From the IMG/VR virus record IMGVR_UViG_3300026549_000034, positions 64,001-128,000 of that record: a stretch of 64,000 bases of DNA; one strand, 5' to 3'. The notes below the pieces were generated by a model. It made no database searches. It was not told the origin of the DNA and was given only the letters and a program-made list of their open reading frames with translations. A program made the position numbers and the translations under genes. This stretch comes from a virus (Duplodnaviria > Caudoviricetes). This document shows positions 1 to 64,000 of this stretch, one piece after another. Numbering within the stretch: position 1 is the stretch's first letter; each line of letters begins with the position of its first letter.

Positions 1-411
1 TATAATGCATTCACAATTTATAATTTTGCGGTGATTTTCATCAGGATTGAAATATTCTTTACCTACTTTAGGAAAAATTTGTTCAATAATCTTACCAGCT
101 GTCATAAATACTTTCTTTTGATGTTCTTTTCCATCCCAACGAGCATCAAGATCTTTTAATAAAATACCGCCTTGTTCAGAATTTCGTTCAGTATTATTAC
201 GAATGAATATAATTTCTCCATCATTATTCATTGAAGCACTAATATTCATTCCATCAAGTTTTTCCTTAAGATGTTCGACTTTACCTTTAAATAATGAATC
301 AACTAATTCTATTAAATCATTAGCAGTAAAATCTGTATAATCAAAAGGATGAGCCATGTGTCCACCAGCACCACCTTCAAAAAGCATTATATATCTGGAT
401 AAATTAATCAT
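1..411 (-). CDS. Partial (runs off window) RNA-ligase/covalent nucleotidyltransferase-like phage protein (DUF6267-like) with leader peptide
   Basis: Not in ORF track. Manual translation from ATG 411: MINLSRYIMLFE-GGAGGHMAHPFD...KEKLDGMNI...IRN...INCECII. KxDG resembles ligase motif I and the E of NCECI resembles motif III. Confidence 0.6.
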   Translation of the reverse strand, partial: MINLSRYIMLFEGGAGGHMAHPFDYTDFTANDLIELVDSLFKGKVEHLKEKLDGMNISASMNNDGEIIFIRNNTERNSEQGGILLKDLDARWDGKEHQKKVFMTAGKIIEQIFPKVGKEYFNPDENHRKIINCECII

Positions 412-423
412 AATTATTTTATT

Positions 424-705
424 TTAATATTTTGTTTGTACTTTTTCAATATCATCGCTAAATCCAAATTCTGACAATTCATTAGCAGTAAATACTTTAG
501 AAGCTTCTTTGTATAAACTTATATATAATGATTCATATTCCGCACGTTTCCATTTATCTGTCTCATGATCATTTTTATATACATATGCTAATGCAAATAA
601 AATATTTTCTATATTAGCTATATTTAATTTTAATGAAACAAATTCACTATCATTTTTATTAACTGTATTTTTCTTAACTTCTAATAATGTTTTTAAATCT
701 TTCAT
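424..705 (-). CDS. Hypothetical protein with leader (MKDLKTLLE)
   Basis: ORF in tightly packed co-directional array. Confidence 0.7.
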   Translation of the reverse strand: MKDLKTLLEVKKNTVNKNDSEFVSLKLNIANIENILFALAYVYKNDHETDKWKRAEYESLYISLYKEASKVFTANELSEFGFSDDIEKVQTKY

Positions 706-735
706 AAAATTTTGTTAATAATCAATATTTTTTGT

Positions 736-969
736 TTAAAATGGTTTTTGCTTTAATGATTTTAATTTTGGAAGAAGCTTCTTTAACTCAGTTGACTCCC
801 AGCCTGTCTTTTCATAATGATCATCTTCAATAAAATGAATGAAGGAGTTTATAAATACTTTAAGTCCCTTTTCATAATAAAGATCATATAATTTGTCTGA
901 AACTTCAGTATTATAGTCAGAATAATCTTTACCAGCTTCACTTAATAAAATATCTTTAATATTTTTCAT
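736..969 (-). CDS. Hypothetical protein with leader (MKNIKDILLSE)
   Basis: ORF in array. Confidence 0.7.
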   Translation of the reverse strand: MKNIKDILLSEAGKDYSDYNTEVSDKLYDLYYEKGLKVFINSFIHFIEDDHYEKTGWESTELKKLLPKLKSLKQKPF

Positions 970-996
970 TATTATTAGTTGCTATTTATTTATAAT

Positions 997-1569
997 TTAT
1001 TTTGATCCTTTAATATATTTACCTGATACTTTTAAGTTTTTGAATTGCTTTACAACTACATCTTTTATCATTATATTATTTTTACCAATACCTACTTGAA
1101 CAAGTATCAAACATGCATCAGGACCCATTTTCTTTTGTTTATCTGATATATATATTCCTTCATTATCTAGTTTATGATAACATTTAATTTCAAAACATAA
1201 ATCACCTAAAGATAAATCATATGAATCATAATCCCCATTATCTAAATTATCATGTGTAATCATTTTTTCAAAATCACTACCAAAATAATCTTCAGATTCA
1301 ATTTCTTTATTTAATAAAAAGCTTAAATATTTTTCAATTAATATTCCTGCTGCAGAATATAATTCATATATTTCTTTATTATCTTCTTCTGAATTTGTTA
1401 AAAAATTAATATTTGCTCCATCAACATTAACGGTTAATATATTATTTGAAGATATAAGTTTTGATAATTTATTAGTTAATTGAATTTCTATATCATTCAT
1501 ATTATCATGCAAATTATTCAAAAATTTACTTTCATTTATATTCATTATGTAATTATTTAATGATTTCAT
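997..1569 (-). CDS. PD-(D/E)xK nuclease-like protein with leader
   Basis: E in LIEKY helix, then YD...FEIK (D-x8-EIK); leader MKSLNNYIMNINE. Confidence 0.5.
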   Translation of the reverse strand: MKSLNNYIMNINESKFLNNLHDNMNDIEIQLTNKLSKLISSNNILTVNVDGANINFLTNSEEDNKEIYELYSAAGILIEKYLSFLLNKEIESEDYFGSDFEKMITHDNLDNGDYDSYDLSLGDLCFEIKCYHKLDNEGIYISDKQKKMGPDACLILVQVGIGKNNIMIKDVVVKQFKNLKVSGKYIKGSK

Positions 1570-1591
1570 ATAATTTAATTTATTATTTTAT

Positions 1592-2044
1592 TTATTTTAT
1601 ATAACTTTGAGCTTTTTCATAAGTAAAATCGGCACCTTTTCCTACTAAAGTTAGATATTTATTTAAATATTCTTCAGATTTACCTTTCATATATATTTTA
1701 CAAAATTGTAAATCTGATAATTTTTTTACACCATTATAATTATAAGCATCATAGTAAAGATCATCATATTTCATAAAGAAATGATAACTTGTACCACCAT
1801 CATCTAGTAAATAATATTCAACATCATCATAAAATGGTTCATCTTCTAAGAATGATACACAATTACAAACAGTCAAACAATATCCATTATCAATTAAGTT
1901 TAATCTTGTTTGCTTAGCATTATTTGCAAGAGCTCCAGATATATCATCATACCAATCTTCTTCAGACCAAAAAGTTTCTAAGAAATTTGATAATGTACCA
2001 TAGTGTGAAATAGATTCAAATATATATTCTTTAAGTGATTTCAT
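1592..2044 (-). CDS. Putative papain/transglutaminase-fold (Cys-His-Asp) protein with leader
   Basis: NGYC...YHFFMKYDDLYYDA; leader MKSLKEYIFE. Confidence 0.45.
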   Translation of the reverse strand: MKSLKEYIFESISHYGTLSNFLETFWSEEDWYDDISGALANNAKQTRLNLIDNGYCLTVCNCVSFLEDEPFYDDVEYYLLDDGGTSYHFFMKYDDLYYDAYNYNGVKKLSDLQFCKIYMKGKSEEYLNKYLTLVGKGADFTYEKAQSYIK

Positions 2045-2047
2045 AAT

Positions 2048-3190
2048 TTATTTAATATTTTTTAAAATATTATTATATTTTTCATCAATATCTTTATAAT
2101 TAATAGTTATTCTTTCATCATTAATTTTTACTATTGCATTATGATAATTACACATATTTTGAATTGGTATTAGATATTGTTTAACTATTTTCCAAATATA
2201 ACCTGTTTTTACTTTAATATCCTTTTTATCAAAATCATAATTAAAAGTTTCATTAAGAATATTTAATATATCATCATATACAATATATTTAATTTTCTTT
2301 TGAAATGTTGGACCTTCTTCCCAGCATTTATATCTGTTTATTGATAAATATGCAGCAATAATTATATTATAAATAGTATCTTTATCATAGAAAATATTAT
2401 GTGGTGATTTAATATCTATATCTTTAATATGCAAACTTTCAATAATATATTCTTTAAGAGTCATTATTTTATGTTCTTTAATTATGTTTTGTAATTGATT
2501 TTTAAACTCATCAAATGCATTAATAAAATCATTAAACATAGAACCTACACCTTTAGGCATTATCTTCTCAAAAGCTGATTTATCTTTATTCAATATGGAT
2601 TTACGAACAGCGGTTCCTGATACACCTTCAGTACGACCTTTACCGGTATTTACCTTAAGTTTTCCTATAAGTATATTTGGTAATGTTTTTCCTGATTTGA
2701 ATTCGACTTCGAGTTCAGTATATTTAGCTAAACCTTCAACGTTTTTCTCATAATCATCTTTACGATCATCACCGCACATCCAATCTCCTACTTCATATTC
2801 ATCTGAATGTTCAGTAATAAATTGATTATATTTTCCTAATGCATCATAAATATTAACTACAGGAACAACATCAATAATATTCTTATTAGCTTTCTTAACT
2901 ATTTCAAGTTCTTTATCAATCAATTCATTTGTAAAAGGGCGTTTAAGAAGTTCTTTTTCTTGTTCAGTTAAGTCACTTGTTGGATTATCAATATATTCTA
3001 TAACTTTATTGACAGATTCATCAGTCCAAGATTTACTTGCTATTTTAATTCCTTTCTTTTTACGTTCAATAGTCTTATTTGATGAATTAATTCTATATAT
3101 AATACATGGACCATCACCTTCATTAATCATATTCAAATGACCTTGTGTAAATGGTTGGAAGCGCCCGATCGCTATATTAAGTTTTTTCAT
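2048..3190 (-). CDS. HIGH-family nucleotidyltransferase (cytidylyltransferase/NMNAT-like) fused to a C-terminal domain
   Basis: IGRFQPFTQGH, RPF, CGDDR and VSGTAVR motifs; internal leader-like MTLKEYIIE at 2464. Confidence 0.75.
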   Translation of the reverse strand: MKKLNIAIGRFQPFTQGHLNMINEGDGPCIIYRINSSNKTIERKKKGIKIASKSWTDESVNKVIEYIDNPTSDLTEQEKELLKRPFTNELIDKELEIVKKANKNIIDVVPVVNIYDALGKYNQFITEHSDEYEVGDWMCGDDRKDDYEKNVEGLAKYTELEVEFKSGKTLPNILIGKLKVNTGKGRTEGVSGTAVRKSILNKDKSAFEKIMPKGVGSMFNDFINAFDEFKNQLQNIIKEHKIMTLKEYIIESLHIKDIDIKSPHNIFYDKDTIYNIIIAAYLSINRYKCWEEGPTFQKKIKYIVYDDILNILNETFNYDFDKKDIKVKTGYIWKIVKQYLIPIQNMCNYHNAIVKINDERITINYKDIDEKYNNILKNIK

Positions 3191-3194
3191 AATT

Positions 3195-4376
3195 TTAATG
3201 TATTATTTTATAATCAGCCATAAAATGCGTTGGATAAATTCCACCATCTTTAGGTCTTATGTTAAATGTAAAATTAATATTAGATAAGTTTACTTCAATA
3301 TCTATTCTTTTAGCATTACCATCATTAGGATATTTTATAACAGCGCTTTTTATTGTATTACCAATAAATTTATTCAAATCATCTTCAGATCGCAAATCTA
3401 AATAATATACTTTAGATTTTACTAAATGAACAAGAATAAATCCATATCCTATTACTGATTTTGCAAATTCAAAAAATTTATATTTATTAATATCTTTAGT
3501 GATATCAACATTTAGTTTATTTGATTTTATTTTTCTTTCTTTATTTACATTATAATTATTAAATATATTTAAAAACAGTTGTGCATCAATATTAAATATA
3601 TTTAAAATTTCATTTCCAATTTCCCCAAATTCTTTTATATCATTATTTATAAATGCTGAATGTGGAAATACATCTTTATTATTTATTCCGGCATTTATAA
3701 ATGTTACTTTATCCCCATATTTCAATGACAAACATATGTCTTCTTGTGAATTTAATTTATCTTTATTCTGAATAGTTATTGTAACATCAGTAACCGCTTT
3801 ACCAATATTAAATTTATCAGATTTTGAATATTTTTTTCCTTCTTTAGGAAATGCATATAATTGACCATTAATTAAAGTTAAAGGGCGTTTTGTATTTTCT
3901 GCACCCATTGCTTTTGGGGTATCACATAAAATAATTTTTTTAGGATTATTACTTATTATCTTAAATAATTTATTTTGATATTCTTCATTATTTGTAAAAT
4001 TTTTAATAAAATCATCTTCAAATGCATTACCTTTATTTTTTGATGATAATCCGTTAATATATCCACTATAAGGACCTTTTGATATATCAGACCATTTAAA
4101 GCCAAATTCTTTTACTATATTATTAAATTCATTTTGTGCATTTTTATCAGTAATATCAATTTGTTTTAGTTTATTTACTGCTTCATCTGAAATTTCATTT
4201 GATTCAATTTCTGCATTTTTACCCAATTTAACTTTTTTATCTTTTATTAGAGTTTGAATAACTGCTCTTGGATAAAAATTAATATCATTATTATGTATAT
4301 GATTCCATTGCCCACTCATAGTTGCTTCAAAAATATTAACTACATGTTCAACAATATAATCTTGTAATCGTTTCAT
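3195..4376 (-). CDS. PD-(D/E)xK nuclease-like protein with leader
   Basis: NKGNAFE...VTDVTI...LSLKYG pattern; leader MKRLQDYIVE. Confidence 0.55.
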   Translation of the reverse strand: MKRLQDYIVEHVVNIFEATMSGQWNHIHNNDINFYPRAVIQTLIKDKKVKLGKNAEIESNEISDEAVNKLKQIDITDKNAQNEFNNIVKEFGFKWSDISKGPYSGYINGLSSKNKGNAFEDDFIKNFTNNEEYQNKLFKIISNNPKKIILCDTPKAMGAENTKRPLTLINGQLYAFPKEGKKYSKSDKFNIGKAVTDVTITIQNKDKLNSQEDICLSLKYGDKVTFINAGINNKDVFPHSAFINNDIKEFGEIGNEILNIFNIDAQLFLNIFNNYNVNKERKIKSNKLNVDITKDINKYKFFEFAKSVIGYGFILVHLVKSKVYYLDLRSEDDLNKFIGNTIKSAVIKYPNDGNAKRIDIEVNLSNINFTFNIRPKDGGIYPTHFMADYKIIH

Positions 4377-4431
4377 TATATTATATATTTAACTATATAT
4401 TATATATAAAAATAACTAATTTTTTATATAT

Positions 4432-4467
4432 AAAAAATTGAACCTATTTTAAAATAGATTCAATTTT
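4432..4467. terminator. Intrinsic terminator-like hairpin
   Basis: aaaattgaacctatttt/aaaatagattcaatttt inverted repeat with A/T tails. Confidence 0.6.
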
Positions 4468-4483
4468 ATATTTTATTCTTTAA

Positions 4484-4936
4484 TTATTTTTTATCTTCTT
4501 TAATTGGAATTTTAGGTATAGGTACAATATTTAATGCAGGAACATTTACTTGTACACCTTTTATATCTTCCATATTCTTTGGTGTATTTGATTCTCCAAA
4601 GTTTTCTTTATAATATTTATCTAAATCAATGCTATCTTTTGAAATATATGGTATTGGAACAATTGTTAAAAGAGGAACTTTAAGTTGTGCAGTCTTTCCA
4701 TTAGCATCAACAAATTTAATTTTGCCATCAGATTCAACAATATTTGGATGATCTAACTTAGGATATTCTTTAATCAAGTCTTCCAAAAAATCTTTAGTAA
4801 ATACTCCAGGTAATTGTTCAAGCTTTTGGATATGATTATTCATCAATTCATCAACAGTCATATCTGCTGCATCAACTACTTTTACACTGTTTGGCAATAT
4901 AAACTTACCGATTTTTTCTCTAATTCTATTAAACAT
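4484..4936 (-). CDS. Hypothetical protein
   Basis: 150-aa ORF with internal repeat VP(L/A)L(T/N)IVPIP; no leader. Confidence 0.7.
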   Translation of the reverse strand: MFNRIREKIGKFILPNSVKVVDAADMTVDELMNNHIQKLEQLPGVFTKDFLEDLIKEYPKLDHPNIVESDGKIKFVDANGKTAQLKVPLLTIVPIPYISKDSIDLDKYYKENFGESNTPKNMEDIKGVQVNVPALNIVPIPKIPIKEDKK

Positions 4937-4968
4937 ATTTAATTTTAAATAAATAATTCTTAATATTT

Positions 4969-5277
4969 TTATATTGTTATATTCATTTCATCTAATTCAT
5001 CTTTTGCCCATTGTGCTAATACATAAACAATATTATTTTTAAATTGATTAATAGTTTTCTTATTCCATTCGCATTCATCAGTTAAATAATCAAATGCATC
5101 TTTAACTAATTGATCATTTTGTTTTTTAGCCATAGCTTTCATATCTTTAATGAATTCTGAACGAGAATCATAAAAATCTTCTTTATAATGTTCATCCCAC
5201 CAATCAGCTAAATCCTGAGTCATTTCTTCTAAATCATCTTGAGATGATTCTTTAATAAAAAGTCTAATATCTTTCAT
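4969..5277 (-). CDS. Small acidic hypothetical protein with leader (MKDIRLFIKE)
   Basis: ORF in array. Confidence 0.7.
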   Translation of the reverse strand: MKDIRLFIKESSQDDLEEMTQDLADWWDEHYKEDFYDSRSEFIKDMKAMAKKQNDQLVKDAFDYLTDECEWNKKTINQFKNNIVYVLAQWAKDELDEMNITI

Positions 5278-5288
5278 ATTTTTATTAA

Positions 5289-5939
5289 TTAATATTTATT
5301 TTTTCTAACTTTATCATTTTTCTTAATATCATTTTCTGGTATTAAAATATATTCTTTTTTACCAGATTTTTTTACTTCATAATCATTATTTTCTATTAAA
5401 TCATTTAAATCATTATAACTAATCATATATAACTTAAATGAATTTTTCCTTTTATATACTTGAATGAAATAATCCCATGTCTTAATTTCTTCATCAAGGA
5501 ATAATATATATCTTTTTCCGTCTTTTAATTTACTTTTAATAAAATCAATGTCATCTAATGATAATGAATAATTGTGATTTTTTGATGACAAAGTATTTTT
5601 AACATCTATCAAAGTATTATTATATTTAATATCCCATTTTTCATTTCTGTCTTGTTCAATAGTTGAATATGTACAATCTTTACCAATTATTTCCCCTACC
5701 ATTGGTTCTATGCAAGTTTTTGAGAAAATCATTTTCCAAATAGAAATCAATGTTTCATTTGATGGATGATTACTATTAGATAACTCAACTAATTTATTAT
5801 AAAATTCTTCTGGAACAGAATCATTTAAATTATAATTATTATCAAACAATTTAGAACGATCAAATTTTTTCACTAAATCACGTAATTCTTCAATTTCATT
5901 ATTTAATTTTTCATAAATAAAACTTTTAATATCTTTCAT
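5289..5939 (-). CDS. PD-(D/E)xK nuclease-like protein with leader
   Basis: CIE...QDRNEKWDIK...IDVKN; leader MKDIKSFIYE. Confidence 0.5.
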   Translation of the reverse strand: MKDIKSFIYEKLNNEIEELRDLVKKFDRSKLFDNNYNLNDSVPEEFYNKLVELSNSNHPSNETLISIWKMIFSKTCIEPMVGEIIGKDCTYSTIEQDRNEKWDIKYNNTLIDVKNTLSSKNHNYSLSLDDIDFIKSKLKDGKRYILFLDEEIKTWDYFIQVYKRKNSFKLYMISYNDLNDLIENNDYEVKKSGKKEYILIPENDIKKNDKVRKNKY

Positions 5940-5961
5940 AATTTATAATTGATTTTTAATG

Positions 5962-6606
5962 TTATTCATCCCAAGCTTTTATAACTTTTAAATTAGGGAT
6001 ATTTAAGTTTCTTGCTGCACTAACATTTTTATGATCATCATCTACAAATACAACTTTATCATATTTTCTACATATATCCTTAAGAACTATTGCTTTCTTT
6101 TCAGCATCTGTTTTTCCAGGATATTGTTTTATGTCATCATTTACTGCATGTGAAAATGTCTCTTTGAATGAATCACCAAGTTCTTTTAATGCACCGTCTT
6201 CATCTCTAAATTTCAAAAAATCTTTTATAGCTTTCTTAATTATATCTTCACATCCGCGTGCAGTCAAAAAACAAAAATCATATCCTGCTTTAATATAGTC
6301 ATCCATTATTTTTAGATTCTTAATCAATGGTGTTCCAGATATGATTGAATTATATACTTTAACTGGATCTCTAAAATCTCTATAGTCAAATAATGATTTC
6401 TTGTTAGGGTCTTCCGCATCCGGATCTTTAGCAAATTCTTCGGTAGATAACTGTGTTTCTGTTCCATCTTCATTCTTTTTATATATAGACATTAATGATG
6501 GATTTACTTTTAAAATAGTATTATCAATATCAAATACTATTAATCCTTTAATTGAATCAGGTAAATCTTTAACATGTTCTAAAATGTATACTTGTAAAGA
6601 TTTCAT
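5962..6606 (-). CDS. HAD-superfamily phosphatase (PNKP 3'-phosphatase-like) with leader
   Basis: FDIDNT (motif I), LTARG (II), K (III), FVDDD (IV); leader MKSLQVYILE. Confidence 0.8.
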   Translation of the reverse strand: MKSLQVYILEHVKDLPDSIKGLIVFDIDNTILKVNPSLMSIYKKNEDGTETQLSTEEFAKDPDAEDPNKKSLFDYRDFRDPVKVYNSIISGTPLIKNLKIMDDYIKAGYDFCFLTARGCEDIIKKAIKDFLKFRDEDGALKELGDSFKETFSHAVNDDIKQYPGKTDAEKKAIVLKDICRKYDKVVFVDDDHKNVSAARNLNIPNLKVIKAWDE

Positions 6607-6621
6607 AGTTTAAATCAATTT

Positions 6622-6894
6622 TTATTTTATTCTTGAAATTATTTCAAAATCGTTTTCTTCAGCTTTATTAACGAAACATTCATTTACTTTAAGGTTTTCA
6701 ACCTTTTTAATTATTTCATCAACCTTTTCAGGAGTCAAATCCCAATCATAATATATATCACTTATTTCTGATATATCTTCTATTAAATATGCTCTAGGTT
6801 CTTCTCTCAAATAATAAGATACCATTGTATATTTAATATTGTTTAAATTATATGATTTTGCTTCATTAATTAAATAACTTTTAATATCTTTCAT
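6622..6894 (-). CDS. Hypothetical protein with leader (MKDIKSYLINE)
   Basis: ORF in array. Confidence 0.7.
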   Translation of the reverse strand: MKDIKSYLINEAKSYNLNNIKYTMVSYYLREEPRAYLIEDISEISDIYYDWDLTPEKVDEIIKKVENLKVNECFVNKAEENDFEIISRIK

Positions 6895-6922
6895 AATTTA
6901 AATTGTATTTTTAATTAAAAAT

Positions 6923-6951
6923 AAAAAAACCTATATTAATATAGGTCTTTT
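6923..6951. terminator. Intrinsic terminator-like hairpin
   Basis: acctatatt/aatataggt palindrome with A and T tails. Confidence 0.55.
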
Positions 6952-6974
6952 ATAAATATAAATTAATGTTTCAC

Positions 6975-7403
6975 TTATTTTTCGGGTTCATAAAAATATA
7001 AATCATTATATAAAGAATTATCTATATAATATATATGATCTATCAAATAATATTTAGCATTTAAAAATTGACCACTATATATATGTATTTGATTTTGTGA
7101 CGAATTTTTATCATCGGAACAATATATTACACCTTGACTATTTTTTGTTATTTTTTCCTTACCAAGCAAATCAAAATCAGCATCTTTATCCTTAATTGTA
7201 TATACCATTGAATCTTTTGGTATATATATGTCATATAATGGTTTTAATTCCTTTTCAGTAAATGGCGATATGACTTTATCATTTAACACTTTACTATTAA
7301 ATGTAACAAATTGTCCTTTGCCAAACTTTTCAAATTTAGATGTTAAAGGTTTTATGTTTTTTACATTTAGTTTTTCTAAAATTTTATCTTTTAATGTCTT
7401 CAT
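6975..7403 (-). CDS. Hypothetical protein with leader (MKTLKDKILE-KLNVKNI)
   Basis: ORF in array. Confidence 0.7.
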   Translation of the reverse strand: MKTLKDKILEKLNVKNIKPLTSKFEKFGKGQFVTFNSKVLNDKVISPFTEKELKPLYDIYIPKDSMVYTIKDKDADFDLLGKEKITKNSQGVIYCSDDKNSSQNQIHIYSGQFLNAKYYLIDHIYYIDNSLYNDLYFYEPEK

Positions 7404-7411
7404 AATGAAAA

Positions 7412-7846
7412 TTAATTAAATATTATTTTTCCTTCTCGTTGAACATTAGCTAATGAATCAGAACTATGCATACAATTTCTCATATTATCTTTACCATACT
7501 TATCTCTAAAATGGTGTTTGATTTCCTTCATTAATGAAATTGTATTTACTCCTGGATATTTGTCATAATCAAATGTATATTCAGCAGCTATAATTTCTCC
7601 AGAACCCATATATTTACAAAGATCATCATACCAATCTTCCTTTGAATGACAACCATATAAATTTTTAATTTGTTTATCTGTCAGTTTCATTGGATTAGTG
7701 TGATCATACATTATAAAACCTTTCTTATTTATATATTCAAATATTTCATCTTTATATTGTAGAAATCCTGGCTTAATTATAATAAATGCTTTACAATTTT
7801 CCGGAGTAGTCAAATATTCTATAATATAATCAAATAAGTTCTTCAT
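7412..7846 (-). CDS. ndk: Nucleoside diphosphate kinase with leader
   Basis: AFIIIKPG, LYGCH..WY..L..YM.SG, R..YG...RNCMHSSDS (catalytic His). Confidence 0.9.
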   Translation of the reverse strand: MKNLFDYIIEYLTTPENCKAFIIIKPGFLQYKDEIFEYINKKGFIMYDHTNPMKLTDKQIKNLYGCHSKEDWYDDLCKYMGSGEIIAAEYTFDYDKYPGVNTISLMKEIKHHFRDKYGKDNMRNCMHSSDSLANVQREGKIIFN

Positions 7847-7866
7847 GATATTAATATATAAATTTT

Positions 7867-8241
7867 TTAATCTTTGTAATATAATCCTTCAGGACCCCAT
7901 AAAAATACCGCAGTCTCACCATGTTCACCCATAGCCCCAACAGCCCATAAATTTTTTTCTCCATATTCTTTTATATAAGAATCAATATCAAATTCATTTT
8001 CAATCCATTCCATAAAATATCCTGATGAATCATATTTCTTTACAACATATTTTAATAATGAAGAAATAGTATGTGGTTTATCATAATCAATTATTGGGCA
8101 AGTAGCTATAATTTCCCACGGTTCACCATTATAATCATAAGCAGTTGTATTTAATTCTGCCTGTTTTAGTTGTTTATGATTATTCGTTTTTATGTTCTTA
8201 ACATCTAACTTTTCTTGTAATATTTGCTTTAATGTTTTCAT
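7867..8241 (-). CDS. Hypothetical protein with leader (MKTLKQILQE-KLDVKNI)
   Basis: ORF in array. Confidence 0.7.
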   Translation of the reverse strand: MKTLKQILQEKLDVKNIKTNNHKQLKQAELNTTAYDYNGEPWEIIATCPIIDYDKPHTISSLLKYVVKKYDSSGYFMEWIENEFDIDSYIKEYGEKNLWAVGAMGEHGETAVFLWGPEGLYYKD

Positions 8242-8771
8242 ATAAAAAACTTCATATTTTTAAGTGTACTATATTCTTTATCTGATAAATATATTCTAAT
8301 TATTGAATCTTTATATGATCGCCATATATACATATAATTATTATATAATGTACCTATACTGTTATTTGTAAATTGTATATAATATTTGTCACGCTTTAAA
8401 TAAAATTTAGATAATTCATTATTTATTTTTTCACAAATATCTTTAGATAATATTGGTGAATCATCTTCATTAAATAAATTTATTTTTACTCTATTACGAT
8501 TTATGTTAACATCTGGTATAAATAAATTTCCTTTATTATAGAATGAAAAATATAATCTTAATGAATTGTTTTTATCAGTACTAATTTCGATATCTTTTAA
8601 GTTATATTTATTATACAATTTTTGAATTTGACCAAAAAACATATTAAAATCATATTTATATAAAGTCTCCGAAGGTAACACTAATACTTCTTCAGTTGAA
8701 TAATCAAGTTGTGTATCTTTCATATCTCTTGATATTTTAAGTTTTTCAGCTATTTCTGAATATTTTTTCAT
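8238..8771 (-). CDS. Hypothetical protein with leader (MKKYSEIAE-KL)
   Basis: ORF with ATGA overlaps to its neighbours. Confidence 0.7.
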   Translation of the reverse strand: MKKYSEIAEKLKISRDMKDTQLDYSTEEVLVLPSETLYKYDFNMFFGQIQKLYNKYNLKDIEISTDKNNSLRLYFSFYNKGNLFIPDVNINRNRVKINLFNEDDSPILSKDICEKINNELSKFYLKRDKYYIQFTNNSIGTLYNNYMYIWRSYKDSIIRIYLSDKEYSTLKNMKFFI

Positions 8772-9175
8772 AATTCACGTTTAACAATTATATTTATTAA
8801 TTCTTTTTCTTTATCTGTTAATATTATATCATATTTATCTGAATTTTTGTTGTTTTGAGTCATTACATATATATTTTTTATACAATTAGCTCCTCGCGCA
8901 AAATCATAATAAATACCATCTTTTACTAAAACATAATGATTTCCACACATTGCATCATCATCGCTAAGTAAATTTTGTGCACATTCAGAAAAATCAAAAT
9001 ATATGTCTAATGCATATTTGTTAAACATTTTAGGAAATTCATTTATAATTAACTTACATATTTTTTTACAATCCCCATATTTTTGTTTGTCTATACATTC
9101 TTCCCAAGTATTTGTTTTATAATATGACATTAAATATTTTTTAACCTTTTCTATTTGTTTATTAGATAAACTCAT
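8768..9175 (-). CDS. Putative papain/transglutaminase-fold protein
   Basis: YGDC...NHYVLVKDGIYYDF, similar motif layout to 1592..2044. Confidence 0.45.
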   Translation of the reverse strand: MSLSNKQIEKVKKYLMSYYKTNTWEECIDKQKYGDCKKICKLIINEFPKMFNKYALDIYFDFSECAQNLLSDDDAMCGNHYVLVKDGIYYDFARGANCIKNIYVMTQNNKNSDKYDIILTDKEKELINIIVKREL

Positions 9176-9213
9176 ATTTTTGTCTTTTTAATTAAAATAG
9201 TATTTATGACTAA

Positions 9214-12200
9214 TTATTTAATAAGTATTTTTTCTTTAATTTTTTTATTATAAATATGTGATTTATCTAATGAATATTTTACATTAATATTATAGTATCC
9301 TTTGTTGTATATATTGTCATTTTTTGGTATTGATAATATTGACATGTTTGAATTACCATATATCTTAACATTGTTGCTTATACCAAATGATATAGGTTGT
9401 ATGTTCCATTTAGAATATACATCTAAGTTTGTTGGAAGCATTTTATTATTTTCTAATGAACATATTATCAAATCATCACTATTAAAATGATTTTTGCCGT
9501 TACTATCAATAAACTGCATTCTATTAATTAAAAATATATTATCGGAACTTGCATGTCTTAATATATACTGATTTCCTGAATTACCTGTAAATTCAATAGT
9601 ATTTTGATATTTATTTATGTCTAATATTGATGCAAATTTATCACAAGTATCTTTAGAAATAAATACTATATAATATTGTTGTTTATCATGCATCAAGAAC
9701 ATATCATAGTCATATTTTTCATTAAACTGAATATATGAATCATAAACTTCCTTAATTATCTCGCCTTCATCATAATCTATAGTTGTATCATTATTACTTG
9801 TTGTAATATTATTTACTTTATTGCATGTTATTGTAAATTTCTTATAGAAGAATTCTTTATATAAATCAACTTCATTACTTGTACTATCATAAGGTATTGG
9901 ATGTTCAATTGTTGAAATCTTATATAAATGCGGTGTAATTGTTACAGGATTGACTATAGATGAATTACATGAAAAGAACAATAATACTTTATATTCATTT
10001 CCTGATAATGTAATATATCCATGATTAATATATTCATTTACTATATTGTCACGTTCATCAAATATACATAATTTTACACATACAGCCCTATTAGTAGAAT
10101 CACATTCACAGTCTAATTTATATAGTCCCTTTAATCCAGTAAAGTCTTTACATAAATAGTTTATATAAGTATATTCATCATAGTCATCAGTAGGTGATTT
10201 TATTTGTAATGTATTTTGATCAATCTTATATGTCTCATGATAATTATATTCTATAGTACCATCTGAATTTATTTTAGACCAGTAGAATGAAGGATTTTGA
10301 ATATAAGCCATATCTAATGAATCAATATTTTTTCCATTGTTTAAGAAATATTGATAATAGTTTGATTCTTCAAGTCTAACATTAGGTATAGGATCAAGTT
10401 CATTACCTGTTATAGTATCTTTAAGACCTTTTACTGTGCAATAATATTTACCATCATTACGTTTTTCAAGATCAGAACAATTTTGTGAATTATAATAGCC
10501 AAATATATTTAATATTTTTGTTTGGTTCTTATAATAAAAATTAACTTTTAAATATATATTATTTGTATTATTATTGTAGTATTTAATAAATTCATTAGTT
10601 GTAGGTATAAAATCATTATATTGATTATTAGTCTTTTTTACAAAGCTATATGAGAATGACAATATATGTTTTTCACCTTTATATAAATAAACATAATTGT
10701 TGTTTTCAACATAAATATTTTTAATATCTACATTTAAATTATTTTGTTCATATTTATTTTCATTAGAAGCAAAGGATGCATAATCTTTATATATACAATA
10801 TCCTATGGAAATTTCATCATTATCTTCTATTATATTATACAATGATTCTGCATTTATGTTATTTTCATCTATATCATAGTTTGCAGTTCTACCAATAATA
10901 TAATATAATGCTTTACCTTCAATGATTTCTGGTTTATTACTACTTATTGTATATGCGTCTTGTCCATCTTTAGTTGATACACTTTCATCATCTATAATAC
11001 CAGATACTGTAAAAGTATTTGTGTATTTTTGTTTGTCAAATAATAAGTTTTTATATCGTACTGTGATGTTATTATAAAATGCTAATATATCTTGTCTATC
11101 ATCTTCAGTATCACCTTTTACATCTAACTTGAATAGATTATAAATATGTACATTATTAAGATATTTGTATGTATTTGATATATTAATTTTTTCTTGATAT
11201 CTACTTACTAAGTCACCGATTTTTGATAATCTAGTATCATCACCATCATTATCATATAAATAATCCCAATATCTAATTCCGAAAGATATATCATTTACAT
11301 TGACAAAATCTGGAAACCACATATAAGAATTAAAATATACCTTGTCATCAGTTATAGACTTTATTTGAGAAAAGTTTGAAAATATTTTTGATGGTTCATT
11401 ATAGAAATCATATGTATTTATATAGTTAGTTATGTCTAATTTTGTCTTATTGTCATCATTATAATTTACAAGTATACCATATTCATTATCCGAATCATCC
11501 TCTTTATGTTGTTTAAGGACATTATTTAGTTCATTAATGTCATTACACCAATATTGATATTGTAATGTTCCAATATGAATGTCAAGTTCACCAAGTTTAA
11601 TTATAAAGTCATAATCATACCAAACATTATTTACACACAAATATAAAGTAAATTCAGAATTTACATATCTTCCTAATGGTTTTTTAGCAAAATATTCTAT
11701 CAATTTAGGATATATTACAAATGAGTTATATATATAATTAGATGTTTGTATAAAGTTAAAAGAATTCTTGTATATAATTGAATTAGTATTTTTTTCTTTT
11801 AATATTAATATACAACTACAATATGTATTGTCATTTGTTATTATTTTAATAGGTACATTTATACAAGTATCATTAATTAAATACCAATCATAATTTTCTG
11901 AATTTTCATATATTTCATCAAGTTCTTCTTTAGTACTATCTTCTATTGCTTTATTAGATAATCTATACTCATTAAAATGCTCATCAACATAATGATATTG
12001 ATGTGTAATGAATCTTAAGTTTGATTTTGGAAATTCTACATTTATATTATTTTGAATTTGTAGATTAATTGTATTTTCATGTAAATGTGTCTTACAGTAA
12101 GAAAACAACTTAATGTCATTAGTATATACTTTATGTTCAAGCGAAATATTTTTTAAGTTAACAAATATTGGCAAGAAATATTTTCTATAATAATATGCTA

Positions 12201-13368
12201 AACAAGATATCTTTAAAGCCAACTCATTAAATGAATAATGAAAATATGAATCAATATATGAATAACGTTGTTCTTTAAGGTATTCATTAGTTTCAACAAC
12301 AGTCTGTGCAGTTGTCAAATCAATAAGCTTTGGATTGCCTTCACCCCAAAATATAATTTGATCTTCATTATTATTTATAATAGATTGTTCATATCTTTCT
12401 CCATTTTCTTTATTTAACTTGAGTTGTAAAGAAACATATTGAGTATTTATGAAGTTTTTAAATGCTAATAATATATCAGTATGAATATCAAAATAATCTC
12501 TAATAAATTGTTGTTTTACTTCATTTGTTGTTTCTACTAATTTATATAAAGTAAGTTTGTCATAAAAGCCAAACCATTTTAATGAATCTATTGCAGAATT
12601 ATAATTACCACATTCACCTTTGATATTCATGTAGTTAATCATATATTCCTTTAATTTTCTGTTATATAGTTCTTCATTAAATTGGTCATTGAAGAAACTT
12701 GTACCATTTATAGCTCTTAATATGTCTTTAGGTAAGTCTACCCCCATATTCTTACCATGAATATATAAAGTCTCATACATATCTATAAATGTACCGCCAA
12801 CAGTAATAGGACACCAAATTTGATCATCATTATATTTCTTTGTTATGTTTATCATAATATTAGAAGTCCATGTTCCCGGTTCATCTGTCTTACCAATTAC
12901 ATAAATAGGAATAAGTAATAATGATCTATCGTTATCTTTTATTTTTACAACAATAATATCTTCATCATTATTTGAAGACAAATTCAATATTGGTTCTAAT
13001 TGACCAGTTTCACTATTATATGTATGTGAAATAGTTGATATATCTATAGTATCAGTTATTGAATTGATATTATATATTTTTTCCTGAAAACTATTAGCTT
13101 TTATAAAACTAAATATTTTTGAATCAATAGTAATATTAATATCATATAAGTCTGATATACTATTTTCACTAAATATGTCTATATTGTCTTCAATTTCATA
13201 TAATATATTTATAGATCTGGCATAGTAATTATTTATAGATAAATTTTGACAATCTGTTGTGTCATTTATCCAAAATACATAAGGATTTTCTTCATATTCA
13301 TATCCTATTGGTTTCTTTTTATAAGATGTTAATGTAAAAGTATGTCCACTATTATCTAAAAAATACAT
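9214..13368 (-). CDS. Large virion structural protein, probably baseplate wedge (gp7-like N-terminal region)
   Basis: 1384 aa; KGECGNYNSAIDSLKWFGF resembles wedge (gp7/P2 I-like) motif; late-type motif upstream. Confidence 0.5.
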   Translation of the reverse strand: MYFLDNSGHTFTLTSYKKKPIGYEYEENPYVFWINDTTDCQNLSINNYYARSINILYEIEDNIDIFSENSISDLYDINITIDSKIFSFIKANSFQEKIYNINSITDTIDISTISHTYNSETGQLEPILNLSSNNDEDIIVVKIKDNDRSLLLIPIYVIGKTDEPGTWTSNIMINITKKYNDDQIWCPITVGGTFIDMYETLYIHGKNMGVDLPKDILRAINGTSFFNDQFNEELYNRKLKEYMINYMNIKGECGNYNSAIDSLKWFGFYDKLTLYKLVETTNEVKQQFIRDYFDIHTDILLAFKNFINTQYVSLQLKLNKENGERYEQSIINNNEDQIIFWGEGNPKLIDLTTAQTVVETNEYLKEQRYSYIDSYFHYSFNELALKISCLAYYYRKYFLPIFVNLKNISLEHKVYTNDIKLFSYCKTHLHENTINLQIQNNINVEFPKSNLRFITHQYHYVDEHFNEYRLSNKAIEDSTKEELDEIYENSENYDWYLINDTCINVPIKIITNDNTYCSCILILKEKNTNSIIYKNSFNFIQTSNYIYNSFVIYPKLIEYFAKKPLGRYVNSEFTLYLCVNNVWYDYDFIIKLGELDIHIGTLQYQYWCNDINELNNVLKQHKEDDSDNEYGILVNYNDDNKTKLDITNYINTYDFYNEPSKIFSNFSQIKSITDDKVYFNSYMWFPDFVNVNDISFGIRYWDYLYDNDGDDTRLSKIGDLVSRYQEKINISNTYKYLNNVHIYNLFKLDVKGDTEDDRQDILAFYNNITVRYKNLLFDKQKYTNTFTVSGIIDDESVSTKDGQDAYTISSNKPEIIEGKALYYIIGRTANYDIDENNINAESLYNIIEDNDEISIGYCIYKDYASFASNENKYEQNNLNVDIKNIYVENNNYVYLYKGEKHILSFSYSFVKKTNNQYNDFIPTTNEFIKYYNNNTNNIYLKVNFYYKNQTKILNIFGYYNSQNCSDLEKRNDGKYYCTVKGLKDTITGNELDPIPNVRLEESNYYQYFLNNGKNIDSLDMAYIQNPSFYWSKINSDGTIEYNYHETYKIDQNTLQIKSPTDDYDEYTYINYLCKDFTGLKGLYKLDCECDSTNRAVCVKLCIFDERDNIVNEYINHGYITLSGNEYKVLLFFSCNSSIVNPVTITPHLYKISTIEHPIPYDSTSNEVDLYKEFFYKKFTITCNKVNNITTSNNDTTIDYDEGEIIKEVYDSYIQFNEKYDYDMFLMHDKQQYYIVFISKDTCDKFASILDINKYQNTIEFTGNSGNQYILRHASSDNIFLINRMQFIDSNGKNHFNSDDLIICSLENNKMLPTNLDVYSKWNIQPISFGISNNVKIYGNSNMSILSIPKNDNIYNKGYYNINVKYSLDKSHIYNKKIKEKILIK

Positions 13369-13440
13369 TATATAATTATGATATATGTTTTTATTATTTA
13401 AAAATATTTTTTGTTTTTGTTTTTCATATTAAATTATGAC

Positions 13441-13471
13441 AAAAAAAAAGACTTCATAAGAAGTCTTTTTG
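13441..13471. terminator. Intrinsic terminator
   Basis: aaaaagacttc-ataa-gaagtcttttt. Confidence 0.75.
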
Positions 13472-13496
13472 TATATATTAAATGTTTAACTATTGT

Positions 13497-13748
13497 TTAA
13501 TCATACCAAGTAATATATTTAAATCTCTTTAGTTTATCTATATATTTTATTAAAGTAATAAGTCGTACATCAATAAGCTGAATAAATATTACTAAAACTG
13601 CATTTCCCTTAAATAATATTTTTGGTAAGCATTTATTCAAAATACCTTCTGAAGCATAATCATATTTAATGTCTCCAGTTGTATTTAATTTTTCATATCT
13701 ATATGTTCTATATGTAAGACTATTCTTAATATCCACCTTAATATTCAA
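13497..13748 (-). CDS. Hypothetical protein
   Basis: 83-aa ORF overlapping upstream stop. Confidence 0.6.
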   Translation of the reverse strand: MNIKVDIKNSLTYRTYRYEKLNTTGDIKYDYASEGILNKCLPKILFKGNAVLVIFIQLIDVRLITLIKYIDKLKRFKYITWYD

Positions 13749-14811
13749 TATTATATTTTTTCATTAGTTCTTTTATTTTTTCTACTGATTTTTCTAATGT
13801 TGTTTTTTTGTTTTGCATCTCTTTTTGATACATATCAGAATAAGAACCAGTTGATGCTTTGTTACGGGCATTTGTATATTCTGCAATTGTTGGTAAAAGT
13901 CCGTTTACACCAGTATAATAACCTTGTTTACTATATCTATTTGGCTCAACATAACGTTGTTTATCATATATATATTTTGTTAATTCACCAATTGCATATA
14001 CTTTATCTGCATTAGTTATTGGATCTTTAGCAATTTCAATAGATAATTCAGAAATCTTAGATATTATTTTACCACATTCATTCAAAAGATCTTCATTATT
14101 TTCTCTTTTTGCTTTATTTTGTGCAACTATTTTCTTATATCTATCAACATTTGCTTGAGCCATTCGTCGTAATGATTCTGGATCAGTATATACCATACCA
14201 CTTTTATCTAATCTTCTTTGCTGTTGTATTTTCTGTACAATATTTTTGTCTTGTAATGGAATAAAATATACATCACTATCTTTGAACTTTTCAATCTTTT
14301 CTGCTTGTTTTAAATTATATCTACTTCCATATTCTAAATTATATCCGCTATTATTTGTAGAATTTAGCATATATATGTCTCCACCAGGAAACATAATATA
14401 TGTATAATTAGAATCTTTATAAGCAGCAACAATTGAATTTAATTTTCCTTGAATTATCTTTCTAATTTCTGCATTTACTTTATTTTCAGTTTTTGCAAAA
14501 TCTTCTTTAGATATAAACTTGACATCCGAATCATTTACTTTATCCCATTGAATAACTTTACTATACTCACCGAATATTTCTTTGAATGTTTTATTTTGCG
14601 CTTTACTTGCGCCCCAAAAATATCCTTGTTCCTTTTTGGCATCATCCTCATCATTTAATTGTTTTTGTCTATTGGTTTTAAGTGTTTTTAGTTGTTTAGC
14701 AATATCCCTAAGAATTTTACAATTAAGTGATTCATATATTATTTCACTATCTAATGTATTAAATAAATTAGTTATCTTATATTCATTGATATAGTTTATT
14801 AAGTCTTTCAT
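13738..14811 (-). CDS. Hypothetical protein with leader (MKDLINYINE; second site IIYE-S)
   Basis: 357-aa ORF with helical C-terminus. Confidence 0.75.
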   Translation of the reverse strand: MKDLINYINEYKITNLFNTLDSEIIYESLNCKILRDIAKQLKTLKTNRQKQLNDEDDAKKEQGYFWGASKAQNKTFKEIFGEYSKVIQWDKVNDSDVKFISKEDFAKTENKVNAEIRKIIQGKLNSIVAAYKDSNYTYIMFPGGDIYMLNSTNNSGYNLEYGSRYNLKQAEKIEKFKDSDVYFIPLQDKNIVQKIQQQRRLDKSGMVYTDPESLRRMAQANVDRYKKIVAQNKAKRENNEDLLNECGKIISKISELSIEIAKDPITNADKVYAIGELTKYIYDKQRYVEPNRYSKQGYYTGVNGLLPTIAEYTNARNKASTGSYSDMYQKEMQNKKTTLEKSVEKIKELMKKYNIEY

Positions 14812-14850
14812 AAAATCTAATAATATTTTTTAATTAATATTTTTCTATTT

Positions 14851-14911
14851 TTAAATTGTGTTACTATTAAAGAAATTTTGTTTTCTTTAAATGGTGTTAC
14901 TATTAAAGAAA
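14851..14911. repeat. 25-bp direct repeat duplicating the 3' end of the neck gene
   Basis: 14851-14875 vs 14887-14911, 24/25 identical; both encode FFNSNTI* on the minus strand. Confidence 0.85.
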
Positions 14912-15723
14912 TAATCCGCCGAATGTTGACTGGTGCACCATTCTTCAATTTTTTCTATTTCTCTATCAGCACTATCTTCAAAACGAGAGTAATTTAATGT
15001 AATACCTCCAGGAAGTTTATATTCAAATGTTCCTAATATTGTTGACATTGATTTCTTTCCTAAGCAGACGCATAATCTGAAGAAGTAATATAATTGGTAA
15101 AGATCTTGTATTTTGCATCTAAGAAAACATTGAAGCAATAAATCGGAATTCCCTAATGCACCAAGTATTACTAATTTATGTGAATACGGATTATAGTTAA
15201 ACGTCAATGGCGATTCAAACATTGCTTTATAAGTTTGTACTTCATATAAAGCACCCATAACATCTGTCATTCTATAACCAGTTCCACCACCAAACACATC
15301 TTGTAGATTACCACCTATACCAGATGCCATAATAGAATTGTTCATTATAAGACGTTCTAATGAAAAGTCCCCAAGAACTCCATAGTTAAATACTTCATTT
15401 GTCTTATACACACCAAATACTGATAATATTCTTTGTGGTAATGTTATGATTTTATTAGGACCGCATTTACAAAAGTCATAATTCTTAATGCAATAATATC
15501 GTTCTTCAACTGCAAAATCATAGTTCTCCCAAAAGAATTGTGCTGCTTGTAAAATTAATGGTGGTATTGCTGCAGCTGGAACAGGTAATGGCAATGCACA
15601 AGATTGAGTCAAATCCTGAACAATTCTTTGTATGAATTGATAGTCTGTTTGATCTTCAAGTTGATTTTGTAGTTTAACTCTATCTTCCGTTGTCAATTGT
15701 TTATTTTGTGGAATACAATTCAT
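14887..15723 (-). CDS. Neck/head-tail adaptor protein (T4 gp13-like)
   Basis: A.QFF.E.Y..AVEE N-terminus and C-terminal F..KLPGGITLN motif typical of gp13. Confidence 0.7.
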   Translation of the reverse strand: MNCIPQNKQLTTEDRVKLQNQLEDQTDYQFIQRIVQDLTQSCALPLPVPAAAIPPLILQAAQFFWENYDFAVEERYYCIKNYDFCKCGPNKIITLPQRILSVFGVYKTNEVFNYGVLGDFSLERLIMNNSIMASGIGGNLQDVFGGGTGYRMTDVMGALYEVQTYKAMFESPLTFNYNPYSHKLVILGALGNSDLLLQCFLRCKIQDLYQLYYFFRLCVCLGKKSMSTILGTFEYKLPGGITLNYSRFEDSADREIEKIEEWCTSQHSADYFFNSNTI

Positions 15724-15882
15724 TATATTAACTATATTACAACTTATATATAATTAAAAATAAAAATAAGTCTATTAAGTTATAGTTAGATTTTTAAAAA
15801 TTATAATCATTAATATTAAAACTTTACTACTTACTTAATCTATATTTAAATAACAAAAAAATATATGTATGACAACAATTAA

Positions 15883-18800
15883 ATGGGTAATTCCATAAAT
15901 AACTATATAAGTAATCTTTACAATTTTTATAAATCAACTACTCAAAAAAATCAATCTTTAACTGACATATTAACAAACTTCTCACAAATCAGTAAAGATT
16001 ATAAAGACATTATAAAAGAAAAAAATATTGCAAATAATCAATATCATTATTCTTCATATAATTTTGTTGAATGTACTAATGAAGAACAATTAGATTTTAT
16101 AAATAATCAATTACAACTTATAGAATCATTAGTAACCAACAGTATTTATGAAAAAAATGGTATGATATGGAATTGGTATGATATTTTTAATTTGATTACT
16201 AATGCTGAATATGCTAATACTGAAAAGATAAAAAGAAAAGTAGTATATTCAACAACAAATGTAAATCGCCCTATTGGTGATGTATCATATAATTTATGGA
16301 ATGGTTTGCAAATTATTGACCTTGATATTAAGAATGCAGAATTAGCAACTAATCTAAAACCTTTACTATTTGATAATCTTAAGAAATATTCATGGTTTTT
16401 AGGTATATGTAAGTCTGCATCTAAGAAATCATTACATATATGGACAAAAATCACACCGTTCACAATTGAAAATGATCATCGAAGAATAGAATATCTTGCC
16501 AACTTCCGTCATAAATATTCATATATTTATATTGTATTATTACAATTAATGGATAAGTTTTCATATACAAAAGATGACATTATTCAATATATGGATATGG
16601 CTATGTGTAAGCCTCAACAGGGTATTTTCATATCTTCTGATAATGAAGCTATGATGAATACTAACTTTATTGATCTTCGTCTTGATGTTAATTTTGAATC
16701 TGCGTGCAATAACGGTATAGAATCTATTAATTGGATTTCACATCCTGATCTTAAAGAAAGATTTAGACAACTTGAATGGTTTAGTAATGATAAAGTTGAA
16801 AATGAAGTACAAATATCTAATATTTCAGAACTAGAAAATAGAGATGTATCTAAAAACAAAAGAATACACTATAAGCATAATCAACGTTGGCAATTAGCAA
16901 ATACATTAGCAGCATTATATGGTGAGGAAAAGGGTCTTAAGATAATGGTAGAAATATGTAAAGACACACCTTATCAAGAATTAAAAGGTGACATACATAC
17001 CGCAGTAATACATAATAAACCAATATCTGAATGGGCTGTAAAGACTCTTAACAGAAGTCATGGATTTAACATTAAAATAAAAGAAAACAATGAGGAATAT
17101 AGTAAAGAAATTGAAAAGATAAATGAAAAGATAAGTGAAGACGATTCTATAGATCCAACAAAAATACTTAATGATAATACAGATAGAATAACATTACACT
17201 TAAAAAGTACACAATATTTGTCAGATATAAAAGAAGATATTGTTAAAAACTTAGGAAAAATAACATTATTAGAGGCAGGTGCAGGATATGGTAAGACTGA
17301 AATGATAAAAAGTCTTAAAGACAAAACATTACTTATATTACCATTTACATCTACTATTAAAGCCAAAGTAGAAGCAAGTGAAGTAACAAAGGATTGGTTG
17401 TATTATTATGGAAACAAAAGACCTACACTTGATGAAATTCTTGGACATCAAAATATGTCTATGACAGTAGATAAGTTTTCAAGATTAAATGTAATGGAAC
17501 TTGATCAGGCTGATTTTAAGTATATTGTTATAGACGAATCACATTTATTATTCACTAGTTCTTATAGAGATGTTATGTCACCAACTATTCAACGACTTGC
17601 AAATTGTAATGCAAAGATAATTATGATGACAGGAACACCAACTGGAGAATTATTGTTCTTTCCTGGGATAAAACATATTAAAGTAATTAAAGAAGATAAT
17701 AGAATAAAAGAATTTGAAATACATTTATGTCATGCAAAAACTGAAAAACTAATTCAAATGTGTCATAGTATGGGTGATGATATTATTGCTGGTAAGAAAA
17801 TATTATACCCATCAAACAAAGGAAATCTACATTATGAACAAATACGAGGAATAATACAAGAATATCTTATTGAAAAAGGATATAATAAACCAATACGTTC
17901 ATTCTATTATAAGAAGGCAAACTATGGTGAGGAAACAATGGAAGAAATTAATGTAGACAAATCAATTGGAAATAATGATTTGATTATGTGTACAAATTAT
18001 TTATCTGTTGGTGTAGACATATGTGACAAATATAATTTTTCGGTATATTTTAGTGAATTATGGATTCCACAAGATGTTGAACAGTTTGCAAATAGATTAA
18101 GAAATAATGATTTGTATCTTAAAATGTTTCTTGAAAAATATGATTCATCAGGATATAAGATAAATTATAATGATACTAAACCATTAAATCTTAACTTTAA
18201 TATGGTAGAAATGCTTGTTATGAGAGATTTTTTAAGAGTTGTAAATGATATGATTGAAAGAAATGATGAAGAATCAAAATATAATCCAATGATTTATTCA
18301 TTATTGACAGCAAACAAATCTTTAAAGTATGATGAAAATGATTGTAAATTTTATATTGATGAGACAACATATAAGTTAAAGATATTTGAAGAAAGATATT
18401 CTGAATATTCAAAACAAATGAATGTACTATTAAATGGATTAAAATATTATGGATATACAACAAATATTATAGATCATCAAGAAGTAATTAGTGAGGAAGA
18501 TATAACTGCAGTTGAAGAATTATTGAAACAGTATAGACATAGTCATTTTAATGAACAAACAGTAAAGACTTTCAAATTTTTACACCATATTAATGATTCT
18601 AATATAGACATATATAAGGAAATACTTAAGGGATCATATTCTATATTTAAAGATGAAGAATATAAAGAAGTAAGAGAGGAAAACAATATATATGCAGAAG
18701 ATATTGAAATTGTTATGAAAAACTTACCTATATATTTAGGCTTATATAAATTTTATGATCCTGAAACAATTATAGAAATATTTGAATATTGTAAAGAAAA

Positions 18801-19521
18801 GAAATCTAATAAGATAAACTATACAATGCTTAATAGAATTCGAAGATTTATAACAATTGAAGACAATAGAAGAAGAAAACGTCTTGATTTTCCTGTATAT
18901 AAATTTATATTAGATGCTCAAACATGGGCAAAGGATAATCCGTATGTATCTAAAGCTGATATAGATGAATGGATAGGAAAATATTCAGCAAAATTAGCAA
19001 ATGTAGTAAAAAATGCAATTGTAGATGATGTACAATTTTTAGAAACAATATATGATTTGACAGAAGAACTTTTTGATATAATAGTAATAAAGAAGAGACC
19101 AAAAAATGGAATAATACATATAGAACCATTTGAATTGCTATGGACAAAGAAAATTGATATAACAGATGTATATGGTGGATCTATTAATACTAAAGAATTC
19201 TTCTTACAAGATTTAGTTGAAAATATGAAATCAATGGAAGAATTAGAAGATGAAAGAATTAAGTCTATGGAATTACCTCATACAGATAAACTTAAATTAG
19301 AAGATGTTAAGGAACAAATAGAAAAGGTAATTAGTAAACCGTTTGCATATTATGAATATTCTGAAATTGATGGATCTAATGATAGATTCTTAAGAAAACA
19401 GAAGAATACAAATCATCTTGCAGATCAGATATTTGATAATCTTGAAAATATATTACCAGAAAAACAAAGTAAAATTATTAAACAAGAAATGAATGACTTA
19501 TTTGAAAATCAAAAAGTATAA
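15883..19521 (+). CDS. Primase-helicase fusion (AEP/BT4734-VirE-N-like + PriCT-like + SF2 helicase)
   Basis: GLQIIDLD, SASKKSLHIW; AGAGYGKT (Walker A), IDESH, MTGT, QFANRLR. Confidence 0.75.
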   Translation: MGNSINNYISNLYNFYKSTTQKNQSLTDILTNFSQISKDYKDIIKEKNIANNQYHYSSYNFVECTNEEQLDFINNQLQLIESLVTNSIYEKNGMIWNWYDIFNLITNAEYANTEKIKRKVVYSTTNVNRPIGDVSYNLWNGLQIIDLDIKNAELATNLKPLLFDNLKKYSWFLGICKSASKKSLHIWTKITPFTIENDHRRIEYLANFRHKYSYIYIVLLQLMDKFSYTKDDIIQYMDMAMCKPQQGIFISSDNEAMMNTNFIDLRLDVNFESACNNGIESINWISHPDLKERFRQLEWFSNDKVENEVQISNISELENRDVSKNKRIHYKHNQRWQLANTLAALYGEEKGLKIMVEICKDTPYQELKGDIHTAVIHNKPISEWAVKTLNRSHGFNIKIKENNEEYSKEIEKINEKISEDDSIDPTKILNDNTDRITLHLKSTQYLSDIKEDIVKNLGKITLLEAGAGYGKTEMIKSLKDKTLLILPFTSTIKAKVEASEVTKDWLYYYGNKRPTLDEILGHQNMSMTVDKFSRLNVMELDQADFKYIVIDESHLLFTSSYRDVMSPTIQRLANCNAKIIMMTGTPTGELLFFPGIKHIKVIKEDNRIKEFEIHLCHAKTEKLIQMCHSMGDDIIAGKKILYPSNKGNLHYEQIRGIIQEYLIEKGYNKPIRSFYYKKANYGEETMEEINVDKSIGNNDLIMCTNYLSVGVDICDKYNFSVYFSELWIPQDVEQFANRLRNNDLYLKMFLEKYDSSGYKINYNDTKPLNLNFNMVEMLVMRDFLRVVNDMIERNDEESKYNPMIYSLLTANKSLKYDENDCKFYIDETTYKLKIFEERYSEYSKQMNVLLNGLKYYGYTTNIIDHQEVISEEDITAVEELLKQYRHSHFNEQTVKTFKFLHHINDSNIDIYKEILKGSYSIFKDEEYKEVREENNIYAEDIEIVMKNLPIYLGLYKFYDPETIIEIFEYCKEKKSNKINYTMLNRIRRFITIEDNRRRKRLDFPVYKFILDAQTWAKDNPYVSKADIDEWIGKYSAKLANVVKNAIVDDVQFLETIYDLTEELFDIIVIKKRPKNGIIHIEPFELLWTKKIDITDVYGGSINTKEFFLQDLVENMKSMEELEDERIKSMELPHTDKLKLEDVKEQIEKVISKPFAYYEYSEIDGSNDRFLRKQKNTNHLADQIFDNLENILPEKQSKIIKQEMNDLFENQKV

Positions 19522-19586
19522 ATTTGAAAATCAAAAAGTATAAATTTGAAAATCAAAAAATATAAATTTGAAAATCAAAAATATAA
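19501..19586 (+). repeat. 22-bp tandem repeat, about 4 copies
   Basis: tttgaaaatcaaaaa(g/a)tataaa at 19501, 19523, 19545 and 19567 (last copy degenerate). Confidence 0.9.
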
Positions 19587-19603
19587 TTAAATATACAAAA
19601 TTT

Positions 19604-20002
19604 ATGGAAAATAATGAAAAGGTGATGGGTCTTGATGGAAAACTTTATGAACAAATAAAACCATCTGAAGAAAATGACCAAATGAAAGAATCTGTAGTAA
19701 ATCTAAAGAAAAAAGTACAGAAGACAAAAGAAAATGTAAAGACAGGAATGATCATGGATGAACTTGAAGATGTAAAACTTGATGAAAACAATTCAAGAAC
19801 TATTGATCAATTTGATAATCCAGTTACTGGTAAACTTGATGAAAACACATTACAAAAACTTATGGCTTATAGAAATCGTAAACCATCTATACGAGAATAT
19901 AAGATAGGAAGAAATGATCCTTGTCCATGCGGTAGTGGAAAAAAATATAAAAACTGTTGCTTAAAGACAGGTAAATATGAACAACTAATTAAGAAAGGAT
20001 AA
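19604..20002 (+). CDS. SEC-C zinc-binding motif protein
   Basis: [20 protein letters not shown]; start moved to ATG 19604 because the TTG at 19568 lies within the repeat. Confidence 0.8.
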
Positions 20003-20019
20003 TTTAAGTTATCCTTTTT
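19994..20019 (+). terminator. Intrinsic terminator
   Basis: aaaggataa-tttaag-ttatccttttt. Confidence 0.65.
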
Positions 20020-20058
20020 CTTTTTAAATTATTCTAAAATTTATACTATATTTAAAAT

Positions 20059-20694
20059 ATGACAGACAATTACAATAATATTTATGAATATATGCATAAT
20101 CTTGGTATAGTTAATACTAAAGATGAAGCAATGAAAAGTGATTTGTTTTTTGATATACAATTAATTCGACGTGGTAAGGATCATCCAAATATGCCAGCAG
20201 CTAATTATACATTTAAGACTTATTATTTTGATAGTCTTGAAATGTTTAGTAAGTCTTATGATGAAATAAAGAAATGCTGTGAAATTTTTGGCTTACGAGC
20301 ATATGTTAGTGTAAATGTGAAATCAAAACAAGAGGCTGCTAAGAAAACACTTGAAAAATATGCACATAATATAGTTACAAATGAATATACAAAACCTTGG
20401 AAAGATTTTTCATCTATTTGTGGTGGTCTTAAGGGTAAAACTAAAAGATGGGTAATTGATTGTGATGACACTAATTCAGAATCTAACTATATTAAAGAAA
20501 TAAGTAGAATTATTACAACATGTGATTCTGAATATGCAAATCCAATTGTTACTACTATTAAGACAAAATCTGGTATTCATTTAATTACTAATCCATTTAA
20601 TATTAAACAATTTAAAAATTTATGTAATTATAATGGACTAGAAATTCCAGCTATTCAATTAAATCATATGACATTACTTTATGAAAATCTATAA
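20059..20694 (+). CDS. Conserved phage protein, AEP/prim-pol-like motifs
   Basis: RAYVSVN, WVIDCD, TKSGIHLIT (DxD and TxxGxH). Confidence 0.5.
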   Translation: MTDNYNNIYEYMHNLGIVNTKDEAMKSDLFFDIQLIRRGKDHPNMPAANYTFKTYYFDSLEMFSKSYDEIKKCCEIFGLRAYVSVNVKSKQEAAKKTLEKYAHNIVTNEYTKPWKDFSSICGGLKGKTKRWVIDCDDTNSESNYIKEISRIITTCDSEYANPIVTTIKTKSGIHLITNPFNIKQFKNLCNYNGLEIPAIQLNHMTLLYENL

Positions 20695-20700
20695 AATTTT

Positions 20701-20729
20701 TTGAATATTATTAAAATTTTTACTATATT
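20701..20729 (+). promoter_or_regulatory. Putative early promoter TTGAAT-N14-TACTATATT
   Basis: Same spacing at 38055 and 49233. Confidence 0.55.
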
Positions 20730-20757
20730 AAAAAAGTAAATTAAAAATATATTCAAA

Positions 20758-21438
20758 ATGAAAAGAAATGCTGGTTATAATTTGTTAGTAATATTTTTTA
20801 TGATTGCAATGTGTCATAGATTTTATTCTTTGACAACATTAGAAGTAAAAGCTGATAACATTAAGCATATTGCTATTCTTAATGACAGCGTAATAGAAAA
20901 CAAATTGATTGAAACGGCAAAGATAGATGTAAATAATAAATCTATTTTAAAAGTAAAAAACAAAAAATATACATTGTCAAAAATTGGTAAGGATTTTATA
21001 AAGTCAAATGAAACATGTGTATTAGATGCTTATAATGATCCAGATCCAAAAAGACGTTCTGTTGGCTGGGGACATCAAATTAGACCAGGTGAGAATCTTG
21101 AACATATTACACAAAAGAAAGCAGATGAACTTTTTGAAAAGGATATTGAATGGGTAAATGATGCTATTAATAGATTAATTGCGAAGAATGACAATAGATT
21201 TACTTATTCACAAGGATTTATTGATGGTCTTGGAAGTCTTATTTATAACTGCGGTGAACGTGGTGTAACATTGACAGAATTCTGGAGTAGATGGCAAAAA
21301 TGCAGATATAACAGTAAAATTGGAAATATAAATGAAAATGATTTGACTTATACAATATCTGCAGTAAAGACAAGTAGAATATCAGCACCAGGACATATAC
21401 AAAGAAGATATAGAGAACATTTAATGATGCTTAATTAA
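20758..21438 (+). CDS. GH24 lysozyme with N-terminal hydrophobic/signal segment
   Basis: E-TCVLDAYN-D...SVGWGH, IT...A..LF..D, YNCG, RR..E. Confidence 0.8.
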   Translation: MKRNAGYNLLVIFFMIAMCHRFYSLTTLEVKADNIKHIAILNDSVIENKLIETAKIDVNNKSILKVKNKKYTLSKIGKDFIKSNETCVLDAYNDPDPKRRSVGWGHQIRPGENLEHITQKKADELFEKDIEWVNDAINRLIAKNDNRFTYSQGFIDGLGSLIYNCGERGVTLTEFWSRWQKCRYNSKIGNINENDLTYTISAVKTSRISAPGHIQRRYREHLMMLN

Positions 21439-21473
21439 TTTTAAATTAATTTTTTATATTGTTTTATTTTATG

Positions 21474-21505
21474 AAAGATATCTCTGAAATATGAGATATC
21501 TTTTT
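21474..21505 (+). terminator. Intrinsic terminator
   Basis: aaagatatctc...gagatatcttttt. Confidence 0.65.
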
Positions 21506-21522
21506 ATTTTTAAATATATAAA
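21505..21522 (+). promoter_or_regulatory. Putative late promoter TATTTTTAAATATATAAA
   Basis: Identical 18-mer at 25077; variants upstream of other structural genes. Confidence 0.5.
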
Positions 21523-21541
21523 GTGAATATATAGATTAACA

Positions 21542-23896
21542 ATGGGTTTATTAAAGAATTTATTTAACGGATTGGGTAAAAGCAGTTTTTCAAATAATAA
21601 TATATCCGATATATCTGATGGAATAGAGAATAATCCATCTTCAAAAAATGTAATACTATCATACGGTGGTGGTTTTACAGATTCAGTTATGGGATTTCAA
21701 TCATGGGGTTTGAATAATTCTCAATTTGGAAAACATATAAATAAGTTACATTCTGTAAAAGATATTAAATCATTTAACTTAGAAAATATTCGTACACGTT
21801 TCTATAAAGATAATAGAAGTGTGACGCAATTCGAAAATCCATTAGATACAAATATATATACACCTTATAAATCTTATTATGGTAATAGTTCGGTAAATAA
21901 TACTGTAAGCAATGTAGAAAATATATTTAATCCTGATGTTAATTCATTATTATTAATGAATAACTATAAGTTTCAATATAAAAACCCAATAAATGTAAAA
22001 ATAGATGAATATGCTGATAAGGATGGAAACAAGAAAGCAAAATATGTTCCTATAAAAGTTGTACCTGCATTATTTAATCCTTTATATACTGTACAATCAA
22101 TAGGTATGGCCCGTAATACACCTTTACTTAATTTACGAAATTATGAAGGATATGGGGACGGAACTACATATAGTAATAATGTAGATACAAGTGATTGTAC
22201 TATAAGAACATTAGTAAAATTGTCTAGACTTGACTATGGTGAACTTGGTACAGCAAGATATAAATATGCAGATTTTATGTATTGTAAAGATCTTGGAAAG
22301 GTATCTAATAACCATTTAATAACATTACGTAAATATCCATATCCTATAGGTGACAATATTACTGGTAGAAATTCTGCATTATTTAATACTGGTGATGTTG
22401 GGCGTTTAATTACATGGTTTGATACGGAAGACAATAAAATTGAAGATATATTAAGTTATAGTTTTAAGGCTACGTGGAAAGAATTAACTTCAGAAAGACA
22501 GGATATTGATAGTAAGGCTGGTGATGAAGCTCGTGGACCAATTGGAAAAATACTTAATACACTTAATCCTGCAGCAAATAAATCTATATATAGTGGTGGC
22601 GCTGGTGGTGGTTCTAATTTAAGCATATTTCCAAATGTTCAAACAAAAGATAGTGGTTACACTGACATCCAAAGAGCATATGACAAAAACAAAGTATATA
22701 CTCCTTTTGATACCATACAAGACACCCATACATATGAAGGTAAATTACAGTTTGCACATGAATTCAAATTGACGTTTTCATATAAATTAAGAGCATATGA
22801 CAATATAAATCCAAAATCAGCATTCTTAGATTTAATTGGTAATATACTTGAAGTAACATATCGTAGAGGAAGATTCTGGGGTGGTGAACGTAAACTTATT
22901 GGAATGCCAGAAAATAAAACAGGATGGCAAAAGGCAAATGCATTTTTAGACAATACTTTTATGGAAACATCAGATGTATTTAATTCTATATTAAATGGAA
23001 CATTTGATTTTAAGTCAATAATAAGTAAAGTAACAGCATTTATAAGTGGTGGATTAACATGGGATTCTATAAAAAATTTTGGGCAACAAGCAAAAGAAAC
23101 TGCTAAAGAGATTTTAAGTAGTTCACAAGTTGTTGAAGGATTTTTAGGATCATTAAAAAATAAATTAGGTCGACCATCTGTATATGCAACTGATTCATTA
23201 TTAACCGGAGACAATGTGGGACTTTGGCATGTAACTATAGGTAATCCTCGTAATCCTATTATGAGTATGGGCAATCTTATATTGACAGATACAGTAATAC
23301 AACATTTAGGACCATTAGGATTAGATGATTTCCCAACTGAACTTAAAGTAACTGTAACATTAAAGCACGCACGTAGTAGAGATGCCGTTGATATTAGTAG
23401 AATGTATACAAGTGGTGAAAATACTATTTATTATAGTTTTAAAAATCCTGGTTTAAAAAACTGGATTGCTGGTGTTGATCAAGATTACGAAATGAAAGAT
23501 GTACAAAGACAAACTAAATATGAGGGTAAAGATATATCAACTGGTAACAATAATGATCAAACACAAGAGCAACAAAACAAAGAAAATCAACAAAATCAAC
23601 AAAATCAACAAAAAGACGGTATAGTTGAAGAAAAAGTTACATATGATTCTGGAAAAGTACAATATGTTGATAAAGATGGTAAAACTGTTGTATATGATGG
23701 TACGGTTTCACAATTTAGAAGTAATCAGCTAGATAAGTATTTGATTGAGAACAACCATGCACTTTTTGATAAAGATAATATTACAGGAATACTTGATTAT
23801 AATGACATTAGTCAACCAAATACACCACCAGAAATTGAGCAGACTAATCAATTATTAGCATTTGATAGAGTTTGCGTACTTAATGAATTAGCCTAA
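21542..23896 (+). CDS. Virion structural protein, probably baseplate/tail-tube initiator (gp48/gp54-like)
   Basis: F.L.F.Y.LR, WHVTIGNP.NPI..MGNL, G.DDFPTELKV.VTLK pattern; late motif upstream. Confidence 0.45.
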   Translation: MGLLKNLFNGLGKSSFSNNNISDISDGIENNPSSKNVILSYGGGFTDSVMGFQSWGLNNSQFGKHINKLHSVKDIKSFNLENIRTRFYKDNRSVTQFENPLDTNIYTPYKSYYGNSSVNNTVSNVENIFNPDVNSLLLMNNYKFQYKNPINVKIDEYADKDGNKKAKYVPIKVVPALFNPLYTVQSIGMARNTPLLNLRNYEGYGDGTTYSNNVDTSDCTIRTLVKLSRLDYGELGTARYKYADFMYCKDLGKVSNNHLITLRKYPYPIGDNITGRNSALFNTGDVGRLITWFDTEDNKIEDILSYSFKATWKELTSERQDIDSKAGDEARGPIGKILNTLNPAANKSIYSGGAGGGSNLSIFPNVQTKDSGYTDIQRAYDKNKVYTPFDTIQDTHTYEGKLQFAHEFKLTFSYKLRAYDNINPKSAFLDLIGNILEVTYRRGRFWGGERKLIGMPENKTGWQKANAFLDNTFMETSDVFNSILNGTFDFKSIISKVTAFISGGLTWDSIKNFGQQAKETAKEILSSSQVVEGFLGSLKNKLGRPSVYATDSLLTGDNVGLWHVTIGNPRNPIMSMGNLILTDTVIQHLGPLGLDDFPTELKVTVTLKHARSRDAVDISRMYTSGENTIYYSFKNPGLKNWIAGVDQDYEMKDVQRQTKYEGKDISTGNNNDQTQEQQNKENQQNQQNQQKDGIVEEKVTYDSGKVQYVDKDGKTVVYDGTVSQFRSNQLDKYLIENNHALFDKDNITGILDYNDISQPNTPPEIEQTNQLLAFDRVCVLNELA

Positions 23897-23973
23897 ATTA
23901 TTTATTAAATATTTAAAATCTATATAATAACTAATACTATTTTAAAACATAATAATATGTTTTTTGATAAACT

Positions 23974-25038
23974 GTGGAAAATAAACTTTTATACATTGGA
24001 TTAAATGGTTTTGCTGGTGCTGGAAAAGATACTGTGGCCAAAATGCTAAAGACTATATTAGGATATAATTGGAATATTTTAGAAGATTGTAAGAAATTTT
24101 ATAATGAAATATATACAAATCCTGCTTGGACAGCAACATATCATACTGCTAATATAGATAAAGATGCAAATACAAAGGTTTTATGTATTGCTTATGCTGA
24201 TCAATTAAAAATGATATGTTCATCAATTTTTGGTATACCATTTGAACGTTTTTATATGAATAAGTCAAATGCATGGGTATGTATTAATGATAAATTCCAA
24301 TATACTGAAATAAAACCAGCATCTTCATTAATTATAACATCGGATGATTACTATTATTCATATGACAATTATATAAATAGTAATGATCAATATTGGATGT
24401 CTTTAAGAGATATTCTTGTATATGTTGGAACTTATGTATTACAGCAAAAAATAAATAAGAATATATTTGTTAATATTGTTCGTAATAAGATAAAGCAATT
24501 ATATGAAGAAAACAATAATCTGGAATATGTAATTGTAACAGACAATAGATTTATTCATGAACTAGAATATATAAAAGAAAATAATGGTATTACTATATCT
24601 ATTTTTAGAGATTCCATTGAGCAATTAGATAATGTAGCGGAACATGAACTAGATGCTATTGAAGAATATGACTTTGTGATAGACAATTCAAGAGGATATG
24701 ATGAATTATTTCAGGAAGTTTGGGATCTTGTACATGATAATATAGAATTTAAAAATGTTACATATTCATTATATACTCGTGACAATATAGACAATTATAT
24801 TAGACTATATCAAGAGACAGATGATGAACTAATATGGAAGTTATGTGTTCCGTATGGTATTCAAAAAATATATAAAGATGAATCTAACAATATAAAGTTG
24901 ATAGATCCAATAGGTGGTCCTACTATATATATGAATGAATATTTGGACATTAATAACAATAAACTTTTAGTAAACAAGATAATTCATAATGAAATTACAA
25001 ATCAATTCATTATTTATACAAACAAAGGAAATTCTTAA
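23974..25038 (+). CDS. Deoxynucleoside monophosphate kinase (T4 gp1-like)
   Basis: GFAGAGKDT, AYADQLK, R..L...GT, VTDNRF..E. Confidence 0.8.
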   Translation: MENKLLYIGLNGFAGAGKDTVAKMLKTILGYNWNILEDCKKFYNEIYTNPAWTATYHTANIDKDANTKVLCIAYADQLKMICSSIFGIPFERFYMNKSNAWVCINDKFQYTEIKPASSLIITSDDYYYSYDNYINSNDQYWMSLRDILVYVGTYVLQQKINKNIFVNIVRNKIKQLYEENNNLEYVIVTDNRFIHELEYIKENNGITISIFRDSIEQLDNVAEHELDAIEEYDFVIDNSRGYDELFQEVWDLVHDNIEFKNVTYSLYTRDNIDNYIRLYQETDDELIWKLCVPYGIQKIYKDESNNIKLIDPIGGPTIYMNEYLDINNNKLLVNKIIHNEITNQFIIYTNKGNS

Positions 25039-25052
25039 GAGTTTCCTTTTTT
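25024..25052 (+). terminator. Intrinsic terminator
   Basis: aaaggaaatt-cttaag-agtttcctttttt. Confidence 0.7.
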
Positions 25053-25109
25053 GATATGATATTATTGACTTTTTAATATTTTTAAATATATAAATAAAGT
25101 CAATAGTTT

Positions 25110-25967
25110 ATGATCTTTAAAAAACCTCTATTTAATGTTAAACCGTTAAAAAAGATATCTTCATTTATTGAATCTTCTAAAGAATCAATAGAGGAATCAA
25201 TTTATAAAAGAGCAGATCAATTACGTCAACAGTTAAAGAGAAGTTTTTTTCAAGAAAGTAAACAAAGTGAATATTCAATCAATTCATTAAAGTTAGTACA
25301 TCATGGTATAGATACAACAACCGAAATTATTGAAAATATTGATATGATATGGAAAGACTTAATAAAAGAAGTATTTGAAATATATGGAATTAATTTTGGT
25401 GTTACATTACCAAATGTTGAATATCATAACTATTTAATTAATAACCCTATTAATTTACAAGCAAATATGAATGCTATATGTGGAATTAGTCAAGAAATGC
25501 TTGATGCAATTTGTAAGTATGAAACAGGACATCCATTTGGATATGCAATGGAGGAAAAGGATTTGAATGGATATGATCTTGGTGATGCAGGCGGTCATTT
25601 AACATTTGGCTATGGACTTTTATATCATCCAACCGGGGGATTTATGGATAGTATTAAGAAACAATGGACGCAGGAAGAACTTGAAGGACTTTTCTTAGAA
25701 CATATAAACAAAAAGGTTGAATTAGTAAAGAAAAAAGCTACTTCTGCCAATGTATCATTAAATCAACATCAAATAGATGCTATGGTGTGTGCAATGTACA
25801 ACTTTGGTGATGGTTTCCTAAATAGACAACTTGGACAAATGATATTGGCAAATCCTAATGATTCAAAAATATATGATACATGGGTACATTTATCAGATGC
25901 TCAAGGTCGAAGATATCCTGGATTGATTAAAAGAAGAAAGTTTGAAGCTGATTGGTACGTATCATAA
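25110..25967 (+). CDS. Protein with C-terminal GH24 lysozyme domain (probably virion-associated)
   Basis: KYETG...DAGGHLTFGYG, LNQHQIDA....YNFG, GLIKRRKFEA. Confidence 0.8.
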   Translation: MIFKKPLFNVKPLKKISSFIESSKESIEESIYKRADQLRQQLKRSFFQESKQSEYSINSLKLVHHGIDTTTEIIENIDMIWKDLIKEVFEIYGINFGVTLPNVEYHNYLINNPINLQANMNAICGISQEMLDAICKYETGHPFGYAMEEKDLNGYDLGDAGGHLTFGYGLLYHPTGGFMDSIKKQWTQEELEGLFLEHINKKVELVKKKATSANVSLNQHQIDAMVCAMYNFGDGFLNRQLGQMILANPNDSKIYDTWVHLSDAQGRRYPGLIKRRKFEADWYVS

Positions 25968-25994
25968 AATATATGTGATAAAGTATAAATAATA

Positions 25995-26558
25995 ATGGAA
26001 TATAGTGGTGAAACATTTTCAGATGAAAACGGTATATATACTCAACATGGTATATTAGAAGGAATATTAAACTTCACACAAATAAATTCCTCATCTAATA
26101 GTATTAAAATTGCAACGGAGGCAGGTGTATCATTGGATCCATCATTATTTAAGTATAATCCAAATGGTTTCAATATATTTAATGCATGTAAGTTTCTATT
26201 AGATAGAGCTTATCCAAGATATATAAAGGGATTATGTGGGTATTGCGCGCGAGCAGTTAGACAAGCGCTTGAAGCTGGTGGTTTGTCAACTGCTGGTAGA
26301 CCCGGTGAAGCAAAATATTATGTTAATTTTCTACCTAAGTTAGGATTTAAGCACATTGGTACTTATACTAGAGCAAATGAACATACATATTCACCGCAAC
26401 CTGGAGATATTGCATGCTATCCACAAGTAGACAGACCGGACAGACCGGGCCACATATGTATGTTTACAGGTACTTATTGGGTATCTGATTATATACAAAG
26501 AAGAATGATGGAATATGGGCCTAATCAATACGCCTATATCTTTAGATTCCAATCTTAA
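25995..26558 (+). CDS. CHAP/NlpC-P60-like peptidoglycan amidase
   Basis: GYCARAVR.AL..GG, PQPGD, GHICMF.G..WVSDY. Confidence 0.8.
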   Translation: MEYSGETFSDENGIYTQHGILEGILNFTQINSSSNSIKIATEAGVSLDPSLFKYNPNGFNIFNACKFLLDRAYPRYIKGLCGYCARAVRQALEAGGLSTAGRPGEAKYYVNFLPKLGFKHIGTYTRANEHTYSPQPGDIACYPQVDRPDRPGHICMFTGTYWVSDYIQRRMMEYGPNQYAYIFRFQS

Positions 26559-26589
26559 AAAAATATACAAATATAGACAATAATTAATT

Positions 26590-28242
26590 ATGGAAGATAT
26601 ATCAAATATGACATATAATTTAGGATCTTGCAATCCTACACAAATACTTAATATTAATTTTCCTATTGATGATGTTGATCAAATTAGTATTATAGATGAT
26701 TGTGGTAATGCATATGACAAAAATTCATTATTATATTCATATAGTGTAGATAGTGTATGTTGGTCATGTTATATGTCATATGATAATATACTCAAGAATA
26801 CTGTTGATTTAGATGGTGATTTCTATATAAGATATAAGTTAAATAATATCATTGGTGAAGTACAGGACAACGGTGAGCCTACTACAGACTATACTACACA
26901 ACTTTCATCAGATTTTGAATTGACAACATGTGAGACACAATCAGCAAATGTATTTAATCCGTATGCAAACTTAGATAATGCAGTAAATCTTCAATCACAA
27001 CTTACTGAAACAATATCTTGTATGTTTGGTATACCTATATATTATTTTAAGCTTAAAGCTGATGCAGGCGCTCAAGATATTACATTCAAAGAATATGCAT
27101 TAATGAATGTTGATAGTGTAAAACAAATTAAATTACTTATTGCTGATGGACAAATGCCTTCATCAAAACCAGAATTTAATGATTTTGGATTAGACTTCCA
27201 GACCGATTGGGAAACAGAAATTTCAAAAGCAACATTTGCAACAGCATTTGGGAATACTGCACAGCCAACTGAAGGTGATTTTATCTATATACCAATGATG
27301 AAACGAATGTGGATGGTAAATCAGGCATATGAAGAAAAAAATGGTTCATTAATGTGGAATGCTACAACATTTAAAGTAATGCTTGTAAAATATCAAGAAA
27401 AAGGATCAGTAGATTTACAAGACACTGAATCATTAGTCAATTCATTAGTAAAGAATAAATATGAAGATTTGTTTGGTAATGATGACAATTCTACCTATGA
27501 TTCAGGAACAGCTTCTACAGATGCACCAGTAAGCGCATCATCTCAATTATATTCTGTATATGAATCTGATGCAACTCGCAAATATGTTACTTGTGATACT
27601 GTTTCATATGACAATGTTTCAACATATTTCAAAGGAACATTAATTAGTGATTCCAGATATATGTTTCTACGTAATGATGTAGAATCAAGAATAGTATATC
27701 AACAAAGATATTGTGGTAATAGCGCAGCAATATCATTCATTATTACTCCTAATGTAGAAACTGGAATAGACAATACTATTCTTAAAGTTGGTAATTGCGA
27801 AATAAAAATTAAGCAAGAAATTCAAACATCGTATTTGTATACTTCAATATACCCAGACAATGGCATTACTATATATAATAATTCTACATATTTTGTTGTA
27901 ATAAGATGGGATTTGGGAATGAACTTATTTGATATGTCGGTTTATGAATATACGTATAATCAAAACATTCCTCAATATAAACTAACAAATAGTCATTATT
28001 ATTATGATATTGATAATCCTACACAACAAATATCATTAAAATATAGTCAAGAACTAATTGATGATGAAGGGCATGATGTGTGGGTAGGAAATTTCAACGG
28101 TTTTATAACTAATATTAAAGTATTTGATGTATATAATGATAATATTAGTGAGCTTCTGCAAATGTATCCTACACATCAGCATTTAATGATTAATGATACT
28201 GCAAGAAGAATTATGGGAAATACTGGAGTAGTATTAAAATAA
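26590..28242 (+). CDS. Neck/head-closure protein (T4 gp14-like) with extra domains
   Basis: MFGIPIYYF, D..F.EY, FG.D....EISK..F...FG....P.EGDFIYIP...RMW.V. Confidence 0.6.
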   Translation: MEDISNMTYNLGSCNPTQILNINFPIDDVDQISIIDDCGNAYDKNSLLYSYSVDSVCWSCYMSYDNILKNTVDLDGDFYIRYKLNNIIGEVQDNGEPTTDYTTQLSSDFELTTCETQSANVFNPYANLDNAVNLQSQLTETISCMFGIPIYYFKLKADAGAQDITFKEYALMNVDSVKQIKLLIADGQMPSSKPEFNDFGLDFQTDWETEISKATFATAFGNTAQPTEGDFIYIPMMKRMWMVNQAYEEKNGSLMWNATTFKVMLVKYQEKGSVDLQDTESLVNSLVKNKYEDLFGNDDNSTYDSGTASTDAPVSASSQLYSVYESDATRKYVTCDTVSYDNVSTYFKGTLISDSRYMFLRNDVESRIVYQQRYCGNSAAISFIITPNVETGIDNTILKVGNCEIKIKQEIQTSYLYTSIYPDNGITIYNNSTYFVVIRWDLGMNLFDMSVYEYTYNQNIPQYKLTNSHYYYDIDNPTQQISLKYSQELIDDEGHDVWVGNFNGFITNIKVFDVYNDNISELLQMYPTHQHLMINDTARRIMGNTGVVLK

Positions 28243-28328
28243 TATTTAATTTAATGATTTTTTAAAAAGAACATATAGTTTTTTCAATATTAAAATATAA
28301 CTATATGTTCTTATTTTTGTATAATTGA

Positions 28329-29414
28329 ATGAATAAAAAGGTAGTTTGTTTTATTTGTAAAGTTGATGCTCCATTTAATGGTAATAGTCTAAATACAGGT
28401 CTAGGTGGATCAGAAACATGGACATTACAAATGGCTAATAAATTTGCTAATAATGGATATCATGTAATTGTCTTTAATGGCATACAACAACATATGATAT
28501 ATGGAGATGTTGAATATGTGCCATATAATATGATGGAACTTAGATTTTCATACCAATATTTTAATTATATATTTATTTTAAGGTGCATTGATCAAAAAAT
28601 GCTACGTATGATAAAAGACAATAATGAAGACAACAACATATATTTAGTTGCACATGATATTCATTTTTGGATTAATGAAGATGATAAAAGAATTATATTG
28701 AATAATCGTGCATTTGATTTTGAAAAGGATCTTAAAGATAATGAATGGGCACAGAAACATATTAAGAAAATATTTTTCATGTCAAAATATCATTATGAAC
28801 AAAACAAATCATATTATCCGGAAAATATATGTAGAATACTTGGTAATGGTATAGATATAGAAAATTCAGAATATCCAGATAGAGATAATTCTATTTTATG
28901 GTCTAGTTGTTATGAAAGAGGATTAGATACATTATGTGAGTATATTGCCCCAGTAATTATACGAAAAATTCCAGATTTTAAAATATATTGTTGTAGTTAT
29001 AATGGGGATGTTCCTGAAGAATATAAAAAATATCCTTTTGTTGTAAATCTTGGAAAGCTTTCAAAATCTGATTTATATAAAGAAATGAGAAAGCATAAAG
29101 TGTGGGTATATCCTAATACTTTCTTTGAAACATTTTGTATTACTGCTATTGAACAAGCAATGTGTGATGTTGAATTAGTAATGCCATTAGGACATGGATT
29201 GAGTACTATATTTGATATTTTCCATTCAAATTTCTTATATGAAGGATATGATTTTTATGCTAATTCAACTAATGTAGCAAATATTGTTATTGAAAGAATA
29301 CAAGATTATTATAATGAAGACAGAAAAATAATTAGAAATTCTATTAGAAACTATATTATAAAAGAATATTCATGGGATAGTATATATAATAAATTTATCA
29401 ATGAATTAAAATAA
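28329..29414 (+). CDS. GT-B glycosyltransferase (GT4-like)
   Basis: GLGGSE, HD, NGID, YPNTFFETFCITAIE. Confidence 0.85.
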   Translation: MNKKVVCFICKVDAPFNGNSLNTGLGGSETWTLQMANKFANNGYHVIVFNGIQQHMIYGDVEYVPYNMMELRFSYQYFNYIFILRCIDQKMLRMIKDNNEDNNIYLVAHDIHFWINEDDKRIILNNRAFDFEKDLKDNEWAQKHIKKIFFMSKYHYEQNKSYYPENICRILGNGIDIENSEYPDRDNSILWSSCYERGLDTLCEYIAPVIIRKIPDFKIYCCSYNGDVPEEYKKYPFVVNLGKLSKSDLYKEMRKHKVWVYPNTFFETFCITAIEQAMCDVELVMPLGHGLSTIFDIFHSNFLYEGYDFYANSTNVANIVIERIQDYYNEDRKIIRNSIRNYIIKEYSWDSIYNKFINELK

Positions 29415-29418
29415 AGTT

Positions 29419-30516
29419 ATGAAAAAGACTATAGCAATACTTTGTGATTATGAACAGTTATATCCTGAAATGATAAATGTCGGTTGTGGTGGTTCAGAAA
29501 CATGGGCAATTGAAATTTCTAATGAATTTTCAAGACAAGGATATAATGTAATTGTTTTTTCAACATTTGATAAATGGATTTATAATGAATTTGAAGTACA
29601 ATATGTACCAATAACAATGCTTGATGATATTCTTTCATATACAAAGATTGATCAGTTATTAATAACAAGAATAATACATAAACATACTTTAGACATATTG
29701 AATAAATATGACTTTAAGAATAAAATTTATATAATATGTCATGATATCTATCCAAGTTTAATTGATAGTAATAGTACATTTGATAATAAGTTGACATATA
29801 ATAGACTAATAAATGAATATCCTATATTATATAATAGTATAAAGAAATTTATTGTAATGTCTGAATTTGGTAAATTTACTTTACAAAGAGATTGTCAAAT
29901 TCCTAATGAATTGATAGAAATAATAGGAAATGGGATTAATTATAGTTATTTTATAAATAATTCTCCTGAAAGAGATAATGACATATTTTGGAGTTCTAGA
30001 GCCGAAAGAGGATTAGACATATTAGTAAATAAAATATTACCAATATTACATAAAACATATCCTGACATTAAAGTAATATATTCTCAATATGAAAATACAG
30101 ATGTTCCTGAAGATATAAAAAATAATAAATATGTAAATTTTATAGGAAGACTTTCTAAATATGATTTATATAAAGAAATGAGTAAACATAAGATATGGTT
30201 CTATCCTAATACTTATCATGAAACATTTTGCATTACTGCTATTGAAGAAGCTTTATGCAATAATGAATTGATTTTTCCATTTAGACATGGATCAGCAACA
30301 GTATTTGATATATTTGAAAGTAATTTTTTAAAAAATAATGATGATTTTGATAATGAAGAATATCTAAACAGTATTTGTAAAGTAATAATAAATAGAATAC
30401 AAAACTATAATAGTGAAAATAGAAAGATTATACGTAATTCAATAAAAAACTATATTAAAACAACATATTCTTGGGAAAATATAGTAAAACAATATACAAA
30501 ACTATTTAATTTATGA
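29419..30516 (+). CDS. GT-B glycosyltransferase (GT4-like), paralog of upstream gene
   Basis: GCGGSE, NGIN, YPNTYHETFCITAIE. Confidence 0.85.
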   Translation: MKKTIAILCDYEQLYPEMINVGCGGSETWAIEISNEFSRQGYNVIVFSTFDKWIYNEFEVQYVPITMLDDILSYTKIDQLLITRIIHKHTLDILNKYDFKNKIYIICHDIYPSLIDSNSTFDNKLTYNRLINEYPILYNSIKKFIVMSEFGKFTLQRDCQIPNELIEIIGNGINYSYFINNSPERDNDIFWSSRAERGLDILVNKILPILHKTYPDIKVIYSQYENTDVPEDIKNNKYVNFIGRLSKYDLYKEMSKHKIWFYPNTYHETFCITAIEEALCNNELIFPFRHGSATVFDIFESNFLKNNDDFDNEEYLNSICKVIINRIQNYNSENRKIIRNSIKNYIKTTYSWENIVKQYTKLFNL

Positions 30517-31409
30517 AAGAACAATTAGTAATACTTATACCTACTTTTAGATTTGATAATTTAATATCTATATTAAGAAACATAGATAGATATTATGAAA
30601 AATATTCACAAAAATTTGATATATATATTGTAATATGTAAAGATAAATTAAATAATATTGGATCTTTTGATGCAGCTTATGAATTTCTTAATAATTCTTC
30701 AATGAATTGGCTTGCACTTGAATCCGGTCATATAAAACGTACAGAGTCAACTTCTGGAAATTATGGCGGTGATATAATGAATGAACCATTAAAATTTGCT
30801 GTTGATGAATATTTCAAACTAAATAATCCATGGGTATATATATTGGATGATGACAACATAATTCATCATGACTTTTTTGACATGTTTCTATATGTTTTAG
30901 ATATGATGAAAGTAAACAATTCCAATAAAGATGTATTACTTATGAATATGGCTTTACAAGATGGTTTGATTAAAGAAATATATCCTTATGCATTAGTTGA
31001 TAGGCATGAAAATAGTAAATGGTCTGGCTGGTCAGAAAATGCAGATCCATCACAAGTAATTCTTAAATATGACATAATTAAGAAATATGGATATTATGGT
31101 GGTGGATTTCTTTATGATTTTGAATGGTTGAATAATCAATTATTGTATAATGAAAAACAAAATGACAATATTTTTTATTATAGTAATTTATCTAATCATA
31201 TTGTTTCTTGTTATCATAATGGTTTACATGATACTAAAGAACTAGAACAATATGTAAATTCAAATATTGAAGACATTAATATAGATTTACATATTCAAAA
31301 TATAAAATTAGGTACTGATAGACATTTATTCTCTGTTTTATCTGATGTTTCAAAAAAGAAAATATTAGATATTATAAAAAATGAAGTAAATGAAATTAAT
31401 TATAAATAA
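30513..31409 (+). CDS. GT-A (GT2-like) glycosyltransferase
   Basis: ILIPT.R, WVYILDDDN. Confidence 0.65.
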   Translation: MKEQLVILIPTFRFDNLISILRNIDRYYEKYSQKFDIYIVICKDKLNNIGSFDAAYEFLNNSSMNWLALESGHIKRTESTSGNYGGDIMNEPLKFAVDEYFKLNNPWVYILDDDNIIHHDFFDMFLYVLDMMKVNNSNKDVLLMNMALQDGLIKEIYPYALVDRHENSKWSGWSENADPSQVILKYDIIKKYGYYGGGFLYDFEWLNNQLLYNEKQNDNIFYYSNLSNHIVSCYHNGLHDTKELEQYVNSNIEDINIDLHIQNIKLGTDRHLFSVLSDVSKKKILDIIKNEVNEINYK

Positions 31410-31414
31410 CAGTT

Positions 31415-32095
31415 ATGAATCATATAGAAACTATAAATTATTTAATTGAAAAATATAACTATAAATCATATCTTGAAATAGGATATGATCGAGGAGATTG
31501 TTATAATAAAATAAATATTGAACATAAAGAATGTTGTGATATAAGTAATATAAATAATGCATATCCTGAAACTGAAATTACATATTTAATGACATCTGAT
31601 GAGTTATTTGAAAGAATGCCAATTGATAAGAAATATGACATTGTCTTTATTGATGGTATGCATAATCAATATTATTTAGATCGTGACATAATAAATTCAT
31701 TAAAGCACTTAAATCCTGGTGGTATTATATTATGTCATGATGTATTACCTGTCAATTATATGTATACTGCAGAATATCAGATTGGTGGAATGTGGCATGG
31801 TGACTGTTGGAAATCGGTTCCAAAGCTTCAAGATCTTAATGTAGAATATTATACATATGACAATAATGATTATGGATTATTGATGATTAAATATAAAGAT
31901 AATCCATATCAATTACAAAATATACGACGTGAGACATCTGTACAGTTTGATACAGTATTTACATGTTTAGATACAACTTGTGACGAGTATTTACGTCCTG
32001 TTCCTGTAGATGTATATGAATATGCATACACAAAACAAGGATATTATATTATGCATATAATTCATGATAAAGAATTTTTTGAAATATTTGGATGA
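31415..32095 (+). CDS. Class I SAM-dependent methyltransferase (Methyltransf_24-like)
   Basis: YLEIG, TSDE.F, DIVFIDGMH, LNPGGIILCHD. Confidence 0.85.
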   Translation: MNHIETINYLIEKYNYKSYLEIGYDRGDCYNKINIEHKECCDISNINNAYPETEITYLMTSDELFERMPIDKKYDIVFIDGMHNQYYLDRDIINSLKHLNPGGIILCHDVLPVNYMYTAEYQIGGMWHGDCWKSVPKLQDLNVEYYTYDNNDYGLLMIKYKDNPYQLQNIRRETSVQFDTVFTCLDTTCDEYLRPVPVDVYEYAYTKQGYYIMHIIHDKEFFEIFG

Positions 32096-32111
32096 ATAAT
32101 TAAAAGAAAGA

Positions 32112-33341
32112 ATGAACAAAGAATCAAGATGTAGTTTTTGTGGAAGATCAAACGTACAAATTATTGAAAGTGAAATAGACGGTGTAAAATCATATATATG
32201 TAAAGATTGTGCACAAATAGCATTAGGACTATTCAATCAAGTAGAACATAAAATAGAAAACGATGAAAACTATCAGTCTGAACATGAACTAAGACATATA
32301 TTTGATAGCACTGTTCCAAAACCTCGAGAAATAAAAGAATATTTAGATCAATATATAATAGGACAAGATCGAGTAAAGGAAAGAATTGCCGTTGCAGTAT
32401 ATAATCATTTTAAAAGAATCAATAATGCTAATTCAGATATAGAAATTGATAAAAGTAATATTTTAATTTGTGGACCGACAGGAAGTGGAAAATCACTTAT
32501 AGCCCGTACAATCGCTAAAATGCTTAATGTACCATTTGCTATAGCAGATGCAACGGTTTTGACAGAATCAGGATATGTTGGTGAAGATGTAGAATCAGTA
32601 TTAGTAAGATTATATCAAGCTGCTGATTATGATGTTGAACGTACAGAACGAGGCATAGTATTTATTGATGAAATTGATAAGATTGCCAGAAAGAATGGTA
32701 ATCCAAGTATAACTCGTGATGTAAGTGGTGAAGGTGTACAACAAGGACTTTTGAAATTACTTGAAGATAGTATTGTAAATATTCCTCCTAAAGGCGGAAG
32801 AAAACATCCTGATCAGCCATTAGTTTCTATTAATACAAAGAATATATTGTTTATATGTGCAGGTGCTTTTATAGGTTTGGAAGAAATAATTAAACGTCGT
32901 TGTCACAAAAGTACAATTGGATTTAATTCAAAGAATGATGATAAAACAAAAAAAGATAAAGATTATATGAATAATCTTAATGCATTAGACTTAAAGACGT
33001 TTGGATTAATTCCTGAAATTCTTGGGCGTCTTCCAGTAATTACATATACAGATGAATTGGACAAGACTGCACTAAAGAGAATATTGACAGAACCAAAAAA
33101 TGCTCTCGTAAAACAATATCAAGAATTATTTAAAATGGATGGTATTAAATTAGAATTTAAGGAATCTGCTCTTGACTATATTGTTGAACATACAATAGAA
33201 AATAAACTTGGTGCACGTGGACTTAGGGGTACAATGGAAACAGTAATGAATAAAGCAATGTTTAATCTACCAAGTGAAAATAGACAAAGTGACATATTGA
33301 TTATTGATAAAAAATATGTAAAGAAATATTTAAAAAATTAA
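32112..33341 (+). CDS. clpX: ATP-dependent Clp protease ATP-binding subunit ClpX
   Basis: CSFCG...IC..C zinc finger, [37 protein letters not shown] loop, GARGLR. Confidence 0.95.
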
Positions 33342-33370
33342 AAGGAAGAACTTAAGTTCTTCCTTTTTTT
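33341..33370. terminator. Bidirectional terminator
   Basis: Perfect palindrome aaaggaagaa-cttaag-ttcttccttt between convergent genes. Confidence 0.85.
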
Positions 33371-33390
33371 AATTTTATTTAGTTTTTTAA

Positions 33391-34431
33391 TTATTCTCCA
33401 CGTGAGTTATCATCTTCAACATCTTCTTCATCGTTTATTCTCTTGTCAACTTCATTAGATATGTCATTATTCATATTCATTTTTACTCCTTCATCCTTTT
33501 CATCATCCTTTTTCTTTTCATCATCTTTATCTTCATGTTTACGAGGCTTTCTTTCACCAGTAATCTTGAATACTGCAGGATCATCTGTTTCTTCTGCACC
33601 AAAGATATCAAGAATGTTGTGAAGTAATGTATCTACATCTTTAGGTAGTTTAACAATTGATTCTTTATCCCAATCTTGCACCCATATAGCATCATCACCA
33701 GAACCGAATATATGCATTAATGAACGTACATTTTCAATAGTTCCAATATTATGAGGCAATTTCTTAGAATGTTTCCAACGTAATGCAATTGCTTCGGTAC
33801 CATTCTTAAATTTAATACCAGCAAAATAATATTCATCAGGAAGATCCATTTGTTTTGATACTAATTCATCAAGTTGTTTAGCGGCTTTTACTTTATCACC
33901 ATCATTAAGTAAATCCATTATTTCTTTTACTTGAGTATCTTCCATTTCTTCTTCATCATTAGAATCTTCTTTCAATATTACTTGATTAATTTCAATTTCA
34001 TTAATGTTTGATTCTTTCATTTCACAAGGACATGGACAATTATCTACATATGAACCGTCACCAGTTGCAGCTTTAATGTCAGCAGGTCCAAAATAAACAA
34101 TATAGTATCCTCCAAGATTTATGTCTGTTCTTTTTGTAAGACCTTGTGATGTCAAATAATAAGATAATGTTGAACAATCATAAGTTGAATCATAATACAA
34201 AGGAAGATACAATAAATCATCAATTGCCTTTTTAGATGTAAATCTAGAACTTGTTAACTTAATTGAGAAACCATCTTCAGCAACAGATGCAACTATACTT
34301 AATCTTACACAAAATAAATTATTGATATTTGTCAATATATTCTGTACTGGTGTATAATGATTTGTTACACCCAATGCATTTCCAGGATTTTTTTCTGCAA
34401 ATGTTTCAGTTATTTCAGTAAATTTTTTCAT
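33391..34431 (-). CDS. Hypothetical acidic protein with leader (MKKFTEITE), possible head-internal protein
   Basis: 346 aa; several xxE sites (MKE-S, LKE-D); late motif upstream. Confidence 0.7.
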   Translation of the reverse strand: MKKFTEITETFAEKNPGNALGVTNHYTPVQNILTNINNLFCVRLSIVASVAEDGFSIKLTSSRFTSKKAIDDLLYLPLYYDSTYDCSTLSYYLTSQGLTKRTDINLGGYYIVYFGPADIKAATGDGSYVDNCPCPCEMKESNINEIEINQVILKEDSNDEEEMEDTQVKEIMDLLNDGDKVKAAKQLDELVSKQMDLPDEYYFAGIKFKNGTEAIALRWKHSKKLPHNIGTIENVRSLMHIFGSGDDAIWVQDWDKESIVKLPKDVDTLLHNILDIFGAEETDDPAVFKITGERKPRKHEDKDDEKKKDDEKDEGVKMNMNNDISNEVDKRINDEEDVEDDNSRGE

Positions 34432-34585
34432 AATAGTTTTCTATTTTATTATATATATTACTATTTAAAAATAAATTTAATTTGTGAACGGATAATAAAA
34501 AGTTTATTTTATATGAAACTTTAACATCAAAAAATACTATAATTAAAATACAAACTATTAATTAACATTTTAAAAAAGAAAAATC

Positions 34586-35023
34586 ATGAATAATAGCAAT
34601 TTTTTGTCAAAAGAGTTAGTTAACACATTTGCATATACTACAGCAACTAAGAATAGAGATGCATATACAAATGTATGTATTAATGGTCGTAATTATATTA
34701 AGTTAGGTACACTCCAAGCTGTAACGATTGTAGGTAACTTGTATAAAGTAAACAATAATGGTAATATTGAATATGTATTACTTGCTGGTATGTCAAAGCA
34801 GCATCCATGTGATTCTAAGGTAAACAAGGAAATGGGATATGAACTTGCCAATGAAAACGCAAATACAAATCCATTCTTAATTATGAAAGTATCAAGGAAT
34901 TTTGCTAAGACTGCATTTGTTAATATGATGGCAAACTATATTGATAGCATGAAATTGGAATTTGTAAAGACAACGCAGGAAATATTAGCAGAAGGTATTG
35001 ATAAAGAAATATATGACAGATAA
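34586..35023 (+). CDS. Hypothetical protein
   Basis: 145-aa ORF. Confidence 0.75.
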   Translation: MNNSNFLSKELVNTFAYTTATKNRDAYTNVCINGRNYIKLGTLQAVTIVGNLYKVNNNGNIEYVLLAGMSKQHPCDSKVNKEMGYELANENANTNPFLIMKVSRNFAKTAFVNMMANYIDSMKLEFVKTTQEILAEGIDKEIYDR

Positions 35024-35029
35024 TTTTTT

Positions 35030-35644
35030 ATGGATAATCAACAAAACATAAACAACAAGTTTGGTTATTGTGAAATGTATGAATGGGCAAAAATACCAAA
35101 AATACCGTCATTATTTGGTAGGATTGTTCAATTTGATAAAACATATACCCATACAATAAAATTAGCTGAAAATACTGAAAATATAGTAGGCATTACAACA
35201 ATTAATTCAACTATTGATTCTGATAGTTATCCATATTGGCCTAATATGTTTTTATATAATGAATATGGAGACATTTACATAACTAATGCTAATGTTGCTT
35301 TAGCTAAGACAGAATATGATGATGTTAATGAAATATCATATATCAAGACATATAAGCAAGAAACATATGATCCAATAGTAAATGAAAATTATGATAGCAA
35401 TAAACAGTATATACCTCGCCAAAATCGAAAAGAATGGATTCGCGTATGTCTATTAGGAAAATGTATTGTTGAAGATGACGGTAATTGTAAAGCTGGTGAA
35501 TATTGTACTTTATATTCTGGTAATGATGAATCTAAGTTTGGAACAGTAGTACCTGCAAAGAAATCTGATAAATTCAAACTTTATGTTCAATATAGAGTTT
35601 CAGAAAAAACAATATTAGTATTTAATAAGCCATATTATGAATAA
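35030..35644 (+). CDS. Stand-alone Peptidase_G2/intramolecular chaperone-like domain
   Basis: YCEMYEW, IVGI, YIPR..R.EW..V.LLG...V.DDG.C..G.YC. Confidence 0.7.
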   Translation: MDNQQNINNKFGYCEMYEWAKIPKIPSLFGRIVQFDKTYTHTIKLAENTENIVGITTINSTIDSDSYPYWPNMFLYNEYGDIYITNANVALAKTEYDDVNEISYIKTYKQETYDPIVNENYDSNKQYIPRQNRKEWIRVCLLGKCIVEDDGNCKAGEYCTLYSGNDESKFGTVVPAKKSDKFKLYVQYRVSEKTILVFNKPYYE

Positions 35645-35646
35645 TT

Positions 35647-36633
35647 ATGAATAAGAAAGTAGTAAGTATAATAACAACATTCTATAATGCTGAAACATAT
35701 ATTGATCAGGCATTGTTAAGCGTAGTAAATCAGGAAATTAATGATACATTTGAAATAGAATATATATTAATTAATGATTGTTCTACAGATAATTCATTAA
35801 AAATTGCCACCGAAATAAAAAATAACTATGAGTCTCGAAAGGGGTTGACAATAAAAATATTTACACCAGAAAGTAATCTTGGTTGTGGTGGTGCCAGAAA
35901 GTTTGGTATAAGTAAGGCAACAGGTGATTATTTTATGTTTTTAGATGCCGATGATTACTATATAAATTTTGATTTTGTAAAACGTGCAATAAAAGATATA
36001 GAAGAAAATGATGCAGATATAGTAGAATATGGAGTTCTATTCAATACAAATAATGGGCAATCTCAAAACATGGTCGTACAATCTAAAAAGGAGTATTGTA
36101 ATGGCTCATTAGGAGTATTTATGATATTCCACAATAATACTATAAAATTTAATGTATGGTCAAAAATATATACAAGGGCTATTATAGATTCATATCCGTA
36201 TGATGACAGTAGAGAATATGAGGACATTCGTACAATTCCAATGTGGGTATATAATGCTAAAAAAATAGTTGTAATGCCTACAGTTGAAATCAATTATAGA
36301 GCAGCTGCAAATTCTATTATTCGTGAAGATGGCATAAAATCAAGAATAGGTACAATTACTGCAATGACTGAAATGTGCGAACATTTTAAGAATGACAAAA
36401 ACATTGTTAAAGCATTATATAAGCGTGCAATGATTGACTTAAGTGCAGTTCTTCTTAATAATAGTTCAAAAGATGAATCATTCAATATTATGTCAAGATT
36501 AAATACTAAATTATTGTCATATATATATCCCGATACATATAAAGACATAACATATAATATCGAAGATGATCATATTGAAGATGATCATATTGAAGATGAA
36601 GAAAATAACTTAGAGGTTAAAAATATAACTTAA
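35647..36633 (+). CDS. GT2 glycosyltransferase
   Basis: SII..FYN.E.YI, INDCSTD, AR..GI..A.GDY..FLDADD, YED. Confidence 0.9.
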   Translation: MNKKVVSIITTFYNAETYIDQALLSVVNQEINDTFEIEYILINDCSTDNSLKIATEIKNNYESRKGLTIKIFTPESNLGCGGARKFGISKATGDYFMFLDADDYYINFDFVKRAIKDIEENDADIVEYGVLFNTNNGQSQNMVVQSKKEYCNGSLGVFMIFHNNTIKFNVWSKIYTRAIIDSYPYDDSREYEDIRTIPMWVYNAKKIVVMPTVEINYRAAANSIIREDGIKSRIGTITAMTEMCEHFKNDKNIVKALYKRAMIDLSAVLLNNSSKDESFNIMSRLNTKLLSYIYPDTYKDITYNIEDDHIEDDHIEDEENNLEVKNIT

Positions 36634-36675
36634 TATTAACAATTTTAAATTATACAATAACATAAATTATTAAAA

Positions 36676-37197
36676 ATGAAAAATAATACAATAAGATTTA
36701 CAAAGATAAGAGATGTTAAATCACCAACAAGAAATGAAGGTGATGCTGGTAGTGATTTTTATGTCCCAGAATATTCTGAAGAATTCATTGAAGTATTAAA
36801 AGAGAAAAATAAGAAAAATACTATCAATTTATTAAAAGATGAACAGGCGTTAGAAATAGCTCCTCATTCTCAAATACTCATCCCTGCAGGTATTAAGGTT
36901 GATATATTAGACAAAACAACATATATTGATTTTGAGAATAAGTCAGGTATAGCAACAAATAATGAACTTTTAGTAGGTGCACAAGTTATTGATTCAATAT
37001 ATCAAGGTGAAGTTCATATTAATGTTCATAATGTATCTAATAAATGGCAAAAAATAAAATTTGGTCAAAAACTTATTCAAGGAATTCAAAAAGAATATAG
37101 AAGTACTCAATGGGTTGAAATTTCTAATGAAGAATATGACAATATAGAGACATCAATTCGTGGTGAAGGTGGATTTGGATCAACAGGTCTAGTATAA
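36676..37197 (+). CDS. dut: dUTPase (trimeric)
   Basis: DAGSDF, NKSG, VIDSIYQGE, RGEGGFGSTG. Confidence 0.92.
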   Translation: MKNNTIRFTKIRDVKSPTRNEGDAGSDFYVPEYSEEFIEVLKEKNKKNTINLLKDEQALEIAPHSQILIPAGIKVDILDKTTYIDFENKSGIATNNELLVGAQVIDSIYQGEVHINVHNVSNKWQKIKFGQKLIQGIQKEYRSTQWVEISNEEYDNIETSIRGEGGFGSTGLV

Positions 37198-37218
37198 AAT
37201 AAATTATATAGATAAAAA

Positions 37219-37575
37219 ATGAAGAGAAAACTTATATATGTTAGTCTTCCTATTGCTGGAGTGGAAGATACAGTATATAGAAGAAATGAAGAAGCAAAAA
37301 CAATACTTTTACAGTTAGGGTATGATATTGTTTCTCCAATAGACACTAATGGTATTAATAATGAAGATCTAAAAACACATACACAATTAGAAAAAACAGC
37401 ATATTACATGGGTAAAGATATTGAACATGTTATATTATGTGATGGAATATGTATGTGTTATGGGTGGGAAAATTCAAAAGGATGTAAAGTTGAAAAATAT
37501 ACTGCAGAAGTATATGATAAAGAAATATTATATCTAAGTGATTTGATTGAAAACTATTACAAAGGAGAAGCTTAA
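37219..37575 (+). CDS. DUF4406-like (nucleoside deoxyribosyltransferase-like fold) protein
   Basis: IYVSLPIAG, YM..DI..V..CD.I....GWENSKGC..E. Confidence 0.75.
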   Translation: MKRKLIYVSLPIAGVEDTVYRRNEEAKTILLQLGYDIVSPIDTNGINNEDLKTHTQLEKTAYYMGKDIEHVILCDGICMCYGWENSKGCKVEKYTAEVYDKEILYLSDLIENYYKGEA

Positions 37576-37590
37576 GCTTCTCCTTTTTTA
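37561..37590. terminator. Bidirectional terminator
   Basis: Perfect palindrome aaaggagaag-cttaag-cttctccttt. Confidence 0.85.
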
Positions 37591-37594
37591 TGTA

Positions 37595-38047
37595 TTAATA
37601 TTTAATATTGTATAAGTTTAAATAGTTATCATATGCAACATAATATTGCTTATAATTTGCATATTTCTTATGACACCAAACAATATAAGAATGCAAAAAA
37701 TTAAGTGTAATACCATTTTCTGATAAACGTTTATCAATTTCATTACCAAATACTTTAATTGCATCATCCCATTCCATAAACACCGCAGCTAACCATCTTC
37801 TAACTAGTTTATTGTTGTCTTTTATGCTATTTACAAGTCTAGTTGGATTTGAACCTTTTTTTCTATATTGTTCCATTTTTTGTTTATCTTGATATTCTAT
37901 TGTAGGTGTTTTTGAAAATTTCAATTCATAAAATTTGGATTTTATGGTATTTTCATAATCTTCATAAGGAATAAGCTTTGGACTTTTCGACAAATCAATA
38001 TCTTTAATATTTAATTTTTCTATGAGGATGTCCTTTAAATTTTTCAT
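37595..38047 (-). CDS. Hypothetical protein with leader (MKNLKDILIE-KLNIKDI)
   Basis: Start reassigned to ATG 38047, which restores the leader and removes overlap with the divergent gene. Confidence 0.75.
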   Translation of the reverse strand: MKNLKDILIEKLNIKDIDLSKSPKLIPYEDYENTIKSKFYELKFSKTPTIEYQDKQKMEQYRKKGSNPTRLVNSIKDNNKLVRRWLAAVFMEWDDAIKVFGNEIDKRLSENGITLNFLHSYIVWCHKKYANYKQYYVAYDNYLNLYNIKY

Positions 38048-38054
38048 ATATAAT

Positions 38055-38083
38055 TTGAATTTTATTTCTACAGTTACTATATT
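38055..38083 (+). promoter_or_regulatory. Putative early promoter TTGAAT-N14-TACTATATT
   Basis: Matches 20701 and 49233. Confidence 0.55.
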
Positions 38084-38109
38084 ACTATATATTAAAAATA
38101 AAAAAATAT

Positions 38110-38373
38110 ATGAGTAAGAAAATTCTTTCACCGGAACAGGAAATGCTTAACAAGGTACAAGGCCTTTATGAAAAGCAAAGAAACAAAAAATTCAATTATA
38201 ATATTGAAGATTTTGAAATGAAAGACAACAAGTGGAAACATAAGACTTGGAACACTTGGTTGATTGGTGGTAATAGTTACAAAGAAACTATAAAAGTAAT
38301 TCAAAGGTATATTAATGAATGCAATAAGCCGTTAGAAGAAAGAAATTTGTCATTTATTCATTTAGCACATTAA
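38110..38373 (+). CDS. Hypothetical protein
   Basis: 87-aa ORF after promoter motif. Confidence 0.7.
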   Translation: MSKKILSPEQEMLNKVQGLYEKQRNKKFNYNIEDFEMKDNKWKHKTWNTWLIGGNSYKETIKVIQRYINECNKPLEERNLSFIHLAH

Positions 38374-38380
38374 AAAATCT

Positions 38381-38779
38381 ATGATTACTGTTAAAGAACT
38401 TAGAAACATGCTTTTGAGTTGCCCTGAGGATTGGAATATAGAATTTCGTAAGTGGGAACATGGAAATCCAGAAGATTTTATGAAAAGGAATCATTATCCT
38501 ATGCCTAATTTGGTTAGCATCCAAATAAAAGAGGTTGTAACCAAGGCAAATAATGATCACGAATGGATTAATCATACATTTATTGTTGAAGATGATTTTG
38601 AAGATAACTTCATAATGAATAGGGATGAAATGATTGAATTTTTCTGTGGAGGTTTGGCTGATTATGAATTGATTTCATTTGAATTGAAGACAGAAGAAGG
38701 TAATATTCCCTTAACTATTGAAGTTGGTGACAAGGGTTATAGTGATAAAATAATGATGATTAACTTAGAAGAAAATTAA
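38381..38779 (+). CDS. Hypothetical protein
   Basis: 132-aa ORF. Confidence 0.7.
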   Translation: MITVKELRNMLLSCPEDWNIEFRKWEHGNPEDFMKRNHYPMPNLVSIQIKEVVTKANNDHEWINHTFIVEDDFEDNFIMNRDEMIEFFCGGLADYELISFELKTEEGNIPLTIEVGDKGYSDKIMMINLEEN

Positions 38780-38890
38780 AAATTATGTGAATTTTATTTA
38801 AATATTTCAACATTAATATTCAATTTTAATATCAACAAACTTATAAAAACAAATATATTTTTTAATTACAAACTTTAAATTTTTTAAATT

Positions 38891-39961
38891 ATGAAGAAAA
38901 TTTTTGTTATGATGATGGCTCTTGTAATGAGCCTTGGTATGAACGCACAGATCGCAACAGAGAATGCAAAGGTGCTTGATAATACTTTTGTTACTGTTAA
39001 TGGCGGTGTTGCAACTCCTCTTGATTTTAATTCAGTATTTCCATTGAATGCATCTGCAGGTCTTGCTGTTGGTAAGATGTTTACTCCTGTATGGGGTGCA
39101 GAAGTTGAAGGAACTGCTTGGTTTGGCAGCCATTTCTTTGGTGATGCAAATTCTCGTTTTGATTGGTATGGAACTGGTCATAATGTAGTTCGTGGTACTT
39201 ATGTAGGAGTAAATGGTCTTGTTAATTTGACTAATTTGTTTGCTGGATATAAGGGTACTCCACGTACATTTGAAGTAAGTACAGTTCTTGGTACAGGATG
39301 GGCTCATACATTTGCAGCAAATGCAGATGATGCTACAAGTAATGATCTTGCAGTAAAGACAGGTCTTGATTTTGCATTTAATCTTGGTAAGACAAAGGCT
39401 CATACAGTCAGTGTACGTCCTGCAGTACTTTGGAACGTTACAGCTAAGGAACTTCCTCGTACAATGGGTGCACAATTTGATAAGCGTGGTGCTCAGCTTT
39501 ATCTTGGGGTAGCATATACATATCATTTCAAGACAAGTAATAAGACACATCACTTTAAGACATATGATGTAGGTGCTATGATGGATGAAATCAATATGCT
39601 TAAGGAGGATCTTGCTAAGAAGCCTAAGCAGGTAGTTGTAGAAAAGGTAGTTGAAAAGGTTGTAGAAAAGGAAGTTGCAACAGATACTAATGTTACAGTA
39701 TATTTTACTAAGGGTTCTGCAAAACTTTCAGATAATGCAAAGGCTGCTCTTGATAAGCTTGGACAAAATGCAGTTGTAGATGTAAAGGGCTATGCAGATG
39801 AAGTAGGTCCTGAAAAGTTTAATCAGACTCTTTCAGAGAAGCGTGCAAAGACAGTAGCAGATTATCTTGAAAGCCGTGGTCTTAAGGTTAATACAACAAC
39901 TGGCTATGGTGAAACAGGAGATGTAGTAGCAAGAGTAGTTGTAGTAAGCTCTGCAAAGTAA
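38891..39961 (+). CDS. OmpA-family outer membrane protein (Bacteroidales type)
   Basis: Signal peptide MKKIFVMMMALVMSLGMNA-Q, beta-barrel ending YTYHF, coiled coil, VYF..GSA.L, GYAD..G...N..LSEKRA..V. Confidence 0.9.
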   Translation: MKKIFVMMMALVMSLGMNAQIATENAKVLDNTFVTVNGGVATPLDFNSVFPLNASAGLAVGKMFTPVWGAEVEGTAWFGSHFFGDANSRFDWYGTGHNVVRGTYVGVNGLVNLTNLFAGYKGTPRTFEVSTVLGTGWAHTFAANADDATSNDLAVKTGLDFAFNLGKTKAHTVSVRPAVLWNVTAKELPRTMGAQFDKRGAQLYLGVAYTYHFKTSNKTHHFKTYDVGAMMDEINMLKEDLAKKPKQVVVEKVVEKVVEKEVATDTNVTVYFTKGSAKLSDNAKAALDKLGQNAVVDVKGYADEVGPEKFNQTLSEKRAKTVADYLESRGLKVNTTTGYGETGDVVARVVVVSSAK

Positions 39962-39993
39962 AAAGTAGAATATATATTTTACTATAAAAAATG

Positions 39994-40021
39994 AAAGAAC
40001 TGACACATGTCAGTTCTTTTT
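39994..40021 (+). terminator. Intrinsic terminator
   Basis: aaagaactgaca-ca-tgtcagttcttttt. Confidence 0.8.
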
Positions 40022-40107
40022 GTTGTTATATATGCATGAAAAATAAAATATAAGATATATTTTTAATTATATATAAATGATTTATCATATAAGATTTAAT
40101 ATATAAC

Positions 40108-43100
40108 ATGGCAGATTATAGTAATTTAATATCAGCACTTAATGATAAAGGTGTAAATGTAAATGTTAGAAATAGTAAAATACATACCCCATCAGATCAA
40201 GACGGCAAACAAGAAGAATTAAAGGTTGAATATGATTTGATGGATTTAATCTGTGGTATTGCTGGTGCAGCATTATTTGGTAAAACTAATATGAATGATG
40301 CTACCAAATTAAGTAGTTTAATAAGTGGTGATATGTCCCAAAAATCATTATATTCTCATGTTAAACAAATTAGAAATATTTTAGAAGGTACTGAAAGTAA
40401 ACCACTGTATGTTAGATTAAATGATAAAATTACAAATACAGACAAAAGTATAAATATTAGTGGTAATATGTCTGAAAAAATATTATTTGAATATGTTCAA
40501 AAAATTCATAATATTTTAGAAGGTGCTACTGAAAGAAAACCATTATATGTTAAACTTAGTGATAAAACGATAGGAGGTTCAGTACAAAATATTTCATTTA
40601 GTGGATCTGGTAATATTGCTGATACTTTTGCTTCATTAATAGATAAATTAAAAAAAGGTGAAGGAATTAATACAGGAATTGTAAAATATTTTGAAAAATC
40701 ATTAAAACATGGTGGTGATTTATATAATATCTTTGAAAACTTAGGTAAAATAGGAAATAATAATAAATATAAAGAAATACAAGAATATGTATATAATTTA
40801 AATTCTATAATTGAATCATTAATTAAATTGACAGATATAGGATTAATAGCAAGATTAAGAATAAGAATAAATTTAAACTTTATTAAAAACTATATTAATA
40901 ATGATTTATTAGAAATAATAAAAGATATTGATAATAACTTTAAAAATTTAGATTCACATAAAATACAAGGTTTAAATAATGTAAGTGAATTATTTGATAT
41001 TGTTTCTACATTAGGACAACTTGATATAACTGATAGAATAAAAATGTATCGTAACTTAAAATTTATTAAACACTTTTTATTTAAAGATATATTAAGCATA
41101 TTTGAAGGAATTAATAATACATTTGATAATGATATTACAGAAACAAGTGTAGAAACAATAAATGGTTTATTTGGTAGTATAATTAACAATGTATCTATTA
41201 AAAAGGAATTAATTGATAATGCAGAAAATTCTGTTAATTCTATAGGAATTTTACTTGCTGGCAATGATAAGAAATTTGATGAAACTAATTTAGAAGGAAT
41301 AATAGGTATTGCAAATATAGTTAATAGACTAAATCCAATATTTGAAAAATCGGCATTAAGTTTAGATAATATAAAATCATATTTTGATGAATTACAAACA
41401 ATAATAAATGGTATTATACAAGATAATGTTACAACAAGTATAAAATTATTATATGATGAAGTAGATACATTATCTAATGCATTATCTGGTTTTAGCACAA
41501 TAGATTCAAAAGCATTTAATAAAACTATATCTGAAATAATTAAAACACTTACTAAATTAAACGAGAAATTAAAGGGAGAAAATTATTTTGATTCATTATT
41601 AACAAAACTTAGTATAACAAAAGATACTGCTGATGATTTAAATAACACAATAGAAATATTAAATGGAATATCTACAATATCATTTGAATCTGATAAGTTA
41701 ATTAAATTCTTTGAGGATCTAAAAAAAATTGAAACCATATTAAGTAAATTTGCAGCCAATAGAAAAATAACATCATTAGGAATTGAATCATTAAATAGTT
41801 TATCTGAAAAATTAACTGTTTTAATAGAATCATTTAATAAAATTAAACCTGAAACAATTAAACAAATTACTAAGTTAGTACAGGAAGTAGAAAAATTCTT
41901 ACTTATATCAGCAGGTTTACTTATTATAGTTGGATTAATAGGACATAATCTTAGTTTTGAAGATATACTTAAATATATTGGCGTAACTACATTATTGTTG
42001 ATAGTTATTGGTGGATTTATAACTTTATTAAATATTATTCCACTAAAAGCAATAAAAAGAGCATATAAAATATTAAATAGTATTTCATCTCTTATTAAGC
42101 AAACAGCTATAGCATTTGGTATAATTGCATTGGTGTCTAAATTAACTAAGCCTCAAGATATAATTTGGTTTGAAATATTATTTAGCACATTATTGTTTGT
42201 GATTGGTGAAATAACACTTAATTTAAAACAATTTAAGTATGCTAAAGAAGAAAAAACCGTTAGTGATTTTTCATCATTAATACTTTCATTAAGTGCTGCA
42301 TTAGCGTTAGGGGCATTAGTATCTAAATTTATACATATTGATGAAATTTTAACATTTGGTGCTTTACTTGCTGGTTTAATTGTTGCCGTTTCAATTCCAC
42401 TATTATTACTTTCTGTTAGTGGCGGTACAATGATTGAAGGTGCACATGATTTAGGACTACTTATATTAGAATGTACTGTGGGACTTCTTATTGGTGCATT
42501 ATTTATAAATAACCCTGATATTAAAAAAGGTGTTGATGAATTTATATGGACATATTTAGGTTTTGTTAGCGGTATTTTATTGGCAGTTGGAATAGCATCC
42601 AGAATTGCAGGTAACGGTGGGTTGGAAGGAATAAAAGGATTATCAAAAGTCATATTATTTGCAACTGGTGCTATGCTTATAGGTGCTTTTTTATTCAGTG
42701 ATGAAAAAATAAAAGAGGACATAATACAATTTGCTCTAACATTAGGATTATTTATTGGACTTGTAAGTATTGCAGTAGGATTCGGTATTAAATTAATGGG
42801 TGAAAATCCAATGAAGACTATTATTGCGTTAAATGTATTAATAGTAACTATAGCAGGTATGATGACATTTGCCGCTTATGTCATTAAAGATATAGATAAA
42901 TCACTATTATGGAATTTTATAGGACAAGTATTTACACTTATACTTGGTATGTCTGGTATTGTACTATTACTTAGTAAAATAGACAATGAAAAATTAAAAG
43001 CTGGTATTATTGCAATATCAATTATAGGACTTATTGTAATGGGATTTGGATTAGTATTTAGTATATTATATAAAACTTTATCTGATTCACAAGTTAATCA

Positions 43101-46047
43101 AAATGTTATATGGAATTTTATAGCGCAAACATTTATACTTATACTTGGTATGGCTGGTATTGTACGATTACTTGGTGAAATAAACAATAAAAAATTAATT
43201 ACTGGTACTATTACATTATCAATTATAGGACTTATTATAATGGGATTAGGATTAGTATTTAATATTTTATATAAAACTTTATCTGATTCACAAGTTAATC
43301 AAAATGTTATATGGAATTTTGTATTTCAGTCATTAGTATTAGTTGGTGGTATTGGTGTTATAATGCTTTTATTAGGTAAAATGCCAATAGCATCAATATT
43401 AAAGGGTATTTTAGCAATTTCATTAATTGGTTTAATAATTTTAGGATTAGGCTATGTATTTGGATATATTGGTGATAAACTATTAAAATATGATAATGTA
43501 GTAGGCAAAATGTGGGCAGTAACAATGTCAATGCTTGGTATTGTTGCAGTATATTTGATAGCAACAGCAGCAATTGGTGCTTTGCTATTTGGTCCACAAG
43601 CTTTATTCGTAGGATTAGGAATATTAGCTATAGGATTAACTGCACTTATTGTGTGGGGTATGGCATATGCATTCAGTACAGTAATGGAAGTTGAACGTGA
43701 ATATAATATTTCTAGTAATAATAATAAAGTTAAAACCGCTATTGGTGGAATGTTTAGTGTTATTGAATATGCATTAGGTAAAGTAATTAATATGAATACC
43801 AGAATGAATATTTTTGGTGATGTTGATACTAATACATTTGGTGGTAAATTAGCTGCAGGATTTGAATCATATTTAGGAATGTTATTTGCAATTCCTAAAT
43901 TAATAATTGTTGGTTTGACTGTATTTATATTATGGGCTACGGCGCATGCAATGAAAAGTATTAATGAAGTATTACCAGATGAATCCGCAATGACTGCATT
44001 AAACGGTAAAGTAGATTTATTGTTCCAAGTAATTGAACATGCGGTACAAAAGATAATTAATTTGAATACTAGAAAAAAAATATTTGGTGATGTTGATACT
44101 AATACATTTAGTGGTAAATTAGCTGCAGGATTTGAATCATATTTAGGAATGTTATTTGCAATTCCAAATTTAATGATTATTGGATTATCAGTATTTATAT
44201 TATGGGCTACAGCACATGCAATGAAAAGTATTAATGAAGTATTACCAGATGAATCCGCAATGACTGCATTAAACGGTAAAGTAGATTTATTGTTCCAAGT
44301 AATTGAACATGCAGTACAAAAGATAATTAACTTAAATACTAGAAAAAAAATATTTGGTAATGTTGATACTAATACATTTGGTGGTAAATTAGCTGCAGGA
44401 TTTGAATCAATTGTTGGTATATTATTTACTGTTCCAAATTTAATGATTATTGGATTATCTGTATTTACATTATGGGGTACAGTTACGGCATTAAAAAATA
44501 TTACAGAAATAATACCAGATAAAACAGCATTAAATGGTCTTATTACAAAGGTTGATCTATTATTCCAAATAATTGAATATGCAGTACAAAAGATAATTAA
44601 TTTGAATACAAAAAATAATTCTAATTCATTAATTGGTAAAGCATTAAATTTTGTAGGATTAGGAAAACTTAAAAGTGGTGCTGATGCATTAGCTAATGCT
44701 GGTATAGTTGGCGTTGCAATTTTATCATTAAAAGGCATGGTTGACGGAATAAAGGAACTTAATGAAAAACTTCCAGATGCAAAAACAATGTTAAATATTA
44801 GACTTAAAATTAGTTTTTTATGTCAATCTATTATTGAAATTGTAAAGACTATAGCAAATATTAATAATTCATCAAATATCCCATTACTTGATAAATTACC
44901 TATCATAGGTCCAGTATTAAATAGAATATTACCAAAAAAGGAAGATGCAATATCTACAGCATTATATACACTAAATAATGTTGCAAATAATTTTGTAGAA
45001 CTTTCAAATAAATTATTAGATAAACCTCAATTAACTAATTTAAAGACAAAAATAATTGATTCATTAACATTATTTAATGATAGAGAAATTAAAGATGCAT
45101 TTGAAACAGATATATCTAAACGTAAAATATCAAATACAAAATATTTATTTAGCACAACATCAAAAATGCTTTTAGATATTTGTAAAGTATATAATAAACT
45201 ACCAAAAAATATTAATGAATTAAATCAAAATATATCTTCATTAATAGGTACATATTTAGGTCTTATTGAAACAATTATTACAAATATTATTCCGCAATCA
45301 GATGATATTAAAAGTGTATTTGATGAAGATGGTGTATTAGAACTTACATATAATTTCTTAAGGAAATCTGTAAAGCTAATAGATGAGTATGATGATCAAG
45401 ATAAGTATAATATTTTTGCAGATGGTATTGCTAAGATATATATAGAAACAATTGGTAAGATAACTAAAAATGACGAATTTTATAGACATACAGAAACATT
45501 AAAGACATACGTAGAAACAATTAATTCAATAGATATATCAAAGGTAGACAAGTTGACAAATCTTACTGATTCATTAAATGAATTTGGAAATAGATTTGAA
45601 GATATGGGATCATTTGTAAGAGCTATATCTGTAGATTTGACTACTGTATTGAATCATTTAGCTGATAAAATGACAGAAGCTAAAGAAACAATTAAGAATG
45701 CAGATAAGTTAAATGAAAATCGTAAGAAATCAATTAATGAATCTGTAAAAACAATAACTGAACTTATGAAACAAAAACTTGTTGTAAATATTGAAAATAC
45801 TTCTAATAATAGCACTGGAGAAACACCTACACCAGGTCCATCTACAGTAACAACTACTGGTACTACACCAACAACTACAACAACGTCAAAAGAAAATATA
45901 CCTGCAGGTGATGTAACTGGTAATGATAGCAAACAAACTATAGTACAACCATTTAGAGGATTAGGTATTAACAATAGTACTATAGAAATGTTATTGAATT
46001 CAGTAATAGAAGGAAATGCAGTAAAGGTAAAAATTATTAATAACTAA
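40108..46047 (+). CDS. Tape measure protein
   Basis: 1979 aa, helical, long central hydrophobic G/A/I/L-rich repeats; late motif at 40058. Confidence 0.7.
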   Translation: MADYSNLISALNDKGVNVNVRNSKIHTPSDQDGKQEELKVEYDLMDLICGIAGAALFGKTNMNDATKLSSLISGDMSQKSLYSHVKQIRNILEGTESKPLYVRLNDKITNTDKSINISGNMSEKILFEYVQKIHNILEGATERKPLYVKLSDKTIGGSVQNISFSGSGNIADTFASLIDKLKKGEGINTGIVKYFEKSLKHGGDLYNIFENLGKIGNNNKYKEIQEYVYNLNSIIESLIKLTDIGLIARLRIRINLNFIKNYINNDLLEIIKDIDNNFKNLDSHKIQGLNNVSELFDIVSTLGQLDITDRIKMYRNLKFIKHFLFKDILSIFEGINNTFDNDITETSVETINGLFGSIINNVSIKKELIDNAENSVNSIGILLAGNDKKFDETNLEGIIGIANIVNRLNPIFEKSALSLDNIKSYFDELQTIINGIIQDNVTTSIKLLYDEVDTLSNALSGFSTIDSKAFNKTISEIIKTLTKLNEKLKGENYFDSLLTKLSITKDTADDLNNTIEILNGISTISFESDKLIKFFEDLKKIETILSKFAANRKITSLGIESLNSLSEKLTVLIESFNKIKPETIKQITKLVQEVEKFLLISAGLLIIVGLIGHNLSFEDILKYIGVTTLLLIVIGGFITLLNIIPLKAIKRAYKILNSISSLIKQTAIAFGIIALVSKLTKPQDIIWFEILFSTLLFVIGEITLNLKQFKYAKEEKTVSDFSSLILSLSAALALGALVSKFIHIDEILTFGALLAGLIVAVSIPLLLLSVSGGTMIEGAHDLGLLILECTVGLLIGALFINNPDIKKGVDEFIWTYLGFVSGILLAVGIASRIAGNGGLEGIKGLSKVILFATGAMLIGAFLFSDEKIKEDIIQFALTLGLFIGLVSIAVGFGIKLMGENPMKTIIALNVLIVTIAGMMTFAAYVIKDIDKSLLWNFIGQVFTLILGMSGIVLLLSKIDNEKLKAGIIAISIIGLIVMGFGLVFSILYKTLSDSQVNQNVIWNFIAQTFILILGMAGIVRLLGEINNKKLITGTITLSIIGLIIMGLGLVFNILYKTLSDSQVNQNVIWNFVFQSLVLVGGIGVIMLLLGKMPIASILKGILAISLIGLIILGLGYVFGYIGDKLLKYDNVVGKMWAVTMSMLGIVAVYLIATAAIGALLFGPQALFVGLGILAIGLTALIVWGMAYAFSTVMEVEREYNISSNNNKVKTAIGGMFSVIEYALGKVINMNTRMNIFGDVDTNTFGGKLAAGFESYLGMLFAIPKLIIVGLTVFILWATAHAMKSINEVLPDESAMTALNGKVDLLFQVIEHAVQKIINLNTRKKIFGDVDTNTFSGKLAAGFESYLGMLFAIPNLMIIGLSVFILWATAHAMKSINEVLPDESAMTALNGKVDLLFQVIEHAVQKIINLNTRKKIFGNVDTNTFGGKLAAGFESIVGILFTVPNLMIIGLSVFTLWGTVTALKNITEIIPDKTALNGLITKVDLLFQIIEYAVQKIINLNTKNNSNSLIGKALNFVGLGKLKSGADALANAGIVGVAILSLKGMVDGIKELNEKLPDAKTMLNIRLKISFLCQSIIEIVKTIANINNSSNIPLLDKLPIIGPVLNRILPKKEDAISTALYTLNNVANNFVELSNKLLDKPQLTNLKTKIIDSLTLFNDREIKDAFETDISKRKISNTKYLFSTTSKMLLDICKVYNKLPKNINELNQNISSLIGTYLGLIETIITNIIPQSDDIKSVFDEDGVLELTYNFLRKSVKLIDEYDDQDKYNIFADGIAKIYIETIGKITKNDEFYRHTETLKTYVETINSIDISKVDKLTNLTDSLNEFGNRFEDMGSFVRAISVDLTTVLNHLADKMTEAKETIKNADKLNENRKKSINESVKTITELMKQKLVVNIENTSNNSTGETPTPGPSTVTTTGTTPTTTTTSKENIPAGDVTGNDSKQTIVQPFRGLGINNSTIEMLLNSVIEGNAVKVKIINN
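43790..44610 (+). repeat. Three near-identical 270-bp (90-aa) intragenic repeats
   Basis: tttggt(g/a)atgttgatactaatacattt at 43813, 44083 and 44353. Confidence 0.9.
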
Positions 46048-46097
46048 TGACTAAATTCATTATTAATTATAATTATTATATATAAAGGATTTTTTAT

Positions 46098-46283
46098 ATG
46101 AAACATTACAATATATATTATAGAAATAGCAAAATAAACAACTATCCTATATCTGAAAAGGAATTAAAGGATAATATTATAAACAATACTGATAAGTTCA
46201 TATATAAAAAGGATATTATAACTAACAAAATAAATAAAATAAATAAAAATGACATTCATATTGTTGAGTGTATAGTTGTATAA
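46098..46283 (+). CDS. Small hypothetical protein
   Basis: 61-aa ORF in structural operon. Confidence 0.55.
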   Translation: MKHYNIYYRNSKINNYPISEKELKDNIINNTDKFIYKKDIITNKINKINKNDIHIVECIVV

Positions 46284-46286
46284 GTT

Positions 46287-46892
46287 ATGTTGGGATTGAA
46301 AGGCAGAAGAGATGGATTTAGATTGTTACTTCCTAAAGAATTCTTATATAAAGACATAGAAGCAAAATATTCTGAAATCTTAAAACAGAAAAAAGGATAT
46401 TTTCGAAAGCCTATTGATTTTATTAATGAAAGTATACAACGTGTTCAAGTTCTTGGTTTTACTAATGCTTTTATAGAACAACAGCAACAACGTACAGGAA
46501 CACCGACAATAAAAATGAATAGAACTGAAGAAAATGCATTTCCATATCCTGCTTCTGAAAATGTATATAGATCTCCAGTTTCGGCAGCTTCTTTAATGGA
46601 TAAGACATTAAACATTGAATTTAGACATTCATTAGGATATCTTAACTATTTTATGCTATTTGAAAATTTCTGGTATATATATTCTAGGGACATGAAATAC
46701 TCAGATATATGTCATCAATTTTATGTAGACATTTTTAATGAGATTGGTGAAGTATATTGTAAAATAGAATTGGTTGATCCAATTATAAGTGGTATGGATA
46801 TGTTAGACTTAGACTTTACTCAACCAGTTGCACAATCAAGCTCATTTAAAATGGAGTTTAAATATAGCGATTTTAATTTTAAATTTATATAA
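46287..46892 (+). CDS. Tail-tube-fold protein (tube/terminator-like)
   Basis: Size, position after tape measure, C-terminal LDF......F...FKY pattern. Confidence 0.45.
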   Translation: MLGLKGRRDGFRLLLPKEFLYKDIEAKYSEILKQKKGYFRKPIDFINESIQRVQVLGFTNAFIEQQQQRTGTPTIKMNRTEENAFPYPASENVYRSPVSAASLMDKTLNIEFRHSLGYLNYFMLFENFWYIYSRDMKYSDICHQFYVDIFNEIGEVYCKIELVDPIISGMDMLDLDFTQPVAQSSSFKMEFKYSDFNFKFI

Positions 46893-46904
46893 TTATTAGA
46901 AAAT

Positions 46905-49190
46905 ATGGCAACATTATATAATGCGGTTTCAAGAAATGGTGATAACAAAACAGAAAAATTATTATTGACATTCTCTGATCTTGTATATATTCATGATGCT
47001 GGTGGATATGATTTAGCAAATGATTGTATAGATGCAGATGCAACTAATATGCCAAATTTTACGCATCATAATAAATATTCATATATTTATACGGGCAGTC
47101 ATAATTATTTGTCAACCACAACAAATATTGCTAGTGATGACCCATATGTAACTATAGAAAACAATACATCGAACAAGAAAATAACTAGATTACGTCGAAC
47201 ATTACCTTATGTAAAAGATCTTTCTACATTTGATAATGGTACTAATCAAATGTTTTATTTTAAAGATAAATATTATACTCCTTATGTTATTCATATAGGA
47301 TTAGAACCACATAGTAATTGTATATCATCTCAGTATCAAGCTTATTATCCAAATAATCGCAGTGCATATTGGACAGGATCAAGTTATACATATACATACT
47401 TACCAAATATTTCATTATATAGTGATATGTATTGCGGTTTATTTAAAGCTACTGATTCTGCCAATGATCCAACTAATGATCTAACGCAATATTCACCGGC
47501 ATCACATATAATAGGAAATGCTAAGTCAACATCTCCATTTTCATACGCTTATTATTTAGGATCATATTTTTATAGATATGTATGGAGAGGTCGTGAAGAA
47601 AATGACGCAAATATTAATACTCATTATAGTGATCCTTTACAACAATGTGTACGACCAGATTGGAATATATTTTCTCGTAATCCTGCAGTTATTAGATTAA
47701 ATAATGGTTTAGCTAATGGTATAAATATTGCGTCAGCTATATCATACATAGATTTAGTAGTTGAATTTAATGCAAATTATGTTAATAATATATTAGGCAC
47801 AAATCTTAATAAATATGTAATAGCAAGGCATACTAATGATACTTATGGTGATGCTAGTGGCGTAGCAAATAAATTTTATTTTAGATTTGGTAGATATACT
47901 AGTAATACTACTTTTGGAGAAAGATATTGGGGTTCAACTGATGATATGGATTGGGGCATATATAATACACAATCACATGCTGTAGAAAGCGCTGTACATA
48001 ATACTAATGCATTTGACTTTGGAAAAGATGATTCAAATATATCAATATTAACAAGATTTGCTGATTTATTAAATTATAATTGTACTACTTATTTTAATAA
48101 TTTAGGAAATGACTTTATAGATGCTAATCAATATGTGTCAAATACTAAATTAGTAATTAAATCTGATTATAGTCCAAATTTTAATGCAACCATTAAAGCA
48201 TTACATATACATGTTGTAAACAATACATCATATATTAATTCATATAATTCATGTTCTATTATAGAAAATCAATATCAATATTGGTATGCAAGAATTGGTA
48301 CGGCATTTAGAAAAAATATGATAAATATATATGTAAATAACGGTTTAATTAATCAGGATACACCATGGGGATGGGATAGTTCTCTTGCTGCAAAAAATGC
48401 ATGTACACCTATACATATATATAGTGGTCCAATAAATGAAAATGGTGGAAATAAACCAATGTATGGAGAAGATGGTGAATCATCAAATAGAAAATATATG
48501 TATTTTAATGGTAATGCTATTATTGAAGATTGTATACCTCTAGACTATTTACAAAGCTCTGTCACAAGCTCTGTCACCCAATATATAGATACTGGCATTC
48601 TCCCAAATAAAAACACCCACATATATATAGAATTTACACCAACAACAATACCTTCACAAGATCCAACCGATCAAAATTCATATAATGTGTATTTTTGTGG
48701 TGCCGCTATGCGTAATAATGTACGTTGGAATATAGGTTTTAACAAAGTAGGCGGTAATTCAAAAATATTTGCTCAATATAATGGAAATAAGGATGAAATA
48801 CCTATCACTTTAATAACAGGTACAAAATATTGGGCAGAATTATATAATGCAAATGATTTTATAACACTTAAATGTGGCACAGATGGTTCAACATTCGGTG
48901 AAATTCAAATTTCACCCGCAGATGATGTATCCACAACCCTTACGCGAACAATTCGTTTATTTGGTTCAAACGCTAGTTCAAACGCTTCAACTAATAATTT
49001 AATATCAAAATGGTCAGGCAAAATACATTGTTGTAAAATATGGAATGGTGATAAGACTGATGCTAATTTATTAATGGATTTAATACCTGTTTCATATAAT
49101 GATACTTATACCAAATGTATGTATGATAGAATATCTAAAAGACTTTTGTATAATAATGGTACTGGGTCATTTACAGGTGGAAATTTTTAA
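46905..49190 (+). CDS. Putative tail fibre/receptor-binding protein with C-terminal lectin (ConA/LamG-like) domain
   Basis: Y/N/T/S-rich; YIDTG..P ... GKI..CKIW ... LIPV ... MYD.IS..L.YN.GTG.F. Confidence 0.5.
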   Translation: MATLYNAVSRNGDNKTEKLLLTFSDLVYIHDAGGYDLANDCIDADATNMPNFTHHNKYSYIYTGSHNYLSTTTNIASDDPYVTIENNTSNKKITRLRRTLPYVKDLSTFDNGTNQMFYFKDKYYTPYVIHIGLEPHSNCISSQYQAYYPNNRSAYWTGSSYTYTYLPNISLYSDMYCGLFKATDSANDPTNDLTQYSPASHIIGNAKSTSPFSYAYYLGSYFYRYVWRGREENDANINTHYSDPLQQCVRPDWNIFSRNPAVIRLNNGLANGINIASAISYIDLVVEFNANYVNNILGTNLNKYVIARHTNDTYGDASGVANKFYFRFGRYTSNTTFGERYWGSTDDMDWGIYNTQSHAVESAVHNTNAFDFGKDDSNISILTRFADLLNYNCTTYFNNLGNDFIDANQYVSNTKLVIKSDYSPNFNATIKALHIHVVNNTSYINSYNSCSIIENQYQYWYARIGTAFRKNMINIYVNNGLINQDTPWGWDSSLAAKNACTPIHIYSGPINENGGNKPMYGEDGESSNRKYMYFNGNAIIEDCIPLDYLQSSVTSSVTQYIDTGILPNKNTHIYIEFTPTTIPSQDPTDQNSYNVYFCGAAMRNNVRWNIGFNKVGGNSKIFAQYNGNKDEIPITLITGTKYWAELYNANDFITLKCGTDGSTFGEIQISPADDVSTTLTRTIRLFGSNASSNASTNNLISKWSGKIHCCKIWNGDKTDANLLMDLIPVSYNDTYTKCMYDRISKRLLYNNGTGSFTGGNF

Positions 49191-49232
49191 ATAAGATTTT
49201 TTCATATATTATTAAAATTTTGTTCATAGTTT

Positions 49233-49261
49233 TTGAATTTTTTGTTTTTTTATACTATATT
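49233..49261 (+). promoter_or_regulatory. Putative early promoter TTGAAT-N14-TACTATATT
   Basis: Matches 20701 and 38055. Confidence 0.55.
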
Positions 49262-49290
49262 TATTTAGTAAATTAAAAAATTCAAAAATT

Positions 49291-49530
49291 ATGAACAAAA
49301 GTATTTTAAAAGGAATTGTTATCTACAGTTTGGTAATTTTCTTTATGATGTCCGTTTTAGTAGCAGACATAACAATTGTTCCTATGATCATTACATTGAT
49401 TCTTATTGGAATGTCTTTTAATACCATTTCCAATATGAGTTCTGAAGAAGTTTACAAAGCAACGGGCATTACATTTCTTCAGAATAAGTTCAAGAATAAT
49501 GCATTAATCCAAAGTTTGACAGAAGAATAA
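49291..49530 (+). CDS. Small membrane protein
   Basis: Two hydrophobic segments. Confidence 0.7.
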   Translation: MNKSILKGIVIYSLVIFFMMSVLVADITIVPMIITLILIGMSFNTISNMSSEEVYKATGITFLQNKFKNNALIQSLTEE

Positions 49531-49539
49531 TTTAAAAAT

Positions 49540-49917
49540 ATGAAACGTAAAGAAGCATTCCTAAGAAAGGGAGAAAAGATATTTAGTTATAACTTCGGTA
49601 CCACTTATAATAGGGCTAATACTAATCGCTGGTATTCTGATCATACACTCGAACAAATGACTTATCTATGGGATCATAATTATATTGAATGGTCAAAACC
49701 AATGGTCAATCTTGGAGAATGTCCTGATCATAAGTTTATTCAATTCACTAAATCTGGTGCACGATGGAGAGAATGGTATGAAATGTCACATTGGGATTGG
49801 ATTAAGTATCATGTTCTCGGATATATGTTTTGGCTTTATAGAGTATATTATCCTATTCATAAGCATATTTTTAGAAAACCTTATCCTTGGGAGGGATATG
49901 AAGGTTATATAGAATAA
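49540..49917 (+). CDS. Hypothetical W/Y-rich protein
   Basis: 125-aa ORF. Confidence 0.7.
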   Translation: MKRKEAFLRKGEKIFSYNFGTTYNRANTNRWYSDHTLEQMTYLWDHNYIEWSKPMVNLGECPDHKFIQFTKSGARWREWYEMSHWDWIKYHVLGYMFWLYRVYYPIHKHIFRKPYPWEGYEGYIE

Positions 49918-50096
49918 TTATATGCATAATATATATAGAAATATGTCATCTGATAATATTCTGTTAATCCAGATTCATCTATAATTGTTATTTAATATAA
50001 TTTTATATAATTTGACATATCATCACATAGAATGTAGTTATGTGTGAATTTTTATTTTTGAAATTTTTGCAGTAATTTTACTATTTTATATTTGTA

Positions 50097-50255
50097 ATGA
50101 ATGACAATGATATTAAAGATTTACTGATAACTTATAGATCTATTTCTCAATTAATGATAGAACATAAGTTAACAAAAGATAATTCGTTTATGAGAGTAAA
50201 GAATTTTCTTGCAAATATGATATGTGATAACTTAAAAGATGGTCAACAAATTTAA
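50097..50255 (+). CDS. Small hypothetical protein (52 aa)
   Basis: Below track cutoff; MNDNDIKDLLITYRS...GQQI*; preceded by TTGAAA-N15-TACTAT. Confidence 0.55.
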   Translation: MNDNDIKDLLITYRSISQLMIEHKLTKDNSFMRVKNFLANMICDNLKDGQQI

Positions 50256-50267
50256 TATTTTATAATT

Positions 50268-51440
50268 ATGATACTTAATACAAAGGGATATGCTTATAAT
50301 GATGTGACTATTGTTCCTGCAAAAATTTCAGATATTACTTCTAGAAGTGAGTGCAATCCATATATCAAAAATACAGAATTGCCAATATTTACTGCGCCAA
50401 TGGCAAGTGTTGTTGATGATAGTAATTATAATATTTTTCTACAAAACAAAATAACACCAATTATTCCAAGAAATATTGACATAAAAACTCGTATTTTGTT
50501 GATGAATAAAGAAATATGGGTTGCATTGTCATTAAGGGAATTTAAAGATTTGTTCATTAATAATTATAAAGATAGAATTGATGAATGTTGTAATCATTAT
50601 CATATATGTGTTGATATTGCTAATGGTCATATGAAGTCTTTGTATGATAAATGCCTTGTTGCAAAAATACATGCAAGTTATAACAAGTATGAATTGACTA
50701 TAATGACTGGCAATATTGCTAATCCAGAAACATATAAATGGATTTGCAACCTTAATGATACTAGTGATATTAAAGTTATAGATTATATACGATGTGGAAT
50801 TGGTTCTGGTGCTGGTTGTATTACTTCATCAAATACATCTATTCATTATCCTATGGCTTCATTGATTGATGAATGCTATCAAATCTATAAACATTATAAA
50901 AACTATACATCTAAAGATATATGTCCAGAAATTATAGCTGATGGTGGTATTAGAAATTATTCTGATGTCATTAAGGCATTGGCTCTCGGTGCTAATTATG
51001 TTATGATTGGCGGTCTTTTTTCACAATGTATTGAATCTGCCGGAGATAAATATAGTATGAATCAACTTAATAAAATAGATATGAGATTCAATTATAATGC
51101 ATGGGTAGAAGATTCATTACGAATAAATGAAAATGGTGAATGGTTTGGACATATTAAAGAATTGAAAGATGAAAAATATATTGGTCAATTACATGTAAAG
51201 TTCTTTGGTATGGCTTCAGCAGATGGTCAAAAATCTATATCTGGCCGGAAGACAAAGACTGCGGAAGGCATTACAAAAATGTTGCCAGTAAAATATAAGT
51301 TATCTTCATGGATAGAAAATATGACAAGCTATCTTCGTTCTGCAATGTCATATACAAATTGCAAAACGCTTAATGATTTTATTGGAAAACAAACATTAAT
51401 TCCAAATAGTATTTCAGAAATACAATCAGTGAACAAGTAA
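50268..51440 (+). CDS. GMP reductase / IMPDH-family protein
   Basis: DV..VP, SRSEC, APM..V, VDIANGH, GNIA, GIGSGAGCIT, ADGG, GA..VMIG, FFGMAS, LRSAMSY. Confidence 0.85.
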   Translation: MILNTKGYAYNDVTIVPAKISDITSRSECNPYIKNTELPIFTAPMASVVDDSNYNIFLQNKITPIIPRNIDIKTRILLMNKEIWVALSLREFKDLFINNYKDRIDECCNHYHICVDIANGHMKSLYDKCLVAKIHASYNKYELTIMTGNIANPETYKWICNLNDTSDIKVIDYIRCGIGSGAGCITSSNTSIHYPMASLIDECYQIYKHYKNYTSKDICPEIIADGGIRNYSDVIKALALGANYVMIGGLFSQCIESAGDKYSMNQLNKIDMRFNYNAWVEDSLRINENGEWFGHIKELKDEKYIGQLHVKFFGMASADGQKSISGRKTKTAEGITKMLPVKYKLSSWIENMTSYLRSAMSYTNCKTLNDFIGKQTLIPNSISEIQSVNK

Positions 51441-51443
51441 ACA

Positions 51444-51725
51444 TTATAGACAAAGTAATATACCAATTATTACACCGATAATATTTGATTTTACATCATT
51501 AATATCAAACTTACCATCACGAATATAGCTATCAATTAATAGTTCTTTAACTACTATGCCAATAAACAATGTTATACAACAACTAAGTAGTAAATTATTG
51601 CTAATGTTAAAGCATAATATATATAATATGGTTGATATATATGCATGTAAAACAGAATCTAATTTGATATGTTCTATATAGTTAGTATATAAATTATTGA
51701 TAAAATTTTTTAATGTTTGCTTCAT
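51444..51725 (-). CDS. Small membrane protein (VanZ-like motif layout)
   Basis: D...H, KE..D, D...N.IG with hydrophobic helices. Confidence 0.6.
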   Translation of the reverse strand: MKQTLKNFINNLYTNYIEHIKLDSVLHAYISTILYILCFNISNNLLLSCCITLFIGIVVKELLIDSYIRDGKFDINDVKSNIIGVIIGILLCL

Positions 51726-51788
51726 ATTAAATAAATAAAATATTTTTACTATTTAATATTTAATAATAACTATTTAATTTTAATAATT

Positions 51789-51968
51789 ATGAACAGAGTT
51801 ATAGAAATTTTGATGAAACGTGATGGTATAGATGAAGAATATGCAGAAAAGCTTGTTAAAGAAACACGTGATGAGATTATGTGCAGTGATATTATGATGG
51901 CTGATGATATCATAATGGACTATCTTGGCTTGGAACCTGATTATTTGGAAGATATATTATATTTTTAA
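51789..51968 (+). CDS. Small acidic phage protein (59 aa)
   Basis: Below track cutoff; MNRVIEILMKRDG...YLGLEPDYLEDILYF*. Confidence 0.7.
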   Translation: MNRVIEILMKRDGIDEEYAEKLVKETRDEIMCSDIMMADDIIMDYLGLEPDYLEDILYF

Positions 51969-51980
51969 GTTGTAAAAATT

Positions 51981-52196
51981 ATGAATGTTGGTTGTCAATT
52001 TCTTATTTTAGCATTTTTGATCATAATGATTGTATATGGAGGTATTATTTGGTGTATACAATTATTATGGAATTGGCTTGCACCGTTGTTTTGGATGAAT
52101 GCACCAGAATTGACATATCTAGAAACTGCAGGATGTGTCTTACTTATAGCAATAATTAGTGGTTTAATATTTAACAAAAACAATAATAAAGACTAA
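51981..52196 (+). CDS. Small membrane protein
   Basis: Hydrophobic; LWNWL.P.F...PELTY. Confidence 0.7.
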   Translation: MNVGCQFLILAFLIIMIVYGGIIWCIQLLWNWLAPLFWMNAPELTYLETAGCVLLIAIISGLIFNKNNNKD

Positions 52197-52201
52197 ATAT
52201 A

Positions 52202-52546
52202 ATGAAAGTTACTAAAGAAAACATAAATAGTATTCAATATATACCAGGGTGCAAAACATCAAATGATTTAGATGAAGCAAAAAATATATTGGAAAGTCTT
52301 TTGATAGATGTTGAAGGAATAAATCAAATTCTAGAAGATACTGGTTTACAACATAAGCAAATATATATTAATTATATTGATGAACATAGCGAATATTCAC
52401 CAGAACGTACTGATCCATGTCCTGACTATTACGGTATGTTTTTACTAGTATTTAAAAATAATGAATACAAAACTGTAGGATGTGAAATGACTATTGATGA
52501 GCTAGATACCGTTATATGTGCATTATATAATTTTATTGAATATTAA
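52202..52546 (+). CDS. Hypothetical protein
   Basis: 114-aa ORF. Confidence 0.7.
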   Translation: MKVTKENINSIQYIPGCKTSNDLDEAKNILESLLIDVEGINQILEDTGLQHKQIYINYIDEHSEYSPERTDPCPDYYGMFLLVFKNNEYKTVGCEMTIDELDTVICALYNFIEY

Positions 52547-52664
52547 CTTGTCAAATGGTGTTAAAATGTGTTATCTTCGGTGTTTCTTTTTACATCTGTT
52601 AAACTTAAATATTGCTGATAATAATTTATATAAAATATACAAAATCATTCATTAGATGTAAGAT

Positions 52665-53285
52665 ATGATGAATACAAAAACATATTATAAGATAACATTT
52701 TTAGATGATATCTATTATAAAAACATAAAGAATATATACATAGATACTAGTACATATTCATACAAAGAAATAATTGAAGACATCATAGGAATTATAAAAG
52801 AACATAAGAATTCACCAATACAGGATTTTTATCTATTCAACAAATGTATATATGATGACTTTTGTTTGAAATTTACTGATAAATATAATATTTTATTTAG
52901 TTTAGACAATGATGAAGAGATTAAGCAAAGAATCATTATAGAATTTGCAAGTGTATCTAAATCAGTAAATATGTATGTATATGACAACAAAAGACAACAA
53001 GTATTACGATATTATAAAGAGTATGTATTGAAAAAAGTTACTGGTAATTGTATAAATAGATTTGTTGAATTGGTCATATTGCCAAAGATTCATAAGATAC
53101 AATGTTTCATAAATAGTATAAATTATGATAGTATATATAGAAATTGTGATAATGACTATTTTTCATCTTTAGTATATGAAAATGACTTCACACATATATC
53201 TATTATAAGAGATGAAGCAAAACGAATATATGAATTATGTAATAAACAACTTGAATTAATGTCAGAAAAATATTCTAAATTATGA
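52665..53285 (+). CDS. Hypothetical protein
   Basis: 206-aa ORF. Confidence 0.7.
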   Translation: MMNTKTYYKITFLDDIYYKNIKNIYIDTSTYSYKEIIEDIIGIIKEHKNSPIQDFYLFNKCIYDDFCLKFTDKYNILFSLDNDEEIKQRIIIEFASVSKSVNMYVYDNKRQQVLRYYKEYVLKKVTGNCINRFVELVILPKIHKIQCFINSINYDSIYRNCDNDYFSSLVYENDFTHISIIRDEAKRIYELCNKQLELMSEKYSKL

Positions 53286-53977
53286 TTTTTACAGGTCCTA
53301 ACAAAGAGAATTTAAAAAAGTACGGGCAAAACTTTCCGTATAAAGCATGGCTACCAGTAAATGTTATTGATAGTACAAGTAATGAAAATGATTATGTTCA
53401 TTATACTTGTAATGGTAAGCCTAAAACTGTATTTAGTGGACGATTCTGTGCAGTATCAGGATTTATTTATGCTATTGTAAATGGTAAGTATTCTATTCTT
53501 ACTAATCTTCGTGGCCCAGGTGCTCCAGATTATCAAGGGTGTTGGAATGCTCCTTGTGGATTCCTTGAAAGATATGAAAATTCAAAGGAAGGTATTGCAC
53601 GAGAAATTCTTGAGGAATGCGGTTTTCGGATAGATTTGGATGATTTGAAAGTAATTCATGTAGAAACTGAACCAGAAGAATGCAATAACGGTAATGTAAC
53701 AATTCGTCATCGTGCATTTCTTGGTAAGATCATTCCTCATTATGTAGAAAGAGATGGTCTTGGTGGAGAGGAAAATGAAGTAGACAATATTAAATGGATT
53801 CCTATAGATGAAATAGATAATTATAAGTGGGCATTCAATCATCACAAGACTGTTGAACTTTATGCACCTAAGAAGTGGAAACGTAAGATTATAGAATTTT
53901 GGTATAAGTGGTTTATGTCTTACAATAAAACATACACCAGCACTGATGACATAATAGATGAAGACATGAAATTCTAA
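53282..53977 (+). CDS. NUDIX hydrolase
   Basis: WNAPCGFLERYENSKEGIAREILEECG Nudix box; WAFNH. Confidence 0.9.
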   Translation: MIFTGPNKENLKKYGQNFPYKAWLPVNVIDSTSNENDYVHYTCNGKPKTVFSGRFCAVSGFIYAIVNGKYSILTNLRGPGAPDYQGCWNAPCGFLERYENSKEGIAREILEECGFRIDLDDLKVIHVETEPEECNNGNVTIRHRAFLGKIIPHYVERDGLGGEENEVDNIKWIPIDEIDNYKWAFNHHKTVELYAPKKWKRKIIEFWYKWFMSYNKTYTSTDDIIDEDMKF

Positions 53978-54003
53978 ATATTAAAATTTATAGTTTTTTA
54001 TTT

Positions 54004-54363
54004 ATGAAAATATACACATTAGATTATCTTATCAATAATGAATTGACTGATGAAGATCTGCATTATTTGTTTGATTGTAATAGTCTTAAATATTCATTGG
54101 TCATTGCAATGATTAGATTTGCTGGTTATACACAACTTTCTGATAATGACATTGCCGAACAAATAACTAAAGACAATAAATGGATTTATAATTTTAAATG
54201 GACAAAAGGACAGTTTAAGTCATTTGAAAATAAATTAGTTTTAGCAATAAAAAACATTTTTATTTATAATAATAATGATGCAAAAGTGTACGCCGAAAAT
54301 TGGATGATACAACATGCTCTTTCAATAAAAATATCTAACAACAAGACTAGAAAAAACAATTGA
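54004..54363 (+). CDS. Hypothetical protein
   Basis: 119-aa ORF. Confidence 0.7.
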   Translation: MKIYTLDYLINNELTDEDLHYLFDCNSLKYSLVIAMIRFAGYTQLSDNDIAEQITKDNKWIYNFKWTKGQFKSFENKLVLAIKNIFIYNNNDAKVYAENWMIQHALSIKISNNKTRKNN

Positions 54364-54382
54364 TTATATAATATTTAAAACG

Positions 54383-54416
54383 AAATGGACTGAATCTTAA
54401 GATTCAGTCCATTTTT
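54383..54416. terminator. Bidirectional terminator
   Basis: Perfect 32-bp palindrome aaatggactgaat-cttaag-attcagtccattt. Confidence 0.85.
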
Positions 54417-54463
54417 ATTTAAATTAAAACTATGTGAAAATATGTTTATGTTAATATATGTGG

Positions 54464-55867
54464 TTATTCTTCATCTTTCTTATCTTCGTCATCTTTGCAA
54501 TCTTCATCATCTTTACAGTCTTTACAATCCTTTTTGCATTCACATTCTTTCTTTCCACATTTAGGACAAACTTCTTCCTTCTTTTCTTCAGCCTTTTCTA
54601 ATAAAGACAAATCTTTTGCAATCTTATTTAATAATGTAATCTTCAATGGATCATTCTTGTATTTTTCAGCTAACATAGCAATCTTTTTCTTACGAATGTC
54701 ATATTGTGCTTCTTTATTTGCTTCAAGTTGTTCACGAATTTCATTTTCTTCTGAATTAGCTTTCTTGCAATCTTCACTTATTCTTTCTTCATACATTGCT
54801 TTCAAATCAATACCTGTTAACTTAATTACATTATTTAAAGCTTCTACAACATAATCATAATTATAACTTCCTGTGCCTTGTTTAATATTTCTAAATACTG
54901 TCAAGTTAACGTTATCTTTAGCTTCAACTAATGCGCAAATTGTTCCATTACTTGTATTAATAACTTTTACATTATCCAAAGCAACTATATTGTCCATAGC
55001 TTCAAAAACCTTAGCAACATTACTTGTCAAATTCATAAATGTAAGCTTTTCATTCATAGTCATAATCTTTGAAATTGTATTAGCATATTCTTGGAATTTA
55101 ACTACATCATCAAAATGTTCTTTAATTTCTTGTCCAAAACCTGTTTTAACAAAATCAAGACCGTTTTCATTTAATGTTAAACGTACTTTGTCTCCATGAG
55201 CACCTTTCATTTCAACAAAGATATTATCACCATCCTTAGAGAAATGTTCAAGTAATGCATTTATTTCTAAGAACTTCTTGTCATCACAAATACTTTCAGA
55301 AACTTTTCCTTCAGCAATCTTATATGTTTTACCAAGAACATAGATAAATTGTTCTTTATTTTCATTCATATAGATATAACTTACAGGATTAGTTACGCTA
55401 TAATTAGGAGCTTGTGTTTCTGTAATGTTTTGCTTATAAACTTCTTTGCATACTTGACGGAATTCAGGAATGTATTGAATATTCTTTAATACACCTGCTT
55501 TGATATAGCTAACTACATCATTTTCATTCATTTCAAGTAACTTAGTAACTTGTTCAACACCAAGTTTGTTAATGTAATTATATACACTGTTATTGTTACT
55601 TATTGACTCACATGCAGAAGCAAGTTTCCATGAGATATTGTTTTCATTAATATATTCTTTTACAGATTCCACTATATTGTTCAAACCTGTATCAAAGGTA
55701 CATTTTGAAGCCTCAAGTAAGAAGCCGTTAACTATACCACATGTAGGAGCATTGCTATACACATAAGCTCTATAACCTTTTAATATTTCCTTACCTGCTT
55801 CAGTTACTGCTTCAGTACCATTGATCTTTTCAGCAAAGTTAAGGTTCTTCAATAATTTAATGCTCAT
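54464..55867 (-). CDS. Hypothetical protein, possibly prohead core/internal protein
   Basis: Many (I/L/V/M)xE sites; Cys/Lys/Asp-rich tail. Confidence 0.6.
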   Translation of the reverse strand: MSIKLLKNLNFAEKINGTEAVTEAGKEILKGYRAYVYSNAPTCGIVNGFLLEASKCTFDTGLNNIVESVKEYINENNISWKLASACESISNNNSVYNYINKLGVEQVTKLLEMNENDVVSYIKAGVLKNIQYIPEFRQVCKEVYKQNITETQAPNYSVTNPVSYIYMNENKEQFIYVLGKTYKIAEGKVSESICDDKKFLEINALLEHFSKDGDNIFVEMKGAHGDKVRLTLNENGLDFVKTGFGQEIKEHFDDVVKFQEYANTISKIMTMNEKLTFMNLTSNVAKVFEAMDNIVALDNVKVINTSNGTICALVEAKDNVNLTVFRNIKQGTGSYNYDYVVEALNNVIKLTGIDLKAMYEERISEDCKKANSEENEIREQLEANKEAQYDIRKKKIAMLAEKYKNDPLKITLLNKIAKDLSLLEKAEEKKEEVCPKCGKKECECKKDCKDCKDDEDCKDDEDKKDEE

Positions 55868-55954
55868 AATTTAATATATATTTGTTATATTTATAAAATT
55901 CTTTTTAATTATTTGTATTTAATTATATATAATAATAAATTTTATTTTTTATAA

Positions 55955-56245
55955 TTATAATCTCCATCCCATTGATGTTCCTACAGCCCCCATAACAAGT
56001 TTTGATGTCAATAATGAGCCAAAACTTCCTTTTACATCTACACCTAATGCTTTACAAACGGCTTGCATAAGTTTGGGACCTACAGTTGTTCCTAATAACC
56101 CACCTGTAACTGCACCAAGTATACCTTCATCAATAGGTACATTATTTTCTTTTGCTTCTTGAAGTTTTTGAATCATTTCATCATATAATAGTGATTCATT
56201 TACTTGTTGTTCTTCATTATTTATTATTTCTTCTATTGTTTTCAT
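55955..56245 (-). CDS. Small protein: acidic N-terminus with xNE/IDE sites, then glycine-zipper hydrophobic C-terminus
   Basis: VNE-S, IDE-GILGAVTGGLLGTTVG. Confidence 0.7.
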   Translation of the reverse strand: MKTIEEIINNEEQQVNESLLYDEMIQKLQEAKENNVPIDEGILGAVTGGLLGTTVGPKLMQAVCKALGVDVKGSFGSLLTSKLVMGAVGTSMGWRL

Positions 56246-56652
56246 TTTTGAATCATAAAATATAATGTATTTGGCTTTTGATTTTTAGTATCTACAAATA
56301 TTTCAATATAATCATTTTCATATATTGCTGCAACTGCTGTACTTCCTGGAGTATCTTTTGTTTTATATGTTGCCGATATATAATTTTCTTCGGTTAAATT
56401 TAATTTATTTCTATGTTCTCTAATAAGTTCCTTAATTTCATCATTATTACCATCAGTATTATCAATTAATACATATACTTTTTTATTTGGTTTGAAATAT
56501 TGTGAAATAAAAGATCTTATATCGGAATTAAATGTATTAGGACTCCAGTTTTTAAATTCAGTATAATCGTTTAATATCTTAATATCTTTATAATTAAAAA
56601 TATTATCTATATTAATATTTTTTATGTTTAATTTTTCTAAAATAGATATCAT
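56242..56652 (-). CDS. Hypothetical protein with short leader (MISILE-KLNIKNI), paralog of 56880
   Basis: Shares DYTEFK.WSPNTFN.DIR.FI..YFKPNKKVYVLI. Confidence 0.8.
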   Translation of the reverse strand: MISILEKLNIKNINIDNIFNYKDIKILNDYTEFKNWSPNTFNSDIRSFISQYFKPNKKVYVLIDNTDGNNDEIKELIREHRNKLNLTEENYISATYKTKDTPGSTAVAAIYENDYIEIFVDTKNQKPNTLYFMIQK

Positions 56653-56653
56653 G

Positions 56654-56806
56654 TTATATTTCTATAATATTATCTTTTTCATTATATGTAAGTTGATCTT
56701 CAAATATATCAGATACATACCCATAATTTTTTACTTTACATACATTTATATCGCCATGTAAACGTTTTTGCTTTTTTAATGCCTCTATAAATTTTGTTAT
56801 TTTCAT
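56654..56806 (-). CDS. Small hypothetical protein (50 aa)
   Basis: Below track cutoff; MKITKFIEALKKQKRLHGDINV... Confidence 0.55.
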   Translation of the reverse strand: MKITKFIEALKKQKRLHGDINVCKVKNYGYVSDIFEDQLTYNEKDNIIEI

Positions 56807-56813
56807 AATTTAA

Positions 56814-56890
56814 TTAGTATTTGTCTTTACGTCTATCTGCTTGAAGTTTCTTTTGTGTTTATTATTTCTTCTATTGTTTTCATTTTTGAA
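56814..56890 (-). pseudogene. Chimeric gene remnants (start of the 55955 gene plus end of an AAA-ATPase allele)
   Basis: 56858-56890 is identical to 56220-56252; 56814-56849 encodes KLQADRRKDKY* vs RLQADRRKNKY* at the AAA gene end. Confidence 0.8.
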
Positions 56891-57296
56891 ATAAATAATA
56901 TATTGTGTTTTTTAGTTTCCCATAATCTATAGGAGATATAAATATTTCTGTATTACCATCATCATATACCAATGAAACTGCCGTACTTGCAGGTGATTTT
57001 ATACTGTTACGTTTAGCATTTAATACATCATACTCAGAATATCCCAATATACGTCTATGATTACCAATTAAATGATTATTTTTGTCATCATTATCATTAA
57101 TTATTAATACATATACTTTCTTATTAGGCTTAAAATATTTTTTAATAAAAGCTCTAATATCTATATTAAATGTATTAGGACTCCAATCTTTAAATTCGGT
57201 ATAGTCTTTTAATGTTTTTGTATTATCATTATTAAAAATTGGATCTTTATCTATTTGAATATTCTGAATATTTAATTTTTCAAAAATTGATTTCAT
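56880..57296 (-). CDS. Hypothetical protein with short leader (MKSIFE-KLNIQNI), paralog of 56242
   Basis: Start set to ATG 57296 by alignment with the paralog. Confidence 0.75.
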   Translation of the reverse strand: MKSIFEKLNIQNIQIDKDPIFNNDNTKTLKDYTEFKDWSPNTFNIDIRAFIKKYFKPNKKVYVLIINDNDDKNNHLIGNHRRILGYSEYDVLNAKRNSIKSPASTAVSLVYDDGNTEIFISPIDYGKLKNTIYYLFQK

Positions 57297-57325
57297 TTTA
57301 TGCATATTTAATATATTAATCTCCA

Positions 57326-58129
57326 TTAATCACCATTATATCTTGGATTTCCATATTGATCCGTTTGACCATATCCCATTGTCCAAGAAAGTTTTTCATC
57401 ATCACTTAGGCTATTCCACCATTTTTTCCATTCTTCTTCTGCCTTTTTACGTTTTTCCTCTTCTTCTTGATGTTTTTTAATGGCTTCTTTTTCTTTTCTA
57501 TCAGCTTCATCAGCCCATTCTTTAAGGTGTTTTACATCTTTAAGATCTTTAATTTTTTCTTCTCTTTCTTTATTAAAAATATTATTATTTACTTTTATTT
57601 CTAATACAGTATTATCATATTCCTTTTCTGAAGATTCATCCATGGTAACCGAAATCTTACCTTTCATGTATGGCTTTAACATAGTTAACCAATTATTCCA
57701 ATCTTCATTATACTTATAATAATTATATTCAACATATTTATCAGAATACCAAGCACCTGCATATGTATATTCTTGTATTTCTGGTATTACTGTCCAATTT
57801 TTAGTATTTTCTTTTGTTGGGAAATCTTTATATGTTATGCGATCTGCTGGTAATGGAAGTCGAATCATTTGTGCATATGACTTTAAAAATTTTATAACTT
57901 TTACTCCGTTTTCTTTTTGACTTTCTTCAGTTCTTTCTGCACCAAAATATATTTTCTTTATATTGGCTTTTGTTATTTTATAATTTTTGTTTTTTGCACC
58001 TTCATTATATATATCAAAAGTATATGGTAAATCTATTTGAAATTTACCTTCATTAACAGCATTACCAATAATATCCTTAGAATAAGATATTAGTTCATTT
58101 TCATTTATATAATCTTTTAAGTTCTTCAT
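57326..58129 (-). CDS. Hypothetical protein with leader (MKNLKDYINE; AVNE-G)
   Basis: 267-aa ORF with charged C-terminal helix. Confidence 0.75.
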   Translation of the reverse strand: MKNLKDYINENELISYSKDIIGNAVNEGKFQIDLPYTFDIYNEGAKNKNYKITKANIKKIYFGAERTEESQKENGVKVIKFLKSYAQMIRLPLPADRITYKDFPTKENTKNWTVIPEIQEYTYAGAWYSDKYVEYNYYKYNEDWNNWLTMLKPYMKGKISVTMDESSEKEYDNTVLEIKVNNNIFNKEREEKIKDLKDVKHLKEWADEADRKEKEAIKKHQEEEEKRKKAEEEWKKWWNSLSDDEKLSWTMGYGQTDQYGNPRYNGD

Positions 58130-58148
58130 ATATTTTAACTTTTATAAT

Positions 58149-58760
58149 TTATTCTTTATACCAGCTTGGAATATTTTTTAATGAAGTACAACCTTTAAAT
58201 GTATTAAACATATCAGTAACTTTAGATACATTCCAATTACTTAAATCTGCATTAAAATCATAACATTCATAAAACATATTATCAATTCTTTTTATATTAG
58301 ATACATCCCAATTGCTTAGATCAGAATTAAAATCATAACAAAATGCAAACATAGAACTTGTAATTGTAACACTTGATACATCCCAATTACTTAAATCAGA
58401 TTCAAATTTATTACAATCATAAAACATATGATGCATATCAGTAACTTTAGATACATCCCATTTACTTAGATCAGATGAAAAATTCTTACAATATAGAAAT
58501 ATACCATTCATATCAGTAACATTACTTACATTCCATCTTGATATGTCTATATTATGAGGATCTAACTTATTAAATAGTAATGACATATCGGTTATTTCAC
58601 TAACATCAATATCATTTAAATCTGCATCCTTATCCCTTTCTAATCTGGCTTCAACTATGTTTCTTAGATCATTTTTACTTTTAGGTTTACATGTATAATG
58701 ATCTATATTAATGTCTTTTATATTAAGCTTTTCTAATATGTAGTTATTTAGGTTCTTCAT
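58149..58760 (-). CDS. DUF285/BspA-type leucine-rich repeat protein with leader
   Basis: Repeats FNSDLSNWDVS.VT.M..MF..C; LNDIDVS.ITDM. Confidence 0.9.
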   Translation of the reverse strand: MKNLNNYILEKLNIKDINIDHYTCKPKSKNDLRNIVEARLERDKDADLNDIDVSEITDMSLLFNKLDPHNIDISRWNVSNVTDMNGIFLYCKNFSSDLSKWDVSKVTDMHHMFYDCNKFESDLSNWDVSSVTITSSMFAFCYDFNSDLSNWDVSNIKRIDNMFYECYDFNADLSNWNVSKVTDMFNTFKGCTSLKNIPSWYKE

Positions 58761-58783
58761 ATATTTTGTTTTTTTATGATTTA

Positions 58784-59239
58784 TTATTTGTACCAGCTTG
58801 GTTTATTTTTTAAAGAAGTACATCTAAAAAACATATCTTTCATATTTATAACATTAGATACATCCCAATTATTTAAATCACAATTAAAATATTTACAAGA
58901 ATCAAACATATAGCTCATATAAGTGCATTTTGATACATTCCAATTACTTAAATCAGAATTAAAATTTTTACAATATACAAACATATTACTCATATTTGTA
59001 ACATTTGAAACGTCCCATTCAGATATATCAATATTATGTGGATCTAATCCGGCAAATAAACTGGCCATATTTGTTATTTGGCTAACATCAATATCATTTA
59101 AATCAGCATTTTTATCTTCTTTTAAACGTTTTTCCAATATCTGTCTAAGTTCTTCTTTTGTCTTAGGAAAATATTTATATTGATTTCTTATATCTTTTAC
59201 GTTGAGCTTCTCAAATATGTAGTTATTTAAGTTCTTCAT
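58784..59239 (-). CDS. DUF285/BspA-type leucine-rich repeat protein with leader
   Basis: Same repeats, two fewer units. Confidence 0.9.
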   Translation of the reverse strand: MKNLNNYIFEKLNVKDIRNQYKYFPKTKEELRQILEKRLKEDKNADLNDIDVSQITNMASLFAGLDPHNIDISEWDVSNVTNMSNMFVYCKNFNSDLSNWNVSKCTYMSYMFDSCKYFNCDLNNWDVSNVINMKDMFFRCTSLKNKPSWYK

Positions 59240-59244
59240 ATATC

Positions 59245-60783
59245 TTAATATTTGTTTTTTCTTCTGTCAGCCTGTAATCTCATTTGTTCTTTTATCATTT
59301 CCTTTGTTAGCATATCATCTTCATCTTTCATTGATTCAAATAATGTTGCACAAATTAAGAAAGTACGAATAGAAACTTCCATTTCATTGTCTTCTTCATT
59401 AAGTTGTATAAGATATCCTAATGCTTTACGTTTTGATTCTTTTGAAAGTTTGTCAGAACTTAATGTAGGCATAAGATTTGTTATTATCTTAAGTACATCT
59501 TCAGTACTAAAATGTATGTCCTGTATATATGATCTACCACGTAATGCAGTATCTAATGATCCAGCATTATAGTTTGTTATGATTATTACTGATCCATTAT
59601 AATAGAAACGTTTAGGAAGTTCATTGCCATTTTCATCAGTAATTTTTCCAGATACGCCATAAGTAACTAAACGTCCCTTCTCATCTTCCGTACTATCAAG
59701 AGCTCCTTTTAATATATTTATACAATCTTCTGGGGCTTTAGGACCAACCAATGAATCTGCATCATCAATAACAATTATGTCTCCTTTGTCTTTGTAATTA
59801 TATAATGAAAGATATAATACTCTTGGTGTACATTTACCTTTTATTGTATAAAGATTCTTTTCTTCTTCATACCCATTTTCCTTTAATAGTTTCTTTACTC
59901 TAAATGTCTTTCCTACACCAGGAGCACCGCAAAGTATAACAGATGGATTGATTCCCTTAATAACCATCTTCACATATCCTTCCATTTTCTTAAACACCAT
60001 TTCAGGATCATTTATTGTTTCTTTGAATTTGGTTTCTGATTGTTGTTCTTCTGGTGATTTTTTTATTGTTATATTATTTCCTTTATCAACTTTAAGTTTT
60101 ATTTCATCAACAGTTTTTGCACCGCCCTGTATAGCCTTTATAATTTCTCTAAATTCATCTGCTATATCTCTATACTGTAATGCAGCTTGAGGTGAATCAT
60201 TTTTTCTTTTTTCTGCATCCAACCAAGCTCTACGTTTTGCTGTTACATATTCATCAACTTCTGGTGAATATTTTTCATTTATAACTGTATATTTTAATGC
60301 ACCAATATAGAATGATTCATTTGCATTCTTATTGAATATAGATCTTCCTAATTTCTTGGCCTCAGCATCTGTCAAATCATATTGTTTATTGTTTACTACT
60401 GTCCAAATAATAGGAAGAAAATATACTATTGATGAATCTAATGTTTGTATAGTTAAGTTAGATTTTGCTTTACCAGTAAATGCTAAATCCATATCTTTGA
60501 AAAAATCAATAGAATATGGATTCATTGATTCTGAAGACTTTATCCAGTTTATTTGAAACATTTGAACATTTTCTTTTGAATTAATGACAATATACTGTTT
60601 AGATATGAATTCATTATCTTTTGAAAATGTTTCAACATATCCTACTAATGGAACAATATTCTTAATATGTTTCTTTAATAAATCAGATATTTTATCAACA
60701 TAACTATCAAAGTTCTTATTACTAATTGATTCATTAAGAACATTTTGTCTTCTTTTAATAAAATCTAAATAACTATTTTTCAT
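59245..60783 (-). CDS. AAA+ ATPase domain protein
   Basis: GAPGVGKT, VIDDAD, IIITN, ALRGR; N-terminal VLNE-S site. Confidence 0.8.
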   Translation of the reverse strand: MKNSYLDFIKRRQNVLNESISNKNFDSYVDKISDLLKKHIKNIVPLVGYVETFSKDNEFISKQYIVINSKENVQMFQINWIKSSESMNPYSIDFFKDMDLAFTGKAKSNLTIQTLDSSIVYFLPIIWTVVNNKQYDLTDAEAKKLGRSIFNKNANESFYIGALKYTVINEKYSPEVDEYVTAKRRAWLDAEKRKNDSPQAALQYRDIADEFREIIKAIQGGAKTVDEIKLKVDKGNNITIKKSPEEQQSETKFKETINDPEMVFKKMEGYVKMVIKGINPSVILCGAPGVGKTFRVKKLLKENGYEEEKNLYTIKGKCTPRVLYLSLYNYKDKGDIIVIDDADSLVGPKAPEDCINILKGALDSTEDEKGRLVTYGVSGKITDENGNELPKRFYYNGSVIIITNYNAGSLDTALRGRSYIQDIHFSTEDVLKIITNLMPTLSSDKLSKESKRKALGYLIQLNEEDNEMEVSIRTFLICATLFESMKDEDDMLTKEMIKEQMRLQADRRKNKY

Positions 60784-60835
60784 ATAAAATATTAAATATG
60801 TATAATTAAAAATATAACTTTTTAATGTATGATTT

Positions 60836-62557
60836 TTAGATAAAGTATATATTTATTGGTTGTACTATTATAGAATCTTGTTTTGAATTTTCTTTGTCTG
60901 TATAATACTTAAAACCACCACATAATCTTGGAAGTTGATATATACTATCTAAAGATATATTGCCAAATACATCAAGACCAGGTGTATTGTTTTTATTATA
61001 TTTATTGATTACATAACTTGTCTTGTCATCAAAATCAATGTCATCATAATATTTTTTATATTCACCTTCTATATATGCATTCTCATTATAGTCAGATATA
61101 ATATTAAGATCAATTGATTCAATGATTTTATCAATATCAGCTTCTATTATTTTGTTCAATAGTTCAGATTTAGATATGAACTTGACGTCATATGAAAGAT
61201 TAATAAAATAATTTCTTAATGTATCATTTATTATTTGTGATGCAATTTGTTTATTATATTTACTATTAATCTTTACATAACAAATAATAGCGTATTTTAC
61301 AAAAATAGGTTTAATAAATTCAATTTGGAATCCTGCTAATGTCTTATTTGAATTACTTAATGTATCAATAATCATTTGTTGTTGATTTTGAGTAAGTAGC
61401 AAATCATCATTTGTTAGTTTGAAATATTTGTCACTATCATTTTTATATTGTTCAGTAATATTATTAAGACATATAATATAAATCTTATTATATTTTAGAG
61501 ATGCTATACAATTGTTATATCCTACAAATGAAAATCTCTTTAAGAACAATTTCATATTATCAACTGATGAATATATTAATGATCTTGAATTACTACCAAC
61601 CATTGTTCTTATGAAATCAATACTGTCAGAATTTCTACCGCCACTTATAGTATTATTTATTGTCAATGAAATAAAATCATTTGCATTAACGGTATTTCCT
61701 ACGGTATCTGTAAGTGTACCATAAAATTCAAATTCGGCATTTTCAATATCATATATATTTCCGTCAGTTCCTTGATGACGTAAATATTTGATTTCAATTA
61801 CTTGACCTTCATTAAGTTTTTTACCGTAAGTACCATTTCCAAATGTTATGTCAAATTCATTGTCAAATCCAATACTAAACATATATTCTTTACTGTCATT
61901 ACTCATATCATACAGACAAGAAACTTCAGAATATTCTTCACCGTCAACAGTTACTGTAATACATTCTCTATCAAATAATCCTATTGTAGTAATATGAATT
62001 GATTCTAATACATTACCTTTAGCAATATATCTTGCTGTTGTAAAAGTTCCCTGTTTTATCTTAAATTGATATTCTATTAATGGGTTTGTTACAGAAAAAA
62101 TATAATAATTTGTAGGTATCATTATAGAATATATAATACCTGTTGTTTTATTTATAACTTGTGTATTGTTTGGTATATATAGATTGTTTATACTTTCATT
62201 TACAGTTATTTTATTAGATGTTTTACTTGTACCGGAATTTATGTTATTGTTTACTTTTAGTTTTGCTACCAATACACCGCCTGCAGCATTTCCATAATTA
62301 GGTTCAAATCCAGATATCTTTGCTAACGAATATATTGATTTCTTTCTTGTTGCAGTATATATGTTTTGTTCCGTCAATGCATCTTCTATATAAAACATAA
62401 TATTTTGCATTACGCCTTTTATTCCATCAAATATTACACCGAATATTTGAGAACTAGAATATTGCATTCCTAAACTATTGAATACTTTTGACAAATATGT
62501 TCTTACAGTTGAATCAAAATTGTCAAATGTTGTTTCCATTACTTTGAATAGTTTCAT
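60836..62557 (-). CDS. Baseplate wedge protein (T4 gp6-like)
   Basis: EQNIYTAT...SIYSLA..SG, ITFGNG.YG, I.Y....G..GN, GG...DS. Confidence 0.8.
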   Translation of the reverse strand: MKLFKVMETTFDNFDSTVRTYLSKVFNSLGMQYSSSQIFGVIFDGIKGVMQNIMFYIEDALTEQNIYTATRKKSIYSLAKISGFEPNYGNAAGGVLVAKLKVNNNINSGTSKTSNKITVNESINNLYIPNNTQVINKTTGIIYSIMIPTNYYIFSVTNPLIEYQFKIKQGTFTTARYIAKGNVLESIHITTIGLFDRECITVTVDGEEYSEVSCLYDMSNDSKEYMFSIGFDNEFDITFGNGTYGKKLNEGQVIEIKYLRHQGTDGNIYDIENAEFEFYGTLTDTVGNTVNANDFISLTINNTISGGRNSDSIDFIRTMVGSNSRSLIYSSVDNMKLFLKRFSFVGYNNCIASLKYNKIYIICLNNITEQYKNDSDKYFKLTNDDLLLTQNQQQMIIDTLSNSNKTLAGFQIEFIKPIFVKYAIICYVKINSKYNKQIASQIINDTLRNYFINLSYDVKFISKSELLNKIIEADIDKIIESIDLNIISDYNENAYIEGEYKKYYDDIDFDDKTSYVINKYNKNNTPGLDVFGNISLDSIYQLPRLCGGFKYYTDKENSKQDSIIVQPINIYFI

Positions 62558-62575
62558 AATTATTAAAATTAAATT

Positions 62576-62917
62576 CTATTTAAATTGATATACTCTTCGC
62601 TGATGTTCTTCTCCATTGTCTATATCTATAGATACTACATAAATTGTTCTATATTCACCGTTTACAAGATCTACATTTATAGATATGTTAAGTTGTCTTG
62701 CAAAATATGTATAATTAATTATCTTTTCTGATATATATTTCTTAAGTTCATTAGGTGAAGGGGTCATTTGCCATAAAAATTGTTCAAAATTAGTACCATA
62801 CTGAGGATTGCCAATTAGCTCAGTATTTTCAGTATTAAACAATAAGTCAATTTCTTGTATTGCACAATCTAATACAGTATTTAATACTATTCTTGAATCT
62901 AATGCTAAATCTATCAT
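62576..62917 (-). CDS. Baseplate gp25-like protein
   Basis: QEI.LLF.T...E..G.P.YGTN....L; adjacent to gp6-like gene. Confidence 0.75.
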   Translation of the reverse strand: MIDLALDSRIVLNTVLDCAIQEIDLLFNTENTELIGNPQYGTNFEQFLWQMTPSPNELKKYISEKIINYTYFARQLNISINVDLVNGEYRTIYVVSIDIDNGEEHQRRVYQFK

Positions 62918-62936
62918 ATATTATAAATAATAAATT

Positions 62937-64000
62937 TTATACTATTGTCCAGTTTCCATAAGTAATATATTCTTCATCTTGGTTGAATATGTTGTATGTT
63001 CCTGAAGTTTCTTTAAGTTTAATTGCATTTATATTAAATATGACATAGTTAGATTTTCTTCCTATTTCTTGCAGTATTTCATTTTCAATTGTCATTATGA
63101 ATAGATCTACTTTAGAAATATATTCACCTAAATCTATAGCAATATTTTGAACTTGGTTTTCTTTTATTTTGACATTTTGTAATGTATCAACTTTAAAGAA
63201 AATTGGCTTATATATAATATTGCTGTTTGAAATAATAGAATTGTTCTTTTCCGACAATTCATTTTCTTTATTTGACTTTATAAAACAACTAATATTATTT
63301 ATAAAATTAATATTATCATTACTATTAGAAGTAAACCAATCTAATATATTTCTTTTTAAATCTTCTTTATTATCAACATTAACATCAGACAATATATCAT
63401 CTAATTGTTGTTCCTTTTGTTCATCATTTATTTTTAATGATATTTCTTTCATATTATCATTTGAAAATTTTTCTTTATTAATTTTTGTTAAGTCACTTAA
63501 TCTATATAATCCAGTATTGTTTGTCATATATTTGAATTTTTCTTTAGATATTATGACATTATTACTGGTTAATGTAACACCTATAAATTTATCTATAAAT
63601 GATACTCTACATACTATATTTTCTGGAAGTTGTTCCCATGCGGTAAATATAGTATTTATTGGATATGTAAATAGACCATTTTTTAAGTTAGCAAATGGGT
63701 TAAGTGTATTTTCATTGAATGTTCGGATAGGATCCATAATACTTACATTCTTACTAAAAATAATATGTTTGAATGTATTATCAGATGCCATTTCTATTCT
63801 AAATCCAAAGAAATCAATGTTTACTTTATTTTCTTCAATATATTCACTTAAAAATGATTCTAAACGTTTCTGCTTTAATATTTCAATATATTCATTTTTT
63901 GATAAGTTATTACGGGCATATCCCATATCTATAAGATATTGTATTGTTTCATCATCTATACTATTAAGACAATTTATCTCATCCAATTCTTCTTTATATT
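62937..64000 (-). CDS. Partial hypothetical (probably structural) protein, 5' end outside window
   Basis: Frame stays open upstream of the TTG at 63986 to the window edge. Confidence 0.65.
   Translation of the reverse strand, partial: YKEELDEINCLNSIDDETIQYLIDMGYARNNLSKNEYIEILKQKRLESFLSEYIEENKVNIDFFGFRIEMASDNTFKHIIFSKNVSIMDPIRTFNENTLNPFANLKNGLFTYPINTIFTAWEQLPENIVCRVSFIDKFIGVTLTSNNVIISKEKFKYMTNNTGLYRLSDLTKINKEKFSNDNMKEISLKINDEQKEQQLDDILSDVNVDNKEDLKRNILDWFTSNSNDNINFINNISCFIKSNKENELSEKNNSIISNSNIIYKPIFFKVDTLQNVKIKENQVQNIAIDLGEYISKVDLFIMTIENEILQEIGRKSNYVIFNINAIKLKETSGTYNIFNQDEEYITYGNWTIV

Follow-up and report, generated by a model that had tools for sequence, protein, structure and literature searches.

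The closest described system is the capsid targeting sequence (CTS) of phage T4, carried by the internal proteins IPII and IPIII, with related propeptides on IPI, Alt and gp24 (Mullaney and Black 1996; reviewed in PMC9026906 and PMC3012670). The T4 genes ipII and ipIII both begin MKTYQEFIAE. Positions 4 and 7 of the CTS are targeting determinants and positions 8 and 10 processing determinants; the gp21 protease recognizes the motif L/I-x-E, and Asp at position 10 blocks processing (PMC9026906). A T4-like leader also heads T4 gp61.1, a hypothetical protein encoded beside the primase gene; as gp61.1 is not a known head protein, a leader by itself is no proof of packaging.

Propeptides of another kind occur in phiKZ, 201phi2-1 and SPN3US, giant phages with dozens of head proteins, ejection or inner-body proteins among them, that are cleaved after Glu; these propeptides are thought to target the prohead and are cut by gp21-like proteases (PMC5694885, PMC10052503). 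They are long (often >100 residues), share no common short tag and use the motif S/A/G-x-E, and their phages form a lineage separate from the group that includes PTm1, pT24, PAU and the Lak phages. Among encapsulins, a short terminal peptide suffices to load unrelated enzymes, ferritin-like ones included, into an HK97-fold shell. Such peptides are usually found at the C-terminus, are not cut off proteolytically and serve a bacterial nanocompartment, not a virion; their likeness to the leader described here is an analogy only.

The window analysed is a stretch of 64,000 nucleotides from a 193-kb IMG/VR viral record (contig G000; ~68% complete, 265 genes) of an uncultured giant phage related to T4. 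A first-pass annotation had reported a shared leader on about 22-25 of its proteins, and all 22 clear-case N-termini were found at gene starts in the window, on the minus strand; three looser cases (at 56245, 56806 and 60783) did not fit the motif and were left out of the count. Contig-wide, a regular expression applied to gene starts gave 39 strict matches, and the addition of non-strict leader variants brought the total to ~55 tagged genes, about one-fifth of the 265. The claim that tagged genes lie entirely on the minus strand, mainly in two arrays, held for the strand of the 22 window genes but not for the contig, where 14 of the 55 are on the plus strand. Tagged genes are mostly opposite in strand to the replication genes (strand bias, p = 2e-14), and the 14 on the plus strand sit amid early-type genes.

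The motif also withstood comparison with chance. Over the whole contig, the strict expression matched 39 gene starts; of its only four internal matches, two probably mark genuine starts as well. The core [YF]7-[ILV]8-x-E10 was present at 32 of the 265 gene starts, where its own internal frequency predicts 0.43, a ~74-fold enrichment. At the DNA level, all 10 window hits of the pattern for M-x5-[YF]-I-x-E fell on the minus strand and none on the plus strand (reversed-pattern control, 1); the whole contig yielded 31 (control, 2). No strict leader match was found in Lak-B5 (543 kb, equally AT-rich) or in PTm1, and pT24 had one. Taken together, the gene-start enrichment, the control counts and the other genomes exclude AT-rich base composition as the cause.

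The leader has the consensus M-K-[NDST]-[LI]-x-x-[YF]-I-x-E. Its information content peaks at positions 4, 7, 8 and 10; only these and position 2 are held, while the rest drift. Among 78 leader-like starts, position 10 was Glu in 60 and Asp in none. The proposed likeness to the T4 CTS was borne out: like the CTS, the leader makes up the first ten residues of the protein and has its determinants at the same four positions (hydrophobic at 4 and 7, Ile at 8, Glu at 10), it fits the L/I-x-E rule and heads otherwise unrelated proteins, and the relatives G001 and G002 encode a capsid protein of the gp23 type and a protease of the gp21 type. Position 4 is Tyr in T4, whereas it is Leu or Ile here, and the leader, unlike the CTS, is known from sequence alone. 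About half of the leaders add the conserved segment KLN[IV]K[ND]I; in this extended form the Glu is followed by Lys, unlike the small residue at capsid sites. Assignment to the phiKZ/SPN3US type of propeptide was considered and rejected, as leaders are only 6-13 residues long and have Ile, Leu or Val two residues before the Glu.

Leader codons vary synonymously (AAA/AAG, GAA/GAG, TAT/TAC, ATT/ATA/ATC, TTA/CTT/CTA), and no conservation was found in the DNA upstream of tagged genes; the constraint therefore acts on the protein. Amino acid substitutions are conservative (Y/F, I/L/V, L/I), and the determinant positions are kept in orthologues with 41-79% body identity. The held positions, the use of Glu and not Asp, and the retention of determinants in orthologues are as expected of a peptide under purifying selection. 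It is very improbable that conservation acts instead on the mRNA, with the first ten codons serving as a translation-initiation enhancer or a translational-repressor operator. Such a signal would suit a very AT-rich genome in which Lys at codon 2 is frequent in untagged genes as well (73 of 226) and C-ending leader codons are somewhat over-used, but third codon positions are free to vary, information sits at codons 4, 7, 8 and 10 and not around the start codon, and the relative G002 (38.5% GC) encodes the peptide core by other codons.

Within the first 16 kb of the window, tagged genes were located on the minus strand at 1..411 (the start of a 406-aa gene that runs past the left edge, with a loose tag whose Glu is shifted to position 12 and a weak RNA-ligase match), 424..705 (93 aa, a 9-residue leader variant), 736..969 (77 aa, Glu at position 11), 997..1569 (190 aa, a 3-residue insertion ahead of the leader Glu) and 1592..2044 (150 aa, strict leader). 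Strict leaders also head 3195..4376 (393 aa), the body of which matches phrog_8438 (unknown function) from residue 28, as well as 4969..5277 (102 aa) and 5289..5939 (216 aa). The HAD-family hydrolase at 5962..6606 (214 aa) has a Pfam domain that starts only at residue 22, which marks the leader as an N-terminal add-on; its G001 orthologue, 79% identical, retains the tag. Beyond it lie 6622..6894 (90 aa, Glu at position 11), 6975..7403 (142 aa, leader extended by KLN[IV]KNI) and a nucleoside diphosphate kinase (NDK) at 7412..7846 (144 aa, Pfam domain from residue 19), the tag of which is present in the G001 orthologue and absent from the G002 homologue. They are followed by 7867..8241 (124 aa, extended leader), 8238..8771 (177 aa, a 9-residue leader whose main difference from the T4 sequence is the lack of one residue) and 13738..14811 (357 aa, strict leader, body without assigned function).

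Two further tagged genes form isolated minus-strand islands, at 33391..34431 (346 aa, 9-residue leader) and 37595..38047 (150 aa, extended leader). The remainder, also on the minus strand, comprise two paralogues with 6-residue truncated leaders at 56242..56652 (136 aa, leader followed by KLNIKNI) and 56880..57296 (138 aa from an internal Met), a gene with a strict leader at 57326..58129 (267 aa; G001 orthologue 62% identical and likewise tagged), and two DUF285 repeat proteins at 58149..58760 (203 aa) and 58784..59239 (151 aa).

The same leader stands ahead of bodies that are mostly singletons (BLAST) and are rapidly exchanged: 6 of 55 tagged bodies (11%) were shared with G001, as compared with 93 of 196 untagged ones. 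Use of the tag is thus modular, as the first-pass annotation had argued, on unrelated and fast-changing bodies. Its description of the bodies as mostly unrelated needs qualification for a 12-member DUF285 (PF03382) family, which includes 58149-58760 and 58784-59239, and for the pair 56242-56652/56880-57296; its claim that the tag is essentially absent from metabolic genes was mistaken, with the NDK (7412-7846) and the HAD hydrolase (5962-6606) both carrying it. The DUF285 repeats lie above the curated Pfam threshold (E-values 1.6e-51 and 3.7e-46). In a structure model of the protein at 58149..58760, the leader is predicted to form a helix (residues 4-12) set apart by a disordered linker, ahead of a body that is a confidently folded solenoid (pLDDT 97-99). 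Recognizable tagged enzymes and folds on the contig are the NDK, the HAD hydrolase, a ferritin-like protein and an AAA_5 ATPase; such enzymes and the repeat family distinguish this cargo from that of the T4 CTS.

T-even internal proteins are also diverse, and the turnover of tagged cargo fits that diversity (PMC3012670). As at the polymorphic T-even internal-protein loci (IPI*-type anti-restriction proteins, with only the CTS in common), the label is kept and lineage-specific cargo diverges fast. Unlike those loci, the scale is far larger (~40-55 tagged genes per genome, against two or three CTS genes in T4), tagged genes are dispersed over many islands genome-wide, and no cargo of this phage is tied to a defence system. 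A fast-turnover accessory set would also be expected if the shared N-terminus were a by-product of gene-cassette shuffling, genes being inserted behind an existing start and the first codons having no function. One paralogue has a duplicated leader junction, a second internal junction in another resembles a fusion of two tagged genes, and in T4-type genomes mobile regulatory cassettes reportedly mediate shuffling. However, the unconserved upstream DNA and the synonymously varied leader codons leave no nucleotide homology for recombination, and held positions, invariant avoidance of Asp and determinants kept in orthologues all speak against functionless codons; we regard shuffling as improbable.

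The head module was not found on the 68%-complete contig, where genes for the protease, capsid, sheath and tube are all missing. The gp21-like protease that the first-pass annotation had anticipated is therefore absent from G000 itself, but both near-complete relatives, G001 and G002, encode a Peptidase_S77 gp21-type protease fused to a coiled-coil scaffold and adjoining a Gp23-family capsid gene. The protease link thus rests on these relatives, which show 39-59% identity in a baseplate protein. Their protease begins with a 10-mer ending in I-Y-E, and [IL]-x-E sites, the predicted cleavage sites, are present in the capsid propeptides of G001, G002, PTm1, pT24, LR756500 and Lak-B5. In G001, 30 of 39 leaders have S, G, A or T directly after the Glu. 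One tagged protein is linked to the capsid gene itself: outside the window, L003:5028-5225 encodes 65 aa in which the leader is followed by a duplicate of residues 61-120 of the capsid N-arm (BLAST E-values 3e-7 and 6e-8; shuffle z-score 14) and a basic tail. This N-arm mimic is a specific candidate internal head protein.

We consider it fairly probable, though well short of established, that the leader is this lineage's counterpart of the T4 CTS, its mode of action included. The first-pass interpretation, a label for head loading and delivery at infection, is supported in part. The leader would form a short amphipathic helix, flexibly tethered, and dock the attached protein on the prohead core, a protease-scaffold fusion being present in the clade; the gp21-type prohead protease would then cut after the Glu of I-x-E, removing the leader, and the mature protein would stay in the head with the DNA. 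The lineage would have spread the label over its many tagged genes, swapping cargo quickly and keeping the label; the cargo would be mostly small proteins of unknown function, together with the DUF285 family and some enzymes.

A leader of this kind might also address proteins to a destination other than the capsid, such as a chaperone, an AAA translocase, a multi-enzyme complex or some other assembly, or act as an activating propeptide in the cytoplasm. The tagged enzymes named above are ordinary cytoplasmic ones, a detached amphipathic helix such as that in the model could bind many kinds of partner, and an untagged AAA ATPase gene (59245..60783, minus strand, 512 aa) adjoins a tagged array; Iyer et al. 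speculated that AAA proteins of phages serve in protein translocation during assembly. We nevertheless find such a destination unlikely: the strict use of Glu and not Asp and the small next residues point to a gp21-type glutamyl protease, active only in proheads, the motif agrees with the T4 determinants position by position, one tagged protein carries the capsid N-arm copy, and no alternative hub or second protease was identified.

With the capsid as destination, the phage probably loads its head with a protein repertoire that is unusually large and changes fast. Against packaging, the tagging of one-fifth of the genes far exceeds any known packaged repertoire that uses a tag. The Lys after the Glu in extended leaders, the presence of TTATTTTTA at only 11 of 55 tagged genes and the 14 plus-strand genes in early-type surroundings likewise count against it. 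To our knowledge, an NDK, a HAD hydrolase, a ferritin-like protein and an AAA ATPase are all without precedent as head content. It is a tentative suggestion only that the giant phages of this rumen and gut clade load ~40-55 interchangeable proteins per genome into the head in advance and deliver them with their DNA, with nucleotide-handling enzymes, the ferritin-like protein, the AAA ATPase and repeat-protein binders entering the host at infection; the injected proteome could then be read from the genome, and new cargo recruited by gaining ten codons. If the tag works as in T4, the motif would by itself reveal which proteins are packaged throughout a clade of uncultured giant phages and provide, among unannotated proteins, a candidate list of first-strike functions (counter-defence, host take-over). 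The T4 targeting and processing signal would be of ancient origin and portable to phages far outside the T-even group, and the new, naturally diversified tags could serve for loading proteins into capsids.

Tagged genes are separate from the promoter class of the replication genes. The promoter-like element of the latter, TACTATAT, stands upstream of 23 of 210 untagged genes and of none of the 55 tagged ones. A second promoter-like element, TTATTTTTA, precedes 11 of 55 tagged but 9 of 210 untagged genes (p = 4.5e-4). In the window it was found on the minus strand at 4407..4415 (upstream of the 393-aa gene), at 6916..6924 (upstream of the 90-aa gene and downstream of a hairpin) and at 15755..15763, at the head of a large minus-strand array and upstream of 14887-15723; the two islands have their own copies at 34466-34474 and 38093-38101. 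Tagged genes share both this element and an operon with virion genes. A baseplate wedge subunit gene (phrog_219; 60836..62557, minus strand) lies directly upstream of the tagged array, with the AAA ATPase gene between them in the same direction of transcription; no terminator was found in the window to separate the tagged array from the baseplate genes, and a bidirectional terminator-like hairpin at 54383..54414 closes the minus-strand unit that holds both. The putative role of TTATTTTTA is that of a late promoter; in G001 it precedes all 7 of 7 head-tail module genes.

The IMG/VR viral contig that contains the window as its bases 64001-128000 (193,181 bp, linear, 26.7% G+C) was estimated by CheckV to be about 68% complete. 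Judged by a baseplate protein, it is closest to five contigs of uncultured viruses, two of them essentially complete: G001 (376 kb, 26.9% GC) and G002 (223 kb, with terminal repeats, 38.5% GC). The capsid protein places this clade with the jumbo phages Tenacibaculum pT24, PTm1, Sphingomonas PAU, and the Prevotella Lak phages.

The N-termini listed in the first-pass annotation are real. The window holds 22 genes whose products begin with the leader (M-K-[NDST]-[LI]-x-x-[YF]-I-x-E; hereafter tagged genes), and the claim that all lie on the minus strand was correct for these 22 but not genome-wide, where 41 tagged genes are on the minus strand and 14 on the plus, as against 40 and 170 untagged genes (p = 2e-14); tagged genes mostly run opposite to replication genes. 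The strict 10-residue pattern was matched by 39 of the 265 called genes of the contig, a number that rises to about 55 once small insertions or deletions are admitted. The core [YF]7-[ILV]8-x-E10 was observed at 32 gene starts, with 0.43 expected from its internal frequency, and the DNA pattern of the core gave 31 matches in the contig versus 2 with a reversed control. With the strict pattern, G001 gave 27 matches and the partial relative G003 gave 18 (control matches, 0); PTm1 and the 543-kb Lak-B5, which is just as AT-rich, gave none, and pT24 gave one; composition is therefore no explanation, and a leader no commoner than AT-rich sequence would yield is ruled out. About half of the leaders in the contig extend into a further conserved stretch, KLN[IV]K[ND]I. 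Degenerate DNA scans of a viral contig collection for this extended leader returned no matches, while a leader profile run against 1.8 billion proteins returned just three at E <= 1e-3, an uninformative result, as so short a motif cannot reach significance. Neither isoelectric point nor length separated tagged from untagged proteins.

The leader is constrained as a peptide. When Glu was not imposed at position 10, it was nevertheless present in 60 of 78 leader-like starts in G000 (the window's contig) and G001, and Asp in none; in both proteomes Glu and Asp have the same frequency. Most exceptions had Glu shifted by an insertion of 1-3 residues, and the residue after Glu was S, G, A or T in 30 of 39 G001 cases. 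The peptide core is kept in G002, whose base composition differs; on the DUF285 family of that genome it is shorter by one residue. Were the conservation due to an RNA-level element, or the shared N-terminus a by-product of gene-cassette hitch-hiking, a different pattern of selection would be expected: all synonymous forms of the leader codons are used, amino-acid substitutions are conservative, and the DNA upstream of tagged genes is not conserved. Both explanations are unlikely.

In T4, residues 1-10 of the internal protein IPIII suffice for packaging; its capsid targeting sequence (CTS) directs targeting mainly via residues 4 and 7 and processing via 8 and 10, with Asp at position 10 blocking processing and the prohead protease gp21 cleaving after L/I-x-E (PMC9026906). 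The same four positions, 4, 7, 8, and 10, are those conserved in the leader of this clade. We consider it fairly probable that the tag, as in T4, targets proteins to the capsid and marks them for processing by a protease, and that this clade has extended it to roughly one gene in five; packaging and injection of the tagged proteins, as proposed in the first-pass annotation, are putative, as is their cleavage. A control scan of T4 with the same DNA pattern found ipII and ipIII, both annotated internal head proteins starting MKTYQEFIAE, as well as gp61.1, a 54-aa hypothetical protein encoded beside the primase gene (AF158101, 18966-19130), whose N-terminus, MKTFKEFIKE, is a close variant of the T4 CTS. 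The presence of a leader on gp61.1 calls for caution, as a leader by itself is no proof of packaging; to our knowledge, gp61.1 has not been reported as a head protein. T-even internal proteins have been described as a diverse set with the CTS alone in common (Rao and Black, PMC3012670), so the principle is known; the novelty in this clade lies in the scale and in the type of cargo. A search of the literature found no published report of such an expanded tag repertoire.

Genes for protease, capsid, sheath, and tube were not found on G000 and presumably lie in the missing third of the genome. A check of both complete relatives for a gp21-like protease found a Peptidase_S77 domain fused to a coiled-coil region (about 400 residues), encoded next to the Gp23-family capsid gene; the equivalent gene in PTm1 is annotated as 'prohead core scaffolding protein and protease'. 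The protease itself starts with a 10-mer ending in I-Y-E, and I/L-x-E followed by a small residue recurs in protease N-termini and capsid propeptides across the clade. A sequence search with the G001 capsid protein found no match among solved structures, which left no basis for aligning the predicted maturation site with T4 gp23. The most direct link of the tag to the head machinery was unanticipated: a tagged protein of 65 aa (L003:5028-5225 in local coordinates; G000 41028-41225, minus; G001 orthologue at 44193-44366), composed of the leader, two collinear motifs copied out of capsid protein residues 61-120, and a strongly basic C-terminal tail. Its top non-orthologous match in whole-proteome BLAST was the capsid protein (E = 3e-7 in G001, 6e-8 in G002), with a shuffle z-score of 14. 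The protein reads like a capsid N-arm in which the 42-residue propeptide has been swapped for the 10-residue leader, and is a candidate internal head protein that would bind DNA and the inner capsid surface. Separately, an 81-aa loosely tagged protein (L002:11159-11404; G000 29159-29404) weakly resembled (E = 8e-4 over 48 aa) a giant protein of 1614 aa whose gene lies upstream of the protease gene in G001.

The bodies that follow the leader had been described as mostly unrelated. Grouping by BLAST upheld this for about 39 singletons, but also recovered a 12-member family of DUF285 repeats and two pairs. A structure model of one DUF285 member, built on an alignment of its paralogues, gave a confident solenoid body (pLDDT 97-99) preceded by a leader in the form of a short helix (residues 4-12, pLDDT about 60) and a disordered tether. 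Two other observations concern DUF285 paralogues with unusual leader junctions (L004:6448-7290 and L007:1479-2390): in one the junction is duplicated in tandem; in the other a full leader is followed by an unrelated insert of about 110 aa, a second internal junction, and then the repeat body, an arrangement suggestive of a fusion between two tagged genes. Most cargo was left without annotation by PHROGs and Pfam searches, and protein atlas look-ups for two cargo proteins (357 and 346 aa) gave no usable match. An untagged 380-aa gene within a tagged array (window 2048-3190, minus) has a weakly cytidylyltransferase-like N-terminus (sub-threshold, Pfam E = 0.0018), and its product may be a nucleotidyltransferase.

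Few bodies are common to G000 and G001 (6 of 55 tagged bodies have any G001 homologue, versus 93 of 196 untagged, p = 3e-7), yet each genome has about 40 tagged genes; the label thus persists while its cargo is exchanged. The tag is also present on the G001 orthologues of six tagged proteins; the G002 homologue of the kinase has no tag, and that of the ATPase bears a decayed copy. Recognizable tagged bodies include a nucleoside diphosphate kinase and a HAD hydrolase, to which the tag is an add-on, since their Pfam domains begin at residues 19 and 22, together with a ferritin-like protein and an AAA_5 ATPase; RNA ligase, phosphoribosyltransferase, and GNAT acetyltransferase were weak matches. 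Enzyme cargo is what would be expected if the leader were a protein-level tag for some other destination, the main rival to capsid targeting, but the Glu rule at position 10 and the capsid N-arm mimic both speak against a destination outside the capsid, and we regard it as improbable.

From promoter-like elements and strand, we infer a probable expression context for the tagged genes. Across the genome, 23 untagged genes, among them those for ligase, topoisomerase subunits, and Ro60, have the element TACTATAT 30-40 nt upstream, as against 0 of 55 tagged genes (p = 0.006), and this element may be an early or middle promoter; plus-strand sites at window 20044, 20721, 38075, 38083, 49253, and elsewhere precede replication-type genes. 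A second element, TTATTTTTA, usually with a TATA-like box after it, stands ahead of 11 of 55 tagged and 9 of 210 untagged genes (p = 4.5e-4); the two elements never precede the same gene. In G001, TTATTTTTA is found before all seven genes of the head-tail module; for tagged genes the count is 5 of 41, versus 2 of 242 genes in long early-type arrays (p = 8.6e-4). Six long plus-strand arrays of that genome, about 240 genes in all, contain no tagged gene. Other candidate signals were rejected. The T4 late-promoter consensus TATAAATA was not enriched (127 observed, about 126 expected by composition) and, as an inconsistent marker of structural genes in the relatives, was dropped; ATATAGTA, seen ahead of some tagged genes, is merely the reverse complement of TACTATAT belonging to divergent plus-strand genes; and a scan for sigma-70-type promoters gave fewer sites than shuffled sequence.

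The tagged array at window 56.2-59.2 kb comes after genes for a baseplate wedge protein and an AAA ATPase, and from the wedge gene through the array there is no terminator-like site, the first being at 54383-54414. The ATPase (59245-60783, minus; 512 aa) is encoded between the wedge gene and the array; Iyer et al. (PMC7824862) speculate that AAA proteins of jumbo phages bring proteins into heads. Four very large window proteins (9214-13368, 40108-46047, 46905-49190, and 21542-23896; 1384, 1979, 761, and 784 aa, respectively) had no match in Pfam or PHROG and are presumably virion components. The window also encodes, on the plus strand, a member of the IMP dehydrogenase / GMP reductase family (50268-51440, Pfam E = 2.7e-34) and a product with, as judged by eye, a lipoprotein-like signal peptide at its N-terminus (38891-39961), which would be compatible with a Bacteroidota host.
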